A stretch of DNA of 57,257 bases, taken from contig CBDUOS010000002.1 of assembly GCA_965368905.1 (NCBI GenBank), positions 1-57,257 of the forward strand, in the 5' to 3' direction. Source of the stretch: an uncultured Bdellovibrionales bacterium. Its GTDB lineage: Bacteria; Bdellovibrionota; Bdellovibrionia; Bdellovibrionales; JAGQZY01. The stretch's first letter is position 1; every line of letters starts with the position of its first letter. This document shows, piece by piece, positions 1 to 57,257 of this stretch. Under the pieces are notes generated by a model. It was not told where the DNA came from. It made no database searches and saw only the letters and a list, made by a program, of their open reading frames with translations. Both the position numbers and the translations under genes were made by a program.

Positions 1-1044
1 CTCACGAAAGTTCCCCTCTTCCGGTTCGGTGGGAATGTCGGTCGTACCAGACTCTAAACTTTCATTGACGTAAACGCCACTGGTGCCGAGAGGAGTTCCA
101 AAAGTGTCGCGATAAACAGGGTTGCCAGTTACAGCTGCTTGAAAAAAGTTGGCCCAGCCTTCGCTCCAAGCCAAACGAGGATCTAAAATGTTGTCGCCAT
201 TGTGGTTCCCACCAGGGGAGTCGGCCACCGATAAGCGGTTCTCTAGTGCGTGTCCGTACTCATGAAGAATGACGGAAGTATCAAAGTGGTCAGTGTCGGT
301 GTTGTCCACATCACCGCCAGAACCGCCCAAAATAAACAATTGATTGGCTTCGGGGAGATAAAAGCTCAGTGGTGGTAATCCAAAATAGCTTCCAGGATTA
401 ACGCCTTTAGCCCAGTAGACATCCACCATGGGTACCGTTGTAATTTCGGAACAGTTTGAGAAGGTGGCCGAGCAATTGTTGGTTTGGGCTCTCAGGTAAT
501 CGTTCGCATCCAAAATTTTATCTAAAATATGGAAGGCTCCTCCCGCCAAAACATCTCCTGTTGCGGGAGCGGTTAGAGTGCCCACACTTTTCGAGCCATC
601 CAAAGTGACTGAGGTCGTTAAAGAGTAGAACGAATTAGCCGTTGGAGAGTTCATCACATAGGCTTTCATGTAGTCGTTGTCTGCTCGCGAAGCGACCGCC
701 AAGGTGACAGTTGCACCATTGTTAGGAAGTTGCACAGAGAAATTTCCAGAGTTATCTGTTTCGCCACATTGAATTAGGCCACCCGTGCTGTCTGTTACGC
801 GAATTTCTACCCGACGTATGGGTGCCGGAGAAGCCACGCTGCCATTTCCATTGTTGCGATACTCGTACTCAGCAGAACCAGTGATCGTCACACTGTCAGA
901 AAAAGTTTCAACTGTTGAGCAGTAGGGAGCCTTGGGAGAAGTTGAGCTAATGGAGTCACCATCACTGTTACTAGAGCAGGCTTGCAAGATCAAACCGAAC
1001 GCGAAAAGAAAAATGCAAGAGAATATGAATTTGATCGTTTTCAA
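1..1044 (-). CDS. Secreted lipoprotein zinc metalloprotease (HExxH); the C-terminal part runs off the window
   Basis: Absent from the supplied ORF track because it is open at the window edge. I translated the minus strand by hand from TTG at 1044 (AGAGG about 6 nt upstream). It reads MKTIKFIFSCIFLFAFGLILQAC (lipobox LQAC) and has 348 codons with no stop down to base 1. It contains VILHEYGHALE (first His codon at 264-262) and a downstream AWSEGWANFF that could supply a Glu ligand (gluzincin-like). Confidence 0.7.
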   Translation of the reverse strand, partial: MKTIKFIFSCIFLFAFGLILQACSSNSDGDSISSTSPKAPYCSTVETFSDSVTITGSAEYEYRNNGNGSVASPAPIRRVEIRVTDSTGGLIQCGETDNSGNFSVQLPNNGATVTLAVASRADNDYMKAYVMNSPTANSFYSLTTSVTLDGSKSVGTLTAPATGDVLAGGAFHILDKILDANDYLRAQTNNCSATFSNCSEITTVPMVDVYWAKGVNPGSYFGLPPLSFYLPEANQLFILGGSGGDVDNTDTDHFDTSVILHEYGHALENRLSVADSPGGNHNGDNILDPRLAWSEGWANFFQAAVTGNPVYRDTFGTPLGTSGVYVNESLESGTTDIPTEPEEGNFRE

Positions 1045-1140
1045 GTGGCACCTCTGGAATATTCACTTATCGGGTCATTTCAGAGGGACCTTGAAAAATT
1101 ATACTTGATTCAAGTTGAGAAAAATTGAATTATTAAGCCT

Positions 1141-1392
1141 ATGGAAGCTGGACTAAATTCAGACATCACAATTGGGCAAAGAGACTTTCATGTGCAGACT
1201 GAAGACTGGGGTTGGGACAATCCTTTCATCGTAACCAAGATTTTTAGCCAGGGAGCTGTCTTAAAAAGTTATAAAATACCCTACCAGACAGTTCTGAAGA
1301 CCCCTTTTCCATCAAACCAGTCCATTCGTATAGCTATAGAAAAGCAGCATAAGGAAATTCTAGACCGTCTCATTTCTGGTCAATTCGTCTGA
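1141..1392 (+). CDS. Hypothetical small protein (83 aa)
   Basis: ATG ORF co-oriented with and 19 nt upstream of ftsE. No family recognised and no clear Shine-Dalgarno sequence. Confidence 0.3.
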   Translation: MEAGLNSDITIGQRDFHVQTEDWGWDNPFIVTKIFSQGAVLKSYKIPYQTVLKTPFPSNQSIRIAIEKQHKEILDRLISGQFV

Positions 1393-1411
1393 TTCTCGTT
1401 AAAATTAAGGG

Positions 1412-2134
1412 ATGATATCGTTATTCCACGTTTACAAAACTTTTGTCGCTGATCAACATGTTCTACATAACCTGCAATTGGAAATCCAAGCAGGTGAAAT
1501 GGTCTTTCTTATGGGCCCCAGCGGAGCCGGAAAAACCACACTGTTTAGAATTATGACAGGTTTTGAAAAAGTCTCTTCTGGATCAGTAAAAATCAATAAT
1601 TTTGAGGTGAGTTCTCTATCTAGCAAACAAATGGCTCAGTTTCGTCGCTCGATCGGTGTTGTATTTCAAGATTTTCGACTTCTCTACGATCGATCAGTCT
1701 TTGAGAATATCGCTTTGCCGCTAGAGGTACTGCAATACAATAAGTGGGATATCGTAGAAAAAGTTGAGAAGATTCTTCGTAAAGTCGGACTATCGAAAAA
1801 AATGAATGAGAACCCGGCACATCTCTCAGGTGGAGAAAAACAAAGGGTGGCGATTGCCAGAGCAATGGTTCATCAACCCGCATTGGTGATCGCTGATGAA
1901 CCGACGGGCAATTTGGACTGGAAGCTCAGCGCCGATATTATGAGTCTTTTTCGTGAGGCGAATCGAGCCGGAACAACTTTGATTATTGCCACTCACGATC
2001 ATGCACTTGTTGAAAATGAGCCGCGCAAGCGAGTGATTAAAATTGAATCAGGAAAGGTCTATGAAGATGAAGGGAAGCAACCATGTGGTCGATTTTTTGC
2101 ACCATTAAAAGAAGCTGGTCTCAACATTTTGTAG
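1412..2134 (+). CDS. ftsE: Cell-division ABC ATPase FtsE
   Basis: Walker A GPSGAGKTT, signature LSGGEKQRVAIARA, Walker B ALVIADEPTGNLD. The N-terminus MISLFHVYKTF is FtsE-like, and ftsX follows immediately. Confidence 0.9.
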   Translation: MISLFHVYKTFVADQHVLHNLQLEIQAGEMVFLMGPSGAGKTTLFRIMTGFEKVSSGSVKINNFEVSSLSSKQMAQFRRSIGVVFQDFRLLYDRSVFENIALPLEVLQYNKWDIVEKVEKILRKVGLSKKMNENPAHLSGGEKQRVAIARAMVHQPALVIADEPTGNLDWKLSADIMSLFREANRAGTTLIIATHDHALVENEPRKRVIKIESGKVYEDEGKQPCGRFFAPLKEAGLNIL

Positions 2135-3018
2135 AGCAGTTTTCCGCATTTATTATTATGACGATGTCTTTCTCGGCCTTGTTTTTTATTGCATTGGCGT
2201 TAACTAATGTGCAAAACCTTTTTGAGATGTGGGGGCAAGTCAATCAAGTTACTGTTTATCTACAACCAGATACCAAATCCGATGATAAGAGTATGGTCAT
2301 AGCATCGTTAAATAATAATCCTATGGTAACATCGTTTCAGGAAGTCACGTCACAAGAATCGGCAAAGAAATTTGAAAAACGCTTTGCAAAAGTAACATCA
2401 CAAAAGATTGATGCAAATCATGTCTCAAAATTTTTTCCAAGTTATTTGGTTGTCGAGTTAAACCACGAGAAGGCTTATAAATCAGGACTTGGAGCTTTGG
2501 ATCAATTTGCATTTGATTTAAAAACCGAATTTAATTCCGTTCGCAACGTGAGTTATGGAAAGTCTTGGCTGCAACGTTATGTGGGCTTGTTGTCAGCCTT
2601 CCAATGGATTGGCTGGTTTCTTATTGTTTCGTTCCTAATTGCTTCAGTGATTGTGGCTTCCAGTGTGATCAAAACCATTTTATTTTCCAGAAGAGACGAA
2701 ATTGAAATTTTGGAGTTTATTGGAGCAGATGACCAAACCATTTACCTGCCTCAGGTCATCAACACTTTGTTGCTCTCTACGGTGGTATTTTTAACAGCTC
2801 TGTTAGCAAACTTTATTCTTTATATTCAGATTAAGGAAAAGCCGATCGCTATTTTAAGCTCATCCGCACAAAGCCAACTGAGTTTTATCTCACCGGGAAT
2901 ATTGGCAACAATTGGTTTCCTCGCTATATCTTCAGTGGCCATTTATTCAATGCTGACAATTTTCAATATGCTCCCAAGACGCAAGAAGGCTTTGCTGATC
3001 AAGGGAGTCATGGATTGA
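2083..3018 (+). CDS. ftsX: Cell-division permease-like protein FtsX
   Basis: 311 aa with an N-terminal TM helix, a large extracytoplasmic loop and three C-terminal TM helices. It lies directly after ftsE; the annotated start overlaps the ftsE tail by 52 nt, so the start is uncertain. Confidence 0.8.
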   Translation: MWSIFCTIKRSWSQHFVEQFSAFIIMTMSFSALFFIALALTNVQNLFEMWGQVNQVTVYLQPDTKSDDKSMVIASLNNNPMVTSFQEVTSQESAKKFEKRFAKVTSQKIDANHVSKFFPSYLVVELNHEKAYKSGLGALDQFAFDLKTEFNSVRNVSYGKSWLQRYVGLLSAFQWIGWFLIVSFLIASVIVASSVIKTILFSRRDEIEILEFIGADDQTIYLPQVINTLLLSTVVFLTALLANFILYIQIKEKPIAILSSSAQSQLSFISPGILATIGFLAISSVAIYSMLTIFNMLPRRKKALLIKGVMD

Positions 3019-4151
3019 TAAAGTTACTACTTGGAATCTTGTTGTTGTGCTTTACTAGTCCGGTTATTTCGTCCGACGACGATGTTTTCGATCTCGCTGC
3101 TAAGTACAATGCAACAAAGAAAGGGCTCTCTAAGCTTGAATTGAAAAAGCGTAGAGTTCTAGCCGAAATCTACTCTATTGAAAAAAAGACCAATAAATTG
3201 GTTTTACAAAAGACAGAGCTTGATGAAGATAAGATGAATTTAGATGCTAAATTAAGTAACATTTCTAAAAGAGTTATCGAGATTGAAAGACAGATTCAAA
3301 CTTTGATCCCAGACTTGGTCGAAAGGCTTTCTTTTGCCGATCAAATCAACGGATTGCCTTGGCTCTACACTTTTCTGACGGCACAAAGTCTCAACGAGCT
3401 TGATACAACTTTTGAAACAGCAAAGTTTATCAACCAACAACAGAGTGAAAAAGTGGTTGAATTTATTGGGCTGATGAAAGAGTTAGAAGAGAAGAAAAAG
3501 AAACTCAACGTCACAGCCTTAAAGATCGTCAATCTTAGGAAAGATCTGTTGAAGAAAAAGAAAGACATTGAATCCAATCAGACTCACAAAAAGAAATTCT
3601 TAAAAAACCTAGAGCGCCGATTGACCTCTGAGAAAATCAATTTAAAGAAAATCAAGGGCAAGGGAGAAAAGGCATTAAAAGATTCTTTTTTCTCAGATCT
3701 TCATATTCTCTTTGGTTCGCGTTTCTTTGACCAGAAAGGTAAATTACCTCATCCTGTGGATGGTCCGGTTACCCATGGCTATGGATTGAATAAAGGGCTC
3801 TTGCCGGATCGTATTCAACTGGTTCACAAAGGTTATTTTTATGGCTCGGCGACTGATCAATTTGTGAAAAGTATTTCAGATGGGCGAGTTCGCTATGTTG
3901 GTCCAGCTCAGGGTTATGGCCAAATTGTAGTGATCGACCATGGCAGTCGGTATTACTCGACCTATGCAAATTTACAGAAGACCAATGTGAAGGTGAATCA
4001 AGAAGTGAATCAGGGTGACCCAATTGGTGTTACCGGCTTTGGTCATATACAGTTTGGAACGGGACTTTATTTTGAAATTCGACATTTTTCACAACCCCAA
4101 AACCCAGAAGACTGGCTGAAAAAACCAGCAAAACATCTGGCAAACTTATAA
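3015..4151 (+). CDS. EnvC-like murein hydrolase activator (coiled coil plus degenerate LytM/M23 domain)
   Basis: Signal sequence, then a long K/E-rich coiled-coil region, then a C-terminal M23 fold (VVIDHGSRYYSTYANL, GTGLYFEIRH). The metal and catalytic residues are replaced: HKGYF instead of HxxxD, ANL instead of AHL, GLYFE instead of HLHFE. The TTG start overlaps the ftsX stop. Confidence 0.8.
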   Translation: MIKLLLGILLLCFTSPVISSDDDVFDLAAKYNATKKGLSKLELKKRRVLAEIYSIEKKTNKLVLQKTELDEDKMNLDAKLSNISKRVIEIERQIQTLIPDLVERLSFADQINGLPWLYTFLTAQSLNELDTTFETAKFINQQQSEKVVEFIGLMKELEEKKKKLNVTALKIVNLRKDLLKKKKDIESNQTHKKKFLKNLERRLTSEKINLKKIKGKGEKALKDSFFSDLHILFGSRFFDQKGKLPHPVDGPVTHGYGLNKGLLPDRIQLVHKGYFYGSATDQFVKSISDGRVRYVGPAQGYGQIVVIDHGSRYYSTYANLQKTNVKVNQEVNQGDPIGVTGFGHIQFGTGLYFEIRHFSQPQNPEDWLKKPAKHLANL

Positions 4152-4162
4152 CGAAGGTGACT

Positions 4163-5506
4163 ATGAAAATATCAACTCGACGCTTTATTTCTTCTGCTGT
4201 GATCCTGACTGCTCTGGTTGTAGGTAGCCTGCATTTGGCGCCTTCGGCATTTGCAAAGTCGAAAGATCATTACTTGAATCTTCAGCTTTTTGCCAAGGTT
4301 ATGAATTTGGTGCAAAAATATTACGTGGAAGAAGTCGACACTAAGAAACTTATCTATGGCGGAATCAAAGGAATGTTGCAGGAGCTTGATCCACATACCA
4401 ATTTTCTGCCCCCCGATATATATGAAGAGTTTGAAAATGAAACCAGCGGTAAGTTTGGAGGCTTGGGAATTGAGATCACTGTTCAAGATAGCATTCTTAC
4501 AATAATCTCTCCTATTGAAGACACTCCGGCATGGAAAGCCGGTCTACAGGCGGGTGACAAGATTGTTAGTATCGATGGCAACTCCACTAAAGGTTTGAGT
4601 CTGGCGGAGTCAGCGCAAATGATGAGAGGCGATAGAGGTTCAACAATTCTTCTTGGTATTGTTAGGGACGGAGTAAAAGGGAAGAAAGACTATCCTATCA
4701 AAAGAGGTACCATTAAAATCAAGTCAGTGAAGCACACAGACCTTGGAAATGGTTATAACTATGTTCGCTTAACCAGCTTTATTGAAAACTCATCGCGAGA
4801 CCTTAAGAAAGTTTTAAAGGCTGCCACAAAAGGAGATAAAAAACTAAAGGGATTAATCTTAGATTTGCGCCGAAACCCTGGAGGTCTTCTGGATCAGGCT
4901 ATAAAAATCAGTGATTTCTTTCTTGATGAAGGAATCATTGTTAGTACAATTGGTCGAGATAAAGAAAACAAAAAAGTTGTGTCAGCAAATAAAGACGGTT
5001 CCTATACAAATTTTCCAATAGTTATTCTTATCAACGAGTATTCTGCGAGTGCCAGTGAGATTGTGGCGGGAGCACTGAAGGATAACAAGCGGGCATTGGT
5101 TATGGGAAAAAGAAGTTTCGGAAAAGGTTCAGTTCAATCTGTAGTAAAAATGGGTGATGGGTCTGGACTTAAAATGACAGTGGCTCGTTATTACACTCCC
5201 AGTGGGGTTTCAATTCAGGCTGAGGGGATCACTCCAGATGTTAAGATCGATGAGGTTGATAGTGAAGCCTTTCAAAAAGCTATAATAAATCGAAAGGTGA
5301 AGCGGGAAGCGGATATCGATGGTCACCTGATATCAGAAAATAAGACCAAAAAGACAGATCAACCCAAAGGCGGAAGTCTATTTAATTGGTGGGAGAAGTC
5401 TAACAAGAAGGGTAAGAAAAACACCAAGGAGACTTTGTTGAATGATTTTCAGGTCTTACAGGCCTACAACTATCTCAAAGCATACAAGGTCATGAAGGGA
5501 ATTTAA
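4163..5506 (+). CDS. ctpA: Carboxy-terminal processing protease (peptidase S41, PDZ domain)
   Basis: N-terminal anchor, PDZ-like GLGIEI...GDKIVSIDG, and S41 motifs LDLRRNPGG, SASASEIVAGAL and GKRSFGKGSVQ. ATG at 4163 with a GAAGGTG SD is preferred over the track's GTG at 4157. Confidence 0.9.
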   Translation: MKISTRRFISSAVILTALVVGSLHLAPSAFAKSKDHYLNLQLFAKVMNLVQKYYVEEVDTKKLIYGGIKGMLQELDPHTNFLPPDIYEEFENETSGKFGGLGIEITVQDSILTIISPIEDTPAWKAGLQAGDKIVSIDGNSTKGLSLAESAQMMRGDRGSTILLGIVRDGVKGKKDYPIKRGTIKIKSVKHTDLGNGYNYVRLTSFIENSSRDLKKVLKAATKGDKKLKGLILDLRRNPGGLLDQAIKISDFFLDEGIIVSTIGRDKENKKVVSANKDGSYTNFPIVILINEYSASASEIVAGALKDNKRALVMGKRSFGKGSVQSVVKMGDGSGLKMTVARYYTPSGVSIQAEGITPDVKIDEVDSEAFQKAIINRKVKREADIDGHLISENKTKKTDQPKGGSLFNWWEKSNKKGKKNTKETLLNDFQVLQAYNYLKAYKVMKGI

Positions 5507-5587
5507 GACTAGACCTAGGTCGTAACTTTGCTCATCAAGCCTATCAGGTGGAAACCGCCAGAGGTAGGCTTTTAGAGCGGAGGCCTT

Positions 5588-5962
5588 ATGAAACCCATCG
5601 TCTTATTTTTTCTATCTTTTGTGTTCGTTTTCCCAGCTTTTGGGATAGGACAAAAAATCGAGATCGATTCAAAATTGTTCTTTCAAGGGCGCAAAGTGGC
5701 ATCGCCGCGAATTGTGACCAATGCGGGAGAAAAAGCCAAAGTCATAATGAGTGATCAAAAGAATAAGAGAGAGTACAACCTCGAGGTGTTTCCCCAAAAA
5801 ACTAGCGAACAAAATGTAAAGTTGCAGTACAGTTTAGCGATTCGTGAGGCCAACAACGAGACCATCACTCGAGGCGAAGTGAAAGTTTTAAAGAATAAAA
5901 AAGCCCGTATCTCAATTGACCACGGGCGAATTCAAATTCATTTGAAAGTTAAAAAGTCTTAG
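5588..5962 (+). CDS. Hypothetical secreted protein (124 aa)
   Basis: GGAGG SD 4 nt upstream of the ATG; signal peptide MKPIVLFFLSFVFVFPAFG. No family recognised. Confidence 0.55.
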   Translation: MKPIVLFFLSFVFVFPAFGIGQKIEIDSKLFFQGRKVASPRIVTNAGEKAKVIMSDQKNKREYNLEVFPQKTSEQNVKLQYSLAIREANNETITRGEVKVLKNKKARISIDHGRIQIHLKVKKS

Positions 5963-7287
5963 GCTTTTTGTTCGGGAGAAGCCTCTTCTTTCAGGGTCTC
6001 GGCTGGAACTTCTTTCACCTTAGCTTTATCAAGAAGAAATTTAAAGACCTTCTCTTCAGTCACCTGGAACTCAAGATTGGCAGACTGTTGCCCCTGTTGA
6101 TAAAACTCTTTCACCTTTGAAAGATCCAATCCGGTTTGGTCGGCGAACTCTTGTAACTTGCCTTCGACGTCGTCCTTGGTTGCATTGAGTTCATTCTCTT
6201 TGGCAATCTTCTGAATTAACAAGGCCGAGCGAACCATAAAGTCAGCCGTATCGGAAAAATCTTTAGTCCATTTGTCCTCATACTCCGAGAACTCTTGAGG
6301 ACTGATCCCTTGTCCTTGCATTCTATTCTTGAAGTCTTCAACTAAAGCCGAACGTTGCTCTTTGATCAGGGTTTCAGGTACTTCAAACGGGTTGGCAGCA
6401 ACCAAAGCTTTGAATATGCGATTTTTTAAATCGGCTTCGATTCGTTTTTCTTCACCTTCGACAATATCTTTTTTCAGTTGGGCTTTGAATTCTTCCACCG
6501 TATTGTGCTCACCCATGTTTTTGACGAACTCATCATTTAGCTCAGGTTTCATTTTTTGTTGGATTTTATTCAAAGTGACGTCAAATTTTACCGGCTTACC
6601 TTTAAGGTGCTCAACATGGTAATCGTCTGGAAAAGAAATACTGATCGATTTAGATTCATTGGGCTTCATTCCAATCAACCCCTGCTCAAAGCCGGGAATA
6701 AAAGAATCAGAGCCAATTTCTAAAACATGTCCTTGAGCTGCGCCATTTTCGAGGGGCTCATTATCGATAAACCCTTTAAAGTCGATATCGGCATAGTCAC
6801 CACTTTTCAAGTCTCGGATTAAAATCACATCTTCCAATTTGGCTTGATTTTCGAGAATCTGCTCAATGTTTTTTTCAACCTGATCGTCAGTCACCTCAAT
6901 TTTTTCTTTTTCGACTTCTAGGTCACCTGTTTGTTTGATTTCAATTTCAGGTTGAACCTCAAATTTTGCAGTAAATGCAAATTCCTTACCTTCTTCTGGG
7001 TTCTGAAAATCGATGTCAGGCATGCCAACAGGAACCAAATCATGCTCTTTCAGAGCTTTGAAGTAGAAAGTCTGAACCAAGTTTTGGGCCACATCGCCTT
7101 TAATTTTTTCTGTATACATGCTGCGAATGGTGGCGATTGGAGTTTTGCCCTTACGGAACCCTTTCACTTCGACGCTTTTTTGTAAATACTTGAAAGCATT
7201 GATAAATTCACTATCTACTTGGTCCACTGGGACTTGCACACTGATCTTTCGCTCAAGATTCGAAAGATTTTCGATCTCTGTTTTCAT
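5959..7287 (-). CDS. tig: Trigger factor
   Basis: The full-length domain order resembles trigger factor (N-terminal ribosome-binding region with GFRKGK, central FKBP-like region, C-terminal arm). ATG at 7287 (GGAG 8 nt upstream) is preferred over the GTG at 7296 used by the track. Confidence 0.9.
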   Translation of the reverse strand: MKTEIENLSNLERKISVQVPVDQVDSEFINAFKYLQKSVEVKGFRKGKTPIATIRSMYTEKIKGDVAQNLVQTFYFKALKEHDLVPVGMPDIDFQNPEEGKEFAFTAKFEVQPEIEIKQTGDLEVEKEKIEVTDDQVEKNIEQILENQAKLEDVILIRDLKSGDYADIDFKGFIDNEPLENGAAQGHVLEIGSDSFIPGFEQGLIGMKPNESKSISISFPDDYHVEHLKGKPVKFDVTLNKIQQKMKPELNDEFVKNMGEHNTVEEFKAQLKKDIVEGEEKRIEADLKNRIFKALVAANPFEVPETLIKEQRSALVEDFKNRMQGQGISPQEFSEYEDKWTKDFSDTADFMVRSALLIQKIAKENELNATKDDVEGKLQEFADQTGLDLSKVKEFYQQGQQSANLEFQVTEEKVFKFLLDKAKVKEVPAETLKEEASPEQKA

Positions 7288-7403
7288 GTAACTCACTCCG
7301 TTAAAATTCAGTGGAATATAGGGGAAGAAGTGCTTAAAATCAAGGAATTCAAGGATATCTAAGTATAGATAATTCTTGAAATTTCTAGTAAGTAAAAGGC
7401 GTA

Positions 7404-8255
7404 TTGTTGGACTTTAAAGAGCTCATATTCATAAGCGGCAAAGGCGGAACGGGCAAGAGCACCCTAGCCATCGCATTGGCTCGTTTTCTATCTCAGCAAG
7501 GGAAGAGTGTCCTGCTGGTGGAGCTGGAGGAGCAAAGCTCTGTACGAGCTCTTGTGGGTACTTCGAGGCATCCCAGCTATAAACCGTCACCCAGTGGTTG
7601 GGGTTTTGATTGGTGCCGGCTGTTAGGGCGAGATTGCCTGGTGGAGTATGTTAGCACGTTCACTCGTTTAGAAAGCGTCACGCAGAAATTTTTCGATTCT
7701 CCGTTGCTAAAAACGTTGGTTAATGTAGCGCCGGGTTTGAATGACCTTTCTATATTAGGCAAATTGACCAGTCGATTCCGCCAGCATGGTCCGCCACTAA
7801 ATTACGATCATGTGATTATAGATGCTCCAAGTACGGGAAGTTTTTATTCCCTTATTAAGGCACCGGTGACGTTGGGACAAAGCGTGACTCGTGGACCTTT
7901 GCACAGCCAAAGCAAAGGGATCGACGAGGTGTTAAGAAACAAGGACTATTGCCAATTTTTTTTCGTTAGCCTTTTTGAGGAATTGTCTTTGGATGAATTG
8001 GAAGACACGCTGGATCAGTTCTCCGCAAGCTATGGCTCACAAATTTCCGTTGTAATGAATAAATCTTTACCAATTGCGCAGACTTCTCAGGCCAATACTT
8101 CTTGGGGCACGTTTATTAAAATGAAAATAACAGAAGAGAATAATCAGTCTGAAAGAGCCAAAGATCTTTGGCAATCAGTTTATAAAATGCCCTTATTCAC
8201 AAAAGGTTTTCCAAATTATCTTGAGAACCTTGAGGAGGTTCTACGACCTCTTTAG
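7404..8255 (+). CDS. ArsA/Get3-family P-loop ATPase-like protein (half 1)
   Basis: Deviant Walker A GKGGTGKST near the N-terminus, and IIDAPSTGSF in place of the DTAPTGH switch. It is adjacent to a second ArsA-like ORF. The non-ATG start is uncertain. Confidence 0.6.
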   Translation: MLDFKELIFISGKGGTGKSTLAIALARFLSQQGKSVLLVELEEQSSVRALVGTSRHPSYKPSPSGWGFDWCRLLGRDCLVEYVSTFTRLESVTQKFFDSPLLKTLVNVAPGLNDLSILGKLTSRFRQHGPPLNYDHVIIDAPSTGSFYSLIKAPVTLGQSVTRGPLHSQSKGIDEVLRNKDYCQFFFVSLFEELSLDELEDTLDQFSASYGSQISVVMNKSLPIAQTSQANTSWGTFIKMKITEENNQSERAKDLWQSVYKMPLFTKGFPNYLENLEEVLRPL

Positions 8256-8278
8256 AAAGTCTTGTTAATAACAAGTCA

Positions 8279-9313
8279 TTGATAACATTTGTTGGAACAG
8301 GTGGTGTGGGTAAAACGTCGCTGTCTTTGGTTGCAGCTATTCAGGGGGCGAAGCAAGGCAAGCGAGTGGCAGCGATCACTGTGGACCCATCGCGACGATT
8401 GACAAGCCTTCTTGGTCTTGAGGCCTCTGAAGACCAATCCAAATCGGTTCGATGGGCATCTATTGATAAGCCAATTGATGTTTTTTATATTGAGCCTTCC
8501 TCTGTATTTCAAAGCTTTGTCGAAGCCAACATGAATAAAGAGTTTTTTGAAAAGCTCAAAGACAATGGGATTTATAAACAAATTTCTCAGAATTTGCGAG
8601 AAACCCACAATTTTGCGGCATTGTACAAAACGGAGTCCATTCTTTCGAGCGGTCAATATGACTTGGTTGTCTTGGATACTCCGCCATGTCATCAGGTGGT
8701 CGATTTTTTCGAGTCGCCATCACGCTTACAAAGGTTTTTTTCTGCTGCACCGGAGCCAAGTAAAAAAGGATGGATACAGTGGGTTCAAGAAAAAGGGGTT
8801 CAGGTCGCTGAGTCATTTTTGAAAACATTAGTTGGAGATGAGTTTGTTGAAGAGATGGATCACTTTTTTCGATTTGTGGGCGACATCAAATCACAAATTT
8901 ATTCCACATCGGAAGGTTTTTTAACTCATATGAAAGGAGAGGAGGCGTCCTTGCAATTGGTCTTCCCTCCATTCCCAGATAAGATCCAAGATGCAGAGTA
9001 TCTGAATAGTCAAATTTCAAACTTCGGCTTCAAGATTGATGGCTTTGTACTGAATCGTGCCTTTCCAAATAACCTCGACTTTAGTGAAGAGGTGGAGCTC
9101 CCCGCAGACGGAATGGAAAAGAGTCTATATGATTATTACATAGGAAAAAAAACGAGGAGTCTTGAGATTTTGCAAGCTTTCCGAAGTAAAAACCAAAGCC
9201 CACGAGCTCAGTTTGTAAGAATTCCGGAGTTCGATCACAGAATTGAGACTCTCCAGGATGTTCACGACTTTTCCGAGAGTGTGAATAAACACTGGGAGGT
9301 ATTGGAGCCATGA
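8279..9313 (+). CDS. ArsA/Get3-family P-loop ATPase-like protein (half 2)
   Basis: P-loop GTGGVGKTS, VVLDTPPCHQV (DTAPTGH-like) and overall ArsA-like length. The stop overlaps the start of the next gene. Confidence 0.65.
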   Translation: MITFVGTGGVGKTSLSLVAAIQGAKQGKRVAAITVDPSRRLTSLLGLEASEDQSKSVRWASIDKPIDVFYIEPSSVFQSFVEANMNKEFFEKLKDNGIYKQISQNLRETHNFAALYKTESILSSGQYDLVVLDTPPCHQVVDFFESPSRLQRFFSAAPEPSKKGWIQWVQEKGVQVAESFLKTLVGDEFVEEMDHFFRFVGDIKSQIYSTSEGFLTHMKGEEASLQLVFPPFPDKIQDAEYLNSQISNFGFKIDGFVLNRAFPNNLDFSEEVELPADGMEKSLYDYYIGKKTRSLEILQAFRSKNQSPRAQFVRIPEFDHRIETLQDVHDFSESVNKHWEVLEP

Positions 9314-10440
9314 CTCGAATGTTTTTGATGCTTTCAATGCTTATTTTCTTTGTGGGTTGCGCTCAGGCTCCGCAGAAGAAAGAAAATTTAGGTCTTAAAT
9401 ATCCGGTGGAACTGCAAAAAGTCCAAGAACTACTCAAAGTGAACAAGACAGCAGATGCTCGGCTTCAGATCGAAGACTATTTGAATAAGGCGGAAAATAT
9501 TCATTGGTATGGGCACGCTTACTTCTTGCGAGGCTTTCTTTACGAATTGGATGAGGATTACGAGAACTCAATTAAAGGCTATCGTGCAGCCATCCAACAT
9601 GGCTCTCAGTATGAAAGTCGAGTGGAAGCTAAGGCCCTTTACAACCTTTCGTTTGTTTATGAAAAATTGGACCAAAGGAAAGAGTTGTTGATTTCATTGA
9701 TTGACCTAATGAAGCGCCAACAGTTTTTTGATCGGTTGACGGGACAAGTTGAGATTCCAGCTCGCCTAGCGGCGGCTTATGCTTCGCAAGGAAAGATGAA
9801 AGAGGCATTAACTTTTCACGGAGAGGCTAAGTACAACTACAACCGCCTGATTCGTGGACAAAGGTATCCCTATGAGAAATCAGAGATAAGTAAGTCTCTT
9901 TATTATTTAGGCTTTGCTACTTTTGATGAAAACAATGAACCTTTTACACATCTTGCAAAGAAATTAACAGTGGGACAGAAGTACTTTTTAGAATCGGCAG
10001 AGGCTTCTAACTCCACATGGTCTGAGAAGTCGGTGGAGCGTTTGAAGGCCCTCTACGACAAAGCCTGGGGTATGGTATTACAGTATCAGCCCAAGGACTT
10101 TGACCACGATCCCTTGGCCAAAAAGAAGCAGCGTCATAGAAAGCAACTTGTGATGGCGTCTGAACTCTATGACCTCATGCATGTGTTACGAGCACAAGAA
10201 TTTCCTATGAGCGATGTGAATGCCCGTTCTAAGGCGATTGTTGATGTGACCGGGAAATGGATTGATAAAATAGAAAAGTTTGCTCTGACTTTGAGTGTTG
10301 GTCCAGAAACTGTTCGAACAAAAAGAGTTAAAAACACTCGGTTGGCCCAGTATGTAGAAGAAGAGAAGCAGAAGGTAGAAGTGAACAAGGAAAAGACTTT
10401 GCCGAATAAGAAGGATATTGGTAAAGATCCTAATCTATGA
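9310..10440 (+). CDS. Lipoprotein, helical/TPR-like, unknown function
   Basis: Signal peptide with lipobox FFVGC; helical repeat-like sequence. Start and stop overlap both flanking genes (ATGA junctions). Confidence 0.6.
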   Translation: MTRMFLMLSMLIFFVGCAQAPQKKENLGLKYPVELQKVQELLKVNKTADARLQIEDYLNKAENIHWYGHAYFLRGFLYELDEDYENSIKGYRAAIQHGSQYESRVEAKALYNLSFVYEKLDQRKELLISLIDLMKRQQFFDRLTGQVEIPARLAAAYASQGKMKEALTFHGEAKYNYNRLIRGQRYPYEKSEISKSLYYLGFATFDENNEPFTHLAKKLTVGQKYFLESAEASNSTWSEKSVERLKALYDKAWGMVLQYQPKDFDHDPLAKKKQRHRKQLVMASELYDLMHVLRAQEFPMSDVNARSKAIVDVTGKWIDKIEKFALTLSVGPETVRTKRVKNTRLAQYVEEEKQKVEVNKEKTLPNKKDIGKDPNL

Positions 10441-11168
10441 TTAAACATATCATCAATGGCTTTTTTTCTCCCTTGCAGGGTTTCGGAATCATTCTCTCCA
10501 GCCCGAAGAATATCCTTTATGCATTGATACCCTTTTCAATTGGTCTTGTGGTTGTCAGTATTGGTTATTTCGCCGCATCAGCCTATCTCAATGAGTGGGT
10601 GGCCACCTGGACGCAAGATTCAAAATTTCTGCAGGATTGGGGATTTGTTAAAACCATAGTCGACATTTTTTTGGTGCTGGTGAGTTGGATATTGGTTTCC
10701 CTTCTAAACTTTTTGGCGGGGTACTTCTGTATCATCATTTTGGCAGGTCCTTTTTATGCTCTTATGGTCGAAAATATTTTTAAAAAGGAACTGCCGGACA
10801 AAGAGAAACGCAGTGATTTGAAGTTAATCTTTAACATGTTTCTTCTTGGGATTGGGAAAGCTTTCATTTTTTTAATCATTGGTGCGTTTTGCTTTTTGTT
10901 GAGTTTTGTTCCGGGGTTCAATTTGGCTGCCCCTCTGATTTTAACTTTAACGGTGGCCTTTGATTGTGCGGATTATGCATTTGAAGTGGACTTCTTAAAC
11001 CTCCGACAGAGGTTTCGATTTTTTGGAAAACATTTTTGGAATTTCTTTGGCCTGAGTTTGGCCGTGCTCTCGACCGGCTTGGTTCCTGGGTCCTTCTTTC
11101 TCCTCTTACCCGTCTTTATTTGTGGCGCTACAAAAATGTATATTCAACTTCAAGCCGAAACTGTATAG
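10437..11168 (+). CDS. CysZ/EI24-family membrane protein
   Basis: Polytopic, with motifs that align to E. coli CysZ: AGPFYALMVENIF (CysZ AAPFNGLLAEQLE), DCADYAFEVD (QYCDYPFDNH), PVFICGATKMY (PVAVCGATAMW). Confidence 0.65.
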   Translation: MIKHIINGFFSPLQGFGIILSSPKNILYALIPFSIGLVVVSIGYFAASAYLNEWVATWTQDSKFLQDWGFVKTIVDIFLVLVSWILVSLLNFLAGYFCIIILAGPFYALMVENIFKKELPDKEKRSDLKLIFNMFLLGIGKAFIFLIIGAFCFLLSFVPGFNLAAPLILTLTVAFDCADYAFEVDFLNLRQRFRFFGKHFWNFFGLSLAVLSTGLVPGSFFLLLPVFICGATKMYIQLQAETV

Positions 11169-11209
11169 TTAAGACCATTTTTAAAAGTTCTGAGATGCTG
11201 GGGTGAGTA

Positions 11210-12421
11210 ATGAAAGAAAGACTTCATAAGAAAATACTGAATCGTTGTGATGATTTACAGGCTTGGTACGACAAGCAGTTGGATGGTCAGTACGTTCCTT
11301 TTTACGCAAGCTTTGATCTTCGCGATGCCGGTTTTAAAATCGGAAATATTGATGGCAACATTTTTCCAGCAGGTTTCAATAATATTTGCCAAATGGACAA
11401 AGATTCGGCACCCGAGTTGGTCGAGTCATTTATGAAAAGACAGTTTCCAGATACAAAGCAGGTTCTCCTTTTAGCTGAAGATCATTTAAAGAACAGATTT
11501 TATTGGGAAAACGTCATCACACTTTCCGATCTTATGAGAGAGGCGGGTTTGGTCGTTGAAGTGGGAATGCTTTCAGAAGAGATCTCTGAATCTATTGAAC
11601 TGGAGTCGTTTTCAGGCAAGACAATTCAGGTTGAAAAAATTCACTCTGAAGCTGGACGTCTGATGACCTGTAAGGGGTTTCCTGACTTGGTGGTTTCGAA
11701 TAATGATTTTTCCAACGCTTATGAGCAGGTGGATTTTTCAAATACCACAATGACGCCTTTGCGAGAGTTGGGCTGGTGGAAACGCAAGAAACACCAATAT
11801 TTTGAATATTATAATCAACTGGCTGGAGAATTTGCGTATTTTCTTGAGGAAGACCCATGGCTGTTTCAAGTGACCACTAAACACTTCGAGAAATTTGATG
11901 TAAGCGATGATGCAAGCCGAAACCAGTTGGCCGAAAAAGTAGATAGTTTAATTGCGGAAATTCAAAAGAAGTATGACGAACATGATGTTAAAGAGGTCCC
12001 TGGAGTTTTTATAAAAAACAACTCTGGAACTTATGGATTGGGAGTCGTCAGTGCTACCAGTGGTGATGATATTCGCAACTGGAATTACAAATCGAAGAAG
12101 AAAATGAAAGCTGCCAAAGGTGGAGGCGGATTCACCGAACTGATTATTCAGGAGGGTGTCCCAACAGTTTTAAAAGATGAAGGTGCCACCGCTGAGCCGG
12201 TACTTTATATGTTGGGTGATGAACTCGCAGGTGGTTTTTTGAGAACCCATGAGAAAAAAGCCAGTAACGAAAGCTTAAACAGCCCCGGGGCCGTTTATAA
12301 ACGCCTTTGTCTTAGTGATTTAAAAGTGAGCGCTGAAGGTTGTCCTTTAGAAAATGTGTATGGCTGGGTAGCGAAGTTGGGGTTTTTAGCGATCAGCAGA
12401 GAGGCTGGCAAATTTAGATGA
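11210..12421 (+). CDS. gshA: Glutamate-cysteine ligase, GshA-type (Pfam GshA-like family)
   Basis: N-terminal VPFYASFDLRDAGFKIGNIDGNIFPAGFNN resembles, from memory, the proteobacterial GshA-type ligase family. 403 aa. Confidence 0.55.
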   Translation: MKERLHKKILNRCDDLQAWYDKQLDGQYVPFYASFDLRDAGFKIGNIDGNIFPAGFNNICQMDKDSAPELVESFMKRQFPDTKQVLLLAEDHLKNRFYWENVITLSDLMREAGLVVEVGMLSEEISESIELESFSGKTIQVEKIHSEAGRLMTCKGFPDLVVSNNDFSNAYEQVDFSNTTMTPLRELGWWKRKKHQYFEYYNQLAGEFAYFLEEDPWLFQVTTKHFEKFDVSDDASRNQLAEKVDSLIAEIQKKYDEHDVKEVPGVFIKNNSGTYGLGVVSATSGDDIRNWNYKSKKKMKAAKGGGGFTELIIQEGVPTVLKDEGATAEPVLYMLGDELAGGFLRTHEKKASNESLNSPGAVYKRLCLSDLKVSAEGCPLENVYGWVAKLGFLAISREAGKFR

Positions 12422-13002
12422 GCTCTGGAATTAAAGACAAGCCCAGTCCCACTTCTCTTTTTTTCCTATATGGAGTCTCTCTTTTCAATGTCTACCTGTA
12501 TACAGTTCTATCTATAGTTGTGATGCAAGTTTGGGGTTTGCCTTACCTGGCACTTTCTGAAACCCAACTGTTTAAAGATGCGCTTCTTATGTCAGTTCCC
12601 TTGTGGCCGCTGACAGTTTACGCTCTCACAAGAATGAACTTCACCGAGATGGATTCCCTCGGGGCGCGACGAGCTATGCTGAAGTTTATGGTGGTTCTTA
12701 TAGTGCTTGTGGGTAGTTACAGTTTCGGTTTTCTTTACCTCAACATCAATTTTGCTCCATCGGGACATCAATTGTGTTCGGGTGAAATTGTAAAAAAACG
12801 CAGAGTTAAGAAGAAGAAGGCTATCAGTCATCGTATAGTCATTCGCTGTGAAGTGGGTGAAGGTCGATCTTTTATAGTCGAAAAGCGTGTGAGCCCGCGT
12901 GAGTACGGGTACCTCACTGTCGGAGGGCTTCAGCCTCTTACTTATGTCGATGGGCTTTTGGGTGTGGACCTATTAGTGAGACACCAAGATGAGAATGAAT
13001 AA
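12418..13002 (+). CDS. Hypothetical membrane protein
   Basis: ATGA overlap with the gshA stop; 3-4 predicted TM helices followed by a basic soluble tail. No family recognised. Confidence 0.45.
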   Translation: MSSGIKDKPSPTSLFFLYGVSLFNVYLYTVLSIVVMQVWGLPYLALSETQLFKDALLMSVPLWPLTVYALTRMNFTEMDSLGARRAMLKFMVVLIVLVGSYSFGFLYLNINFAPSGHQLCSGEIVKKRRVKKKKAISHRIVIRCEVGEGRSFIVEKRVSPREYGYLTVGGLQPLTYVDGLLGVDLLVRHQDENE

Positions 13003-13008
13003 CCTATT

Positions 13009-13419
13009 TTAGGAAGCTTGGATTAAAATCATTATCCATAGTGCTAGTACTAAAAATGCCCCCGCGAAAAAGACCCCGGCTCGCATCAGAACAACATTGA
13101 TATTAATGTGGATATAACTGTGGAGAAGACGACTGAGCACAAAGGTTGCTGCGGTCGCGACAAAATAGGGACCGACTGCCTGAAAATACAAAGCCGTCAC
13201 ACAGGTTACTAAGAAAATAACTGGAAGTTGAAATTGGTTATTAAAGTTGTTGCCAATTCGAGCAATATCTTCAGGGACATCCCCTTCATAAAGTTTGAAG
13301 TAACCACCTCGCATTCGTTTGTTTTTCACAGCTTGAAACCTTTTAACAAACATATAAAGGCCCAATCCTAGAATGAATGCGTAGTAAAAGGCCATAATGG
13401 CGAGGAGTGTACTTTCCAT
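13009..13419 (-). CDS. MAPEG-family membrane protein (glutathione-transferase-like superfamily)
   Basis: 136 aa with four hydrophobic segments; RIGNNFNNQFQLPVIF and LSRLLHSYIHI resemble the MAPEG/YecN pattern. The start shares a TAATG junction with the pepA stop. Confidence 0.5.
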   Translation of the reverse strand: MESTLLAIMAFYYAFILGLGLYMFVKRFQAVKNKRMRGGYFKLYEGDVPEDIARIGNNFNNQFQLPVIFLVTCVTALYFQAVGPYFVATAATFVLSRLLHSYIHININVVLMRAGVFFAGAFLVLALWIMILIQAS

Positions 13420-14888
13420 TATTTGTGGTTCCGAGCCATTTGCGTAAATGTGCGAACCATGACTCCACTTGCTCCTTTGCTAGGTGCATAGGAAAGCCGA
13501 TTACCGGCGTGCCAAGCTGTTCCTGCAACATCAAAGTGAACCCATGGAATCTCTTTTTCCACAAAGTTTTGCAGAAAAGCGGCGGCGGTTGCACTTCCAG
13601 CCCCTCGAGAGGGTGCCAGGTTGGTAAGATCGGCATAAGTGCCCTTCATGTCTTTCGAGTGATGATCACATAGTGGCATCGGCCAAACCTGTTCACCCGT
13701 TTGATCGGCGGCCTTTTGTACAACAGTCGTCATCTTTTTGTTTCTTGTGTAAAAACCTGTGTGGATGTTTCCGAGTGCAATCACCATAGCCCCAGTGAGG
13801 GTGGCGGCGTCGCAAATCCAAGCCGGCTTTTTCTCGCTGGCGTAACACAAAGCATCTGCCAAAATGAGTCGGCCTTCGGCGTCTGTGTTGTTCACCTCAA
13901 TCGATTTTCCATTTCTGGCTTTTCGAATATCTCCAGGTTTGTTGGCAGAGGGGCCAGGCATATTTTCGCTGGCAGGCACAAACGCAATCACGTTCACTTT
14001 TAATTTTAGTTCAGCAATGGCTTTCATGGCACCGATCACGGCGGCTCCGCCCTGCATATCATATTTCATTTCTTCCATTCCGGCAGAAGGCTTGATGCTG
14101 ATTCCGCCAGCGTCGAAAGTCAGGCCTTTTCCAACGAAACAAACAGGTTTCTTGGAAGCTGCAGCTCCCTTGTATTCCATGACGATAAATCTTGGTTCCT
14201 GGTCGCTACCGTTAGAGACTCCAATCAGTGAATCCATTTTCTCTTTGGCGATCTTGTCCTTATTCCAAGCCATGACCTTCATTTTTGTACCTTTGGCCGC
14301 TTTCTTTGCTTCTTCAGCCAGTTGAGTGGGGTTCATGAAGTTTCCGGGGCAGTCTCCCAGCCAGCGAGCAAAGTTAACGGCGTCACCTAAGATCTGGCCT
14401 TCGCTCAGTGCGTTTTTCAAGGCAGCACTGGTTTTTTTGACGGTGTAACTAAGAACAAATTCTGGGGTTGGTTTCTTTGGAGCTTTCTTGAAAGTATCAA
14501 ATTTGTAATTGGCCATGGTGAAGGCTTCAGTCATTGCTCCCAGCGCTTTGGCTTTATCTTTCAGAGGTAAAGACTCAACGGCGATGGTGAATTGGAAAAC
14601 TTTCTCGGACTTCAGCTTTTTGTAAATCTTTCCGGTCAGTTCACGTAAACTTTCTTCATTGAGGGCTTTGTCACCCAGGCAAACAAACAGTTTGTGGCCA
14701 GATTCTGCGTTTCGATAGAATACCATTTCTCCGAATGAGGCAGAGAGCGTGTCATCACTGAACTGTTGGCGCACATCAGCGGCGCACTGTGAGTCAGCGC
14801 ATCCACAAAAATTTAACTTATTATTTTTTTTGCTATAAAAACAAACTTTGTTGGCTGAGATCGATTTGCCATTTAAACTGAATTTCAT
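13419..14888 (-). CDS. pepA: Leucyl/cytosol aminopeptidase (M17)
   Basis: M17 signature NTDAEGRLILADAL, plus VGKGLTFDAGGISIKP and MKYDMQGGAAV. Confidence 0.9.
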   Translation of the reverse strand: MKFSLNGKSISANKVCFYSKKNNKLNFCGCADSQCAADVRQQFSDDTLSASFGEMVFYRNAESGHKLFVCLGDKALNEESLRELTGKIYKKLKSEKVFQFTIAVESLPLKDKAKALGAMTEAFTMANYKFDTFKKAPKKPTPEFVLSYTVKKTSAALKNALSEGQILGDAVNFARWLGDCPGNFMNPTQLAEEAKKAAKGTKMKVMAWNKDKIAKEKMDSLIGVSNGSDQEPRFIVMEYKGAAASKKPVCFVGKGLTFDAGGISIKPSAGMEEMKYDMQGGAAVIGAMKAIAELKLKVNVIAFVPASENMPGPSANKPGDIRKARNGKSIEVNNTDAEGRLILADALCYASEKKPAWICDAATLTGAMVIALGNIHTGFYTRNKKMTTVVQKAADQTGEQVWPMPLCDHHSKDMKGTYADLTNLAPSRGAGSATAAAFLQNFVEKEIPWVHFDVAGTAWHAGNRLSYAPSKGASGVMVRTFTQMARNHK

Positions 14889-15111
14889 CTTGATCCTCTC
14901 CTACGATAAACTGGGAAATATGACACGCTTGTTGTTGGGACAAAAGTCTAGAGCCCATTAATTATAGTGCGCGTTAAAGAGGGTTACCATAGGTCTAGTA
15001 TCAAGAGAAGGGATTTTCTGTTAAGTGAAACCCAAAAAAGCCCGATGAGAAGCTTGTCAAAACGAAAAATGGATACATAGTGAACTATGGCCCATTGCCC
15101 AAAGGAGAATC

Positions 15112-15723
15112 ATGAGTACTTTAGTTCCAGTCGTCATTGAGCAAACACCTCGTGGAGAGAGAAGTTACGATATTTATTCCCGTCTTTTAAAAGACAGAAT
15201 TATTCTAATTGGCACTCCTATTAATTCAGCAGTGGCAAATAACGTGATTGCTCAGATGTTATTCCTAGAGGCCGACAATCCGGATAAAGACATTCAGATT
15301 TATATCAATTCTCCCGGAGGCAGCGTTTGGGATGGTTTGGGTATTTACGACATCATGCAGTTTGTTAAATGTGATGTTGCCACCACTTGTATCGGCATGG
15401 CTGCGAGTATGGGTTCACTTTTGTTAACCGCAGGCACTAAAGGTAAGCGCTTTGTGCTGCCGAATGCTCAGGTGATGATTCACCAACCACTCATTAGTGG
15501 CGGTTTGGCAGGGCAGGCCAGTGACATCGAAATCCAGGCCAAAAACCTGATGCGGACCAAAGAGCGCCTGACTAAGATCTATCAGGAGCACACGGGTCAA
15601 GATTACGATATTTTGGAGAAAGCCATGGATCGAGACAATTACATGACAGCCAACCAAGCACTTGAGTTCGGTCTTGTAGATAAAGTTGTAGAAACTAGAA
15701 AAGAAAGTGGGAAAGGTTCGTAA
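15112..15723 (+). CDS. clpP: ATP-dependent Clp protease proteolytic subunit
   Basis: [16 protein letters not shown], active-site context [11 protein letters not shown] and MIHQP. GGAGAA SD. Confidence 0.95.
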
Positions 15724-17021
15724 TGAGTCGTAGAGAAGGTTCATCCAGCTTATTAAGATGTAGTTTTTGTGGAAAAAGTCAGAATGAGGTAAAAAAGCTG
15801 ATTGCTGGCCCAGGTGTGTATATCTGTGACGAGTGTATAGATTTGTGTACAGATATTATTGAAGAGGAGAAAGACCGCGAGGAAAGCTCCAGCACCCAGT
15901 TCAAGGTTCCAAAGCCAAAAGATATTAAGGATCACTTGGATGATTATGTGATTGGGCAAGAGTCGGCAAAAAGATCTTTAGCTGTGGCTGTTCACAATCA
16001 TTACAAGAGAATCAACAACACTCGTAAGAAAGATGACATTGAAATTGCAAAAAGTAATATTCTTTTAATTGGTCCGACAGGGTCAGGGAAAACCTATTTA
16101 GCCCAGACCATTGCGAAGATTTTGAATGTTCCCTTTGCTATGGCTGATGCCACCGCTTTGACTGAGGCGGGTTATGTGGGAGAAGACGTAGAAAATGTCA
16201 TCCTCAATCTTTTACAGTCAGCAGACTACGACGTTGAAAAATGTCAACGTGGGGTCATCTATATCGATGAAATTGATAAGATCACACGAAAATCCGAGAA
16301 CCCATCCATCACTCGTGATGTGAGCGGTGAAGGTGTCCAGCAAGCTCTACTTAAAATTCTTGAAGGGACTGTGGCCAACTTACCACCCAAAGGTGGCAGA
16401 AAGCATCCTCAGCAAGAGTTTATTCAAGTGGACACCTCCAACATTTTATTCATTTGTGGAGGAGCTTTTGTTGGTCTTGAAAAGATCGTGGAAAACCGCC
16501 TTTCAAATAAATCTCTTGGGATCACAGCAGAAATCAAGAGCTCTAAAGAGAAGGAAGATGAGGGGCATGCCAGCCTGAAAAAACTTCAACCAGAAGATTT
16601 GTCACGTTTTGGCTTGATTCCAGAATTCATTGGCCGCTTGCCAGTGATTTCGGTCCTCGACCAGCTTGAGCAGGACGCATTAGTAGAAATTTTGGTCAAG
16701 CCAAAAAATGCTTTAATCAAGCAGTATCAGAAATTATTTTCCTATGAAAACGTAGACCTAAAGTTTACGGAAGAGGCTCTGGCAGCCATTGCCAAACTGG
16801 CACTCGACCGAAAGACAGGGGCGCGGGGGCTGCGTGGAGTAATTGAACATGCAATGCTAGACATCATGTACGAAATTCCTTCCAAGCAGAACGTCAAAGA
16901 ATGTATAATTGATGATAAGGTGATCCGCGGCGAAGCGGAGCCAAAATTGATCTTCGGGACGCCCACATCAAAAGAACCCAAGTCGAAAGATAAGGGGACG
17001 GGGTCAGCTGAAAGCGCCTAG
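15723..17021 (+). CDS. clpX: ATP-dependent Clp protease ATP-binding subunit ClpX
   Basis: N-terminal zinc module CSFCGK...CDEC, Walker [23 protein letters not shown] junction with clpP. Confidence 0.95.
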
Positions 17022-17064
17022 ATAATTTCTGTCTCGTAGGTCAATCCAACTAAGGAGGAGACCT

Positions 17065-19551
17065 ATGAGTCAGGACAAACCAAAAACAGCAGATCTTCCA
17101 TTGCTGCCACTGCGAGATCTGATCATATTTCCTCATATGATGATGCCCTTATTTGTGGGCCGAGAAAAAAGCATCAATGCTCTTGAGGAGGCGATGACCA
17201 AGCAAACTGATATTGTCTTGGTGGCGCAAAAAGATGCAAAGACCAACACTCCCACAGTGGACGATATTTACAAGATTGGTACCGTCGGTTCGATCATTCA
17301 ACTTTTGCGGCTTCCTGATGGAACAGTGAAGGTTTTGATCGAGGGCAAAACTCGTGTTGAGGTAAAAAAGTTTTTGGAAGAAGACTCTTTTTACAAAGTT
17401 CAAGTGGACTATCTTAAAGATGACAATGTTGATGACCTTGAAGCACAAGCTTTGATTCGCTCTGTAAAAACCACGTTTGAAAAATACGTTAAACTGAATA
17501 AGCGAATTCCTCCTGAAATTTTGATGCGTGTTTCGAGTATTGATTCATCGGGTGAGTTGGCTGACATCATCGTTGCTCAATTGAATTTGAAGATTGAAGA
17601 CAAGCAGCGGCTTCTAGAAGTCGTTAATCCAGTGACTCGTCTGGAAGAGCTTTTGGGTCTTATGACAGGTGAGATTGAGATTCTTGAAGTTGAAAAGAAA
17701 ATTCGTTCGCGCGTGAAGCGACAAATGGAAAAGTCGCAAAAAGAATACTATCTGAATGAGCAAATGCAGGCCATCCAAAAAGAGTTGGGTGACAAAGACG
17801 ACTACCAGAATGAATTGATGGAGTTGGAAGAGAAAGCTCGCAAAAAGAAAATGACAAAAGAGGCTCGAGAGAGAGTTCAGAAAGAGATTAAAAAACTCAA
17901 GATGATGTCACCGATGAGTGCGGAAGCCACGGTTGTTCGCAATTATATAGACTGGATGCTGGCATTGCCTTGGGCCGAATACGGTGAAGAAAGAAAAGAT
18001 TTAGAGTACGCCGAAAAAGTCTTGAATGACGATCACTGGGGGCTAGAGAAGGTTAAAGAGAGAATTCTGGAGCATATTGCAGTTCGTTGCTTGTCTGATG
18101 AGATCAGTGGGCCGATTCTTTGTTTGGTAGGACCTCCTGGTGTTGGTAAGACATCTTTGGCTAAGTCAGTGGCGAAATCATTGAATCGTGAGTTTGCTCG
18201 GATCTCCCTGGGTGGGGTTCGTGATGAGGCTGAAATTCGTGGACACAGAAGAACCTATGTTGGAGCCATGCCGGGTAAAATTCTGCAAGCTTTGCGTAAG
18301 GTGGATAAAGGGAATCCTCTTCTTTTACTTGATGAAATTGATAAGATGTCCAATGACTTCAAAGGTGACCCTAGCGCAGCCATGCTTGAAGTCTTGGATC
18401 CAGAGCAAAACTCTACCTTTCAAGATCATTATTTAGAGGTGGAATATGACCTATCGAAAGTCATGTTTTTTACCACAGCAAACTCATTGCACACGATTCC
18501 ACGCCCGCTGTTGGATCGTATGGAGATCATTTCACTGGAAGGTTACATCGATAGTGAGAAATTCAATATTGCAAAGAAATACTTAGTGCCCAAGCAGCTC
18601 AAAAAGCACGGTTTGAAAGATTACAATGTGACCTTTGCAGATGCTGCAATTAAAGAACTCATTCGTTTCTACACGCGAGAGGCTGGAGTGAGAAATCTAG
18701 AGCGCCAAATTGCCAATTGCTGCCGTAAGGTGGCCAAAGAAATTATTCGTGCCAATGAGATTTCAAAAATGAGTTCAGACGCGAAGAAATCGAAGAAGAA
18801 AACGACCAAGCGCACAAAAGTGAAAAGTCAGTCGCGTAAGAAATCTTATCCAATCAATGCGAAAAAAGTAGTGGAGCTTTTAGGTCCCCATAAATACAAG
18901 CACGGTAAAATCGAGGCCGACAATGAGATCGGCTTGACCAACGGAATGGCTTACACCGAAGTGGGAGGAGATCTTCTTCCTGTGGAAGCAACAGTGGTTC
19001 CAGGTCGCGGAAAATTTACTATCACTGGTCAGCTAGGCGATGTGATGAAAGAGTCTTGTACAGCAGCATTGAGTTATGTGCGTTCGCGAGGCCCGTTGTT
19101 CGCTCTAGATAAAGACTTCTTCTTTAACATTGACGTTCATATCCATGTTCCTGAAGGCGCAACTCCGAAAGATGGACCCTCGGCAGGGTGTGCTCTCACG
19201 ACGAGTATTGTATCGGCGGTGACTAAGATTCCGGTTAAGAAAACAGTGGCGATGACTGGTGAGATCACCTTGCGTGGTCGAGTGTTGGCCATTGGTGGTC
19301 TTAAGGAAAAAGTGCTAGCAGCTCATCGGGGCGGGATCAAAACCATCATTGCTCCGAAAGAAAACGAAAAAGACTTTAAGGACATTCCGCAAGAGGTCCT
19401 TAAAGAGTTGAAAATCGTTTTGGTGGACCATGTGGACCAAGTATTGATACATGCCCTTGATATCAAAAATGCCAAGGAACTGTTCAAAGCACGCCGTGAT
19501 ACGGACCTCGGATTGAAAGCCAAGTACACTGGTCATAGCTTGTACCACTAG
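17065..19551 (+). CDS. lon: Lon protease
   Basis: LON N-domain, Walker [18 protein letters not shown], catalytic [17 protein letters not shown]. Confidence 0.95.
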
Positions 19552-19596
19552 CCATTCGAGCCTGATTAAAGTCTCATCAAACATATCAGAAAGCCC

Positions 19597-19627
19597 AAAA
19601 GGCAGGTTTTAAATACCTGCCTTTTTC
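19597..19627 (+). terminator. Rho-independent terminator after lon
   Basis: Stem GGCAGGT (19601-19607) pairs with ACCTGCC (19615-19621) around a 7-nt loop, flanked by an A-run and followed by TTTTT. Confidence 0.75.
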
Positions 19628-19833
19628 ATTAGCAAGTGGCTTTTTTGACACATTTGTAGAATTTTGCAAAACCTACAGACTCCCGCTCGGTAGCGGCTTA
19701 CGCGCCTAACCCTGAAATTCCTGAGTGATACTATGTAATTAATGCAAAACGTCATTAAGGGGATTTAAGAAGTTGAAATTTTTTCGTCGATCATGGACTA
19801 TGCTAGGCGAATGTACCGTGGGGGCGGGAAGAT

Positions 19834-20961
19834 ATGGATATCCTAGAAAATGATGAAACTTTGAAAATGGCCAAGCTCTTGTTTGAGCGTGGTGACATTT
19901 TGCAATGTGTGGATTTGCTGGAAGCCAATCATAGTTCTTATCTTGATAAAGATACGGAGCTTTACTTAGAGTGTACGAACTATTTGCTTCGTGCTTATGC
20001 AGAATTGCAAGACCAGGGCAAAATCCGTGATCTAAAAAACACACTCAATGAATGGGCTTTAGATAGAGGGGAGTTAACTCCGAGAACTTATTACACCTTA
20101 GCATTGTGTGAATCTCAGAATGGTCAGTATGAGGCGGCTTTAGAACTTTGCCGTAAATCCTTATCGCTGGCTCTGGATCAGAATAAAAAAACAGATATTT
20201 GCTACGCGATCACAGGAATGGCCATCAGCTATTATCAGTTGGGGCGCTTGCAAGAAGCTTTGAAAGAGATCTACAATTTGCAGATTTTCTTCGATGCTCT
20301 TCAGTTACCCAAATTACAACTTACTGCTCTGATCGTTAATGCACACATATACCGAAAGCTTGAAAAGTATCCACAAGCCATTGAAGCTTTGTGGAATTGC
20401 TATGAAATGATTAAGGATGAAAAAGATCTTTATACTCACTTCACATTACTCTATGGATTAGGGCTGACCTATAAAGAGAGCGGTGATCTAGAAAAATCTC
20501 GCACTTACCTTGAGCTTGGTGTTCGCTCTATTGATGGCAAGAACATGCGACGATTGCACTTTTTGCTGTCAGAGCTTCTTAAAGAAGTTCAGAAGTCGAG
20601 CAAAAGTCCTTATGACATGGTTTACGATGTGCAATCTCACTCGATTTATGAAAAAACCAAAGGCAAGATTGATTTTAAAAACCAATTTATCCTCCTTGAA
20701 ATGTTAAAACTTTTCTTGGCACACCCTGGTCGTGTGTTTTCAAAAGAGGAGCTGATTGAAACAATTTGGAAACAAAGTTATAACCCAAGTGTTCACGATA
20801 ATAAGATATACGTAACGATCAAACGCTTGAGAAAAGTTATTGAACCTGATTATAACAAGCCTAAATATATTTTCTTGGCGAAGAACGGTTATTACTTAAG
20901 TAAAGATGTAAAAATCCAAGTGCGTGGAATTGAGTCAGCGGTGCGAGAGGAGACACTCTAA
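19834..20961 (+). CDS. Transcriptional regulator: N-terminal TPR-like repeats plus C-terminal OmpR/PhoB-type winged helix, no receiver domain
   Basis: The C-terminus LLEMLKLFLAHPGRVFSKEELIETIWKQSYNPSVHDNKIYVTIKRLRKVIEP matches the trans_reg_C pattern. The N-terminal 270 aa is helical-repeat-like (ALELCRKSLSLA, GRLQEALKEIY). Confidence 0.65.
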   Translation: MDILENDETLKMAKLLFERGDILQCVDLLEANHSSYLDKDTELYLECTNYLLRAYAELQDQGKIRDLKNTLNEWALDRGELTPRTYYTLALCESQNGQYEAALELCRKSLSLALDQNKKTDICYAITGMAISYYQLGRLQEALKEIYNLQIFFDALQLPKLQLTALIVNAHIYRKLEKYPQAIEALWNCYEMIKDEKDLYTHFTLLYGLGLTYKESGDLEKSRTYLELGVRSIDGKNMRRLHFLLSELLKEVQKSSKSPYDMVYDVQSHSIYEKTKGKIDFKNQFILLEMLKLFLAHPGRVFSKEELIETIWKQSYNPSVHDNKIYVTIKRLRKVIEPDYNKPKYIFLAKNGYYLSKDVKIQVRGIESAVREETL

Positions 20962-21554
20962 TGTTTGGAATTTTCAAAAAGGTTGCCCCCATGTTAGTGG
21001 GAATGGCCATTGTTTTAGCGACTTCAGCTTTTTCAGAAATCAATGCCGGTGGTGAAATTCCGTGGCCACTGAGTGTTCAGCACTTGATGACTGTGCAAAA
21101 CTCCAAAGGCCTTTGGAAGCTGGGTGATGGACAACAATCCAAACTCTACAATGTTGAGATGCGTGCAGATACAAGTTCAGGGTACGATTGGATCCGAGTA
21201 TCAGAGCTTGATCCTGAGACTTACCATGTGATTTCTTGGGGAGAGGGTTACTTCTCTCCTGCGCCTGGGCAAAATGCCCAATCGAGCTATTCGGACATCA
21301 GTTTGGATACTCAAATGCAGCAAGATAAAAGGGGGCGATACCTCACAATGTATGCCAACGGTGACCTCTCTAGCCATCCCTACTTGATTCGAATGGTTGA
21401 AGTTGAAACCACTCTTGGTAACGTTCTTGGCCTTTCAATTATTGAGTACGTTGAAAAGAAGTATGACCACTTTCTGGGAACGCGTGAAATGACAGATCCT
21501 TTGAGCTGTTTTGAAAGCGATGATAAGGGTCTGACCTGCTATCTCAACTTATGA
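20961..21554 (+). CDS. Hypothetical secreted protein (197 aa)
   Basis: TAATG junction with the regulator; signal peptide MLVGMAIVLATSAFS. No family recognised. Confidence 0.45.
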   Translation: MFGIFKKVAPMLVGMAIVLATSAFSEINAGGEIPWPLSVQHLMTVQNSKGLWKLGDGQQSKLYNVEMRADTSSGYDWIRVSELDPETYHVISWGEGYFSPAPGQNAQSSYSDISLDTQMQQDKRGRYLTMYANGDLSSHPYLIRMVEVETTLGNVLGLSIIEYVEKKYDHFLGTREMTDPLSCFESDDKGLTCYLNL

Positions 21555-21561
21555 AATATCT

Positions 21562-21583
21562 GGAGGCCTTGATAGGGGCCTCC
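21562..21583 (+). terminator. GC-rich hairpin after the 20961-21554 gene (possible terminator, no U-tract)
   Basis: GGAGGCC (21562-21568) pairs with GGCCTCC (21577-21583) around an 8-nt loop. It is followed by TAAAAAC rather than a T-run. Confidence 0.35.
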
Positions 21584-21683
21584 TAAAAACTTGTAATTTC
21601 AGCTACTTATATAAGTTCGCGTGGCAGTAGATTCCTCTCGACAAAGCTTTCGATTTCATCTATAAACTCAACTTCAAACTTTT

Positions 21684-21759
21684 AGGGCCTTAGCTCAGTT
21701 GGTAGAGCGCCACCCTTACAAGGTGGATGTCATCGGTTCGAACCCGGTAGGCCCTACCA
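21684..21759 (+). tRNA. tRNA-Val: tRNA-Val (anticodon TAC), CCA encoded
   Basis: Hand-folded cloverleaf. Acceptor AGGGCCT/AGGCCCT, D arm GCTC-AGTTGGTA-GAGC, anticodon arm CCACC-CTTACAA-GGTGG, variable loop ATGTC, T arm ATCGG-TTCGAAC-CCGGT, discriminator A plus CCA. 76 nt. Confidence 0.9.
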
Positions 21760-21777
21760 TTTTTCTTTTCACCACCC

Positions 21778-21955
21778 CTGTTCGAACGAGTTCTTCCCTT
21801 TTTTAAGAAAAATGCTGATGTTGGTCGGCCGCGTGGTCGGCCTCCGGTTTTTTCTTTTTATCGCGGCTGTTCGAGTGAGTTCTTCCCTTTTTTAAGAAAA
21901 ATGTTGATATTGGTCGACCGCGATGGTGGTCTTCGGGTTTTCTTTTCGCTACAGT
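21778..21955. repeat. Tandem direct repeat, 2 copies of about 89 bp
   Basis: Copy 1 starts at 21778 (ctgttcgaacgagttcttcccttttttaagaaaaatgctgatgttggtcggccgcg...). Copy 2 starts at 21867 (ctgttcgagtgagttcttcccttttttaagaaaaatgttgatattggtcgaccgcg...). The first 56 nt differ at 5 positions, and the remainder is more diverged. Confidence 0.85.
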
Positions 21956-21974
21956 TCTTATGTGTTCGTGTTTT

Positions 21975-22232
21975 TTAGTTGATGAGGTCGACGTGACCGG
22001 CGTGGGGTAGATGCTTTTCGCCATTGTGGATGTAGACCGTGTTGGTTCCGGCGGTTTCAGAATCGTGTCCGCAGTTGGAGCCATGTTTGTGTGAGTGACC
22101 GAAAACGGTTTGATGTCGACTGATGTTGGAACTGACTTCACGGTTGGCAGACTCGTTGTTATTTTGTGAGTTGGGTCCAGTGGAACAACTGACGACGAAA
22201 CAGATTGTACAAAGTACGGTTAATAGCCTCAT
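21975..22232 (-). CDS. Small histidine-rich lipoprotein (85 aa), putative metal-binding
   Basis: ATG at 22232 with a GGGAGA SD. Signal peptide MRLLTVLCTICFVVSC (lipobox VVSC). The mature part has 9 His in about 60 aa (GHSHKHGSNCGHD, HNGEKHLPHAGHVD). The track's longer start at 22259 lacks an SD. Confidence 0.6.
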   Translation of the reverse strand: MRLLTVLCTICFVVSCSTGPNSQNNNESANREVSSNISRHQTVFGHSHKHGSNCGHDSETAGTNTVYIHNGEKHLPHAGHVDLIN

Positions 22233-22369
22233 AGTTTCTCCCTTATAGTGCACACTCACATTTTAGTAAGATCTAGAGACATTGCAAATTAATCAGCAAA
22301 AGAACTAGACCCTAATGAATTTACAATGAAGACGAGGGGACGTCTACACCAGTGGCCAATGAGTCTTGG

Positions 22370-23902
22370 CTACTTGGCTTTGAGATCCCTAAAATATCGA
22401 ACTTCGGGGAGGTAGTCGTAGCCAAATGTTGTCCCCAGATTGTAGTTCCATTTAGGAAAATAGAGTTCGTTATAGTCGTCTAATTTTGCTTTAAGAATCC
22501 AGAAACCTGGATTCACTTCTTCGTAGTTTTTATGTAAAAAGATTATCAGGTTGGGACCACCAATTCTTAGTTTAGGTGTGTAGACAACAATCTCTGGTTT
22601 ATATTGCTCTAAAGATTTCGTCGTATTGGCGTTACCTTCTGGGTCACTGGGACCATAAAACGCAAGAACGTTATTGGCGCGTGGAACGATGCCAGTAGAA
22701 TCAAAAATTCGCCACTCGGGTAAGTGCTCTAGAATCAAATTCAGGTGTTCGGTATGGCCGAACTGAACTTTGTTCGTATGCCACCAGCTATTGTAAAAAG
22801 TCATATGTAATGGGAGCCAAAATAGAATTAAAACAATGGCGCACTTAATTTTTATAGAATGTATTGCTTCCAATACAAATAAAATGGGGAGTGCTAAAAA
22901 GGGCAATAGAGCCGCAATAAAATAATCCCATCGACTTGGATGGAAACAAAGAGTTGCAAGGCTGAGGAAAAATAAAACCATTGTGATTTTGCGTCTTCCT
23001 TTAGGGTCTTCTTTTCTCTTTAAAAAATAGAGACTCATTCCAATCAAAATTAAAAAGTATTGCGCAAAATTAATTTCTAAGCTTCTCAAAACTGCGCTGA
23101 AATTTTCAAATGTCCATGAGTTAGCAAAACTATGGGTATAGAAGTTGAGAGCGAAGAAGTATGCATCTTCTGGAAAGCCGATAAAAAGGTCTACAGCTAG
23201 AATCGAAATCATTAAAAGAATAAGTGTTACAGCAATGGAGTAGATAGAATTGAATACGAGGCGAAGGAAAGGCATTTTTTGCCGGTTAACAACAAGGTAC
23301 AATATTATGAGCCACGCAACCCAATATACAGATTTAGGGGTGGATAGGAACATTAGGAATATGAGGAGCGGAATGTAAGGATCGATCCGTAAGCGGAAAA
23401 ACTGTAGGGTTTTTGGGTTAAGAATTTTTTGGGCCGCGATTAGAAAAAAACTGAGGGCCAAAAAGTCAGAGCGTACTCGAAAAAAATTGTAAAAAAAGAC
23501 ATGGAAACTAAATAGAAGACCACAGTAAAAAAAAGTGGTGGAGCGTTTCCATTGTAAATTGCGTATGAGTTGATAAATAAGACAGAGGTTCACTAGCGCA
23601 AGGATCCCAAAAATTCCCCGTGCCACGAGTAAGTGTTCAATATTATCAAGGGGAAGAAAGTATGGAATTTTTAGGATGAAATAGAAGAGAGGGCGAACGT
23701 AGACGGTTGATGCGTCCCAGGCGGACACTCCTAATCGTTGCCCTGAGGCAATGGACCATAGCTCTGAGTGTGAAATAAAGTTTGTGAGGCTTAGGTACAT
23801 GAATAGGGCAAACGGGGGGAGTAAAAACCAAAACGATTTTATATCACTCCAGAAGACGCTGAAATATCGATGAATTTGTTTCTTAAAGATATCTCTCTCC
23901 AC
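22370..23902 (-). CDS. Polytopic membrane protein, GT-C (ArnT/PMT-like) glycosyltransferase fold suspected
   Basis: 510 aa with at least 10 hydrophobic segments and a soluble C-terminal domain. The first loop, WDASTVYVRPLFYF, resembles the GT-C acceptor loop. The assignment is from topology only. Confidence 0.45.
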   Translation of the reverse strand: MERDIFKKQIHRYFSVFWSDIKSFWFLLPPFALFMYLSLTNFISHSELWSIASGQRLGVSAWDASTVYVRPLFYFILKIPYFLPLDNIEHLLVARGIFGILALVNLCLIYQLIRNLQWKRSTTFFYCGLLFSFHVFFYNFFRVRSDFLALSFFLIAAQKILNPKTLQFFRLRIDPYIPLLIFLMFLSTPKSVYWVAWLIILYLVVNRQKMPFLRLVFNSIYSIAVTLILLMISILAVDLFIGFPEDAYFFALNFYTHSFANSWTFENFSAVLRSLEINFAQYFLILIGMSLYFLKRKEDPKGRRKITMVLFFLSLATLCFHPSRWDYFIAALLPFLALPILFVLEAIHSIKIKCAIVLILFWLPLHMTFYNSWWHTNKVQFGHTEHLNLILEHLPEWRIFDSTGIVPRANNVLAFYGPSDPEGNANTTKSLEQYKPEIVVYTPKLRIGGPNLIIFLHKNYEEVNPGFWILKAKLDDYNELYFPKWNYNLGTTFGYDYLPEVRYFRDLKAK

Positions 23903-23944
23903 TTTGTCTTGTATTCAGTCTCTATTTGTCTTATGAGGGAGTCA

Positions 23945-24586
23945 ATGATGAATGACCTATTGAAAGTTGATCCAGAGTTACGAGATGAAGTTTGGGAAGG
24001 CCAGTTTTTTGAGGAATTCCTCAAATGCCAACTCGAGTTTTTAAGTCAGAGCCCTATAGAAGGCCCTGACGGAATGCCTTATTTGGCGGTGAAAGTGGCT
24101 GAAAGCGGTGAACCTTGTGTCAAAGTCCTTGATTGGTTGGGAGAAAAAGGAGTGGGGCTAGCGGTAAACCCGGACCAAGAATCGCCTGATTATGTTTTTT
24201 CTTATGGCATGATCTGGAACTATCTTCTAAATGGAGAGTTTCTTACCGTAACTGAGGCGGAGTTTTCTGGTGAACGTGAGATGGAAGTTAGCCCAGGGCA
24301 AGAAATGATGGCCGGGACTCCCAGCGATTCGTATTGGCCACCCCATGTCCGCGTTCTTTTTAAAGAGTTCTTGAGCCAACAAGGTGTGCACAATGGACGC
24401 GTTGTGATGCTCTCACAAGACGAAAAAAACTACGATTTGTGTTTTTCTCTTGAGTCGTTAGGCAATCCGCCACAAGAAGAATGGCAGGGAATCTTAGAGG
24501 GTTTTTCATGGTTTTTCCCGATGCACTATTCGTTTTCGATTATTAGCGAGAAGTCCATTCAAGGTATTGATTTTACTGATGTTTAA
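23945..24586 (+). CDS. Hypothetical acidic cytoplasmic protein
   Basis: ATG at 23945/23948 preceded by GAGGGAG. The track start at 23870 would overlap the divergent 22370-23902 gene. No family recognised. Confidence 0.5.
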   Translation: MMNDLLKVDPELRDEVWEGQFFEEFLKCQLEFLSQSPIEGPDGMPYLAVKVAESGEPCVKVLDWLGEKGVGLAVNPDQESPDYVFSYGMIWNYLLNGEFLTVTEAEFSGEREMEVSPGQEMMAGTPSDSYWPPHVRVLFKEFLSQQGVHNGRVVMLSQDEKNYDLCFSLESLGNPPQEEWQGILEGFSWFFPMHYSFSIISEKSIQGIDFTDV

Positions 24587-24661
24587 AGAGGTGACAAGGG
24601 CGCTCTGATTTTGTAGCTTATGAGAGCTTTAGACCACATCAAAAGCCTCGGGGGACCTTCT

Positions 24662-25660
24662 ATGAAATCGATCACCATTCTGATTTTCAGCCTATTTCTC
24701 ACCCTAGTCGGATGCACCAGACAGAACAATGAAAACGAAGTCTGGATTTATACCTCTCTCTATAAAGACACGATTGCCGATATTGAGCCAAAACTCGCAA
24801 AAGCTTTTCCTGACTTAGACATTCGATTCTACCAAGCGGGTTCTGAAGAGATCGCGGCAAAAGTGAACGCCGAAATTCTTGCGGGTGGAACCAATGCCGA
24901 CATTTTGATTTCATCGGATCGATTTTGGTATGAAGAGATGGCGAACAGCGGCATGTTGCACGTCTATCAAAATGAACAAACGCAAAAGATTCCAGCTGAC
25001 TTGAAACATGCTGAAGGTCTTTATACGACACTCAGTATTCCTGTTATGGTATTGGCTTATAATACAGAAGCGCTTTCCGATGGCTCAGCACCATCGACCT
25101 TTAAAGAAATGGTGTCTGATAAATGGAAAGGTAAATTCAGTACGGGTAGCCCGCTCTCTTCGGGGACGAATTTCACTACAGTCGCCTTTTTGTCAAAAGC
25201 CTATGGTTGGGATTATTTCAAAAAACTTCAGGCGAACGGAACGATTAGTGAGGGTGGCAACTCGGCCGTGATTCGTCGGATACAAAATCAGGAACGCCCA
25301 GTTGGGTGGGTTTTGTTGGAAAATATTTTGAGATACCAAGATCAAAAGACTTCGATCAAAACAGTGTTTCCAACAGATGGAGTCGTTCTTCACAACAACG
25401 TTCTTGCAGTCACGAAGAAGAAGAAGAGCCGTGAAAATGCGGTGAAGGTCGCCAATTGGCTATTTGGCAATGAAGGCCAGGCCGCGATGACTCGCTCTTT
25501 TATGTATTCACCCTTTCCTGATTTTCAGGTACCAAAAGGAGCCCCTTCTTTTGCGCAAATTCATAAAAACTCTTTTCAGTGGACTGATGAATTTGTTCGT
25601 GAGGTTGTAAAGAACAGATCGCAAATAAAAGAAAAATTTGCAGAAATCATGTTTAACTAA
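24662..25660 (+). CDS. ABC transporter substrate-binding lipoprotein (Fe3+/thiamine, FbpA/ThiB-type family)
   Basis: GGGGGA SD; signal peptide with lipobox LVGC. The N-terminal lobe pattern EVWIYTSLYKD...FYQAGSEEIAAKV...NADILISSD is typical of this SBP family. Confidence 0.75.
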   Translation: MKSITILIFSLFLTLVGCTRQNNENEVWIYTSLYKDTIADIEPKLAKAFPDLDIRFYQAGSEEIAAKVNAEILAGGTNADILISSDRFWYEEMANSGMLHVYQNEQTQKIPADLKHAEGLYTTLSIPVMVLAYNTEALSDGSAPSTFKEMVSDKWKGKFSTGSPLSSGTNFTTVAFLSKAYGWDYFKKLQANGTISEGGNSAVIRRIQNQERPVGWVLLENILRYQDQKTSIKTVFPTDGVVLHNNVLAVTKKKKSRENAVKVANWLFGNEGQAAMTRSFMYSPFPDFQVPKGAPSFAQIHKNSFQWTDEFVREVVKNRSQIKEKFAEIMFN

Positions 25661-25668
25661 CTGATCTT

Positions 25669-27360
25669 ATGGTGGTGGGAAGAATTCAAAAAATAATTAA
25701 AGGTAATGACTGGGGGCAAAGTCTTATTCTTGGCTTATCCCTACTCTTTTTATTTACTTTCTGCATCTACCCATTCAGTGTTCTTATTTTTAAAGTCTTG
25801 TTTCCGTCTGGGTCTTTCAGTTTAAAATTTATAGAATCTGTTCTTTCCCACTCTGGTGCAATCAAAGCTTTTACTAACACAGGTATTGTTTCTCTCTGTA
25901 TCACAGTTCTTTCAGTTCTTATGGCGGTCCCCGTGGGTTGGGTTTTGTCGCGAACAGATTTACCTAAGGCCAAAGCTTTTCGTTCATGGTTCTGCCTCCC
26001 TTATGCGATTCCTCCTTATGTTGGCGCTATGGCTTGGATCTATTTGGCAAATCCTACAACGGGGATTCTCAATCAATGGCTCGGAGGATCTTATTTTAAT
26101 GTCTACTCCTATGTGGGATTGATTTGGGTTGAAGCTTCATTTTTATACACATTTGTACTGCTGGCTGTTTTAACCTCTTTAGATCGAATGGACCCTTCCC
26201 TGGAGGAAGCGGCTCGATTGTCAGGAGCTTCACCCTGGCAAGTCTTTAGCAAAATAACCTTGCCGTTAATCCGGCCGGCAATCACCAGTGGTGGTGTTCT
26301 TGTGGCTCTTGCTGCTGCGGCCAGTTTTGGTGTACCCGCTTTAATTGGTAATCCGGCTAAAATCTATTTGGTAACCACTCAAATTTATACCTTTCAGAAA
26401 ATGGGGTCCATGCAAGGGCTTTTTCAAGCCGGGGCCTTGTCAATTTTATTGTTAGTTGTGGCCTTGTTCTTACTCTTTCTCAATCAAAGATTGAACAAGG
26501 GGAGGCAGTATCGCATCGTTAGTGGCAAAACCAGCCGACCCAGCGAAATTGAATTGGGGCGATTGAAGATTCCCAGTCTGGTGGGTTTGGTGTTCTTGTT
26601 GTTTGTTTTGTTTATCCTGCCAATGGCTGGAATTACTTACACGGCTTTTAGTTCAATGCCAGGAAGTGAATCCTCGCTTTTGGGGCTGACGAATTTCCAA
26701 AAAGTTTTTTTAGAAATGAATGAAACGGGAAGAGCCATTGGAAATTCGCTATACTTAGCGACGATGGCCGCAACCTTTGCGACCTTGCTGGCGATTTTTC
26801 TCTCTTATATGCAATGGAAGACCAAATTAAAAGGGCGCCACCTTTTGGAAATTTCAGCTTCATTTCCATACTCTATACCGGGCACAGTTGTGGCTTTGGC
26901 TCTGATTTTGGCATTCAGTCGCGGAATTTTTGGAATTGGTCCGTCTTTGTACAACACTTTCACTTTATTAGGGTTGGCTTACTTGATTAAGTTTTTGAGT
27001 CTGGCAATGAAAACAATTGGTGATGGTTTTGGACAAATAGATGACAGCCTAGCTGAAGCAGCCAGAGTGTCTGGTGCGAACTGGGTAATGACGATGAAAA
27101 GAATTTGGTTACCACTGATGAAACCTTCGGTGATCGCCGCCTGGTTTCTGATCTTTATGCCGGCCTTCAGCGAATTGACTATGACGGTCTTATTGTCTGG
27201 TCCCGGGATTGAAACACTGGGAACATTGATTTTTCAGTTGCAACAGTACGCCGACCCGACGGGAGGAGCTTCTGCCGTCTTGGCGCTATTGGTGGTAACG
27301 GTGGTTTTAATTATCAATGGCCTCGTTAAGTATGCCTCCAAGGGAAAGTATGGGTTGTAA
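25669..27360 (+). CDS. ABC transporter permease, duplicated (two BPD_transp_1-like halves; FbpB/ThiP-type)
   Basis: 563 aa, about 12 TM helices, with two EAA-loop-like motifs: LEEAARLSGASPWQVFSKITLPL and LAEAARVSGANWVMTMKRIWLPL. Confidence 0.85.
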   Translation: MVVGRIQKIIKGNDWGQSLILGLSLLFLFTFCIYPFSVLIFKVLFPSGSFSLKFIESVLSHSGAIKAFTNTGIVSLCITVLSVLMAVPVGWVLSRTDLPKAKAFRSWFCLPYAIPPYVGAMAWIYLANPTTGILNQWLGGSYFNVYSYVGLIWVEASFLYTFVLLAVLTSLDRMDPSLEEAARLSGASPWQVFSKITLPLIRPAITSGGVLVALAAAASFGVPALIGNPAKIYLVTTQIYTFQKMGSMQGLFQAGALSILLLVVALFLLFLNQRLNKGRQYRIVSGKTSRPSEIELGRLKIPSLVGLVFLLFVLFILPMAGITYTAFSSMPGSESSLLGLTNFQKVFLEMNETGRAIGNSLYLATMAATFATLLAIFLSYMQWKTKLKGRHLLEISASFPYSIPGTVVALALILAFSRGIFGIGPSLYNTFTLLGLAYLIKFLSLAMKTIGDGFGQIDDSLAEAARVSGANWVMTMKRIWLPLMKPSVIAAWFLIFMPAFSELTMTVLLSGPGIETLGTLIFQLQQYADPTGGASAVLALLVVTVVLIINGLVKYASKGKYGL

Positions 27361-27370
27361 AAGGTGATTT

Positions 27371-28096
27371 ATGAGTGACGTAGAGTTTGTGAATGTAGGA
27401 AAAGCGTACGGTAGCACAGAAGTCGTTAAGGACTTCAGCTTTCAAGTGTACGATGGTGAGTTTGTTGCTTTTCTTGGCCCTTCGGGTTGTGGGAAGACCA
27501 CATGCTTGCGAATGATTGCAGGGCTTGAGAGAAACACTTCAGGCATGATCAATATTGGTGACAAAAAAATGTCAGACCCAGGAAAGAATGTTTTTGTTCC
27601 CCCGGAAAAACGTAAAGTGGGAATGGTGTTTCAATCCTATGCCGTTTGGCCACATATGAATGTGTATGACAATATTGCATTTCCTCTTAAAGTGGCAAAG
27701 CTTCAGGCCTCTGAGATCAAAGAGAGAGTGGACAATGTGATGAAGACTGTGGAGCTTGACGGATTGGGTGGGCGCCAGCCCAATCAGCTAAGCGGGGGGC
27801 AACAGCAAAGGGTCGCCCTAGCAAGAGGCTTGGTGGCTGAGCCGGATGTTCTCTTGCTCGACGAGCCGCTCTCAAATTTGGATGCGAAATTGCGAGAAAA
27901 AATGCGTCGTGATATTCGTAAGATTCAAAAAGATAGAAAAATAACAGTTGTGTACGTGACCCATGATCAAATCGAGGCCACCGAAATGAGTGACAGAATG
28001 CTCATCATGAACAAAGGCAAGATCGTACAGGCTGGAACTCCGCAAGAGGTGAAAATCAATCCAGCGAATGACTTTGTGGCAGATTTCCTAAGTTAG
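27371..28096 (+). CDS. ABC transporter ATP-binding protein (short form, no C-terminal TOBE-like domain)
   Basis: GPSGCGKTT, LSGGQQQRVALARGL, LLLDEPLSNLD. Only 241 aa. Confidence 0.9.
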   Translation: MSDVEFVNVGKAYGSTEVVKDFSFQVYDGEFVAFLGPSGCGKTTCLRMIAGLERNTSGMINIGDKKMSDPGKNVFVPPEKRKVGMVFQSYAVWPHMNVYDNIAFPLKVAKLQASEIKERVDNVMKTVELDGLGGRQPNQLSGGQQQRVALARGLVAEPDVLLLDEPLSNLDAKLREKMRRDIRKIQKDRKITVVYVTHDQIEATEMSDRMLIMNKGKIVQAGTPQEVKINPANDFVADFLS

Positions 28097-28128
28097 TGAT
28101 CACTAAGAAAATTCATGTTGTGAAAGGT

Positions 28129-29085
28129 CTACTGTCTTTTAAATTCATCAACAAGACCTGCCAGCTCCTCTTGGCTCTGGCTCAGGTCCAGGGGGATCTG
28201 TTGGTGTGAGGATCTTTCGGACAAGCTGGCTCGGCATTTTTTTGCGCAGATGGGTGGTCCCATTTGCTTCCATTCTTTCTTCAGCTGTAAGAGTCGAGAA
28301 TCTTTCATCACAGAGCCAAATTCTTGTGAGATGGGGTATTGCATCTCCACATTGGAGTTGGTCCAGCAGCAAGGAGAATAGGCCCCATTGGCTGCAAGAT
28401 AATGCATCGACTGTGTTTGGCACTTTGGTTCAATTCGATCTCCTGGGTTACTTGCCTGAGCGATCCAAGTTGGATTGGGGGCCATGGGGTCCATGCCCAT
28501 GTTGTTGGTCCAATGGCCGTTAAAAAGGTGGCTTTTTGTGAGGAGAAACGTGTGTACACCCATTCTCTTGGCATGTTTTATAGTATCGAGAATTTGATCT
28601 TGGTTGTGTGAAAAAACAATAAACTTCCATATTGTATGGACCTGATCGACACATAACTCGATAGCCTTTTCAATCCACTCCCAGTGAGCTCCGACTCGGT
28701 ACTGAGAGTTGGTTTTGGAAAGACCATCAATGCTGAGCAAAACACTATCCTGTGGAGTCAATTGATCTAAAACTCGAGTCCAACGTTTTTCATTTTGATT
28801 TCCGCTGGTATGAATAAGGTGCTTGGCACTGGGTCGAATATCACGAGCTAAAGCGATCAACTCATCCAAATGAGGATGCATTAAAGGGTCTCCGTAGTTG
28901 CCGCCATATTCAATGGTTTCAAGATTGTCCCACAGACTCGAATTCAACAGCCGAGCTAATATTTCAGAATCTAGATGCTCAAGATCATATGAATCAGGAG
29001 ACTCAGTCCTAGGGCAACGAGGGCATTTTAGATTACAATAAGTGGATGGTTCCACATATAAATAGGTGAAGCGATCTGCAAACAT
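28129..29085 (-). CDS. Radical SAM enzyme with Cys-rich SPASM/twitch-like C-terminus
   Basis: CNLKCPRC (CxxxCxxC) near the N-terminus, plus GGNYGDPLMH. The C-terminal CQTQSMHYLAANGAYSPCC fits C-x12-G-x4-C, followed by ICAKKC. ATG at 29085 is preferred; the track start at 29187 would overlap the upstream PilZ ORF. Confidence 0.75.
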   Translation of the reverse strand: MFADRFTYLYVEPSTYCNLKCPRCPRTESPDSYDLEHLDSEILARLLNSSLWDNLETIEYGGNYGDPLMHPHLDELIALARDIRPSAKHLIHTSGNQNEKRWTRVLDQLTPQDSVLLSIDGLSKTNSQYRVGAHWEWIEKAIELCVDQVHTIWKFIVFSHNQDQILDTIKHAKRMGVHTFLLTKSHLFNGHWTNNMGMDPMAPNPTWIAQASNPGDRIEPKCQTQSMHYLAANGAYSPCCWTNSNVEMQYPISQEFGSVMKDSRLLQLKKEWKQMGPPICAKKCRASLSERSSHQQIPLDLSQSQEELAGLVDEFKRQ

Positions 29086-29104
29086 CCCGGTAAGGATACA
29101 TGAT

Positions 29105-29491
29105 CTATTCTGAAAGTTCACCCGGGCTTGGAAGCAGGTCGCATAAACATTCTCGCCAATACTCCGGTGCGTCAGATGTGTAGTCAATTCCTATTTCAAA
29201 CATAGACTCACCACAGTAACGTGTACGCGTGACGATTCCAGTAATATCCAAATCCATCGCCGGAATGAATATTGAGACTTGTAAGCCTTCGACATCTTCA
29301 ATACTTAGGTTTTCTCGTAGAAGGGGATCGCAAATTTCCTCTCTGCGAACCTCTAAACGAAATCCACTGGTTGATGCTTCTGTTAGCATTCCTCCGTCGG
29401 CAATTGGGGTCAGGTCACTAATGGAAATTAAACCTTGTATAGCAAGGGGATCTAGCTGTTTTCGGTCAAAATATCGTTTCTCTGATCGCAT
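29105..29491 (-). CDS. PilZ-domain protein (putative c-di-GMP receptor)
   Basis: EKRYFDRK supplies an RxxxR-like motif and EASTSGFRL resembles D/NxSxxG (E in first position). A beta-barrel-like remainder (ITGIVTRTRYCGESMFEIGIDY) follows. 19 nt upstream of the radical SAM gene. Confidence 0.55.
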   Translation of the reverse strand: MRSEKRYFDRKQLDPLAIQGLISISDLTPIADGGMLTEASTSGFRLEVRREEICDPLLRENLSIEDVEGLQVSIFIPAMDLDITGIVTRTRYCGESMFEIGIDYTSDAPEYWRECLCDLLPSPGELSE

Positions 29492-29711
29492 TTCTTACTC
29501 CTTGCTCAAAGCCGCTATTCAAGAAGCCCTCAGGACTTAAATCCTTGTCGGTGGATCTGGATAAAAGTTTAGGGCTTAAGGAAAATCCCTATTTTTTACT
29601 GTCTCAGAACGGGATTCATTATCAATCAATTGAACAGTTGATCGTAATTTGATCAGTAGACCCAATCTTTTTTCTTTAATAAACTGATAAGAGAACGTTA
29701 AGGGCTAGGTA

Positions 29712-30791
29712 ATGAGAAGAGAATTTATTATACAAGGAACACTCACGACAGCAGCTTTGCTCGGTTTCCGTTTTTCGTGGGCTAGTCGATTTCAAAACTA
29801 TTTTGTTTTTGGGTTTCAAGAAAATGGATCTGCCTATTTTGCGCGTTACGATCTAAAATCGGGAAAGTTTAAAAAGTTGAAAGTTAACCCTGCTCGAAAG
29901 TTGCATGAAATCTTTATTCACAAGAATCAGAAGAATATACTTTTTTGTGCCGATAAAAACGGAAAGAGTCTTCTTGTAGTAGATCTTGAAAAGATGAAAT
30001 TGGTTACCCGGCATACACTGGCTGAGGGAATGCGCTTTTATGGACATGGTGTTTTTGACTTGGAAGGGCGTCATCTTTGGCTAACAGCTTATGGTAATGG
30101 TTATAAAGGGTTTCTGATCAAATTTGACACTTTTTCTCGAAAATTTGTTAGAGAGATTCCGCTGCTTGGATACTATCCTCATCAGATTCATAGATTGTCT
30201 GACGACTCATTAGTTGTTGGGCAAATCAATGATATGTCAAAATTTCGCTCTCAGTTGTGTCGGGTTGACCCGTTTAAGAATAAAATAACACTAAAGCATG
30301 TTTTTTCAGAACACAAGATCGGTACTGTGGATCACTTCACTGTTGTTGAAGGGGATCTGATTGTAGCTCCTCTCACAAAAGAAGTACAAACCACTACTGG
30401 TAAAGAGTATAAGCCGGCACCAATTTACCAATGGAAGGTTGGCGAACAAAAAGGTGACTTTGTAAAACTCCCGCCAACGAAGAAATCAGAAAGTTTAACT
30501 GACACGGTACTTCCATTCAGAGACCGGTATGTTTTAGTAACGAATAGTCATAGAAAAGATTTGTTCTTATATGATTACAAAAAACGTTATTTTGCAGACA
30601 TTCTCAGTGTAGAACACTCACCTTTGGGCATCAGTTTAAGTGGCGATAATATTTTTGTGAATACTGACAACTTAGATCTGAAAAGAATTGTGTGCGAGGA
30701 TGGGAAACTAATGGTCAGCGATACGAAAATGTTAGCCAAGAAGAACGAGAAGATGAATTATATTTTCGAAGCTCATGCCTTCTTGATGTAG
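29712..30791 (+). CDS. Tat-exported beta-propeller-like protein, DUF1513-like
   Basis: Twin-arginine N-terminus MRREFIIQG...SWA. MRFYGHGVFDLEGRHLWLTAYGN resembles the DUF1513 core motif as I recall it. 359 aa. Confidence 0.45.
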   Translation: MRREFIIQGTLTTAALLGFRFSWASRFQNYFVFGFQENGSAYFARYDLKSGKFKKLKVNPARKLHEIFIHKNQKNILFCADKNGKSLLVVDLEKMKLVTRHTLAEGMRFYGHGVFDLEGRHLWLTAYGNGYKGFLIKFDTFSRKFVREIPLLGYYPHQIHRLSDDSLVVGQINDMSKFRSQLCRVDPFKNKITLKHVFSEHKIGTVDHFTVVEGDLIVAPLTKEVQTTTGKEYKPAPIYQWKVGEQKGDFVKLPPTKKSESLTDTVLPFRDRYVLVTNSHRKDLFLYDYKKRYFADILSVEHSPLGISLSGDNIFVNTDNLDLKRIVCEDGKLMVSDTKMLAKKNEKMNYIFEAHAFLM

Positions 30792-30795
30792 TATC

Positions 30796-31197
30796 TTAAA
30801 TAAATTTAGTAGTGTTCATTCTATAGCCAAGGTTTTTCATGGCTTTTGAATCGAAAATGTCTAGATTCGCTAATTCGTTTTCCCATCGAAGATAATTTTC
30901 CTTTGAAGAGAAAGTGAGTACTTTCATATGGTATGAGGTTTTTTTGATAGTTTTTTTAAATAGAACCAATTGCTTTAATCGCTGATTCTTTTCTACTGAT
31001 AAAACATCTTGGGAGCGAAAAAACTTTTTCTGGTCTAGGTTGAAGTCTTCAATGTTTTTTCCAGAAGGATAATGTGTGGTAAATGCTACGGTATAAAAGC
31101 CACTTTTTCGACCCAAGGAACCAAGAAGGCTAAGGCCTCCAATAGAAAGAACAGCGTTTAGCCCATATCGAACAATAGTTCTTCGAGATAATTCCAT
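30796..31197 (-). CDS. Hypothetical small exported protein (Tat-like signal)
   Basis: MELSRRTIVRYGLNAVLSIGGLSLLG has an SRRxI/V twin-arginine-like motif. No family recognised. Confidence 0.4.
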   Translation of the reverse strand: MELSRRTIVRYGLNAVLSIGGLSLLGSLGRKSGFYTVAFTTHYPSGKNIEDFNLDQKKFFRSQDVLSVEKNQRLKQLVLFKKTIKKTSYHMKVLTFSSKENYLRWENELANLDIFDSKAMKNLGYRMNTTKFI

Positions 31198-31293
31198 AGG
31201 TTACCTACCTTTGGAATAGGATAAGAGACCCCCATGAAAATGTAAAGAAATTGGACGGGGAGTATTCAAATCTCTTCTCGAAATGGTTTCAAA

Positions 31294-31839
31294 TTAAGAC
31301 AATTGGACAGGAGCTATCATAAGAGATTCAATGTTGAGGCCCCTTGGAGCTGAAAGTATAAAGTCTAGGCAGTGATTCAGTTGTTCCTGTGATATTTTTG
31401 GAGGAGGAAGTGGGGAGCAGCTTTCAGTGTCCATCATTCCAAGAGCAAGAAGGCTGACTCTGCATTGGGATTGTTCTGCCTGAATTGTTTGGGTTAACGC
31501 ATGCAATGCCGCCTTTTCTGCCGTGTACTGAGAATCGACAAGCTGCCAAATTTCAGGTCGAAAATGACCTGCGCCAATATTGAGGATTAACTTTTCAGAA
31601 TTTTTCCATTTCTTAAAAACTTTTTGTAAGAGCTCAACTTGAGCAAAGCCAGAATGAGCATTGTTAACAAAAATATTGGCACTTTCGCAGGCCAGGACCA
31701 GTTCATCTTGAACATGGGGATCGTTAATATCTTTTTCTTCAGATTGAGAGAAACCTTGGATCTCAAAGTCTTTTTCTTTCAGATAGGAGGAAATCCATTT
31801 GCCTACTCCACGTTTGTGTCCCGTTACCAATGCCTTCAC
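31294..31839 (-). CDS. Short-chain dehydrogenase/reductase-like protein (compact, 181 aa)
   Basis: TGHKRGVGK (TGxxxGxG), NNAH, and YTAEKAAL (YxxxK). Confidence 0.55.
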   Translation of the reverse strand: MKALVTGHKRGVGKWISSYLKEKDFEIQGFSQSEEKDINDPHVQDELVLACESANIFVNNAHSGFAQVELLQKVFKKWKNSEKLILNIGAGHFRPEIWQLVDSQYTAEKAALHALTQTIQAEQSQCRVSLLALGMMDTESCSPLPPPKISQEQLNHCLDFILSAPRGLNIESLMIAPVQLS

Positions 31840-31907
31840 AATCCTCCTCCAGCGTTCTGACTCGAAAGTTCTTTATTTGAAAATAACACTCTTTTATACT
31901 GTTTTCT

Positions 31908-32330
31908 GTGAGTCTTCGTCAAAACTACCGATTTTCAGAAAAAACTAAGTTGGGTGATTCAGTCATTCATGGAAAGGGGCGTTTTGCGACCTTGCCGATA
32001 GAACGCGGTGAAGTCGTAATTGAGGCCGGAGGACGAGTCATAAGCTTGGAAGAGTTTAACAAAACAAAGGAAGATTCAGTCAGTTATCTTCTGATGCCCG
32101 GCGCCAAAGTTTTGGTTACCAAGTGCCAGGAGAGGTTTAATGTATCTTCAGTTAATCACTCTTGTGATCCAAATATGGTTTTTGAGTTTCCATTTTGGAC
32201 TGCAAATAGAAATATTCAACCAGGAGAAGAGTTGACGACTGATTATTCGGAATTGGGCTACGAATCTAGTGACGATCTGCTACCCCAACAGTGTAATTGT
32301 CAGTCAGATCAATGCCGAAAGAAAGTTTGA
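31908..32330 (+). CDS. SET-domain (putative lysine) methyltransferase with post-SET Cys motif
   Basis: GKGRFAT, NHSCDPN, ELTTDYS and C-terminal CNCQSDQC (CxCx4C). The GTG start is uncertain. Confidence 0.75.
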   Translation: MSLRQNYRFSEKTKLGDSVIHGKGRFATLPIERGEVVIEAGGRVISLEEFNKTKEDSVSYLLMPGAKVLVTKCQERFNVSSVNHSCDPNMVFEFPFWTANRNIQPGEELTTDYSELGYESSDDLLPQQCNCQSDQCRKKV

Positions 32331-32338
32331 GGCGTAAA

Positions 32339-33094
32339 ATGGATATCCCAATTCTAGAGAGTGTAGAAGATTTTAAACTTTTGACTGCAAAAGAAAAAAA
32401 AGAGCACTTTGCATTTATCATTAAGAACGTCATCCCAGTAGAAAATTGTAAAGAAATCATTGAAGAAATTTTTAACTGGTCAAGCACAATTCCTCCACAA
32501 AATCCTGAAGAGCCGTATCCCACAGGAGTCTATAATCTTCATTTGCAAGTAAAACACAACGAACCTGCACCCGAGGAGCATATCAATTCTGAGTTGGGGA
32601 CGGATTTTCATGAACGCTATACTGATGTTGATGTCTACAATTATCGAATAGGTTGGATTGAAGATCCTAAATTTGTCAGATCTGCACCAAGGTTCTACGA
32701 CTTCGGAAAGAAAATTCTGAACGACTATCGTTTAATGACTGGGTTTGATTTTCAGCACGGTCCTGGCGGAAACAAGAACTTATACTTTGAATTTGCTCAG
32801 TATCCTTTAGGGAGTGGACATATCGAAAGACACACTCACTTAAGGAATATTGGCAATGGGCAGATGTGGAACTATATGACGTTATTAACACAGGATGGTG
32901 TCGACCACAGTTCGGCGAGTTTAAAGTTTGAATATAACAAAAGAATTTTTGACACACGTGAAGTAATAAATCAAGGGGATGGCATTTTGTTTCGCATGGA
33001 TATTCCCCATTTTGTGGATAGTGTAAGATCAGTCGAACAAAAATCTGTTACGCCAACCTCTGGTCGTTGGACTGTGGGTCTATTTTACTATTAG
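32339..33094 (+). CDS. Cupin/double-stranded beta-helix oxygenase-like protein, family X1 (paralog of 43141-43812)
   Basis: ATG 8 nt after the SET stop, with a GAGG SD. NLYFEFAQYPLGSGHIERHTH, GDGILFRMDIPHFV and C-terminal GRWTVGLFYY. These motifs are shared with the ORF at 43141-43812. Confidence 0.45.
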   Translation: MDIPILESVEDFKLLTAKEKKEHFAFIIKNVIPVENCKEIIEEIFNWSSTIPPQNPEEPYPTGVYNLHLQVKHNEPAPEEHINSELGTDFHERYTDVDVYNYRIGWIEDPKFVRSAPRFYDFGKKILNDYRLMTGFDFQHGPGGNKNLYFEFAQYPLGSGHIERHTHLRNIGNGQMWNYMTLLTQDGVDHSSASLKFEYNKRIFDTREVINQGDGILFRMDIPHFVDSVRSVEQKSVTPTSGRWTVGLFYY

Positions 33095-33965
33095 TTTTTT
33101 TAGTAAGTATGGATAATGCAGTACGGATAAAGCGTGGGTAAACTTTAAAATAACTCCATACAATATTCTCATTTGGGTCAGAAAAAGGGTTGTTAAAAAC
33201 ACCAGTCTTCAGGTTATGAGCATTTGAAGGGTTGGTGTATGTACCAAAGAGATGGTCCCAAAATGCAAAATAGGTTCCAAAATTTGAGTGTTGGAGTTTA
33301 GATTTTGAATGATGGGTGCGGTGATACAGTGGGCTGACTAAGACATACTTACCAAACCAACCATAAGTTGTATTCCAGCGACTGTGTGCGAGACAGCTTA
33401 GGACATCTAAACTGAAAAAGAATATAACAATCATTTCTGGTGGAACTCGAAAAAGAAGGCGAATCGGTATTAAAACCATTATGAAGAGAAATGGGAAACT
33501 GAGGGCGTGAATTCGGATATCACTCAGTGGGTTCAGTGCTGTTGCAGAATGGTGATATTCATGTTGAACCCAAAGTGGCTGTAAATGGCTTAGGCGATGA
33601 TACCAATAAAGCAAAAAGTCATATATTATTAAATAGATCAGTAGTAACAATGCCGACTGACCTTCGAAATACTGATCTAATCGTAGACTCGGTAGGTGTT
33701 GAGAAGAATAAAGAACGCCACCTAACATAACAACATTCCCCAAAAGTTTTCGACCATTGATGAGTTCAATTAGTAGAGTTAAAATGTCATGTTTCAATGA
33801 TACTTTAGACTCTACCATTTGTTCGAAAGGACCAAAAATAATTCGGTCTAACGAAAAGGCCAATAGGTACAAGCAAATATGAAAAAACCCATAGGTGATA
33901 ATAAATTCCCAAATATCAGACAGTGAAAAGTAGTGAAAAATATTTCTAGCAAAGGCTTCAAGCAT
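33048..33965 (-). CDS. Fatty acid hydroxylase / sterol desaturase-family membrane di-iron enzyme
   Basis: His boxes YWYHRLSH, HEYHH, HSRWN, LYHRTHH and the FWDHLFGTY tail. Several TM helices. Confidence 0.75.
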   Translation of the reverse strand: MLEAFARNIFHYFSLSDIWEFIITYGFFHICLYLLAFSLDRIIFGPFEQMVESKVSLKHDILTLLIELINGRKLLGNVVMLGGVLYSSQHLPSLRLDQYFEGQSALLLLIYLIIYDFLLYWYHRLSHLQPLWVQHEYHHSATALNPLSDIRIHALSFPFLFIMVLIPIRLLFRVPPEMIVIFFFSLDVLSCLAHSRWNTTYGWFGKYVLVSPLYHRTHHSKSKLQHSNFGTYFAFWDHLFGTYTNPSNAHNLKTGVFNNPFSDPNENIVWSYFKVYPRFIRTALSILTKKTNSKIDPQSNDQRLA

Positions 33966-33996
33966 AGATAAATTTTTTCATGGAGTTTTAAAAAAC

Positions 33997-35010
33997 TCAA
34001 TGATTCCCTTTTAGCAAAGAGAGAATATATTTTTTTGACTCAGGACTTTTGGCCCTAAACATTACGGAGTCGTAGAAGTAATGCAGAATATTTAGTGAGT
34101 CCATAAACCACCAAAAGAGCAGCCATCCAGCAGGGGCGGCAAACTCCCTGTAATACTTAGGGTCAACAAAACCAAAAGTATCGTTTCTGAGGTTTAGAAA
34201 GCACATAATTCCATACAAACCAACCGCTGCAAAGATAAATAAGCTGGTCAATGAGAAACGGTATATTTCAGATTTAGACTGAGATTTTCCGCTCAATTGT
34301 TTAAAAAATAAAACATACTCTAAGCCATGAAAAGCTGAGATCGCCATGGCCATAATAGGACTAAAAATTCCAATTGGAAAAATTATGAGTCGACTCAAGA
34401 ACAATGTCTCATTTCTCATACTTAGTGACCTTCGAATTGCTTGAAAGACAGAGAATACGCAAAGCAGAAATGCAGGGTAGAGAATAAAATTTTGATAGTT
34501 TTTGTCGACAAAGAAAAAGGCGGCCAGAGCGAAAATGTAAGAAATGGATATGCCTAGAAAGTATTTTTTTGATTCAAACTTTTGGTGGAGTGCACCGCTG
34601 AGCAAAAATATACCATAAGTTTGCATAACTGAGTGGTGTAATCCATAGGCTCGCAAAGCAAAACGTGAAACTTCCCAGGAAATAGATTTTTCAAAGAAGA
34701 AGATATAAATGATACCAGTAGCTAAAAAAGTAACAGGTATTGCGAGTTTAATCTTGAAATTTGTCTGGGCAGCAATGCGGTACCATGTGCGCATTTCTTT
34801 TATGAAAACGAGTCCAAGAAATGTAAATGCAATATGTACTAAATTGAAGAAAGCAATATCGGTGACAATTGACACTTGATCTTTAAATAGTTTTAGATTG
34901 TCGATGAGGCCACCATGAAAAACAGAAAAGCTGAGCAGGTAAAAGAGCAGGAGTGGAATTCCAACACTGTTGTGCAGACTTAAAATGTTAGTATTGTTTA
35001 CTTTCTTCAT
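33997..35010 (-). CDS. Polytopic membrane protein with conserved His motifs, family M (paralog of 44867-45871)
   Basis: About 9 hydrophobic segments. FFNLVH, IKEMRTW, LHHSVMQTYG, IFPIG, ISAFHGLEY and LHYFYDSVMFR are all mirrored in the paralog. Confidence 0.5.
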   Translation of the reverse strand: MKKVNNTNILSLHNSVGIPLLLFYLLSFSVFHGGLIDNLKLFKDQVSIVTDIAFFNLVHIAFTFLGLVFIKEMRTWYRIAAQTNFKIKLAIPVTFLATGIIYIFFFEKSISWEVSRFALRAYGLHHSVMQTYGIFLLSGALHQKFESKKYFLGISISYIFALAAFFFVDKNYQNFILYPAFLLCVFSVFQAIRRSLSMRNETLFLSRLIIFPIGIFSPIMAMAISAFHGLEYVLFFKQLSGKSQSKSEIYRFSLTSLFIFAAVGLYGIMCFLNLRNDTFGFVDPKYYREFAAPAGWLLFWWFMDSLNILHYFYDSVMFRAKSPESKKYILSLLKGNH

Positions 35011-35838
35011 TTAATAATTTTTTAACAAAAAATCTGTTCCTTCTTTGGTATAGTGCCCAGGGCCAAAACTTTTCAATGCGTGTACCACACTTGGCTTACC
35101 CTCAGTGGGACTCATTATATAAGACTTAAGAGAATCTACCAAGTTTACATATTCCATTGGTAAGTCTTCTTTCACAACTACCGCCTGATAGGATTTAAGA
35201 GCTTCATGGGCCATTTCTCGTTTTCGCAAAAGACTTAGCACAATAAATCTCTCAAAATGCCACTTGAGAATTTCTCGACCTAAATCAGGTTTTCTTAAAA
35301 GATAAGAGTCGTAGCTAGAATCTAAGTAACTAAGGGCTTTTTTGTACTGAGATTTGCGTCGAAAAATTTTTGCTAGAGTGATTTGTGGCCAAAAAATGAG
35401 ACTTGGTTTGCTATTGTTGAATTTAATCCGATACTTCTCGAGAATAGACTGCCCCAGCTCAACATTGCTCCAGCGGGGACTATTGGGATTAAGGTAGATT
35501 TTTAACAAACTTAAGATTGTTCTCAAAAAAGGGGTTTGTTTTAAGGGTTTATACAGTTCGTTTCTTTCATAAGACTTTAAAAGGTCTGCTCCGGCTTCAA
35601 AACCTTCTTTTTCAAATTTTACAAGGATGGATTCTAAGTAGAAATCAATTTTCACATCTTGTTCTAAGTTTGTCGCGTCTGTCTGCTCTACGAGTTTGGA
35701 GGCTTCTTCCAATTGCAATGTAAAGCGAAGCCATTTGATCTGGTCACATAAAGGTCGGTCTTTGTGGGTGATGTTGGTTTTACAACCTGCCAAAAATAAG
35801 AAACATAGCAGAAAACTAGTTTTCAACATAACCTTCAT
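35011..35838 (-). CDS. Lipoprotein, helical, unknown function
   Basis: MKVMLKTSFLLCFLFLAGC (lipobox LAGC). The stop abuts the start of the 33997-35010 gene. ATG at 35838 is preferred over TTG at 35865. Confidence 0.55.
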   Translation of the reverse strand: MKVMLKTSFLLCFLFLAGCKTNITHKDRPLCDQIKWLRFTLQLEEASKLVEQTDATNLEQDVKIDFYLESILVKFEKEGFEAGADLLKSYERNELYKPLKQTPFLRTILSLLKIYLNPNSPRWSNVELGQSILEKYRIKFNNSKPSLIFWPQITLAKIFRRKSQYKKALSYLDSSYDSYLLRKPDLGREILKWHFERFIVLSLLRKREMAHEALKSYQAVVVKEDLPMEYVNLVDSLKSYIMSPTEGKPSVVHALKSFGPGHYTKEGTDFLLKNY

Positions 35839-36661
35839 TGTAGCGGGGATTGAAGAAATACACAAAAAGTGCAGGGAGATAGAGTGGCAAAAACTCGTAA
35901 ATACCCATTAGAACAAGGGTTGAGGTTATAAACATCGCCGCAAAGAACCCATAGATTCGTGGTTTTTTGAATACTAGAAAGAGACCTCCAAACATCTCAA
36001 AAAGTAGAACCGAAGCTCCAATAAAAGAACAAAATATCTTAGATTCAGCCACCGTTAATGCAAGCGGATTGTCGGTTAGCAAATACCGATACAAAAAAAT
36101 CTGCTGGATATTAACCTCGGAAGGCCAATCCAAGCCTGCCGAAAGCATCTTTGATAACCCAGCAGATACTAAAGTTACTGGTAGAACCCAAAGGTATGGT
36201 TGGAAGGTTTCATTTCTCTTATTTTGGCCACTGTGCTTTCGTAAAAGGGTAGCCAGCAATGAGGCATGGAAAAATAGAATAAAACTCAAGCCATTGGCGA
36301 ATATATTGTCCGAGAACGACATAAAAAGTTCGTATTGTGAAGACCAGAGCACGAGGATCGCGTACATAATAACATGAGTAAAGATTCTAAATCTTATAAA
36401 GAGAGAAGTGAAGTAGAATAGAAGGAGTACAAAAAACAATATATGGAAATAAACCACATGAAGGTTAGGGATAAAAAACAAATTAAGAAACTTCAAAGAA
36501 GTCGTATTAACTGTTCCGGCGTACGTAGATCTCAGTGTTGAAAAATAAATATAGGGTAGACTTACTAAAGAAAAAAATGAAACAGGAATTGAATAGAATA
36601 GTGGGGCAAGTCTAATGTTGCTAAAATTAAAATATAAAGATTTCATCTTGTTCTCGATCAA
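35816..36661 (-). CDS. Polytopic membrane protein, unknown function (HTTM-like topology suspected)
   Basis: About 8 hydrophobic segments; no motif I can name with confidence. The start is either TTG at 36661 or ATG at 36646, and both overlap the upstream ORF. Confidence 0.45.
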   Translation of the reverse strand: MIENKMKSLYFNFSNIRLAPLFYSIPVSFFSLVSLPYIYFSTLRSTYAGTVNTTSLKFLNLFFIPNLHVVYFHILFFVLLLFYFTSLFIRFRIFTHVIMYAILVLWSSQYELFMSFSDNIFANGLSFILFFHASLLATLLRKHSGQNKRNETFQPYLWVLPVTLVSAGLSKMLSAGLDWPSEVNIQQIFLYRYLLTDNPLALTVAESKIFCSFIGASVLLFEMFGGLFLVFKKPRIYGFFAAMFITSTLVLMGIYEFLPLYLPALFVYFFNPRYNEGYVEN

Positions 36662-37022
36662 CTTGCATACAAAGCTCGTTCTCAGTTTCTAAACAATAGG
36701 TCTTTGTAATGACTACTTTGTAGGGTGATTTATGTTTTTGAAGCTTAGAGAGCAATCTCTCTAACTTTTCTTTTCTTTTACTCGAAGGTTTCTCAAAAAC
36801 GTTATTCAGCTGAAAGGTAAGCTTCCGAAACTCCAGCCAACTTAGTGGAAGTATCTGCCCGTTTTTGTCGTAAATATGAGCTTTAACCACAAAGGTATCG
36901 TTTGGCTCTAGTGTGTATGCGTACATCGGGTAACTCGACCAAGGCCAACTGTGCCAGTGTAATATAGGACTCAATATCTGAATGATAAAAAGAATATAGA
37001 ATATCAGGGTAAATTTCCTCAT
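36627..37022 (-). CDS. Small N-terminally anchored protein, unknown function
   Basis: MRKFTLIFYILFIIQILSPIL anchor followed by a soluble domain (HWHSWPWSSYPMYAY...). ATG at 37022 lies 7 nt after the upstream stop; the track uses TTG at 37046. Confidence 0.45.
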   Translation of the reverse strand: MRKFTLIFYILFIIQILSPILHWHSWPWSSYPMYAYTLEPNDTFVVKAHIYDKNGQILPLSWLEFRKLTFQLNNVFEKPSSKRKEKLERLLSKLQKHKSPYKVVITKTYCLETENELCMQVDREQDEIFIF

Positions 37023-37029
37023 GATCTTT

Positions 37030-37683
37030 CTAAGCCAAGTTGGCAAATGGCCATCCAGTTAAACAATAGCGGCCGTTTGAGGAGTTTTCGTATATGGGAA
37101 TTCTATGAGCTATGCCGCAACGAAATGCAATACCAGTGTTCTTTTGAGGAAAAATATTGAGATCCTTTCCGACGTAACGCAGTGGCTGACCCTGCTTTTC
37201 AAGTATTGAGGCCATGACCTCCCAATTTTTATATTCACTCCCTCGAATTAGTTTTAGAATCGACGGTTTAGAAAGAAATTGAATGGGGCTGGTTTCTTCG
37301 TCACTTAGATACACAACGTAGACCCAGGGTCCGAATGTGTCCTGATTCTCTGTATGGAGATCATATTTTGATCCGTGCGAAAAAAACTTGATCATTGCTT
37401 GAGAAGTTTTAAGAGGTGGGCAAGGAAAAGGTGGTTCGTCATTTTCTTGAAATAAAACATCTAGACGTTTCTTCAACTCATTAAAAATGAGAGGGTGATT
37501 TTTTGCCTGTGCATGGTGTAAATGGTAGTGAAATTTTGAATTAGAGAATATTGGCTGGTCTTGGCTGGATTTTATTGAAGATTGATCAGAGGATTTGAGG
37601 AATTCTTCGAGAACCGTCATTGCTTCTTCTGAAAAAAAGTTTTCATGTCGCCAGACAAGATTATTAGACAGATTTTTCCACAT
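37030..37683 (-). CDS. 2OG-Fe(II)/prolyl-hydroxylase-like oxygenase, family X2 (paralog of 40235-40960)
   Basis: YDLHTE (HxE), FRCGIAHRI (distal His), GRYCLTGWPFA. ATG at 37683 with a GAGGAAAAA SD; it overlaps the radical SAM stop by 20 nt. Confidence 0.5.
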   Translation of the reverse strand: MWKNLSNNLVWRHENFFSEEAMTVLEEFLKSSDQSSIKSSQDQPIFSNSKFHYHLHHAQAKNHPLIFNELKKRLDVLFQENDEPPFPCPPLKTSQAMIKFFSHGSKYDLHTENQDTFGPWVYVVYLSDEETSPIQFLSKPSILKLIRGSEYKNWEVMASILEKQGQPLRYVGKDLNIFPQKNTGIAFRCGIAHRIPIYENSSNGRYCLTGWPFANLA

Positions 37684-39430
37684 TTTTTCCTCGTATACTT
37701 GTGCCTGGACCTCGCAGTGGTGCATGCCCACTTTCAAAAAGAGAAAGATCCCAATTTCTTAAGTCATTCTCTAAAACTGTCAGAAGGTGTTTGTCTTTTG
37801 TCTGGTGCGAAAAAAACGACTTTATCAGCTCCTTTGCCTCGTTTGCAGATTGCAAAATATCGTAAATATCAGAGAACCGCATAGATCCGCTAGCGAACCG
37901 GTAGTAATTGTAGTTGTCGATTTTGGTTTCTGGTTCTGGTTTAAAGTAAAGTTTTACAAATTCGTCAATACGGTGGAGCAATCTAGCAAAAATGGAGTTT
38001 TCGGAAATTTCATCTAAAAAAGATTCAATGAGATCAAGATAAGAACCACCACTTTCTAGATATACTTTTAAAACGTTGGGTAAAATTTTAGCATTGTAAA
38101 ATGTATGATGAAACCACCAAACTCGATACATTTTTCTGAGCTCATTTAAGTCGTAAGAGAAGCACTCGTACACAACTCGATGACGCTGATTCCCGAAACT
38201 GTGACCATCAATCCCTTTATATTGGTTTCGAAAATCAGGAAAAAATATTTCTTTACATAAAATGCCGTTCTTTTTTTTATACTCTGTATCTGCAATTAAG
38301 GTGTTTTCTGAGACTGTCAAAATGTAAGCTCGAGTGAGGTTGATGCCCAAAGAGATATCTCTGCTTAATGAGTTACTCCAGCTCGTACTAGTCTCTCCAG
38401 GAAGCCCAAGAATCATTTCCGAGCAAACATTTAATCCTTGGGTTTGACCAAATCTGAGTAGTTCCACCAATTTTTCAGACTTTATATTTTCTCGAGCCGC
38501 TAGCTTTAATACTTTCTCGGAATGAGTCTGAAAACTGACTTTGAGTTGCCAATTCGTGACATTAAAATTTTTGTTAAATAACTCCAGGATTACAGGTAAG
38601 TACTTAGAGCCATTTTTGGCAAGACCAGAGTAGCTGATGTTCGGATTGGATTGGTATTTGTTTTTTGCGACAATCATTTTTTTAATAGTCTCTAGATCAT
38701 CTCGAAACATCCCAAAATTTGCGTCGAGAATTTCGATTTCTTTAATATTCATCTTAGAAAACAAAAAGTCGATAGTTTTTTCTGTCAATCGCTTTGGGAC
38801 CAGATGGATTCGAGATCGAGATTGACCTCCCCAATCACAAAACGAACAAGAGTATGGGCAGCCGCGATTCGTCTCAAAGCTGGCTTTCAGTTGTGTTTCT
38901 TGTGAAAAAATTTGGTCAAAGCTACCGTCTAAATAGGCATTTGTTTCTATGTTTTCCGGAAGCAGTCTACGCGACCCATCGATTCTTTTTTTTGCGATCT
39001 TTTTCTGCTTGAAATTCTCGATGATATTAACAAAAACATCCTCTCCTGGACCGCAAACAAATGTGTCCACCTGAGGGTAGCGCTCAGAAAAAGAATTGAA
39101 AGTTTTATTCTCTTTGGGAATGTTTGGGCCGCCCCAGATGACCAGACCCTTGGGGTTTATTTTTTTAAAAATCTGGCTGTACTCAGAATTAATTTCCTCG
39201 TTCCACACATAACAGGTGAGGGCTAGAATATCCACATTCTCCAGGCGTGAGATCAGCTCTTCTCGGGTAAGAGCTTTATAGAGTGGAGAAAAGAAGACCA
39301 CTTCATTATCTGTAAAATGTTTTTTGGCATAGGATATGAGAGTGCCTGCAGCATAGGGAAGCCACGTGTCAAAAGCCACGCTTATAGACCCCGTTAAAAC
39401 TCGAATGATTGAACTTTCGGAGGCCGCCAT
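37664..39430 (-). CDS. Class B (B12-binding domain) radical SAM enzyme
   Basis: N-terminal Rossmann-like region (DILALTCYVWN...VIWGGPNIP), then TNRGCPYSCSFCDWG (CxxxCxxC). ATG at 39430 with an AAGGAAA SD is preferred over the track start at 39484. Confidence 0.8.
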   Translation of the reverse strand: MAASESSIIRVLTGSISVAFDTWLPYAAGTLISYAKKHFTDNEVVFFSPLYKALTREELISRLENVDILALTCYVWNEEINSEYSQIFKKINPKGLVIWGGPNIPKENKTFNSFSERYPQVDTFVCGPGEDVFVNIIENFKQKKIAKKRIDGSRRLLPENIETNAYLDGSFDQIFSQETQLKASFETNRGCPYSCSFCDWGGQSRSRIHLVPKRLTEKTIDFLFSKMNIKEIEILDANFGMFRDDLETIKKMIVAKNKYQSNPNISYSGLAKNGSKYLPVILELFNKNFNVTNWQLKVSFQTHSEKVLKLAARENIKSEKLVELLRFGQTQGLNVCSEMILGLPGETSTSWSNSLSRDISLGINLTRAYILTVSENTLIADTEYKKKNGILCKEIFFPDFRNQYKGIDGHSFGNQRHRVVYECFSYDLNELRKMYRVWWFHHTFYNAKILPNVLKVYLESGGSYLDLIESFLDEISENSIFARLLHRIDEFVKLYFKPEPETKIDNYNYYRFASGSMRFSDIYDILQSANEAKELIKSFFSHQTKDKHLLTVLENDLRNWDLSLFESGHAPLRGPGTSIRGKNVEKSV

Positions 39431-39495
39431 AGGGGTTTCCTTTTCGCTACATGAATAATAATATACATGATACTTCATTTGCATAGAGGGGCAAG

Positions 39496-40245
39496 TTGCG
39501 AACTAAAATATACCTACTAATTGTATTCAATCATTTGGTGTTTGTTGCAGCCTTATATTTGTTTCCAATCATTGAAAATCTACCGTGGGTGCTGTTGGGT
39601 TGGATTCTTTTTGGAAAAATCGGTGGAGAGATTGGATTTCATAGATACCTTTGTCACAAAAGCTTCGAAACAGGGATACTTCGTCACCATTTGCTCATGG
39701 TTTTAGGGTGCATGAATTGCTTTGGAAGCCCAATTTCTTGGGCGGCGATTCACAGGTCTCATCACGTGCATTCCGACACTGACCTTGACCCTCATGGTGG
39801 TGCCTTACCCCCATGGAGAGTGTGGTTTACTCTTTGGAAGATACAATCTATCGGACCGAGAGTGGTTCTCAATGAAATGAAAGACCCAAAAATTCGTTGG
39901 TATCACCATAACTATTTCTTTCTTGTTATTGGGTTGTATGGGATCTTTGCTCTATTTTCTCTTCAGTTTGCAGCTTTTTTTGTAAGTGTACCAGCAGTTT
40001 TGACCTTTCACAGTGCTGGACTCGTTAACTTCGTTTGCCACAACTGGGGGTATAGAAACCATCGAACCAAAGACTCAAGTTTTAACAATTTGTTTGTAAA
40101 TGCTTTAACGTTAGGGAGTGGTTTGCACAATAATCATCATAATCGGCCAAACTCACCCTATTGCTCTGAAAACTGGTTTGAGTTTGATTTGCCCGGTTTT
40201 TTGATTAGGACCATTTTTAATAGTAGGAATCGACATGTGGCATGA
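39496..40245 (+). CDS. Membrane acyl-lipid/acyl-CoA desaturase (delta-9-type His boxes)
   Basis: GFHRYLCH, IHRSHHVHSDTDLDPH, GLHNNHH. TTG start with a strong AGAGGGG SD. Confidence 0.8.
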   Translation: MRTKIYLLIVFNHLVFVAALYLFPIIENLPWVLLGWILFGKIGGEIGFHRYLCHKSFETGILRHHLLMVLGCMNCFGSPISWAAIHRSHHVHSDTDLDPHGGALPPWRVWFTLWKIQSIGPRVVLNEMKDPKIRWYHHNYFFLVIGLYGIFALFSLQFAAFFVSVPAVLTFHSAGLVNFVCHNWGYRNHRTKDSSFNNLFVNALTLGSGLHNNHHNRPNSPYCSENWFEFDLPGFLIRTIFNSRNRHVA

Positions 40246-40960
40246 ATTAGTTCCCAATGAAATATGGAGTTATGATAATTATTTGTCTTCGCAAAATTTT
40301 GTGAAGTTGAAGGACTACTTTAATTCGGATCAAAGTTATGAGATGACCCCAGGGGAGTGGATTCGAGATTGTTTTCGAAAATCTAAGGTTAATCCGACTC
40401 TTTATAGTTATAGGGTTCATCCGAGTTCAATCAACCAAGATCGCGCTCTGTTGGATTCTATTTTTGATCCGATTGAATCCCATGTTGGTCAAGACTGTCC
40501 ACGCGAAAACTTGAATCAGTTGCAACTCTTTTTAAAGTCTTTCTCTGGGCAGTCCTTTTATGACCTTCATTGTGAACCACAGTGGCGCTATGGAGAGTAC
40601 GCTTTTTTACTATTTGTCGATGATTGCGAAGAGGGTGGCGAACTGGTGTTTCCAGACCCTGTAGGTTTGGACAATTATTTAAAGGCTAATGAGTCGCAAA
40701 GAAAACACTATTTAGAAAATAAACAAATCTTGGAAAAAGCGGGAGAGTCGGTACGAGTTGTCGGCCCTTGTGAAATTACACCTCAAAGAAACAAAGCCGT
40801 GCTTTTCCGCACGGGATCATCACATTTCGTCCGCCCTCCTAAGGGTAATGATTCGGTCACACGAAGGACTTTAGCGAGTTGGCCATTTGCGACCCAAGAG
40901 CTGGTGGATGACTTAGATATTCACTGTAAAATCAAGCAGCACTTTACCCCAGGGAGTTAG
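40235..40960 (+). CDS. 2OG-Fe(II)/prolyl-hydroxylase-like oxygenase, family X2
   Basis: YDLHCE (HxE), FRTGSSHFV, TRRTLASWPFA. The N-terminal W..DNYLSS...SDQS pattern is shared with 37030-37683. It overlaps the desaturase 3' end by 11 nt. Confidence 0.5.
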   Translation: MWHELVPNEIWSYDNYLSSQNFVKLKDYFNSDQSYEMTPGEWIRDCFRKSKVNPTLYSYRVHPSSINQDRALLDSIFDPIESHVGQDCPRENLNQLQLFLKSFSGQSFYDLHCEPQWRYGEYAFLLFVDDCEEGGELVFPDPVGLDNYLKANESQRKHYLENKQILEKAGESVRVVGPCEITPQRNKAVLFRTGSSHFVRPPKGNDSVTRRTLASWPFATQELVDDLDIHCKIKQHFTPGS

Positions 40961-41841
40961 TGGTGAAAACGAAACATTTACGGAACTTGAACTGGGGTCT
41001 TGAAATAACCGATATTGATTTGTCGACCGCTATGAGTCCTCAAATAGCAGAAATTGGTCAGCTTGCGCTTGAGAACCTGGTTGTAGTTCTTCCAGGTCAG
41101 TCGATAAAGCCACGACAGCAAGTCGATATAGTTTCTGATATTGGAGATGTCGAATTGATGCCCCAATCGATCTGGCACCGTTGCCCTAAAGACTCTGAAG
41201 GGGTGATTCGAGGAGTCCAAAGGGTCACTGGAAAGAAAGACTCCCATGGAAAGCCGATGGGACTGTTTGGGCACGACAAAGATTTGGATTGGCATGCCAA
41301 TAGGGCGAGCGCCTATGAAGATCGCAAAGACCTAGTTTGGCTTTATGGTGTGCATGGTACGAAAGGAAGTAGAACCAGTTGGTTAAATATGGAGCAGGCT
41401 TACGATGACTTGAGTGAGGAGTGGAAGAGAGAGCTTGAAGGGAAAAAAGGTATTTTCGGATACGAGCCAGACCGATATTCAAGTTTTGATGAGTTTACAT
41501 CTCATCGTGGATCGAAAGGAATACCACTAGTATACACTAACCCGATAACACGGAAGCGAGGACTCTACTTTCCTTATTTGCAGTTATTTGGGATCGAAGG
41601 CTTAACAGAGGGTCAATATCTAAACTTTGTCAGTGAACTGAAGAAGAGAGTTCTGAATGAAAAATACATGTACCATCATGACTGGAATGATGGTGATGTG
41701 GTGATTAGTGATCAGTGGTTGACGATTCACAAGAGGCATATGTGCGATATGTCTGAGCGTTTGTTATATCGAATTTCAATGGACTATAAAAAAGTAGTCT
41801 CTAATCAACGTACCTTCTCTTCCACTCATCGACATTCATAG
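40960..41841 (+). CDS. TauD/TfdA-family 2OG-dependent dioxygenase-like protein
   Basis: It aligns to E. coli TauD along its length: GLEITDIDLS.., DWHANRAS vs NWHTDVTF, SRTSWLNMEQAYDDL vs GDTLWTSGIAAYEAL, ISDQWLTIHKR vs IWDNRVTQHYA, RLLYRIS vs RIMHRAT. The GTG start overlaps the upstream stop. Confidence 0.7.
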   Translation: MVKTKHLRNLNWGLEITDIDLSTAMSPQIAEIGQLALENLVVVLPGQSIKPRQQVDIVSDIGDVELMPQSIWHRCPKDSEGVIRGVQRVTGKKDSHGKPMGLFGHDKDLDWHANRASAYEDRKDLVWLYGVHGTKGSRTSWLNMEQAYDDLSEEWKRELEGKKGIFGYEPDRYSSFDEFTSHRGSKGIPLVYTNPITRKRGLYFPYLQLFGIEGLTEGQYLNFVSELKKRVLNEKYMYHHDWNDGDVVISDQWLTIHKRHMCDMSERLLYRISMDYKKVVSNQRTFSSTHRHS

Positions 41842-42445
41842 TAGGTAGAGGCAAGGTAGCCTCTTCTTTCAGTTTTAGTAAAACAACATTCTGCCATGTG
41901 GGTTTTTCATAATTGAGTTCTCCGTTGGGCAATCGACGAACAGTATTGACCATTTGGTCGTGGACTTCCCAATTTTGACCAAATTTTTTAGACAGGCTTT
42001 CCGCCAACTTGTAACAAAAGCTTCTTCGTTTGACATCTTCAAAACTTAAAAAAATAATATCTTTGTTCATGGTTTGCGCAAGCTTTACCTGAACAGGGAG
42101 CATGAGTTGAGAGGCGTAACTGGGCAGTTGGTGACCCTTTAGTGTTTTTTTTCGAAGTTCATCACCATAAAATAATCGGGATAATACTCGTGATACTCCA
42201 GGCGGGTAGGGTTTTTGATGCATCCCACTAAACCCCAAGATTTTATGGTCTTTAGTTATGATGTTGAACATTTCGTAATGATTGAGAGTATAGTCGAGAT
42301 TTTGGTAATTGGAAATTAAACGGTCTTTTGAATATGAATTCTGAATACTGTTTATCAATTCAGAAAACTTTGACAGCCAATCAGAATTATCGGGATCTTT
42401 AAGATCGAATACTTTGAATCCTAAATCGTTGATTCTGCCTCCCAT
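41801..42445 (-). CDS. Hypothetical protein (214 aa; acyltransferase/GNAT-like fold only suspected)
   Basis: The ATG overlaps the upstream ORF by 25 nt. I could not identify a diagnostic motif. Confidence 0.4.
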   Translation of the reverse strand: MGGRINDLGFKVFDLKDPDNSDWLSKFSELINSIQNSYSKDRLISNYQNLDYTLNHYEMFNIITKDHKILGFSGMHQKPYPPGVSRVLSRLFYGDELRKKTLKGHQLPSYASQLMLPVQVKLAQTMNKDIIFLSFEDVKRRSFCYKLAESLSKKFGQNWEVHDQMVNTVRRLPNGELNYEKPTWQNVVLLKLKEEATLPLPTMNVDEWKRRYVD

Positions 42446-43128
42446 ATATGTTTTTTCAAAATCACGTATTTATGAAATTTTTCGTAGCTTCTTTCAATAA
42501 GTTCTTGATGGAATTTTTGATTCACTGATCCAAGAATAAACCCAACGAGTCGAGGTTGGTGAGGTTCTATATTGACTCCATGAGGGACTTGTCCATTGCG
42601 AATCAAGAAAAAATCTGTTTCTTCAGGCAATTGACAATAGTGAAGTTTCTGTTTCGTAGTAATTTTATACTCAGGGTCATAGTCTTTACATACGTAAAGA
42701 GCATCTCTTCGGCCTTGGACTAAAAAGCGGAATCCGATGGGCTCGTTTTCTTCAAGATGTTTTTTTAACTCTGGCAAAATACTCATGTGGAATGGAAAGG
42801 GTTTTTCTATATAATTTTCATCGACATGGGGGAGGATTTCTTCTTGAGCTCTTGCGAGGTGGCAGTAATAGAGATTTTCAAATGGAAGTGAGGTTTCTAT
42901 AGATTTGATAATTTGGGAAAATCGAGAGCGAGCAATATCTGACCACGTACAATCATATGAGCCAATCGGGTGTTCGTAATCCTTTTTTCCTAAAAGAATC
43001 TCTCGGTTCCACCAAATATATCTTTCAGATGTGAGTTGATCAAACTGATTACAGATATCACTCTTGTCGGGTAGAGGAGGGATATCGAGGGGTAAAAAAC
43101 AAATTTCTTTGAACAAGTTTAATTGCAT
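42421..43128 (-). CDS. Cupin-type oxygenase-like protein (HxD...H; Asp/Asn beta-hydroxylase-like)
   Basis: ILPHVDEN (HxD) and NGQVPHGV (distal His), QPRLVGF. Confidence 0.45.
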   Translation of the reverse strand: MQLNLFKEICFLPLDIPPLPDKSDICNQFDQLTSERYIWWNREILLGKKDYEHPIGSYDCTWSDIARSRFSQIIKSIETSLPFENLYYCHLARAQEEILPHVDENYIEKPFPFHMSILPELKKHLEENEPIGFRFLVQGRRDALYVCKDYDPEYKITTKQKLHYCQLPEETDFFLIRNGQVPHGVNIEPHQPRLVGFILGSVNQKFHQELIERSYEKFHKYVILKKHIWEAESTI

Positions 43129-43140
43129 TGCCTCAAGAAC

Positions 43141-43812
43141 CTAATAATAAAAAAATGTGTATATCCAGCGACCAATATGTTTTGGATTGTTTGACTCAAT
43201 CTTTATAACTTCGTGTAGTGTTCTATTATTGAAAAGAATCAGATCTCCTTTTTTGAAAGTGTCTCTTAAATCCAGAGAGTACTCTTGGTCGTAAAAAAGT
43301 ACTCCTCCTTCCTCATAGTCTTCACCTTTGCTGGTTAGTAACCCGAGAAAGTTATATTTGAGTCCAAAATCAGAAATGGATTCATGGGTGTGCTTGTCGA
43401 TGTAGCCTGTACCGACTGGGAAGTGAACAAACTCTAGGTATAAGTTCTTACCCGTCTTATTGCCATGCAACCAATGATCACTCCCAGTCAATTTGTAGAA
43501 GGCCTGTAGTAAAGTAGAGGAAGCAGATTGAATTCCTTTTAAATGGTTTTTGACGAATGGATCATTTAAATCGCCTATTCTAAAATTGTGAGCACGCACT
43601 GGAATTTGATTATTTTTAAAATCAAGGTTTGACCGATGGGCCCTTCCTTCTGAATCCATTGGTAAATGGGCGTTGAGCATTGAGTCCTTAGTTATAGTTT
43701 CTTCAGAAGTAGGCTTTTCAAGGCTTTTCCAGTTATTTAGATCATCAATTATCTGTCCACAACTTGTAGGATCTAAAAAATCTTTAAACAATACAACTGA
43801 TCCGTCGAGCAC
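43141..43812 (-). CDS. Cupin/double-stranded beta-helix oxygenase-like protein, family X1
   Basis: NLYLEFVHFPVGTGYIDKHTH, GDLILFNNRTLHEV, C-terminal GRWIYTFFYY. Paralog of 32339-33094. Confidence 0.45.
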   Translation of the reverse strand: MLDGSVVLFKDFLDPTSCGQIIDDLNNWKSLEKPTSEETITKDSMLNAHLPMDSEGRAHRSNLDFKNNQIPVRAHNFRIGDLNDPFVKNHLKGIQSASSTLLQAFYKLTGSDHWLHGNKTGKNLYLEFVHFPVGTGYIDKHTHESISDFGLKYNFLGLLTSKGEDYEEGGVLFYDQEYSLDLRDTFKKGDLILFNNRTLHEVIKIESNNPKHIGRWIYTFFYY

Positions 43813-43834
43813 TTGTGATCGGTGTTGATCTCCG

Positions 43835-44866
43835 TTGAATTCCTCTAATGAATCAAGTAAAATTAAGTTGTCTATTCATGCCCCCAAGCCGATTGTAGGA
43901 GCTTCTATTATAGTGACGTCAAGTAAAGTAGGCAATGTTAGCCTGATTTTGAAAGAGATAGAAAACCAATTTGGTCGACACGGCCTTGAGCCAATACATG
44001 GTGAGACGAGCAATGCTTTTTTTAAAATGGAGGGTTTTTGCCCGACGGGTAGTATTAAGGTTAAAACAGCCCTTTCGATGATTCAGAAGAAAATGGAACA
44101 AGGAGTGTTGATTCCGTCTAGTATGGTGGTTGATGCTTCGGCGGGAAATTTCGGGGTTGGATTGAGTTGGGTTTGTAATCGCCTCGGCTTCGGGTGCAAC
44201 ATAATATATCCATCAACAGCGTCTGAACTCAAGGCAGGTCTGATTAAAGAAAATTCCGCTGAAATCTCTTACTTCGAACGAAACCCTAAGAAGCAAGAAG
44301 AGTCGTTTGAAGAGGTTCTCAATTATGCAAGCCATCTCCCCGGGGCTGTTCGAGTCGATCAAATGAAAGACCCTGCCAACCCGCTCGCTCACTATAAATG
44401 GACGGGGCCTGAGATCTGGAAAGCATCGTCGGCTGAAGTGACTCATGTTTTTTGTGCCATTGGCACTGGTGGTACAATATCTGGAGTGGGACGTTTTCTT
44501 AAGATGAAAAATCCTGCAGTCCAGATTATTGGTGTCGACGTTGTCGGCAGCATCTACGGCGCGCAGCGAAACGATTGTGATAAAGAGTATGATTCGAAAA
44601 TTCTTTCTCACAAGATTGAAGGTGTCGGTGACGTAGTGGTTTCGAAGGTTTTTGATTCCGAGGTTGTGGACCAAATAGTTGTTACTGAAGACAATGAAGG
44701 CATACATCACTGGGGGGAGCTAAAAAACAAAGGATATGCGGTTGGGATGTCGACAGGACTTGTATACGCCGGTTTTAAAAAATTCGAAAAAGCATATGGT
44801 TTTCGTAAAAATGATTTTCCCGTTTTGTTGAGTGCTGATAGTAGTCGCTTGTATGTCTCTAAATAG
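43835..44866 (+). CDS. PLP-dependent enzyme of the cysteine synthase / CBS (tryptophan synthase beta-like) fold
   Basis: PTGSIKVKTA (PLP lysine context), GNFGVGLS, GTGGTISGVGRFLK. The non-ATG start lies only 22 nt from the divergent gene, so the N-terminus is uncertain. Confidence 0.75.
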   Translation: MNSSNESSKIKLSIHAPKPIVGASIIVTSSKVGNVSLILKEIENQFGRHGLEPIHGETSNAFFKMEGFCPTGSIKVKTALSMIQKKMEQGVLIPSSMVVDASAGNFGVGLSWVCNRLGFGCNIIYPSTASELKAGLIKENSAEISYFERNPKKQEESFEEVLNYASHLPGAVRVDQMKDPANPLAHYKWTGPEIWKASSAEVTHVFCAIGTGGTISGVGRFLKMKNPAVQIIGVDVVGSIYGAQRNDCDKEYDSKILSHKIEGVGDVVVSKVFDSEVVDQIVVTEDNEGIHHWGELKNKGYAVGMSTGLVYAGFKKFEKAYGFRKNDFPVLLSADSSRLYVSK

Positions 44867-45871
44867 ATGAAAGGTTTTTCTTTGAGTAAGAAGTTAGACT
44901 TGAAGCAAGAGTTAACAATTTGGTGTACACCTATTGTTTTCTTTTACTTAGTTCTTCTTTTACTAAACAGATCTGATTTTTTATCCAATGGGCAGTATTG
45001 GTATGACACCTCTCGGTTATTCTCGAGTATTTTATTTTTTAATGCGACTCATGTTGTTTTAGGTTTCTTAGGTCTACTTTTTATTCAGGAAATGAGAGAT
45101 TGGTGGACTGATTTCGAATGGAAAAAAAGCTTCTTTCTTCTCACGGTTCTCCTCCCGGCGATCTATTTAGTTTGGTTGTATACAAACTCTTACAGTGATA
45201 ATTTTTTGTGGAACTTTACAAGAGTCACTCTCATTTTTCTGAGCCTACATCATGCCGCCATGCAAACTTATGGTCTATTGGTTGTTGGAAAAAGTAAAAA
45301 AGAGAAAAGGATTTTGCGTCACTTGTTTCTGTTCCTGGTTGTGCTCTTTGGTGCTTCTAGGTATGCGAGGCTGGTCCCAAGTATTTCCCTTTTTTGGGTG
45401 GACTGGACAACATTCTTTGCTTCCTCTTTAACAATGTTATTGATTTATCGAGTCTGTTGGCACAGGAAAAGCGATCGAATATTCCTAATAAGAATTGTAC
45501 TCTTTCCTTTGGGGCAGATTTTTTCAGTTGCAGCCATTGGCATCTCTGCAATACATGGAGTTGAGTACCTGGTTTTGCTAAAACGACAGTTCGGTAACAC
45601 TAGAAGTAAAAGTGTTGTTCTTGGTTTAAACGGAAAAAGCTTTTCATATTTTTCAATTTTCCTAATGTATCTCGGCTTAGCCCTGGTTAATGAGAGATCC
45701 GGGCTGTTTTCAGTCAGAAATATGGATCGTTTTGAAGAGATTGGAGCCTTGTTAATGACCTCCTGGATCGTAATGGACCTGGTGTCGCTTCCGCACTATT
45801 TTTTAGATGGAGTGATGTATCGCTTCTCAAATAAGAACAGCCGATCCAAGATATTACCGCTGCTTCGTTGA
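44867..45871 (+). CDS. Polytopic membrane protein with conserved His motifs, family M
   Basis: FFNATH, IQEMRDW, LHHAAMQTYG, LFPLG, ISAIHGVEY, PHYFLDGVMYR. It starts immediately after the PLP enzyme's stop. Confidence 0.5.
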   Translation: MKGFSLSKKLDLKQELTIWCTPIVFFYLVLLLLNRSDFLSNGQYWYDTSRLFSSILFFNATHVVLGFLGLLFIQEMRDWWTDFEWKKSFFLLTVLLPAIYLVWLYTNSYSDNFLWNFTRVTLIFLSLHHAAMQTYGLLVVGKSKKEKRILRHLFLFLVVLFGASRYARLVPSISLFWVDWTTFFASSLTMLLIYRVCWHRKSDRIFLIRIVLFPLGQIFSVAAIGISAIHGVEYLVLLKRQFGNTRSKSVVLGLNGKSFSYFSIFLMYLGLALVNERSGLFSVRNMDRFEEIGALLMTSWIVMDLVSLPHYFLDGVMYRFSNKNSRSKILPLLR

Positions 45872-47197
45872 CGGCTCTCGGGCTATCCGAAAGCCCACAG
45901 ATTGTGATCGATATTCTTCTTCACCATAAAGTTTGTAAGACGACCGAGATCTTCTTTCGCAGTATAAGAAGCCGCCTCCCCTCCATATTTTTAGATTTTT
46001 CTTCTTTTCTTTTGACTGAGTGTATGAAGTGTCAATCCATTCCCAGACGTTGCCGTGCATATCATGTAGGCCCCAAGGGTTAGGCTTTTTCGTAGCAACT
46101 GGATGAGGCTGCTTGTTGCTGTTTAAGAAATGCCAGGAATAGGGATCTATTTGTTTTGGGTCGTTGCCAAAAGAGTAAAGCGACTTTGTTCCTGCTCTTG
46201 CTGCATACTCCCACTCATCGTCCTTCGGCAGACGGTAGTGCCAGCCCTTATTGGCAGATAGTCTATTTAGCTTTTCAAGAAATAAAGTGACCTCATGAAA
46301 AGAGACCTGTTCTACTGGGAGTTTGGGGCAAATCATATGTTGATTTACAGTCATGTGACTCTTGGGGCAATACTTGGGTAAATTAAAATAGGATGGATTG
46401 TATCCGACCAGATTGAACCAATCGAGTTGTGTGATTTCAGTCGCGGATAAGTCAAAACTATTCTGTATTGTAACCTTTTTCTGGTCCTCATCATGATCTC
46501 GGGAAGGTTCAGTTGCTGGAGTTCCTTTTATATAGGAGCCTTTTTCTATCTTGAGAAAGTGAATTTTAGGAAGCTGAGGAGCCAATTGTTTTAAAAATAT
46601 GGAAAAGAAGTGGGAGTTGCTATTAATTTGAAACTGATCATTTGGTGATTGTTCCTCTAAAAGGTCTGAAACAAACTTGGAGATATCACCATTAAATTCT
46701 GCTACAAGGGAGCTAAAATTTAGTGTCTGACTTTCATTAAACCTCGATATTTTTGTATTAATATTTCGTAAGTAGGCAAAAGTGATATCTGATGGTTTAA
46801 AATAGGAGGCAAGTTCATTGAGTTTTCTTATTTTCGATTTATTTTCAAAGACTTGATCATTGAAGTCTTCAGAATTTGTTCCTTGTCGCATTCCAGGTCT
46901 GAGATCTCTTTTTTGCCTTTTAGGATCCTCTCCATAGCGATCATGATTTGCAATGAGAAGGCTGTAGGTTATAATTTGTTTTAACTCGTCTTCAGGGCAG
47001 TCATAACTATGTTCTCCATATTGTATAGTCCAATGACCTGTGCTTTTCTTATGTACATTAATATCGGTAAGACTTAAGTATTCGTAATACCAGATTGAAA
47101 AAACAAAACCTAATAGAACGACAAAAGAAGCTGGGAAAACATAGCGCATCGGGGCTCTAAAGCTGGGCTCCACGTACCAGAAAATTGTTTTTCCCAA
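45854..47197 (-). CDS. Membrane-anchored protein with C-terminal FGE-sulfatase (SUMF1/EgtB/PvdO-type) domain
   Basis: N-terminal TM helix, an approximately 200-aa unknown region, then RLPKDDEWEYAARAG, NPWGLHDMHGNVWEW, WRGGGF, VGFRIARE. The start is either TTG at 47197 or ATG at 47149. Confidence 0.8.
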   Translation of the reverse strand: MGKTIFWYVEPSFRAPMRYVFPASFVVLLGFVFSIWYYEYLSLTDINVHKKSTGHWTIQYGEHSYDCPEDELKQIITYSLLIANHDRYGEDPKRQKRDLRPGMRQGTNSEDFNDQVFENKSKIRKLNELASYFKPSDITFAYLRNINTKISRFNESQTLNFSSLVAEFNGDISKFVSDLLEEQSPNDQFQINSNSHFFSIFLKQLAPQLPKIHFLKIEKGSYIKGTPATEPSRDHDEDQKKVTIQNSFDLSATEITQLDWFNLVGYNPSYFNLPKYCPKSHMTVNQHMICPKLPVEQVSFHEVTLFLEKLNRLSANKGWHYRLPKDDEWEYAARAGTKSLYSFGNDPKQIDPYSWHFLNSNKQPHPVATKKPNPWGLHDMHGNVWEWIDTSYTQSKEKKKNLKIWRGGGFLYCERRSRSSYKLYGEEEYRSQSVGFRIAREPSTKQR

Positions 47198-48239
47198 GTG
47201 CAGATTTAATATCTTTTTGAACCTTCTTGTTTGTCATGCCAGAGCTCAAAAGTTTTGAAGGAAAATTCTTCGTGTACTGTGTTTTGAATTTTTCTAAAGC
47301 TTTTTTTGGAATCAGATTGTTTTTGGAATATTTAAGATAAAACAGAAAGCCATTCTCATAATCATTGGCCAAGTGATTCATTCTTTGCTCGTCTATTACA
47401 GTTTGTTTAAGGCTCGAGGACAAGAACTCTTTCATTAAGATGATGTGATTATTTATCTTTTCATTTTTCGAGCTCATCAAGTTTTTGAGCAGCTGTTTGA
47501 TTTCGGGTGCCTCTATATTGACACTTTTCCCAGTCAACTTTTTAACATAGAGGCTTTGTATTTTAAACCATGGTTCATTGACTCCCGAATAGCATTGTTC
47601 AGCTTCTTTGAGTTTATTTAAGAGAGTCAAGTTTGAACAATAAGAATAGCGGAGCCATTTAGGACTATTTTCTGAGATTTTATTTTTAGAGAAGAAGTTT
47701 GGGGCCACAGAAGAAAATCCAAAGCGCACATGAACATGAGCGAGCTGTTCCTGAAGTTTTTTATCGGTAAGTGCACGTGAAAAAATGTGTGCAATTTTCT
47801 TCTGGTTTTTCAAAATTAGATCAAAGTTGTCAGTAACCAAAACATTCAAGAAGAGTTTAACCATATGTTCCGATAAAGGGCCATCGAAGTTATTGGTGCT
47901 GACATCAAAATTATTCATACATAGCGTGATGTTTTCGACACATTGACTAGAGGTCGTATCTAGAATGATCCGTTTGAAATCATCAGATTTGGATCGAGCT
48001 GCTAATTTAATCAGCCACTGACTTTTCTTAGGGGTGTAACCACCAGTTGAAAGATACTTTTTCGATGCCTGAGTGGCATCAATTCTCGAGTCGGGTCGAC
48101 TTGCGAACTTAAGGCGAGATTCTAGAGCCTTCAATTGTACAGGCAGGGGTTTATTCGACAGCGTGCTATAAAACCCATCTTGACCATTAGAAAATAGGCT
48201 GACAATAGCAATCAATATATAATTCATAAATATCCTCAA
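47157..48239 (-). CDS. Hypothetical exported protein (360 aa)
   Basis: N-terminal signal-like MNYILIAIVSLFS; Lys-rich and helical. No family recognised. Confidence 0.45.
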   Translation of the reverse strand: MRIFMNYILIAIVSLFSNGQDGFYSTLSNKPLPVQLKALESRLKFASRPDSRIDATQASKKYLSTGGYTPKKSQWLIKLAARSKSDDFKRIILDTTSSQCVENITLCMNNFDVSTNNFDGPLSEHMVKLFLNVLVTDNFDLILKNQKKIAHIFSRALTDKKLQEQLAHVHVRFGFSSVAPNFFSKNKISENSPKWLRYSYCSNLTLLNKLKEAEQCYSGVNEPWFKIQSLYVKKLTGKSVNIEAPEIKQLLKNLMSSKNEKINNHIILMKEFLSSSLKQTVIDEQRMNHLANDYENGFLFYLKYSKNNLIPKKALEKFKTQYTKNFPSKLLSSGMTNKKVQKDIKSALGKNNFLVRGAQL

Positions 48240-48269
48240 AGCCTAGGTTGGCCTCTTAAAGTTTATTTT

Positions 48270-49133
48270 TCAAGTCTTCTCATCAAGTTCAAAATATTCG
48301 GAAAGAGAGATGCGGGCAGGGGAGTTTGGATTTCGCCTAAAATCCCTCAGACTTGGGTCGTCACTAAGTCCAAGTAGTACAACATCAGCAGGAGTCAGGT
48401 TCCATTTTTTGCAAATACGAATCTGTTGTTCTCGAAGTTTCTGATGACAGAAGTCAGATTCAAATTTTTTCGTTATTTCATCAGTTAGCACTAAATTTAG
48501 TAAGGAGTGATAGGAAACCTCATTTAAGGCCTCCTCTCCAGGAAGCAATTTTTTTGATATAGACCAGCCCATACGAAGATATTGGAGCCCAAAGGATTTA
48601 CTAAAAGAAAGGAATACTCTCTCAACATTGTCGTGTAGGGGGATGGACTGCCTTTTGGTGGTGCCCAGGTAGGTGCAATCTAGAACGATTCCGCAAGGTA
48701 AGAGGCTGAGATCTTTCCATGATGCTAAAAAATTACCATTGATCGCGCTTGGGTTTGAAATATAAAGGACAGCCCCTCTAGGGATCTCATCGAAATGGTT
48801 TACTTGTTTTATTTGTCCAGTAAGCATAAGTGGCCATCCGTAATCCCCTGCTAGCATATAGATCTCGCGTTTCTCGTAAAGCAACCAGCTTTCAATGGCG
48901 TGCGAGACCCCTTGGGTGGGGAGGACAAATGGGAAATCTTTGCAGTCTAGAAAGGGTTCAATCCAATTCCGGAGTCTGTTGGAAACCTCACTGGATAGAT
49001 TTCTGACAAACTTTCTCGATTGATGAGAGGGGTTGATTATGTCTGATAATTTGATCGACTCTGCCCAGCAAGCCACTTCAGGCAAAAGAGGGACTTGCAG
49101 TAGTTTTGTTGTTGGGGGGAATTGGTCAATCAT
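48270..49133 (-). CDS. Class I/II aminotransferase-fold protein, unusually short (287 aa)
   Basis: LYISNPSAINGNF (compare NPxNPTG) and FLSFSKSFGLQYLRMGW (compare SFSKxxGxxGxRxGW, the PLP lysine). Confidence 0.55.
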   Translation of the reverse strand: MIDQFPPTTKLLQVPLLPEVACWAESIKLSDIINPSHQSRKFVRNLSSEVSNRLRNWIEPFLDCKDFPFVLPTQGVSHAIESWLLYEKREIYMLAGDYGWPLMLTGQIKQVNHFDEIPRGAVLYISNPSAINGNFLASWKDLSLLPCGIVLDCTYLGTTKRQSIPLHDNVERVFLSFSKSFGLQYLRMGWSISKKLLPGEEALNEVSYHSLLNLVLTDEITKKFESDFCHQKLREQQIRICKKWNLTPADVVLLGLSDDPSLRDFRRNPNSPARISLSEYFELDEKT

Positions 49134-49141
49134 TTCATTCT

Positions 49142-49921
49142 TCAGGTGTATAGCGGTCGGGAGGTTAGTTCACTTTCGCCGCGCTTCCAAGCTTGCGAAA
49201 TTCTTACAAGCAAATCGCTTGGAGTTAAGCTGAACATCAGAATAATTCGGTCTTCTTTTCCACGATTTTCGGCGGCATGAGAGAATCCTGTGTTGAGAAA
49301 CCAGGGACAGCCGTCAGCGGCCATGTGGACCGATTCAATTTCACGACCCCGTTTCGTGTAATTGATCACCTGATCATTGGTGAAAACAGGTACAATGATT
49401 CGCATGGCAAAAGAGGGATCATAGTCTATATGAAAGTCTACCATCTTGCCGGGTTTTAACTTAACTAGACGAACACGCATTGGTGATTCTTCAAACTGAT
49501 TAACACAATTTTCAATGTAAGTTCCAGAGTAGGCATCGGTGGGTAAATCATAATTGCGCTCATCCATGCGTGGTTCATCCAGGCGGGGCTGCGTTTTCAA
49601 GCGATAGAGATCAGTTTTGGATTTAGGACTAGAAACTGGCATTGCCTTGAATGTTTGAAATCTTTTTTCAGCCATGTCAGGGTTAAAGCCTGTTAGGCTG
49701 ACCTGCTCATAGTGGTCTTGAACTGTTTCTGCCAATTTAGGATGATTCTTGCAAAGCGCGTCATTGGTTTCATAAATATCAGAAAAACTCTCGGCAAGAT
49801 TCCTCACATCTTTTTGCAGGCGACCAATTTCAAACTGAAAGCAACTCAGTTTAAAATAACTGGGTAAGTAATGCTTCCATGTTCTGTGCGAGTTCAATGA
49901 GATCGCTTTCGATGTGACCAT
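49142..49921 (-). CDS. Aspartyl/asparaginyl beta-hydroxylase-family-like 2OG oxygenase
   Basis: LKPGKMVDFHIDYDP (HxD), MRIIVPV, GFSHAAENRGKEDRIILMF. GGAGGTGAG SD. Confidence 0.6.
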   Translation of the reverse strand: MVTSKAISLNSHRTWKHYLPSYFKLSCFQFEIGRLQKDVRNLAESFSDIYETNDALCKNHPKLAETVQDHYEQVSLTGFNPDMAEKRFQTFKAMPVSSPKSKTDLYRLKTQPRLDEPRMDERNYDLPTDAYSGTYIENCVNQFEESPMRVRLVKLKPGKMVDFHIDYDPSFAMRIIVPVFTNDQVINYTKRGREIESVHMAADGCPWFLNTGFSHAAENRGKEDRIILMFSLTPSDLLVRISQAWKRGESELTSRPLYT

Positions 49922-49996
49922 CTCACCTCCAGAGTCGTAAGAATCATGACATAATACTTCTCATAATTGAGGAGAGTAAAGAGGGCGGCGCGTCGG

Positions 49997-50575
49997 CTAG
50001 AGGCTATAAAGTGCCAGTGTCGTTTGGGGTAAAAGCTGAATCGTACCAGAGCCGGGAATTTGCTTTTCTTGCATACAAGCACGGTATTGCCAGGTCTTTT
50101 CATCAACCGACTCCCACTGAGTGATCTTTATTTGAGAGATTGTAGGAACGGCCCATGGACTCGAGGCTATGGCTTTCCACAGAGCTTCTTTTGCTGAAAA
50201 CAAAAGATTGGGGATTGGGGAGAGAGCCCTCTCTTCATCGTCTGAGATGCGAACAATTATCTGATCGCTTAAACGACTCTTGTCCTCGAGGTCGACCCCT
50301 AGGGGTTGAGAATTTAATGCATATGCAAAAACAGAACCCAGCGAACAGTGAGAGATACTTAGGCTTATATCTGCAAGTTTCGGTGGGGAAATGGACAAGT
50401 CCTGCAAAGACTCATTGGCCAGCCCCTGCTTCTGTAAGAATTTATAGATCTCTTTGCGGATGAGTAGGCGAAAGTTATCACAATTAGAATTGATGCTATT
50501 CGATAAATACAGTTCGGCATTTGTGTTGCTTGTAAGGGGTAGAGGGTGTTTTTTAAACAATTGCGGTCCTAGCAA
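49997..50575 (-). CDS. 4'-phosphopantetheinyl transferase (compact Sfp/EntD-like)
   Basis: LSISHC, PLGVDLED and FSAKEALWKA match the PPTase core motifs. The TTG start overlaps the nadA stop by 7 nt, so the start is uncertain. Confidence 0.7.
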   Translation of the reverse strand: MLGPQLFKKHPLPLTSNTNAELYLSNSINSNCDNFRLLIRKEIYKFLQKQGLANESLQDLSISPPKLADISLSISHCSLGSVFAYALNSQPLGVDLEDKSRLSDQIIVRISDDEERALSPIPNLLFSAKEALWKAIASSPWAVPTISQIKITQWESVDEKTWQYRACMQEKQIPGSGTIQLLPQTTLALYSL

Positions 50576-51537
50576 TTGAATTGGTTAGGCCATTGAACAG
50601 CTTGGCCATTGCTAATGTCCATCATTCGTTGCAGTGGAATGCGAGCCCTTTCAATCAGTGAGTCGTCTACATGAACTTCATTTTCAAAATTGTTGAGAAC
50701 ATTGTAGATTTTTTCAAGGTTATTCAGCTTCATATAAGGGCAGTCGTTGCATTGGCAGTGTCCTTCAAATGGGGCCTGGATAATCTTGGCCTCTGGGCGA
50801 GCCTTCTGTAATTGGTGGAAGATTCCAGTTTCAGTAGCGACGATAAAGGTGTTCGTGCTTTTGTTAGTGGCAATCTCATTCAAAATGCCAGAGGTTGAAC
50901 CGATAAAGTCAGCGTGTGCAAGAACGGAGTCTTCACATTCGGGATGAGCCAAAACCAAAGCACCTTCGTTCTCTTCTTTCATTTGGAAGAGTTTTTTTGC
51001 AGAGAACAATACGTGAACTTCGCAGTGGCCCGGCCACTGCAGCATGGGGCGCCCAGTTTTTTTTTCAAGAAAACGGCCCAGGTTTTGGTCCGGACCAAAC
51101 ATGATCGGGCGATCTTGCGGGATACTATCCACAATTTTTTGTGCATTTGAAGAAGTGCAAATCACATCTGATACAGCCTTCACTTCAGCGCTGCTATTGA
51201 TATAGGTGATTGCTAAATGATCGGGGTGCTTCTTGCGCCACGCCACAAAAGCGTCATAGGGTGTACCGCTAACAAGGCTGCAGCCAGCATTGGGGTCGGG
51301 GACAAAGACTCTTTTCGCAGGAGAAAGTATTTTCACGCTTTCGGCCATAAAAACGACGCCTGCGAGAAGGACGTTTTTGGCTTCGCTGGTTTGACCTTTC
51401 TGTGCAAGAAAGTAACTGTCGCCACAGAAGTCGGCGAGTTCTTGAATTTCGCCGTCTTGGTAGTAATGAGCGAGCATTAAAACATTTTTTTCATTTTTTA
51501 GTTTTCGAATATTTTCAGTTAAGTTCTTCTGGTCCAC
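50569..51537 (-). CDS. nadA: Quinolinate synthase
   Basis: LAHYYQ, DFCGDS, and Cys ligands in HCEVH and CPYMK contexts. The GTG start immediately follows the mglA stop. Confidence 0.9.
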   Translation of the reverse strand: MDQKNLTENIRKLKNEKNVLMLAHYYQDGEIQELADFCGDSYFLAQKGQTSEAKNVLLAGVVFMAESVKILSPAKRVFVPDPNAGCSLVSGTPYDAFVAWRKKHPDHLAITYINSSAEVKAVSDVICTSSNAQKIVDSIPQDRPIMFGPDQNLGRFLEKKTGRPMLQWPGHCEVHVLFSAKKLFQMKEENEGALVLAHPECEDSVLAHADFIGSTSGILNEIATNKSTNTFIVATETGIFHQLQKARPEAKIIQAPFEGHCQCNDCPYMKLNNLEKIYNVLNNFENEVHVDDSLIERARIPLQRMMDISNGQAVQWPNQFNC

Positions 51538-52137
51538 TTATACATTCCCACTTTTTAATGCGGAAATAATGGATTGGGAGAGAGTTTTCAACGACTCCAT
51601 CACTCCAATGCCTTTTTCCGCCTGTGCTTCAAAGTCTGGAGAATTGTACTTGTTCAGTGCCGAACGCAGTTCCGCCACAGAAGCGATGTTGTCTAAGTCC
51701 CGTTTGTTATACTGAAAAACAAAAGGAATTTTATTGATGTCGTAACCTGATATTTCTAAGTTTTTTTCCATGTTCTTTAAAGAATTGATGTTTTCATCCA
51801 TACGATCCATTTGTGAGTCGGCAACAAAAATCATCCCATCGAGATTTTTGAGGATGAGTCGGCGACTGGCATCGTAAATTACCTGACCAGGAACAGACCA
51901 CAGGTGAAAGCGTACCTTCAAGCCTCGGATTTCACCCACATCTAGGGGCAAGAAATCGAAAAAGCGGGTGCGCTCAGGTGTGCCGACGTCAAATTCCAAA
52001 AGATCACTGGTGCTTGAATTTGCGGCAGCCGTGGCCTGGTAAACCCACTTCAAGTTGGTCGTTTTCCCGCCGAGAGATGGGCCGTAGTAAACGATTTTAC
52101 AGTGAAGCTCTTTGGCTTCTTGATTGATGAGTGCCAT
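51538..52137 (-). CDS. mglA: MglA-type Ras-like small GTPase
   Basis: CKIVYYGPSLGGKTTNLKWVY, FFDFLPLDVGEIRGLKVRFHLWSVPGQVIYDASRRLILKNLDGMIFVADSQ and NKRDL closely follow the Myxococcus MglA pattern. Confidence 0.85.
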   Translation of the reverse strand: MALINQEAKELHCKIVYYGPSLGGKTTNLKWVYQATAAANSSTSDLLEFDVGTPERTRFFDFLPLDVGEIRGLKVRFHLWSVPGQVIYDASRRLILKNLDGMIFVADSQMDRMDENINSLKNMEKNLEISGYDINKIPFVFQYNKRDLDNIASVAELRSALNKYNSPDFEAQAEKGIGVMESLKTLSQSIISALKSGNV

Positions 52138-52742
52138 TACACCTCAGTTCGATGGGACAAAGCCCGATGGAGTGTTCTGTCATCAATATAGTCGATATCA
52201 CTGCCCATTGGAATACCCTGTGCTAAGCGTGTCACTTTCAAAGGGCGACCCTCCAATTCTTGGTTTAGATAGAGAACAGTGGTGTCACCTTCTAAATCCG
52301 AGTCCACGGCCAGAATGACTTCAGTCACAGCAGGGTCAGCCTGGTCCAGTCGTTGAATCAATTCACGGATCTTAAGTTTTTCAGGAGTAATCCCTTCTAA
52401 TGGTGAGATCGCTCCATGCAGGACATGATAAAGACCAGTGTAAGCGCCCGAAGCTTCGATTTGCGCGAGGTCTTCTGGTTGTTCCACAACACACATGATG
52501 TCTTGACTGCGATGATGCCCGTTGCAAATGGTGCAAATCTTTTTAGGGTTGTCTGTGTAGTTGAAACACCGATCACATAGGACAATGCTCTCTTCCACTT
52601 GTTCTAAGGTCTCTCTGAGATCCTGCGAGAATGTGGGATTTTTCAATAAGTAGTGAGTGAGCCGTTGCGCTGATTTCGGCCCAATCCCGGGAAGTCTTGC
52701 AATTTCATGGACGAGTTTATCCAGCGTAGCGATCTTAAACAT
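52137..52742 (-). CDS. recR: Recombination protein RecR
   Basis: LPGIGPKSAQRL helix-hairpin-helix, C4 zinc finger (CDRC...CTIC) and a Toprim region. TAATG junction with mglA. Confidence 0.95.
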   Translation of the reverse strand: MFKIATLDKLVHEIARLPGIGPKSAQRLTHYLLKNPTFSQDLRETLEQVEESIVLCDRCFNYTDNPKKICTICNGHHRSQDIMCVVEQPEDLAQIEASGAYTGLYHVLHGAISPLEGITPEKLKIRELIQRLDQADPAVTEVILAVDSDLEGDTTVLYLNQELEGRPLKVTRLAQGIPMGSDIDYIDDRTLHRALSHRTEV

Positions 52743-52749
52743 CAGGTTC

Positions 52750-53079
52750 CTAGAAAAGCCCAGGAATGTTCATGCCGCCAGTTAATTTGGACATTTCTTC
52801 ATCTTGGTCTTTCTTAGCTGTCGCAAGGGCTTCGTTCATGGCCGAGATGACCATGTCTTGCAGTATCTCAGCATCTCCCTCTTTAAAGATATCGGGACTG
52901 ATCGTGAGTGCGGCTACTGTGTTTTCACCTTTGATTGTTACTTCGACAGCGCCACCACCGGAGGTGGCTTTGTATTCCTTTTCTCCCAGCTCTTCTTGCA
53001 GCTTCTTCATTTTCGCCTGCATTTGGTTGGCTTGACGAATAAGGTTTTGCATACTGTTGCCGCGGCCTTTTCCCTTCAT
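52750..53079 (-). CDS. ybaB: YbaB/EbfC nucleoid-associated protein
   Basis: NLIRQANQMQAKMKKLQEEL...GGGAVEVTIKG. Canonical position between dnaX and recR. Confidence 0.9.
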   Translation of the reverse strand: MKGKGRGNSMQNLIRQANQMQAKMKKLQEELGEKEYKATSGGGAVEVTIKGENTVAALTISPDIFKEGDAEILQDMVISAMNEALATAKKDQDEEMSKLTGGMNIPGLF

Positions 53080-53088
53080 TGTGTGCTC

Positions 53089-54879
53089 CTATGGATTCTT
53101 TGGATTGAGTGAGTTGCGCACACTCACCTTTTTTATATTGTCTTGAAAAACAGATTCAGTGGCTTGGACCAACGGGTGAGCCTCGATGGAGTCAGCCTCT
53201 TCTTTATCTTTGAGCTGCTTGGCTTGGTCAGCCATGGCTTTAGGAGATAGGTTGGAGTGGATGTGGCTTCCATCCAGAATGACCACTTCGACATCTCTTT
53301 TGTCACTCCAGTAGCTGGCTAGAAAGCTCTTCGTTCTTTCTACGTTCTTGGGTTCTGCGAGTTTGTCGAACAGAAACGACATTTTTTCAGGGAGTCCAAG
53401 AGAAATTAATTTGTCATCTTGCTTGAATATAGAAGTGTGCTCGAGCAAGGCTCCCAAAAAGCCATTCGCTTGTTTGACGGCGTGGACAAACTCTTCCCAG
53501 GTTTTTCCGACACTTCGATCGGGATTGGGAACGGGCACCGGAACACCCGCTGAAGCTGAGTTTGCGGGCTTTTCTATCGGTTTCGTTAAGGGTATGGTCT
53601 TCGCTGGTGCAGATGTTGCCGTGGTTTTCGGAGCAGCATCGGCCAGACTGGTTTCGGGCTGGGGCTGCGGAGCTGCGGACTCAGAGGGTGGTTTTGATTT
53701 TGCTTGCGAGCGTGATGGCTTACTTGTTTGAACATTAGCCTTAGAGCGACTCTGGTCTTGTGCGGGCAGTTTTTTTGAAAGTCTGGGCAAGTTGAGAAGT
53801 TTGAATAAAAGCATTTCAAGCCCGAGGCTAGCATCGGCTGTGTAATTCAGGCGCTGGGCTCCAGAAAGTGTCACATCAAAAATAAGGTGGATTTGTTCTT
53901 CAGCCAATTTTTTGCTGACCTTTTCCAGTTCTCCTCTTTCGGCCTCTGAAATTTCCAAGTCATTCTCTTTCTGGCACCCCAGTTTGACCATAAGGGTGTT
54001 GCGAATCACCTCGAGGAAGTCCTCGCAAAAAATTAAAGGGTCGTAGCCGGAATTTTTGAAACGATCCACCGACTGATACATTAAGTTTACATCCTCTTCG
54101 GCAATGGCGTGCAAGCAAGCAAGTAATAAATTGCGATCAGTGAGGCCGAGAACTCCCATTACAGCATCAAGTGTGAGTTTGCCGTTACTGAAAGAAATCA
54201 ATTGGTCCAAAAGTGTCATGCCATCGCGAATCGAGCCATTGGCTTGTTTTGCAATCATTAAAATGGCGCTGTCTTCAAACTCAATATTTGTTTTCTCGCA
54301 AATGTTTTGCAGATGGGCTTTGATGTCACTGAGGGTGTGATTGCGAAAATCAAAACGTTGGCAGCGAGATAAAATCGTCGCTGGGATTTTCTGCACTTCC
54401 GTGGTCGCAAAAATAAATACCACATGCTCGGGGGGCTCCTCTAAAGTTTTCAGCAAGGCATTGAAAGCGCTTGTTGAAAGCATGTGGACCTCGTCGATGA
54501 TATAGACTTTATATTTTCCAGAGCTGGGCATGTAGCCTACGGTGTCCCGTAACTCGCGAATATGATCGACGCCATTGTTACTGGCTCCATCAATTTCGAT
54601 TACATCCAAGTGTGAGCCATCGGCAATGTCTTGGCAGGACTGACAGTGGCCACAAGGGTTTTCATCTTTACGGTCTGTACAAAGTAGCGTTTTAGCAATA
54701 ATTCGAGCGGTGGTGGTTTTTCCAGTTCCGCGAGGACCAGTCAAAAGCAAAGCGTGGGGAAAGCGGTCGCTGGACATGGCATTCATCAACGTTTGCGTGA
54801 CGTGCTTTTGGCCGACGAACTCGGTGAAAGATTGCGGTCTGAATTTTCGAGCGATCACTTGATAGGCCACGGTTCCCAT
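53089..54879 (-). CDS. dnaX: DNA polymerase III subunit tau/gamma
   Basis: YQVIARKFRPQSF, GPRGTGKTT, Cys-rich zinc module CGHCQSC, DEVHMLS, SRCQRF, and a Pro/Ser/Ala/Gln-rich linker. ATG at 54879 is preferred because the track's longer start would run into the SRP RNA gene. Confidence 0.9.
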   Translation of the reverse strand: MGTVAYQVIARKFRPQSFTEFVGQKHVTQTLMNAMSSDRFPHALLLTGPRGTGKTTTARIIAKTLLCTDRKDENPCGHCQSCQDIADGSHLDVIEIDGASNNGVDHIRELRDTVGYMPSSGKYKVYIIDEVHMLSTSAFNALLKTLEEPPEHVVFIFATTEVQKIPATILSRCQRFDFRNHTLSDIKAHLQNICEKTNIEFEDSAILMIAKQANGSIRDGMTLLDQLISFSNGKLTLDAVMGVLGLTDRNLLLACLHAIAEEDVNLMYQSVDRFKNSGYDPLIFCEDFLEVIRNTLMVKLGCQKENDLEISEAERGELEKVSKKLAEEQIHLIFDVTLSGAQRLNYTADASLGLEMLLFKLLNLPRLSKKLPAQDQSRSKANVQTSKPSRSQAKSKPPSESAAPQPQPETSLADAAPKTTATSAPAKTIPLTKPIEKPANSASAGVPVPVPNPDRSVGKTWEEFVHAVKQANGFLGALLEHTSIFKQDDKLISLGLPEKMSFLFDKLAEPKNVERTKSFLASYWSDKRDVEVVILDGSHIHSNLSPKAMADQAKQLKDKEEADSIEAHPLVQATESVFQDNIKKVSVRNSLNPKNP

Positions 54880-54899
54880 ACCCCCGAAAACTGGGATTA

Positions 54900-55000
54900 A
54901 AAAGCGGCCGAGCGACCCGTAGCACATAGGATACCTGCTACCGTTGCTTCCTTCCGGACCTGGCGGGTTTCACAAGACCGCTATTGTACGGGACTCGACC
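54900..55000 (-). ncRNA. ffs: Signal recognition particle RNA (small, 4.5S-type)
   Basis: The minus strand reads ...CCCGCCAGGTCCGGAAGGAAGCAACGG..., the conserved helix-8 GGAA tetraloop region. The 5' GGTCGAG-T-CCCGTA pairs with the 3' TACGGG-TCG-CTCGGCC, followed by a T5 run. The position upstream of dnaX is classic. The ends are approximate (+/- 5 nt). Confidence 0.8.
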
Positions 55001-55066
55001 TACAGCAAAGTAACGTAGAGAGTCGTAGAGCGCAAACAAAAGCGCCTATGTTGCCCCCCGTCTCGT

Positions 55067-55825
55067 ATGGAAGCCGCTTTTGGGGTTAGTTTAAAGGTGA
55101 TGGAGATCATTGAATTCGCAGGGCATCAAGTTGAGGTCAAAAGACGCGCCTTTCGCAAGAGGTTGGGAGTCTCGGTCCACCCAAATGGAAGAATCCAGGT
55201 GTCCTCTAACAAAAGCCTCGCACAGAAACAAATTATCAAGTTTCTGGAATCCAATCGCACCTGGATTGAGAAATCCTTAAAAGAGGCGGAGGCAATTCAA
55301 GAAAAATACCCTCCCAAGCTTTTTAGCAGCGGCGAGACCTACCCCTATCTGGGTGGGGATTATCAGCTGCAGATTCAAGCCAGCAAACAAACCAACCTCA
55401 GATTCACTGGTGGCGCAATATTATTTGAATCTCCGGTTCCAGAACCACAGTGGACCACTGAACTAAGGCAAGCCTATTTTCAGGCTTTTAAGAAATCTTA
55501 CCGCCAAGTGGCGGAGCAAATCATGTCGCAAAGAATTGAGTTCTACGCCCACCAAATGCAACTGATGCCCAAGGCAGTAAAATTTCGCGGCCAAAAGACG
55601 ATTTGGGGAAGTTGTTCGCCGGAAAACAATATTAGTCTCAATTACAAACTGATCGTGGCTCCGATTCAGGTTGTGGACTATGTTTTAATTCATGAACTGG
55701 CCCACATTCGTCATAAGGATCATTCCAAGAGATTTTGGGCTCTGGTTGAACAGCACACCCCCTACCGTCGTTATTCCAGGGATTGGCTGCGCGAGCATCA
55801 TTTCAAGGCTGAGTTTTTAAATTAG
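55067..55825 (+). CDS. YgjP-like (DUF45/M48-family) metal-dependent hydrolase
   Basis: C-terminal HELAHIRHKDHS (HExxH) in the YgjP context WGSCS...I.LN..L. An alternative start is ATG at 55100. Confidence 0.75.
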   Translation: MEAAFGVSLKVMEIIEFAGHQVEVKRRAFRKRLGVSVHPNGRIQVSSNKSLAQKQIIKFLESNRTWIEKSLKEAEAIQEKYPPKLFSSGETYPYLGGDYQLQIQASKQTNLRFTGGAILFESPVPEPQWTTELRQAYFQAFKKSYRQVAEQIMSQRIEFYAHQMQLMPKAVKFRGQKTIWGSCSPENNISLNYKLIVAPIQVVDYVLIHELAHIRHKDHSKRFWALVEQHTPYRRYSRDWLREHHFKAEFLN

Positions 55826-55922
55826 TCACAATTTTCAGCAATTTACGCTCTGTCACACATCGAAAAAGTTGAATTTTCCATACAACTTTGAAAGCCTAAT
55901 GGAGCCATCATGGAGGGTGAGA

Positions 55923-56828
55923 ATGGAAAGTCCGGAGCTAAGTCAGTTTGTCGACTATCGAAAATATTTAAAGGCTTTTTACGAGTTCAAGCAGGAGGAA
56001 TCGAAAGGTCGGCTGCGTCCGTACTCTTATTCTGATTTTTCAGCTGCGGCCGATATCAAATCGCCCAATTATTTAAAGCTCATTATCGAGGGCAAGCGCA
56101 ACCTCTCTAAGGATATGGGAAAGCGTTTTTCTCGAGCGCTTCGCCACTCTAGGGCGCATGCCAAAGAGTTTTCTTTGTTGGTGGATTACTGCCAAGAAAA
56201 AGACCCTTTACAAAGAACCCACAAACTTAAAGACCTCTCGGAATACCGAGCGAAAAAGGCCTTGCGAGCCGGTGAGATTAACTCTGAAACTTGGGACCAA
56301 GTTTCAAATTGGTTGGTTTGGGTACTGTATGCTATGGCCGACCAAAAAGATGTGATTTTTACGCCCTCTGAGCTACGAAAGCTCATGCGGGGACAAGTGA
56401 ATGAAGCTCAGATTACCCACGCTCTGAATAAACTTTTAAAAGCAAAAGATATCGAGATCGATCCAGTGACCCATCAAGCGAAGCGAACCGGTCCGTCGAT
56501 GTCGGGATTGGAAGATGTGCCCCCTGAATTGGTTCGGAAAATCCAATCAGAGTTGATTTACTTGGGACTCGAAAGTTTGCATAAAAACTCCACCCACGAA
56601 CGTGAAGTCAGTGGATTCACCCTTGCGATGACCGAAAAAGAATTCGAGTGGGTGCGGTTTGAGTTGCGAAAACTGCGTAAGCAGATTCAAAAAGAAATCT
56701 CTATGAAGCGTGAGCAAACTCCGGGAGAGCGGGTTTATCAGGTGAATATGCAATTGTTTCCACTTACAGATACCCTCCAGACGGAAGAGTCGGGCAAAAC
56801 TGAATCACAGCCCTCGGCGAGTCTGTAA
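55923..56828 (+). CDS. TIGR02147/DUF4423-family protein
   Basis: FVDYRKYLKAFYEFKQ...YSYSDFSAAADIKSPNYLKLIIEGKRNLS resembles the family N-terminus as I recall it. ATG at 55923 has a GGAGGGTGAGA SD; the track uses TTG at 55869. Confidence 0.6.
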   Translation: MESPELSQFVDYRKYLKAFYEFKQEESKGRLRPYSYSDFSAAADIKSPNYLKLIIEGKRNLSKDMGKRFSRALRHSRAHAKEFSLLVDYCQEKDPLQRTHKLKDLSEYRAKKALRAGEINSETWDQVSNWLVWVLYAMADQKDVIFTPSELRKLMRGQVNEAQITHALNKLLKAKDIEIDPVTHQAKRTGPSMSGLEDVPPELVRKIQSELIYLGLESLHKNSTHEREVSGFTLAMTEKEFEWVRFELRKLRKQIQKEISMKREQTPGERVYQVNMQLFPLTDTLQTEESGKTESQPSASL

Positions 56829-57257
56829 ATATTTGAATGTATTGAATTTTTGGAGGACCCGGGACAGGCAAAAAAATCCGCTGAAATCCTAGTTCCTTAT
56901 GAAGTTAAATTTTTGGGGGGGGAGATAAATTTAAATTCGGACGCTAGGACTTCAGGGATCAGCAAACGTACAACATCTATTAACGTACAACACCCTACTA
57001 TAAAGCAAGGGGTGTGCCAGCTCTCTACCCGCTATATTTGCGATTACAAGGTCCGAATTGTAATTTTGACAATTTTTGGTTTCACCCTGGAACCAAACTA
57101 GGCACTTCAAGATTTCCACTGAAAATACAATCGAAGAAGCTAGAGCGGATGTTCTAGGCCGCCGCCTCCAGTGCTTAGGGGGCAGCTGATATTGTGACTC
57201 ACATAACTGGTAATGGAGCTGAGTTGTTTTGATCTGATGCACATCCGCTTTGTCTCA

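Follow-up and report, generated by a model that had tools for sequence, protein, structure and literature searches.

Results

Gene content of the block

The window analysed is a stretch of 57,257 nucleotides from an uncultured Bdellovibrionales bacterium. Its positions 28129-50575, 22.4 kb of which 96% is coding, hold 27 genes; many stop and start codons overlap, and the strand changes 11 times. This layout and density are as originally described. Families were assigned to the ORFs with Pfam and NCBIfam profiles. The enzymes comprise seven cupin/2OG-type oxygenases, two radical SAM enzymes, an SCD-type desaturase, a FA_hydroxylase-family enzyme, a SET-domain protein, an SDR and PLP enzymes. 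Re-examination of the block again gave no NRPS/PKS, ACP or integrase, and neither a scaffold synthase nor a riboswitch was found in it. The genes are as follows, "core" and "extended" referring to the cassette described below.

28129-29187 (-), radical SAM enzyme rSAM2, likely true start about 29085; CxxxCxxC; Radical_SAM, 47 bits; extended member
29105-29491 (-), 128-aa protein, PilZ-like only in a motif seen by eye (RxxxR...SxxG); co-transcribed with rSAM2
29712-30791 (+), insertion 1: Tat-signal DUF1513-like protein; DUF1513, 44 bits, N-terminal part only
30796-31197 (-), insertion 1: small Tat-signal protein
31294-31839 (-), compact SDR oxidoreductase, 181 aa; adh_short, 32.5 bits; core
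31908-32330 (+), SET-domain methyltransferase with post-SET Cys motif; Pfam SET, 50 bits; core
32297-33094 (+), OXY-A, cupin-type oxygenase-like, likely start 32339; paralogue of 43141-43812
33048-33965 (-), insertion 2: FA_hydroxylase-family di-iron enzyme; FA_hydroxylase, 94 bits
33997-35010 (-), insertion 2: His-rich 7-TM protein
35011-35865 (-), insertion 2: helical lipoprotein
35816-36661 (-), insertion 2: multi-TM protein
36627-37046 (-), insertion 2: small TM protein with WPxSSYPMY motif
37030-37737 (-), OXY-B, 2OG-type oxygenase, copy 1; paralogue of 40235-40960; core
37664-39484 (-), cobalamin-dependent class B radical SAM methylase, TokK/CysS/KedN5 type; Radical_SAM and weak B12-binding; core
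39496-40245 (+), compact SCD-type integral-membrane acyl desaturase; FA_desaturase, 47 bits; core
40235-40960 (+), OXY-B, 2OG-type oxygenase, copy 2; 2OG-FeII_Oxy_3, 25.5 bits vs cut-off 27
40960-41841 (+), TauD/TfdA-family 2OG dioxygenase; TauD, 102.6 bits
41801-42445 (-), GNAT-fold acyl-CoA N-acyltransferase U41801; AlphaFold (pLDDT 88.5) and Foldseek
42421-43128 (-), OXY-C, divergent 2OG/Fe(II) oxygenase; invariant H101-x-D103...H183...R193; core
43141-43812 (-), insertion 3: OXY-A paralogue
43835-44866 (+), insertion 3: CysK/CBS-like PLP enzyme; PALP, 167 bits
44867-45871 (+), insertion 3: second His-rich 7-TM paralogue
45854-47197 (-), insertion 3: membrane-anchored FGE-domain protein, N-terminal TM; FGE-sulfatase, 124 bits
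47157-48239 (-), insertion 3: secreted helical protein
48270-49133 (-), truncated (~280 aa) fold-type-I PLP aminotransferase-like enzyme, by fold-type-I PLP motifs; core
49142-49921 (-), AspH-family (Asp_Arg_Hydrox) oxygenase; PF05118, 26.9 bits vs cut-off 22.6; core
49997-50575 (-), probable Sfp/EntD-type PPTase; ACPS, 20.7 bits, below cut-off 25

A conserved cassette in bacteria and phages

OXY-C served as the marker for finding other loci and gave 17 non-redundant OXY-C-anchored loci. Its close homologues number only 14 among 5.8 billion proteins, and all of those with enough flanking DNA sit among the same families. Eight core families always travel together, namely the desaturase, the B12 radical SAM methylase, AspH-like, OXY-B, OXY-C, the compact SDR, the truncated HisC-like aminotransferase and SET. 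They are found together in about 17 independent loci, their order shuffled from locus to locus, and by this recurrence the block is not a chance assembly. The usual additions are GNAT, TauD, OXY-A and a second radical SAM enzyme, joined in phage cassettes by PAPS-type sulfotransferases. In every cassette family, at least 90% of the sequences retain the catalytic residues, and SDR, aminotransferase, GNAT and SET co-occur throughout the loci. No small ORF that might encode a precursor peptide is conserved among the cassettes, nor is an acyl-activating enzyme or carrier protein conserved with them across loci.

About half of the genes of the block belong to this conserved, horizontally mobile multi-enzyme tailoring cassette, which is newly recognised here. 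In the window it numbers about 14 genes (28129, 31294-33094, 37030-43128 and 48270-49921), which lie in three segments, with membrane and secreted proteins contributed by the insertions that separate them. Gene order is preserved for 14 genes in a Pseudobdellovibrionaceae locus (L002), with identities of 49-67%. The original prediction had taken all 22.4 kb as a unit; this is correct for the cassette and not for the remainder, which consists of insertions and unrelated neighbours.

The cassette occurs in Pseudobdellovibrionaceae, in other uncultured bacteria and in genomes of aquatic tailed phages. Its bacterial carriers are one Pseudobdellovibrionaceae MAG and other metagenomic contigs, and the tailed-phage contigs carry terminase, tail tube, virion protein and RNR genes. 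In L004, L008 and L009 its immediate neighbours are genes for terminase, head closure and tail tube. In L011 and L014 it is a single co-directional operon of about 9 kb, on contigs with an RNR and the virion structural protein phrog_1645 (E 3.5e-117). In the isolated Pelagibacter phage Mosig, a partial version with AspH, GNAT, TauD, aminotransferase, desaturase and a second AspH gene adjoins the tail-fibre genes.

Oxygenases

All seven oxygenase-like ORFs of the original prediction stand, on graded support from Pfam, paralogy, motifs and AlphaFold. OXY-A (32297-33094) conserves H179, H181, H238 and R257 and has homologues in L001, L002, L005 and phage group 1; its paralogue 43141-43812 matches 2OG-FeII_Oxy_3 just under the curated cut-off. 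OXY-B is present in two copies in most bacterial and phage-group-1 loci. HxE...H...R of copy 1 is conserved in 14 sequences, and homologues of copy 2 across loci share 35-67% identity. The TauD enzyme, closest among solved structures to TfdA-like proteins (E 3.5e-7), is part of bacterial and phage-group-1 cassettes, with homologues in L002, L004, L005, L007 and Mosig. OXY-C has no Pfam match. Its AlphaFold model (pLDDT 90.6) resembles 2OG oxygenases; in the PDB it matches L-proline cis-4-hydroxylase best (TM 0.52), uncultured Caudovirales proteins are nearer (TM 0.70, E 1e-13), and its relatives form 239 representative clusters at E<=1e-3. The AspH-family enzyme conserves H164-x-D166...H215...R225 and is 34% identical to Mosig_00072; nearly every locus holds one to three copies of this family.

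Radical SAM enzymes and desaturase

Residues 41-394 of the B12 radical SAM enzyme align to TokK (E 6e-33), and CysS matches at E 1.6e-23; the KedN5 subfamily model scores 154 bits vs a cut-off of 700. The class B assignment predicted for it holds; the B12-binding match is weak. C209, C213 and C216 are invariant, and homologues of 35-57% identity occur in every locus with enough DNA. TokK and CysS methylate unactivated carbons iteratively, and the CysS substrate is a pantetheine-thioester-linked small molecule (PMC12846815). For rSAM2 the radical SAM domain is confirmed by Pfam, and the SPASM/twitch tail also proposed is suggested only by the Cys-rich C-terminus, NCBIfam matches to SPASM/twitch maturases being partial only. 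Homologues are found in L002 (54%), phage locus L011, Mosig and L019. The predicted acyl desaturase was borne out by a full-length alignment with human and mouse stearoyl-CoA desaturase SCD1 (E 2.6e-10); it has TM segments, and conservation across 13 sequences extends to all three His boxes.

SDR, SET, aminotransferase and GNAT enzymes

The SDR sequence shows TGxxxGxG and YxxxK motifs, and the family is present in 16 of the 17 loci, the exception being a 3.6-kb fragment (L001). The SET protein occurs in bacterial and both phage groups with conserved NH and Y motifs, and its closest solved structures are KMT2/MLL-type SET and post-SET domains (E 2.6e-9). The predicted short aminotransferase fold retains its fold-type-I PLP motifs: K179 (the SxSK lysine), D152, Y155 (DxxY), S176/S178 and R187 are invariant in eight bacterial and phage sequences. 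Profile searches gave weak HisC/CobD matches (E ~1e-3), and the L010 phage homologue is 45% identical to the "putative aminotransferase" annotated in Mosig. U41801 has no Pfam match, and among 5.8 billion proteins only 11 are homologous to it. Foldseek against the PDB returned 414 matches at E<=1e-3, the best 50 of the 414 all GNAT acetyltransferases. In bacterial cassettes it always lies directly downstream of OXY-C. The original prediction had left this ORF unnamed.

Insertions and neighbours

The segments 29712-31197, 33048-37046 and 43141-48239 are lineage-specific insertions; the syntenic L002 lacks them or does not conserve them. In the first (GC 0.369), L002 lacks a homologue of the DUF1513 gene and has one of 30796-31197, 24% identical, at another position. 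The second (GC 0.367), a five-gene membrane module, is absent in L002, and its four genes other than FA_hydroxylase have no Pfam matches; homologues of 35011, 35816 and 36627 adjoin the B12 radical SAM gene in L005/L006. 33048-33965 falls far short of the OlsE equivalog (56 bits vs cut-off 475). From the third, 43141-47197 is absent in L002 and 47157-48239 has a 23%-identical homologue there; in L006, too, the cassette has a PALP gene at its flank.

The gene 29105-29491 is the most conserved of the region (87% identity to its L002 homologue) and was not found in cassettes beyond Pseudobdellovibrionaceae. For its designation as a PilZ protein Pfam gives nothing even at E<=5. The PPTase call survives as a sub-threshold match, and no related locus has a homologue. 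The PPTase and the DUF1513 protein appear to be unrelated neighbours, never part of the set in other loci.

Discussion

A rare set of about a dozen enzymes that recurs, reshuffled, in Bdellovibrio-like predators and large aquatic phages is almost certainly one functional unit, and the evidence for this is strong. The central idea of the original prediction, a coherent, undescribed modification system without scaffold, carrier or precursor gene, is supported, and its homologues are decisively co-localised elsewhere. Phage and bacterial multi-dioxygenase neighbourhoods as such have already been described computationally.

What the cassette modifies is a more tentative matter. Our best explanation, held with low confidence, is that the cassette tailors, step by step, an envelope molecule that bears an acyl chain and contains an amine. 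The enzymes would act in series on one pre-existing molecule and not on a self-built scaffold; an amino-acid lipid, a lipid A-like lipid or a lipopeptide, in or destined for the envelope, would fit. The desaturase and the B12 radical SAM methylase would alter the acyl chain, and 2OG oxygenases may hydroxylate chain, head group or both. The SDR could turn hydroxyl into ketone and the aminotransferase ketone into amine, with amines methylated by SET and acylated by GNAT; the co-occurrence of these four families throughout the loci speaks for such amine steps. The order of these steps is purely conjectural.

For such a target speak the universal desaturase with its full-length stearoyl-CoA desaturase alignment and all His boxes, the multi-TM and signal-peptide proteins added in bacterial versions, and the Acyl_transf_3 membrane acyltransferase added in L019. 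Moreover, LpxO, OlsC and OlsD, which are lipid hydroxylases, belong to the AspH family, and OlsE to the FA-hydroxylase superfamily (PMC12971839). The carbon methylation by TokK and CysS, the closest solved relatives of the B12 radical SAM enzyme, is a further point. Taken together, these arguments are weak to moderate. The lipid tailoring originally proposed keeps its desaturase, AspH/LpxO-family and FA-hydroxylase arguments and has the OlsE equivalog test against it. Against it also count the lack of LpxO, OlsB or OlsF matches among NCBIfam/Pfam models over the block ORFs, the lack of an acyl-activating enzyme or carrier protein conserved with the cassette, AspH-like proteins without TM anchor, and an aminotransferase that is HisC-like, not AONS/Spt-like.

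Post-translational modification of proteins and small-molecule synthesis are live rivals. Two further points count against the lipid reading: the best structural matches of the GNAT are small-molecule/protein acetyltransferases, not N-acyl amino acid synthases, and the SET protein looks canonical, KMT2-like with a post-SET motif, while the only role known to us for SET-domain enzymes is protein-lysine methylation. The best solved matches of OXY-C (free-proline hydroxylases, ALKBH5, PHD2) are silent on lipids. In the protein or peptide modification originally proposed, the RiPP version would have to do without any conserved precursor gene.

If an envelope molecule is the target, phage sulfotransferases would sulfate its hydroxyls, and phages may re-tailor the surface of the infected cell or the virion; predator-lineage bacteria might act on their own envelope or, conceivably, that of their prey. 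In pelagimyophages, the corresponding genome region also holds LPS-related genes (PMC7029224). The sharing of the cassette with tailed phages was not visible to the original prediction.

Recurrence of the core genes in bacterial and viral loci

The block was originally predicted to encode a single modification system, and its homologues are indeed co-localised in other genomes. About 17 non-redundant loci carry them, obtained by fetching the contigs of homologues of OXY-C, the oxygenase family encoded at window 42421, and by scanning viral and metagenome collections. Family HMMs were built from the fetched loci and run against all ORFs. The core consists of eight families, here called the cassette: the oxygenases OXY-C, OXY-B and AspH-like, a B12-domain radical SAM enzyme (B12 rSAM), a stearoyl-CoA desaturase (SCD)-type desaturase, a truncated aminotransferase, a SET protein and a compact SDR. 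All eight are found wherever the DNA around OXY-C suffices. Each locus holds at least five oxygenase families, and GNAT, SET and sulfotransferase genes are also present. Homologues of OXY-C number 14 in a collection of 5.8 billion proteins, and exhaustive profile search returned 239 representative clusters (E<=1e-3) among 1.84 billion. In these searches both OXY-C and U41801, the GNAT encoded at 41801, were met only inside the cassette context. Order and orientation of the cassette genes vary between lineages, and identity to the window proteins ranges from about 26% to 67%. Since the set is kept despite gene shuffling, functional linkage rather than inertia is indicated, and the core genes very probably form one functional, horizontally exchanged unit.

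The first reading had seen no obvious precursor peptide in the block, and none appears in the wider set. When all ORFs of 20-110 aa from 19 loci were clustered, no conserved small ORF emerged in the cassettes; apart from the SET gene, the clusters held only shadow ORFs lying out of frame within larger genes. RiPP logic was rejected on the lack of a conserved precursor. Neither an RRE, nor a leader peptidase, nor a dedicated transporter was matched by Pfam or NCBIfam in any window ORF.

Two metagenomic observations concern the variability of the loci. A 68.6-kb contig (L019, JGI 3300056818) represents a more distant bacterial variant, situated beside lptE and holA. It contains rSAM2 (the second radical SAM family, window 28129), three AspH-like genes, an OXY-C-like gene, the desaturase, a U41801-type GNAT and Acyl_transf_3; B12 rSAM, SET and the aminotransferase were not detected in it. 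The loci L005 and L006 are nearly identical except for one insertion of about 1.1 kb, located between TauD and AspH (L005:7905-8745 versus L006:7646-7680), which holds only short, unconvincing ORFs.

Composition of the block

Window 28129-50575 comprises 27 genes at 96% coding density. Gene junctions are mostly shorter than 100 bp or overlapping, and there are 11 strand switches. The dense array of named enzyme families first read from the DNA is confirmed by Pfam and NCBIfam on the window ORFs.

Enzyme families matched by Pfam/NCBIfam in the block (window start, match)
28129, Radical_SAM (rSAM2)
31294, short SDR
31908, SET
33048, FA_hydroxylase
37664, Radical_SAM with a weak B12-binding match (B12 rSAM)
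39496, FA_desaturase
40960, TauD
43835, PALP
45854, FGE-sulfatase domain
49142, Asp_Arg_Hydrox (AspH)

Three further labels fared less well. The SPASM/twitch tail proposed for rSAM2 (28129-29187) is visible as six C-terminal cysteines, but no SPASM Pfam match is obtained at E<=0.01, and the NCBIfam matches cover only the N-terminal radical SAM core (residues 36-231). For the PPTase (about 49997) a Pfam match exists but is sub-threshold. The PilZ label of the 128-aa product of 29105-29491 (-) has no support from Pfam; a PilZ-like RxxxR...SxxG motif is seen by eye. This gene and that of rSAM2 overlap or are tightly coupled.

Oxygenases

All seven oxygenase-like ORFs of the original prediction stand, by Pfam, paralogy, motif or structural model. 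TauD (40960) and AspH (49142) pass the Pfam cut-offs. The matches of 40235 (OXY-B) and 43141 (OXY-A) to 2OG-FeII_Oxy_3 lie just under the cut-off, and 37030 and 32297 are assigned only by paralogy, with 40235 and 43141 respectively. OXY-C (42421) is without Pfam match and carries an invariant HxD...H...R motif. Its AlphaFold model (pLDDT 90.6) gave 41 PDB matches at E<=1e-3 by Foldseek, and those listed are 2OG oxygenases; the best solved structures are free-proline hydroxylases, ALKBH5 and PHD2. With TM 0.70 and E 1e-13, uncultured Caudovirales proteins are structurally nearer to the model than any solved structure, the best of which has TM 0.52. Judged from the model, OXY-C is a predicted double-stranded beta-helix 2OG/cupin oxygenase.

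In every family the catalytic residues are kept in at least 90% of members. This holds for the iron triad and the 2OG-binding basic residue of OXY-B (H128, E130, H211, R223), OXY-C (H101, D103, H183, R193) and AspH (H164, D166, H215, R225). OXY-A departs from the triad and has an HxH...H...R variant (H179, H181, H238, R257).

Radical SAM enzyme, desaturase, SET protein, aminotransferase and GNAT

In B12 rSAM (37664-39484) the cysteines of the CxxxCxxC motif (C209, C213, C216) are invariant. Its nearest solved relatives are TokK (E 6e-33) and CysS (E 1.6e-23), and the TokK alignment spans residues 41-394, Cbl domain included. The Pfam B12-binding match is sub-threshold (19.3 vs 32.1 bits) and the NCBIfam KedN5-subfamily cut-off is missed (154 vs 700 bits). 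On these scores the protein is related to the KedN5 subfamily without belonging to it; by its cluster motif and N-terminal cobalamin-binding domain it is a class B cobalamin-dependent radical SAM methylase of the TokK/CysS/KedN5 type. TokK and CysS iteratively methylate unactivated carbons of small molecules, and the native substrate of CysS is linked as a pantetheine thioester (PMC12846815).

The desaturase passes the Pfam FA_desaturase cut-off (47 vs 29.7 bits) and has three His boxes, Hx4H, Hx2HH and Hx2HH, whose His residues are conserved in 13 sequences. TM segments are predicted. Similarity to SCD1 is full-length (E 2.6e-10 over residues 8-236). We predict 39496-40245 to encode an SCD-type membrane desaturase with a putative acyl-CoA or acyl-lipid substrate. 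The SET protein (31908) scores 50 bits against a Pfam cut-off of 22.4, matches the KMT2A SET domain (E 2.6e-9) and contains the motifs VNHSCDPN and ELTTDY and the post-SET CNCQSDQC. By fold and motifs it is a canonical KMT2-like SET-domain methyltransferase, with a predicted lysine-type substrate.

The product of 48270 is a truncated fold-type-I PLP enzyme that keeps the Schiff-base lysine and the cofactor-binding residues; its profile similarity to HisC/CobD is weak, and matches to TAL effectors are repeat artefacts. U41801 was left unnamed earlier and is a GNAT-fold acyltransferase: with its AlphaFold model (pLDDT 88.5), Foldseek returned 414 PDB matches at E<=1e-3, and the best 50 of the 414 are all GNAT acetyltransferases. 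It resembles both small-molecule and protein acetyltransferases. Sequence-only PDB searches for 42421, 41801, 32297 and 48270 were uninformative.

A related bacterial locus and the insertions specific to the window

Scanning the B12 rSAM protein against species-representative genomes led to two Bdellovibrionales MAGs. A 398-kb contig of an uncultured Pseudobdellovibrionaceae bacterium (L002) has the same ABC-transporter flank as the window and the same gene order: rSAM2, PilZ-like, SDR, SET, OXY-A, OXY-B, B12 rSAM, desaturase, then a second OXY-B, TauD, GNAT, OXY-C, a secreted helical protein and the aminotransferase. The enzymes are 49-67% identical, the PilZ-like protein 87% and the secreted helical protein 23%. 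Missing from this locus are window 33048-37046 and window 43141-47197, together with the gene for the DUF1513 protein (29712-30791); of the small Tat-signal gene (30796-31197) it has only a relocated counterpart of 24% identity. The missing segments contain the FA hydroxylase, two paralogous His-rich 7-TM proteins, other membrane proteins and lipoproteins, a second OXY-A, PALP and FGE, and they have the lowest GC of the region (0.37-0.39). Being without counterpart in L002, they are lineage-specific additions to a conserved core. Past the aminotransferase (L002:2-3719) lie three more genes; inspected by eye, one may encode a di-iron protein of ferritin-like type, one a carbamoyltransferase of NodU/CmcH type (609 aa) and one an SGNH-like protein.

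Pfam searches at E<=5 with the membrane and secreted accessory proteins of the window gave nothing. Several of these proteins have relatives elsewhere. Paralogous multi-TM proteins of about 335 aa with 5-7 predicted TM segments are encoded at 33997-35010 (-), 44867-45871 (+) and L005:2688-3680. They share the motifs HH..MQ, HG.EY and HYxxD..(F/W)(R/K), have no Pfam match even at E<=5, and the two window copies lie one in each of the two large window-specific insertions. These His-rich 7-TM proteins could be a new family of membrane metalloenzymes. A small single-TM protein with a WP(W/F)SSYPMY motif, 36627-37046 (-), is paired with a multi-TM protein of 5-6 predicted TM segments, 35816-36661 (-). 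The pair recurs as L005:15355-15756 and L005:14469-15365 and stands beside the B12 rSAM gene in two distant bacterial loci; a Pfam family is absent for both members.

One or two secreted helical proteins are encoded in every bacterial cassette, and none in the phage versions. These proteins, with signal peptide or lipobox, are poorly conserved (window 35011-35865 and 47157-48239; L002:5152-6270; L005:1327-2604 and 13618-14535; L007:7986-9149; L019:354-1508). The secreted helical protein may be a periplasmic partner or substrate.

Carriage by phages

In a first group of phage loci (L004, L008, L009) the cassette starts directly after the genes for terminase large subunit, head closure and tail tube, all strong PHROG matches. 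A second group (L010, on a 342-kb contig, L011, L013, L014, L023 and L025-L028) has one co-directional, overlapping operon of about 9 kb. Its order is desaturase, aminotransferase, AspH, a gene termed c25, B12 rSAM and cupin c11, followed by sulfotransferase c12, OXY-B, cupin c13, OXY-C, SET and SDR. The neighbouring genes match phage families, among them ribonucleotide reductase and, at E 3.5e-117, the virion structural protein phrog_1645. The phage versions add PAPS-type sulfotransferases (GTPRSGTSF loop, Stf0 match), a GNAT and more cupins. TauD is absent from the second group, and c25 gives a weak hhalign signal with U41801 (E 0.006, probability 7%). The compact operon lies on contigs of jumbo-phage size and phage-like character (L010, IMG/VR, 342 kb; L024, JGI, 369 kb), in a neighbourhood of many small ORFs and one PHROG-matching protein of 950 aa.

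The full cassette was found in none of 50,697 deposited phage genomes searched with B12 rSAM and OXY-C queries from the window and from L010. A partial version is present in the isolated Pelagibacter phage Mosig EXVC030M, Kyanoviridae (MT647606.1, 54701-66149). The order is AspH, GNAT, methylase, TauD, hypothetical, peroxiredoxin, FMN reductase, then aminotransferase, desaturase and AspH. The block adjoins tail-fibre genes and has MoaA-like radical SAM genes on its other side, one of them related to rSAM2. By annotation, genes for peroxiredoxin, NADPH-dependent FMN reductase and nitroreductase are interleaved with it, and three MoaA-like radical SAM genes and one gene for a DegT/ArnB-type aminotransferase come after it. 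The pelagimyophage region is described as a host recognition cluster with LPS-related genes and radical SAM cassettes, and AspH is core to the group (PMC7029224).

The cassette documents that genes have been exchanged between phages and a lineage of predatory bacteria. It is also a way into unexplained phage genes: tailed phages of abundant aquatic bacteria spend 9-15 kb on it, and the regions rich in dioxygenases in cyano- and pelagimyophages have lacked an explanation since at least 2010. An expanded chromosomal copy, a compact phage operon and a partial version in a culturable pair (Mosig and HTCC1062) make it experimentally approachable.

Comparison with known systems

The general kind of neighbourhood is already described computationally. 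Iyer, Abhiman, de Souza & Aravind (2010, NAR; PMC2938197) reported tandem multi-dioxygenase neighbourhoods in cyanophages and bacteria and predicted serial modification of peptides or amino-acid-derived metabolites. These neighbourhoods likewise bring several distantly related 2OG/cupin families together with genes for radical SAM enzymes, PLP aminotransferases and methyl-, acetyl- and sulfotransferases. T4-like phages of aquatic habitats carry them, as do scattered bacteria, and their function, serial action on one substrate, is only predicted. With several non-paralogous families, accompanying transferases and presence in phages and bacteria, the cassette and its roughly 17 loci belong to this kind. 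However, the arrays reported there centre on JmjC/MINA-type proteins, tryptophan halogenases, TonB receptors or NRPS, none of which is found here, and the parts of that paper considered here do not describe the set of SCD-type desaturase, B12 rSAM, SET, truncated aminotransferase, SDR, OXY-B and OXY-C. We found no experimental characterisation of such neighbourhoods or of the cassette in the literature. In the sources searched, the eight-family cassette, its presence on Bdellovibrionales chromosomes and on contigs of jumbo or T4-like phages, and the expanded form with a membrane module seen in the window appear undescribed.

Mosig, with its host recognition cluster or hypervariable region (PMC7029224, PMC7892664), shares two AspH genes, GNAT, TauD, the truncated aminotransferase, the desaturase and rSAM2 homologues with the cassette, in one block by the tail fibres; the copies are 22-34% identical to window proteins and 39-66% to phage-contig copies. 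It is without B12 rSAM, OXY-B, OXY-C, SET and SDR and has instead FMN reductase, peroxiredoxin, a class-I-type methylase and nitroreductase. In pelagimyophages generally AspH is reported to be core and the radical SAM cassettes to be variable inserts (PMC7029224).

The Ols/LpxO systems that tailor ornithine lipids, other aminolipids and lipid A (OlsC, OlsD, LpxO, OlsE, OlsG) resemble the cassette in that AspH-family oxygenases and a di-iron enzyme of the FA-hydroxylase superfamily hydroxylate the acyl chains and head group of an envelope lipid, an N-methyltransferase acts on the head-group amine, and tailoring proceeds without a scaffold gene (PMC12971839). The window enzymes, in contrast, reach no equivalog threshold: the OlsE model NF052566 scores 56 against a cut-off of 475 bits and 49142 matches no LpxO or OlsC model, which leaves superfamily membership only. 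The methyltransferase here is SET and not PmtA-like OlsG. OlsB, OlsA and OlsF are not linked, and the GNAT-fold protein is without OlsB-specific similarity, within the 57 kb of genome searched. Known systems have 1-3 genes, versus 10-20 here, and are not known from phages. TokK, ThnK and CysS share the Cbl-domain, radical SAM and C-terminal architecture and the CxxxCxxC motif with 37664-39484 (PMC12846815), but reside in carbapenem or cystobactamid clusters with NRPS or beta-lactam scaffold enzymes, none of which is found here.

Several defined pathways were considered and rejected. For a sphingolipid or capnine-type route (Spt/AONS, SDR and GNAT) the aminotransferase has the wrong profile, HisC/CobD and not AONS. 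For capnine itself, the CapA match of PALP (156 vs 600 bits) is weaker than its CBS match, and PALP is outside the conserved core. For a carnitine-like route (SET, TMLH-like TauD, PLP aldolase), TauD is nearest to TfdA-like enzymes with no BBOX/TMLH match and is missing in the second phage group. Ergothioneine or ovothiol synthesis, an idea prompted by the FGE domain, was rejected because the protein has a membrane anchor, lies nearer PvdO/GldK and is confined to this lineage.

Possible targets of the cassette

The two substrate-diagnostic families, both universal, disagree. Full-length alignment of the desaturase with stearoyl-CoA desaturase points to a fatty acyl chain, whereas the canonical KMT2-like SET protein points to a protein, or at least a lysine-type amine. 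The AspH and FA-hydroxylase families include the lipid tailoring enzymes LpxO, OlsC, OlsD and OlsE (PMC12971839). Bacterial loci always add signal-peptide helical and multi-TM proteins, and L019 adds Acyl_transf_3; such membrane and secreted additions direct attention to the envelope. Together SDR, aminotransferase, GNAT and SET would suggest conversion of a hydroxyl to a ketone and then to an amine, with subsequent N-acylation or N-methylation. We tentatively favour serial tailoring of an envelope molecule that bears an acyl chain and contains an amine, for example a lipopeptide, an aminolipid or a lipid resembling lipid A, a reading that accommodates most cassette members and that we hold at well short of even confidence. 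The product probably involves new chemistry. Several members stand out: a minimal SET domain (89-140 aa), an SCD-type desaturase of 250 aa, an aminotransferase of 280 aa, and oxygenase and GNAT families for which no more than tens of relatives are known.

The SET protein, universal in the cassette and KMT2-like, fits as well with a toolkit that hydroxylates, methylates, acetylates, C-methylates and, in phages, sulfates residues in a protein, structural or exported, whose gene lies elsewhere. In phages the toolkit would act on tail fibres or further virion proteins, and in bacteria on envelope or secreted proteins, possibly the signal-peptide helical proteins encoded next to the cassette in every bacterial locus. 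OXY-A and OXY-B match the prolyl-hydroxylase-type 2OG-FeII_Oxy_3 model, protein Asp/Asn hydroxylases are the founding members of the AspH family, and GNATs and sulfotransferases commonly act on proteins. The cassette abuts tail-fibre genes in Mosig and tail-tube genes in the first phage group, and related hydroxylase/sulfotransferase neighbourhoods were predicted by Iyer et al. 2010 (PMC2938197) to target collagen-like or tail-collar proteins. Yet the cassettes hold no conserved precursor or substrate gene, the universal SCD-type acyl desaturase has no known protein substrate, and the pair of SDR and aminotransferase is hard to place. B12 rSAM has its closest relatives in the small-molecule methylases TokK and CysS rather than in Mmp10 or RiPP methylases, and the soluble enzymes are without signal peptides while the candidate bacterial substrates are exported. 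We regard protein modification as possible but doubtful. The kinship of B12 rSAM with antibiotic-pathway methylases also bears on a soluble small molecule made from an amino acid or acyl-CoA, for instance an antimetabolite, signal, siderophore-like compound or osmolyte; synthesis directly from a primary metabolite would need no NRPS/PKS scaffold. The best solved matches of OXY-C are free L-proline and pipecolate hydroxylases, the sole PDB match of AspH is a beta-hydroxylase listed by Foldseek in a nucleoside-antibiotic pathway, and TauD has small-molecule dioxygenases including ScoE and CarC among its relatives. The GNAT is likened to tabtoxin and phosphinothricin acetyltransferases and EctA, an SbnA/CysK-like PLP enzyme is added in the window, and L002 has, by eye, its carbamoyltransferase-like gene. 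We consider such a product unlikely nonetheless, as exporter, regulator and resistance logic are not conserved, SET and a membrane desaturase are atypical for soluble metabolites, the bacterial additions are mostly membrane and periplasmic proteins, and 10-20 genes for a diffusible product are hard to explain in lytic T4-like phages.

It might also be that there is no pathway, and that independent auxiliary enzymes, such as oxygen- or iron-dependent ones serving host takeover or stress, were gathered in a hypervariable region and move together by linkage only. The T4-like phage region is a known hypervariable cluster of mixed content (PMC7029224), accessory content varies greatly among loci, and the window block has its many strand switches and three insertions. 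Linkage alone, however, would not preserve a set that recurs in cellular and viral genomes in shuffled order and at such divergence. Confinement of OXY-C and U41801 to the cassette in these searches and the single overlapping operon of the second phage group also count against it, and we judge this explanation very improbable. Within the envelope-molecule reading, a more specific proposal is a long shot. The cassette would make or remodel a new class of decorated acyl-amino lipid or lipopeptide of the Gram-negative envelope, bearing hydroxylation, C-methylation, desaturation, amination, N-methylation and sulfation, and its SET protein would be the first to act on a non-protein, lipid-linked Lys/Orn amine. 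As a toolkit shared by invaders it would let phages of the T4-like and jumbo kinds and predators of the Bdellovibrio lineage alike remodel the surface of the captured cell, or their own.

Flanks of the block

GC of the block (0.396) is modestly lower than that of its flanks (0.425 and 0.462), which is only a weak sign of island origin of the window copy. The absence of integrase and transposase noted at first sight holds: Pfam detects neither in the block, nor any phage structural gene. Origin as a prophage or integrative island was rejected on these grounds and because L002 has the same flank. Rfam yields only two RNAs in the window, both outside the block, and thus no riboswitch or RNA regulator within it. 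The tRNA gene is 6.4 kb from the block, with conserved genes in between.

RNA genes found by Rfam (window position, strand, feature)
21684-21756, +, tRNA gene
54903-55000, -, bacterial small SRP RNA

On the left, the ABC transporter permease and ATPase are 77-81% identical to their L002 counterparts. The right flank, window 50569-52742 (-), has housekeeping genes for NadA (368 bits), a small GTPase of Arf/Ras-like type and RecR, the last named from sequence and the ENA gene table for L015.

Follow-up and report, generated by a model that had tools for sequence, protein, structure and literature searches.

The window analysed here, 57,257 nucleotides from an uncultured Bdellovibrionales bacterium, carries three protein families (X1, X2 and M), each present twice, and the six genes sit in a conserved, oxygenase-rich cluster of about 16 genes. 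We hold with moderate confidence that this is a lineage-restricted cluster for oxidative tailoring, in which X1 and X2 would be divergent 2OG-type proteins, M an orphan membrane protein, and the two copies of each family the subfunctionalised products of old single-gene duplications. Apart from the window, the cluster was seen in Bdellovibrio-like bacteria and in metagenome contigs that are unclassified, and nowhere else; the two related contigs with an organism title both derive from Pseudobdellovibrionaceae (Bdellovibrionota) MAGs.

Three paralog pairs

An earlier note on this DNA described three paralog pairs, and all six open reading frames were recovered at the positions and strands that it reported:

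X1a, 32339..33094, plus strand: X1 family member with GHIERHTH at the HxH...H...R site
X1b, 43141..43812, minus strand: paralog of X1a; HxH is H141/H143, followed by distal H200 and R215
X2a, 37030..37683, minus strand: putative divergent 2OG-Fe(II) oxygenase with HxE...H...R, translationally linked to the B12 radical SAM gene
X2b, 40235..40960, plus strand: paralog of X2a, flanked by the desaturase and TauD genes, with H112-x-E114, H197, R210 and an extended C terminus
Ma, 33997..35010, minus strand: orphan polytopic membrane protein of about 8-10 helices
Mb, 44867..45871, plus strand: divergent paralog of Ma whose first base directly follows the PALP stop codon

Pairwise BLASTP and a shuffle test confirmed true paralogy, with 30% identity over 226 aa for X1a and X1b (E 9e-31), 30% over 223 aa for X2a and X2b (E 2e-23), and 27% over the full length of 349 aa for Ma and Mb (E 2e-36). 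The shared motifs proved neither compositional nor insignificant, as Smith-Waterman scores of all three pairs lay 34-43 SD above 300 composition-preserving shuffles (z = 34-43). Each family's HMM matched exactly two ORFs across the whole window, no paralog pair beyond X1, X2 and M emerged from an all-vs-all BLASTP of the 25 ORFs at 29.7-50.6 kb, and residual similarity between copies at the DNA level is confined to 21-34 nt at motif-coding spots. The motifs from which the pairs were first recognised also persist in relatives: HTH, GD.ILF....H.V and GRW....FYY show little or no variation among 18 X1 family members, and YDLH.E, FR.G..H and R....WPFA are kept in 8 members of X2. Both copies of every family lie in different operons on opposite strands, as had been described. 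The label of unassigned families still applies to M and no longer to X1 and X2, which are assignable to the 2OG-Fe(II) oxygenase superfamily.

Fold and active site of the three families

The sole Pfam family matched by X1 and X2 was PF13640 (2OG-FeII_Oxy_3), that of PHD2/EGLN1 and the P4H-type prolyl hydroxylases, and none of the window proteins reached its gathering score. X1b matched it at E 9.5e-5 (23.7 bits, under the gathering threshold of 27) and X2b at E 2.6e-5 (25.5 bits, under the same cut-off of 27), with no match for X1a in the Pfam search. Among relatives the signal was recurrent, as 11 of 18 X1 family members matched PF13640 at E<=0.01 and five of eight X2 members also matched it (best E 4.5e-6); X2 had no PDB sequence match, and the X1 profile search recovered 180 proteins at E<=1e-3. 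The AF2 model of X1b, whose public gene call (179 aa) is truncated at the N terminus, is of low confidence (pLDDT 53, pTM 0.56). Foldseek comparison of this pLDDT 53 model with the PDB returned 202 matches at E<=1e-3, the best 50 of which were without exception 2OG oxygenases, with PHD2-type prolyl hydroxylases in the majority and OkaE and WelO5 among the rest; PHD2 itself was the top match (E 3e-6, TM ~0.5), and the sequence identity of X1b to the matched structures was 9-16%. Given the low-confidence model, the fold assignment rests on consistent weak signals, not on one strong match, and it is on their agreement that X1 can be assigned to the 2OG-Fe(II) oxygenase superfamily as a soluble, very divergent PHD/P4H-like protein. 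The same placement applies to X2, likewise soluble, from its sequence, and by profile alignment the two families are remote relatives of each other: hhalign joined them at E 2.9e-4 over 181 columns, pairing HxH with HxE (H143 with E114), distal His with distal His and Arg with Arg.

In both families the first His, a distal His lying on a GD...HxV strand and a subsequent Arg are ordered and spaced as in the 2OG-oxygenase layout. X2 also keeps a 2-His-1-carboxylate site, as H112, E114, H197 and R210 are invariant in eight sequences, completing the HxD/E...H triad with an Arg in the putative position for holding the 2OG C5 carboxylate; about 85 residues are inserted between the HxE and the distal His. 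X1 differs in having His for the Asp/Glu ligand, its HxH...H being invariant in the 18 family members in place of the 2-His-1-carboxylate triad. No sign of a protein substrate was seen for X1 or X2.

In an hmmalign alignment of 186 sequences to the X1 profile, the columns of H141, H200 and R215 are near-universal, and the H143 column holds His in 134 sequences, Asp in 43 and Glu in 3, so that HxH is carried by 134 of the 186. The suspicion of a non-canonical, possibly three-histidine metal site in X1 thus holds, since the second His falls exactly at the Asp/Glu position of related sequences; the upstream E/D that had been counted with this motif is not conserved. R215, within GRW, does not vary across the X1 family (the 186 aligned sequences have R in 163 cases and K in 7) and from its position would be the putative binder of the 2OG C5 carboxylate. 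An HxH clade that has kept this Arg would point to a new coordination mode of 2OG catalysis or to other oxidative chemistry. We tentatively propose that the X1 clade comprises natural and widespread PHD/P4H-fold enzymes in which a third His replaces the triad carboxylate and the 2OG-binding Arg is kept, and which, together with M as a new family of membrane (metallo)enzymes, might build an undescribed membrane lipid or metabolite of Bdellovibrionota.

It is also conceivable, if rather doubtful, that X1 is no 2OG-dependent oxygenase and acts instead as a cupin-type, 2OG-independent dioxygenase, a Ni/Zn/Mn binder or a non-catalytic binding protein. The invariant HxH would suit such a role: this signature is typical of cupins, with HxD typical of 2OG oxygenases, and JMJD8 is noted to carry it as an uncommon exchange (PMC2938197). 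Moreover, no activity could be detected for an engineered three-histidine P4H, D414H (PMC2767507), and X1 may for that reason not be a conventional 2OG hydroxylase. However, the C5-carboxylate Arg and the GD...HxV strand are equally strict in HxH and HxD members, and the best 50 of the 202 structural matches are 2OG oxygenases, chiefly of the PHD2 type, not small cupins. The known three-histidine non-heme iron enzymes (cysteine dioxygenase-type cupins; JMJD8 of the JmjC superfamily) share the HxH and distal His with X1, which differs from them in being P4H/PHD-type by sequence and predicted fold and in keeping its putative 2OG-binding Arg.

M had no Pfam or PDB match and no detected relatives outside this cluster. 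The family has five invariant His plus acidic residues, the invariant positions in Ma being H59, E72, H125, H126, Q130, H228, E231, D304, H310 and D314, a His/Glu/Asp constellation that we infer to be a putative membrane-embedded metal or catalytic site. Membrane di-iron histidine-motif enzymes are likewise polytopic and contain a number of invariant His and acidic residues, but they carry histidine-box motifs, whereas M has neither HxxxH nor HxxHH and showed no profile relationship to them (Prob <2%). Membership of M in the fatty-acid hydroxylase/desaturase di-iron superfamily was accordingly rejected, with hhalign probabilities against the cluster's own families of 0.3% and 1.7%.

The cluster and its putative product

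The remaining genes of the cluster are as follows:

30796-31197, minus strand: small conserved protein, at the cluster's left edge
31294-31839, minus strand: short SDR, at the cluster's left edge
31908-32330, plus strand: SET-domain protein, directly upstream of X1a
33048..33965, minus strand: membrane di-iron fatty-acid-hydroxylase family protein (FAH; PF04116, E 1.5e-26), partner of Ma and X1a
35011-35865, minus strand: putative lipoprotein, conserved and unassigned, first of three such genes in the same operon
35816-36661, minus strand: polytopic membrane protein, conserved, in the operon of the lipoprotein gene
36627-37046, minus strand: small membrane protein, conserved, in the operon of the lipoprotein gene
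37664..39484, minus strand: B12-binding radical SAM protein of the KedN5-like C-methyltransferase family, upstream partner of X2a
39496..40245, plus strand: short membrane fatty-acid desaturase family protein (PF00487), upstream partner of X2b
40960..41841, plus strand: TauD/TfdA-family 2OG oxygenase (PF02668, E 4.5e-29), downstream of X2b
41801..43128, minus strand: two conserved, unassigned genes, downstream of X1b
43835..44866, plus strand: PALP-fold PLP enzyme, cysteine synthase/CBS/SbnA-like (PF00291, E 8.7e-49), divergently paired with X1b
45854..47197, minus strand: FGE-sulfatase-domain protein with an N-terminal membrane segment, part of the X1b-PALP-Mb-FGE block
49142..49921, minus strand: Asp/Arg-hydroxylase-like cupin (PF05118, E 5e-6), conserved cluster member

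This inventory was compared with five independent multi-gene loci, including 10-kb flanks. X1, X2 and M co-occur in L003, L012 and L016, so the earlier note's association of the three families extends to other genomes. The three genes at 35011..37046 had no Pfam matches and have homologs in the same three loci; the B12 radical SAM protein has orthologs of 41-56% identity in L012, L014 and L016, and the Asp/Arg-hydroxylase-like cupin is 55-56% identical to its orthologs in L012 and L016. The product of 42421-43128, for which no PDB or Pfam relation was found, has an invariant PHVDENY (HxD)...PHGV...R and could represent another DSBH oxygenase.

With about 16 conserved genes rich in O2-dependent iron enzymes, the cluster would perform successive oxidative tailoring, comprising hydroxylation, desaturation, C-methylation and amino/thiol group chemistry. 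The substrate would be membrane-associated and probably lipidic, to judge from the two membrane enzymes of the FA_hydroxylase and FA_desaturase families, the four other membrane proteins that the operons encode, and weak matches of FAH to the NCBIfam OlsE family (E 3e-15, 56 bits, far under the cut-off of 475) and of the desaturase to the DesA family (E 1.7e-22, under cut-off). Since no substrate, product, or acyltransferase or carrier gene was identified for the cluster, this lipid-tailoring step is purely inferred. The cluster has one member each of the families of OlsE (FA_hydroxylase) and OlsC/LpxO (Asp/Arg hydroxylase) in addition to the desaturase, which by analogy suggests oxidative modification of a membrane lipid. 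Unlike the ornithine-lipid OlsE/OlsC system, it contains no OlsB-, OlsA- or OlsF-type acyltransferases and its matches fall far under the curated cut-offs, and neither the ornithine-lipid nor the lipid A pathway has a counterpart of X1, X2 or M.

A peptide substrate would be just as compatible with the SET, AspH-like, FGE-like and PHD-like proteins. We nevertheless regard it as unlikely that the cluster modifies a peptide or protein, in a RiPP-like or post-translational manner, with X1 and X2 as residue hydroxylases beside a SET methyltransferase, an AspH-like hydroxylase, an FGE-like enzyme and a radical SAM methylase. Protein prolyl hydroxylases are indeed the best structural matches of X1b; the SET, Asp_Arg_Hydrox and FGE-sulfatase domains have peptide-modifying relatives, the B12 radical SAM protein weakly matches RiPP C-methyltransferases, and the small conserved protein at 30796-31197 accompanies PALP and X1 in all loci. 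However, neither a short ORF resembling a precursor nor a leader peptidase nor a RiPP recognition element was identified, the core includes, besides two membrane di-iron enzymes of lipid type, four more membrane proteins, and SET and FGE lie outside the core shared with L016.

Age and mode of the duplications

The age of the duplications was assessed from a neighbour-joining tree for X1 and from identity matrices for X2 and M. The X1 tree separates an X1a-type clade (bootstrap 76%, a moderate support) from an X1b-type clade (96%), and each holds one member from the window, from L012 and from the MAG GCA_964388755; the X1a clade includes the window copy, P0004 (L014), P0005 (L004), P0006 (L002) and the L012 copy, and L016 has one gene best matching X1a and another inside the X1b clade. 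X2a and X2b likewise form separate orthogroups in the window, L014 and L016, with X2a orthologs in L014 (53% identity), L016 (37%) and L012, and X2b orthologs in L014 (66-67%), L016 (38%) and L003 (40%). The duplications are therefore ancient, as the earlier note had supposed. Ma has orthologs in L003 (40%), L012 (35%) and L016 (33%); no Mb ortholog was found elsewhere, Mb being 24-27% identical to every Ma-type protein, and no second M copy was present within the 10-kb flanks in L003, L012, L014 and L016.

The further claim that an X1-X2-M module was duplicated as a unit found no support, given differing phyletic patterns, non-parallel gene order and the lack of any other duplicated gene in the block. 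One copy runs X1a, FAH, Ma, three genes, X2a, and the other X2b, TauD, two genes, X1b, PALP, Mb, with unrelated intervening genes. The three duplications have no common phyletic pattern: L016 and L003 have both X1 and X2 in duplicate, M is single in L003, L012 and L016, and L014, the closest relative, has X1a, X2a and X2b with neither X1b nor M at the locus, the X1b-PALP-Mb-FGE block being absent from it. Paralogs adjoin one another elsewhere, as an X1-X1 tandem in L003 and as X2b beside X2a in L016, a sign that genes were duplicated singly.

A single copying of an ancestral X1-X2-M module, for example inverted around the 39.49-kb divergent point and later obscured by rearrangement and gene gain or loss, would accord with the comparable divergence of the pairs (27-30% identity, a value that fits one event and is not specific to it) and with mirror-like strands, X1a(+) Ma(-) X2a(-) | X2b(+) X1b(-) Mb(+), one X1/M swap from a perfect inverted copy, but it is very improbable in the face of unrelated partner genes, related clusters with two X1, two X2 and one M, the gene content of L014, and adjoining paralogs, the pattern that tandem duplication of single genes would leave.

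Separate X1a/X1b and X2a/X2b orthologs with their own partners, beside only one M, argue instead for old, gene-by-gene duplications with subfunctionalised copies. Each pair would have arisen before the split of the sampled lineages, and its copies would then have subfunctionalised, since each is kept beside a different partner enzyme: SET, the fatty-acid hydroxylase and M with X1a, the PLP beta-synthase with X1b, the B12 radical SAM methylase with X2a, and the desaturase/TauD pair with X2b. The suggestion that the copies serve two sequential steps or two related substrates fits this retention of partners. The near-mirror layout of the window probably arises because two blocks (FAH-Ma-... and X1b-PALP-Mb-FGE) are present in one layout and absent in the other when it is set against that of a closer relative, and not from copying of an X1-X2-M module. 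The partnerships themselves recur, with SET-X1a adjacency kept in L004 and L014, M-FAH-X1a adjacency in L012 and L016, and the divergent PALP/X1b pair in L009, L011, L012/L013 and L016.

Paralogous pairs and their gene context

All six open reading frames claimed by the earlier note were present in the window as it had described them, and BLASTP confirmed the paralogy of each pair: the two X1 proteins were 30% identical over 226 residues (E 9e-31), the two X2 proteins 30% identical over 223 residues (E 2e-23) and the two membrane proteins of family M 27% identical over all 349 aligned columns (E 2e-36). Local alignment scores of the three pairs lay 34-43 standard deviations above those of 300 composition-preserving shuffles; the similarity is therefore not compositional, the hydrophobic M pair included. 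These were the only pairs in 29.7-50.6 kb (all-against-all BLASTP of 25 ORFs), exactly two ORFs were recovered per family HMM when the whole window was searched, and the copies of each pair were indeed on opposite strands. Gene overlaps and abutments suggest the following operons.

Putative operons carrying the paralogs and their neighbors (genes 42421 and 41801 are named by their lower coordinates)
31908-33094 (+): SET-domain gene, X1a (32339-33094)
39484-33048 (-): B12 radical SAM gene, X2a (37030-37683), three unassigned membrane/lipoprotein genes, Ma (33997-35010), FA-hydroxylase (FAH)
39496-41841 (+): FA-desaturase, X2b (40235-40960), TauD
43812-41801 (-): X1b (43141-43812), 42421, 41801
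43835-45871 (+): PLP enzyme (PALP), Mb (44867-45871)
49921-45854 (-): AspH-like gene, two unassigned genes, FGE-domain protein

Promoter and terminator scans gave no excess over shuffled expectation. Similarity between copies at the DNA level was reduced to 21-34 nt, located at the best-conserved motifs. The Ma/Mb inverted match (34607-34640 / 45246-45279) coincides with the HH..MQTYG motif and the X2a/X2b inverted match (37043-37063 / 40870-40890) with the WPFA motif; both, at 79-81%, are residual codon-level conservation and not mobile repeats. The SET-domain gene (31908-32330, +; Pfam E 4e-13) ends 9 nt ahead of X1a, an adjacency kept in the related loci L004 and L014 and not in the compact L016 cluster. 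The FGE-sulfatase-domain protein (45854-47197, -) has a hydrophobic N-terminal segment, and its gene shares 18 nt with the end of Mb, which is encoded on the other strand; its best matches, to PvdO, GldK and EgtB, were weak and scored far under the cut-offs.

X1 and X2 as putative 2OG-Fe(II) oxygenases

The three families had been described as unassigned, which held for M but not for X1 and X2, both of which gave signals to Pfam PF13640 (P4H-type 2OG-Fe(II) oxygenase). The scores of X1b (23.7 bits) and X2b (25.5 bits) were under the cut-off of 27, the model was matched by 11 of 18 X1-family and 5 of 8 X2-family members, and no other Pfam model was plausible. The AlphaFold model of X1b, with two sequences as input, was poor (pLDDT 53, pTM 0.56); the best 50 of its 202 Foldseek matches in the PDB were 2OG oxygenases throughout, led by PHD2/EGLN1 prolyl hydroxylases (E 3e-6, TM about 0.5) and followed by OkaE and WelO5, which is consistent support for a predicted 2OG oxygenase fold rather than proof of it. 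Comparison of X1 with X2 by hhalign was negative with two-sequence profiles, and the relation between them is suggestive solely with deeper profiles (E 2.9e-4, probability 40%, 181 columns). X1 and X2 would represent new, deeply divergent subfamilies of the known 2OG-Fe(II) oxygenase superfamily.

Because a word-indexed homology search with X1b alone returned the window's own proteins and nothing else, the X1 family was found by searching exhaustively with a profile of the X1 pair; this yielded 16 proteins as the family proper (E<=1e-30) and a tail of 180 proteins (E<=1e-3) matching the C-terminal catalytic half. Searches of PDB sequences, whether with individual proteins or with X1, X2, M and 42421-family profiles, found nothing significant, NCBIfam gave zero matches for X1, X2, M, 41801, 42421 and 35816, and a scan of JGI metagenomes with the X1 pattern did not find relatives. 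The public gene call for X1b (P0001, 179 aa) begins at an internal ATG; the longer form of 223 aa, starting at GTG 43812 (-), is required because the family alignment has a conserved N-terminal region there.

Conservation and homology bore out the three-histidine site suspected in X1. Across 18 sequences the invariant residues (X1b numbering) were H141, H143, G189-D190, H200, V202, G214-R215-W216 and Y223, and the acidic position two before the first His varied (E, D, G, A, S). When 186 sequences were aligned to the X1 HMM, H141, H200 and R215 were near-universal and column 143 held His in 134, Asp in 43 and Glu in 3, and H143 thus sits at the carboxylate position of the classical HxD/E. The X2 invariants were H112-x-E114, H197 and R210 (8/8 sequences), and in the hhalign alignment the X1 HxH fell on the X2 HxE, with the distal His residues and the Arg residues of the two families also matched to each other. 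These alignments support X1 as a conserved HxH (3-His) variant.

HxD is the norm for 2OG oxygenases; HxH is the state found in cupins and is otherwise rare, JMJD8 being one example (PMC2938197). In the prolyl hydroxylase branch the engineered change D414H of prolyl 4-hydroxylase left activity undetectable (PMC2767507). If active, X1 would be a natural three-histidine enzyme within that branch and would bear on the strictness of the 2-His-1-carboxylate rule. X1-like proteins of about 217-234 aa that form a distant HxH clade occur commonly in marine metagenomes (loci L005-L007, protein P0172); in L005, P0172 adjoins a NeuB-like gene, a context unrelated to the window cluster.

The 42421-43128 (-) family (235 aa), with invariant PHVDENY (HxD)...PHGV...R, was linked to none of the families compared in Pfam, PDB and NCBIfam, and its motifs make it a candidate for a third DSBH oxygenase family that has gone unrecognised in the cluster. 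Conserved in L003, L014, L016 and L018, the gene lies directly downstream of X1b in the window; in L003 and L018 its position is upstream of an X1 gene.

Related loci and the history of the duplications

The loci compared were the contexts of X1-family representatives, among them L002 and L003 from uncultured Pseudobdellovibrionaceae MAGs. X1, X2 and M were found together outside the window in these related loci, a co-occurrence that the earlier note had proposed to check; no annotation of the cluster was found anywhere it was looked for.

Related loci and their gene content
L016/L017 (JGI 54-kb contig): compact cluster of two X1, two X2 and one M; M, FAH, X1a-type, small 30796-like gene, PALP, X1b-type, 35816-like membrane gene, B12 radical SAM, X2b-type, X2a-type, desaturase, AspH-like, TauD, 41801, 42421 and SDR
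L012/L013 (Logan 40-kb contig): M, FAH, X1a-type, PALP, X1b-type, X2a-type, AspH, TauD, radical SAM
L003/L010 (MAG GCA_964409815): one M, two tandem X1, X2b-type, second X2 cut by the contig end
L014 (GCA_964588335, 398-kb contig): closest relative, with 50-80% identity in the flanking genes; gene order collinear with that of the window, running from the ABC transporter through SET-X1a, X2a-radical SAM, desaturase-X2b-TauD, 41801-42421 and 47157-48270

The L014 locus is without the DUF1513/30796 pair, the FAH-Ma-35011-35816-36627 block and the X1b-PALP-Mb-FGE block; the window exceeds it by 29712-31197, 33048-37046 and 43141-47197, within a region that is otherwise collinear. The X1b-type copy of L003 (9433-10242) matches in two frames (9502-10032 and 10106-10231) and is thus a pseudogene with a frameshift or else a product of misassembly. 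An FG-GAP/ASPIC-UnbV protein and an NQR2/RnfD-like membrane protein stand at the cluster edge in L012 (13007-15545) and L016 (1594-4216), the two compact clusters, and no counterpart of them was found at 29-50 kb of the window.

A bootstrapped neighbor-joining tree separated an X1b clade (96% support: window X1b, P0008, P0015, P0017, P0018) from an X1a clade (76% support: window X1a, P0004, P0005, P0006, L012a), with one member per clade from each of the window, the L012 organism and MAG GCA_964388755; L016 has one gene best matching X1a and another inside the X1b clade. X2 split cleanly into two orthogroups, within which orthologs were 28-66% identical, compared with 21-26% between paralogs. 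Since these X1 clades and X2 orthogroups are common to several genomes, the proposal of an ancient duplication followed by divergence stands.

The further proposal that an X1-X2-M module was duplicated as a unit is not supported. A second M was looked for in the comparator loci and not found, and Mb was 24-27% identical to every Ma-type protein, with 33-46% among the Ma-types themselves. Partner genes are copy-specific and conserved across loci: PALP and X1b are divergently paired in the window, L009, L011, L012/L013 and L016, X1a neighbors FAH and M, or SET, and X2a neighbors the B12 radical SAM gene and X2b the desaturase. Paralogs also lie side by side elsewhere (X1-X1 in L003, X2b and X2a in L016). 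Together, the X1 tree, the X2 and M identities, the copy-specific partners and the adjacent paralogs favor separate duplications of single genes, which would have been old and local and followed by subfunctionalisation and rearrangement. A single duplication of one X1-X2-M module is very improbable by comparison, the sole points for it being the near mirror-symmetric strands in the window (X1a(+) Ma(-) X2a(-) / X2b(+) X1b(-) Mb(+)) and the similar divergence of all three pairs. That tailoring oxygenases of one biosynthetic cluster duplicate and then subfunctionalise is ordinary and often seen.

Family M and the possible role of the cluster

Ma and Mb have about 335 residues and at least eight hydrophobic segments, and five members of the family share H59, E72, H125-H126, Q130, H228-G-x-E231, D304, H310, D314 and several Arg. 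This pattern of invariant polar residues suggests that M holds a membrane-embedded metal or catalytic center. M had zero matches in Pfam, NCBIfam or the PDB, a word-indexed search of 5.8 billion proteins with the Ma/Mb profile returned the window's own proteins alone, M patterns did not find relatives in JGI metagenomes, and an internal repeat was looked for and not found; by these searches M remains an orphan family. Profile comparison with the FA-hydroxylase and desaturase families of the cluster itself showed no relation. In L009, the gene that follows PALP (369 aa) was considered as a possible Mb ortholog and rejected, since its product is a secreted soluble protein. The AF2 model of Ma was unusable (pLDDT 39.5, two-sequence alignment). 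M is a conserved His-rich membrane family to which the cluster gives a testable context.

Among the products of its roughly 16 genes, as many as seven are candidate iron enzymes of DSBH or cupin type; two membrane di-iron enzymes, two PLP enzymes and one or two radical SAM enzymes are also encoded in the cluster. The di-iron neighbors are of lipid type (an FA hydroxylase with a weak OlsE-like match and a DesA-like desaturase), and the six paralogous genes are further accompanied by four other membrane proteins, an AspH/LpxO-family cupin, an SDR and the PLP enzymes. The family-level identities of the neighbors and the conservation of the cluster are established; the role is inferred from these surrounding proteins, and would most likely be the tailoring, in successive O2-dependent steps, of a molecule that is associated with the membrane and probably lipidic, X1a and X1b, and likewise X2a and X2b, acting at separate steps or positions. 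A peptide or protein as substrate, although less likely, is an alternative to be taken seriously, in view of the PHD-like fold matches of the X1b model and of the SET, AspH-like, FGE-like and B12 radical SAM components. No product, precursor or carrier was identified. The cluster probably produces a so far undescribed molecule in Bdellovibrio-like bacteria of predatory or epibiotic habit, a group about whose envelope chemistry little is known.

Two other proteins of the region were without family matches. The 287-aa product of 48270-49133 (-), without match in Pfam and NCBIfam, shares 53% identity with its ortholog in L014; an SFSKSFG...R.GW stretch in it resembles the PLP-lysine motif of class I/II aminotransferases. 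The 128-aa product of 29105-29491 (-), which adjoins a radical SAM gene (28129-29187), was 87% identical to its L014 ortholog, compared with 54-81% for its neighbors. A tRNA gene (21684-21756, +) and the bacterial small SRP RNA (54903-55000, -) flank the region and, with dnaX, recR and nadA downstream, indicate an ordinary chromosomal setting.
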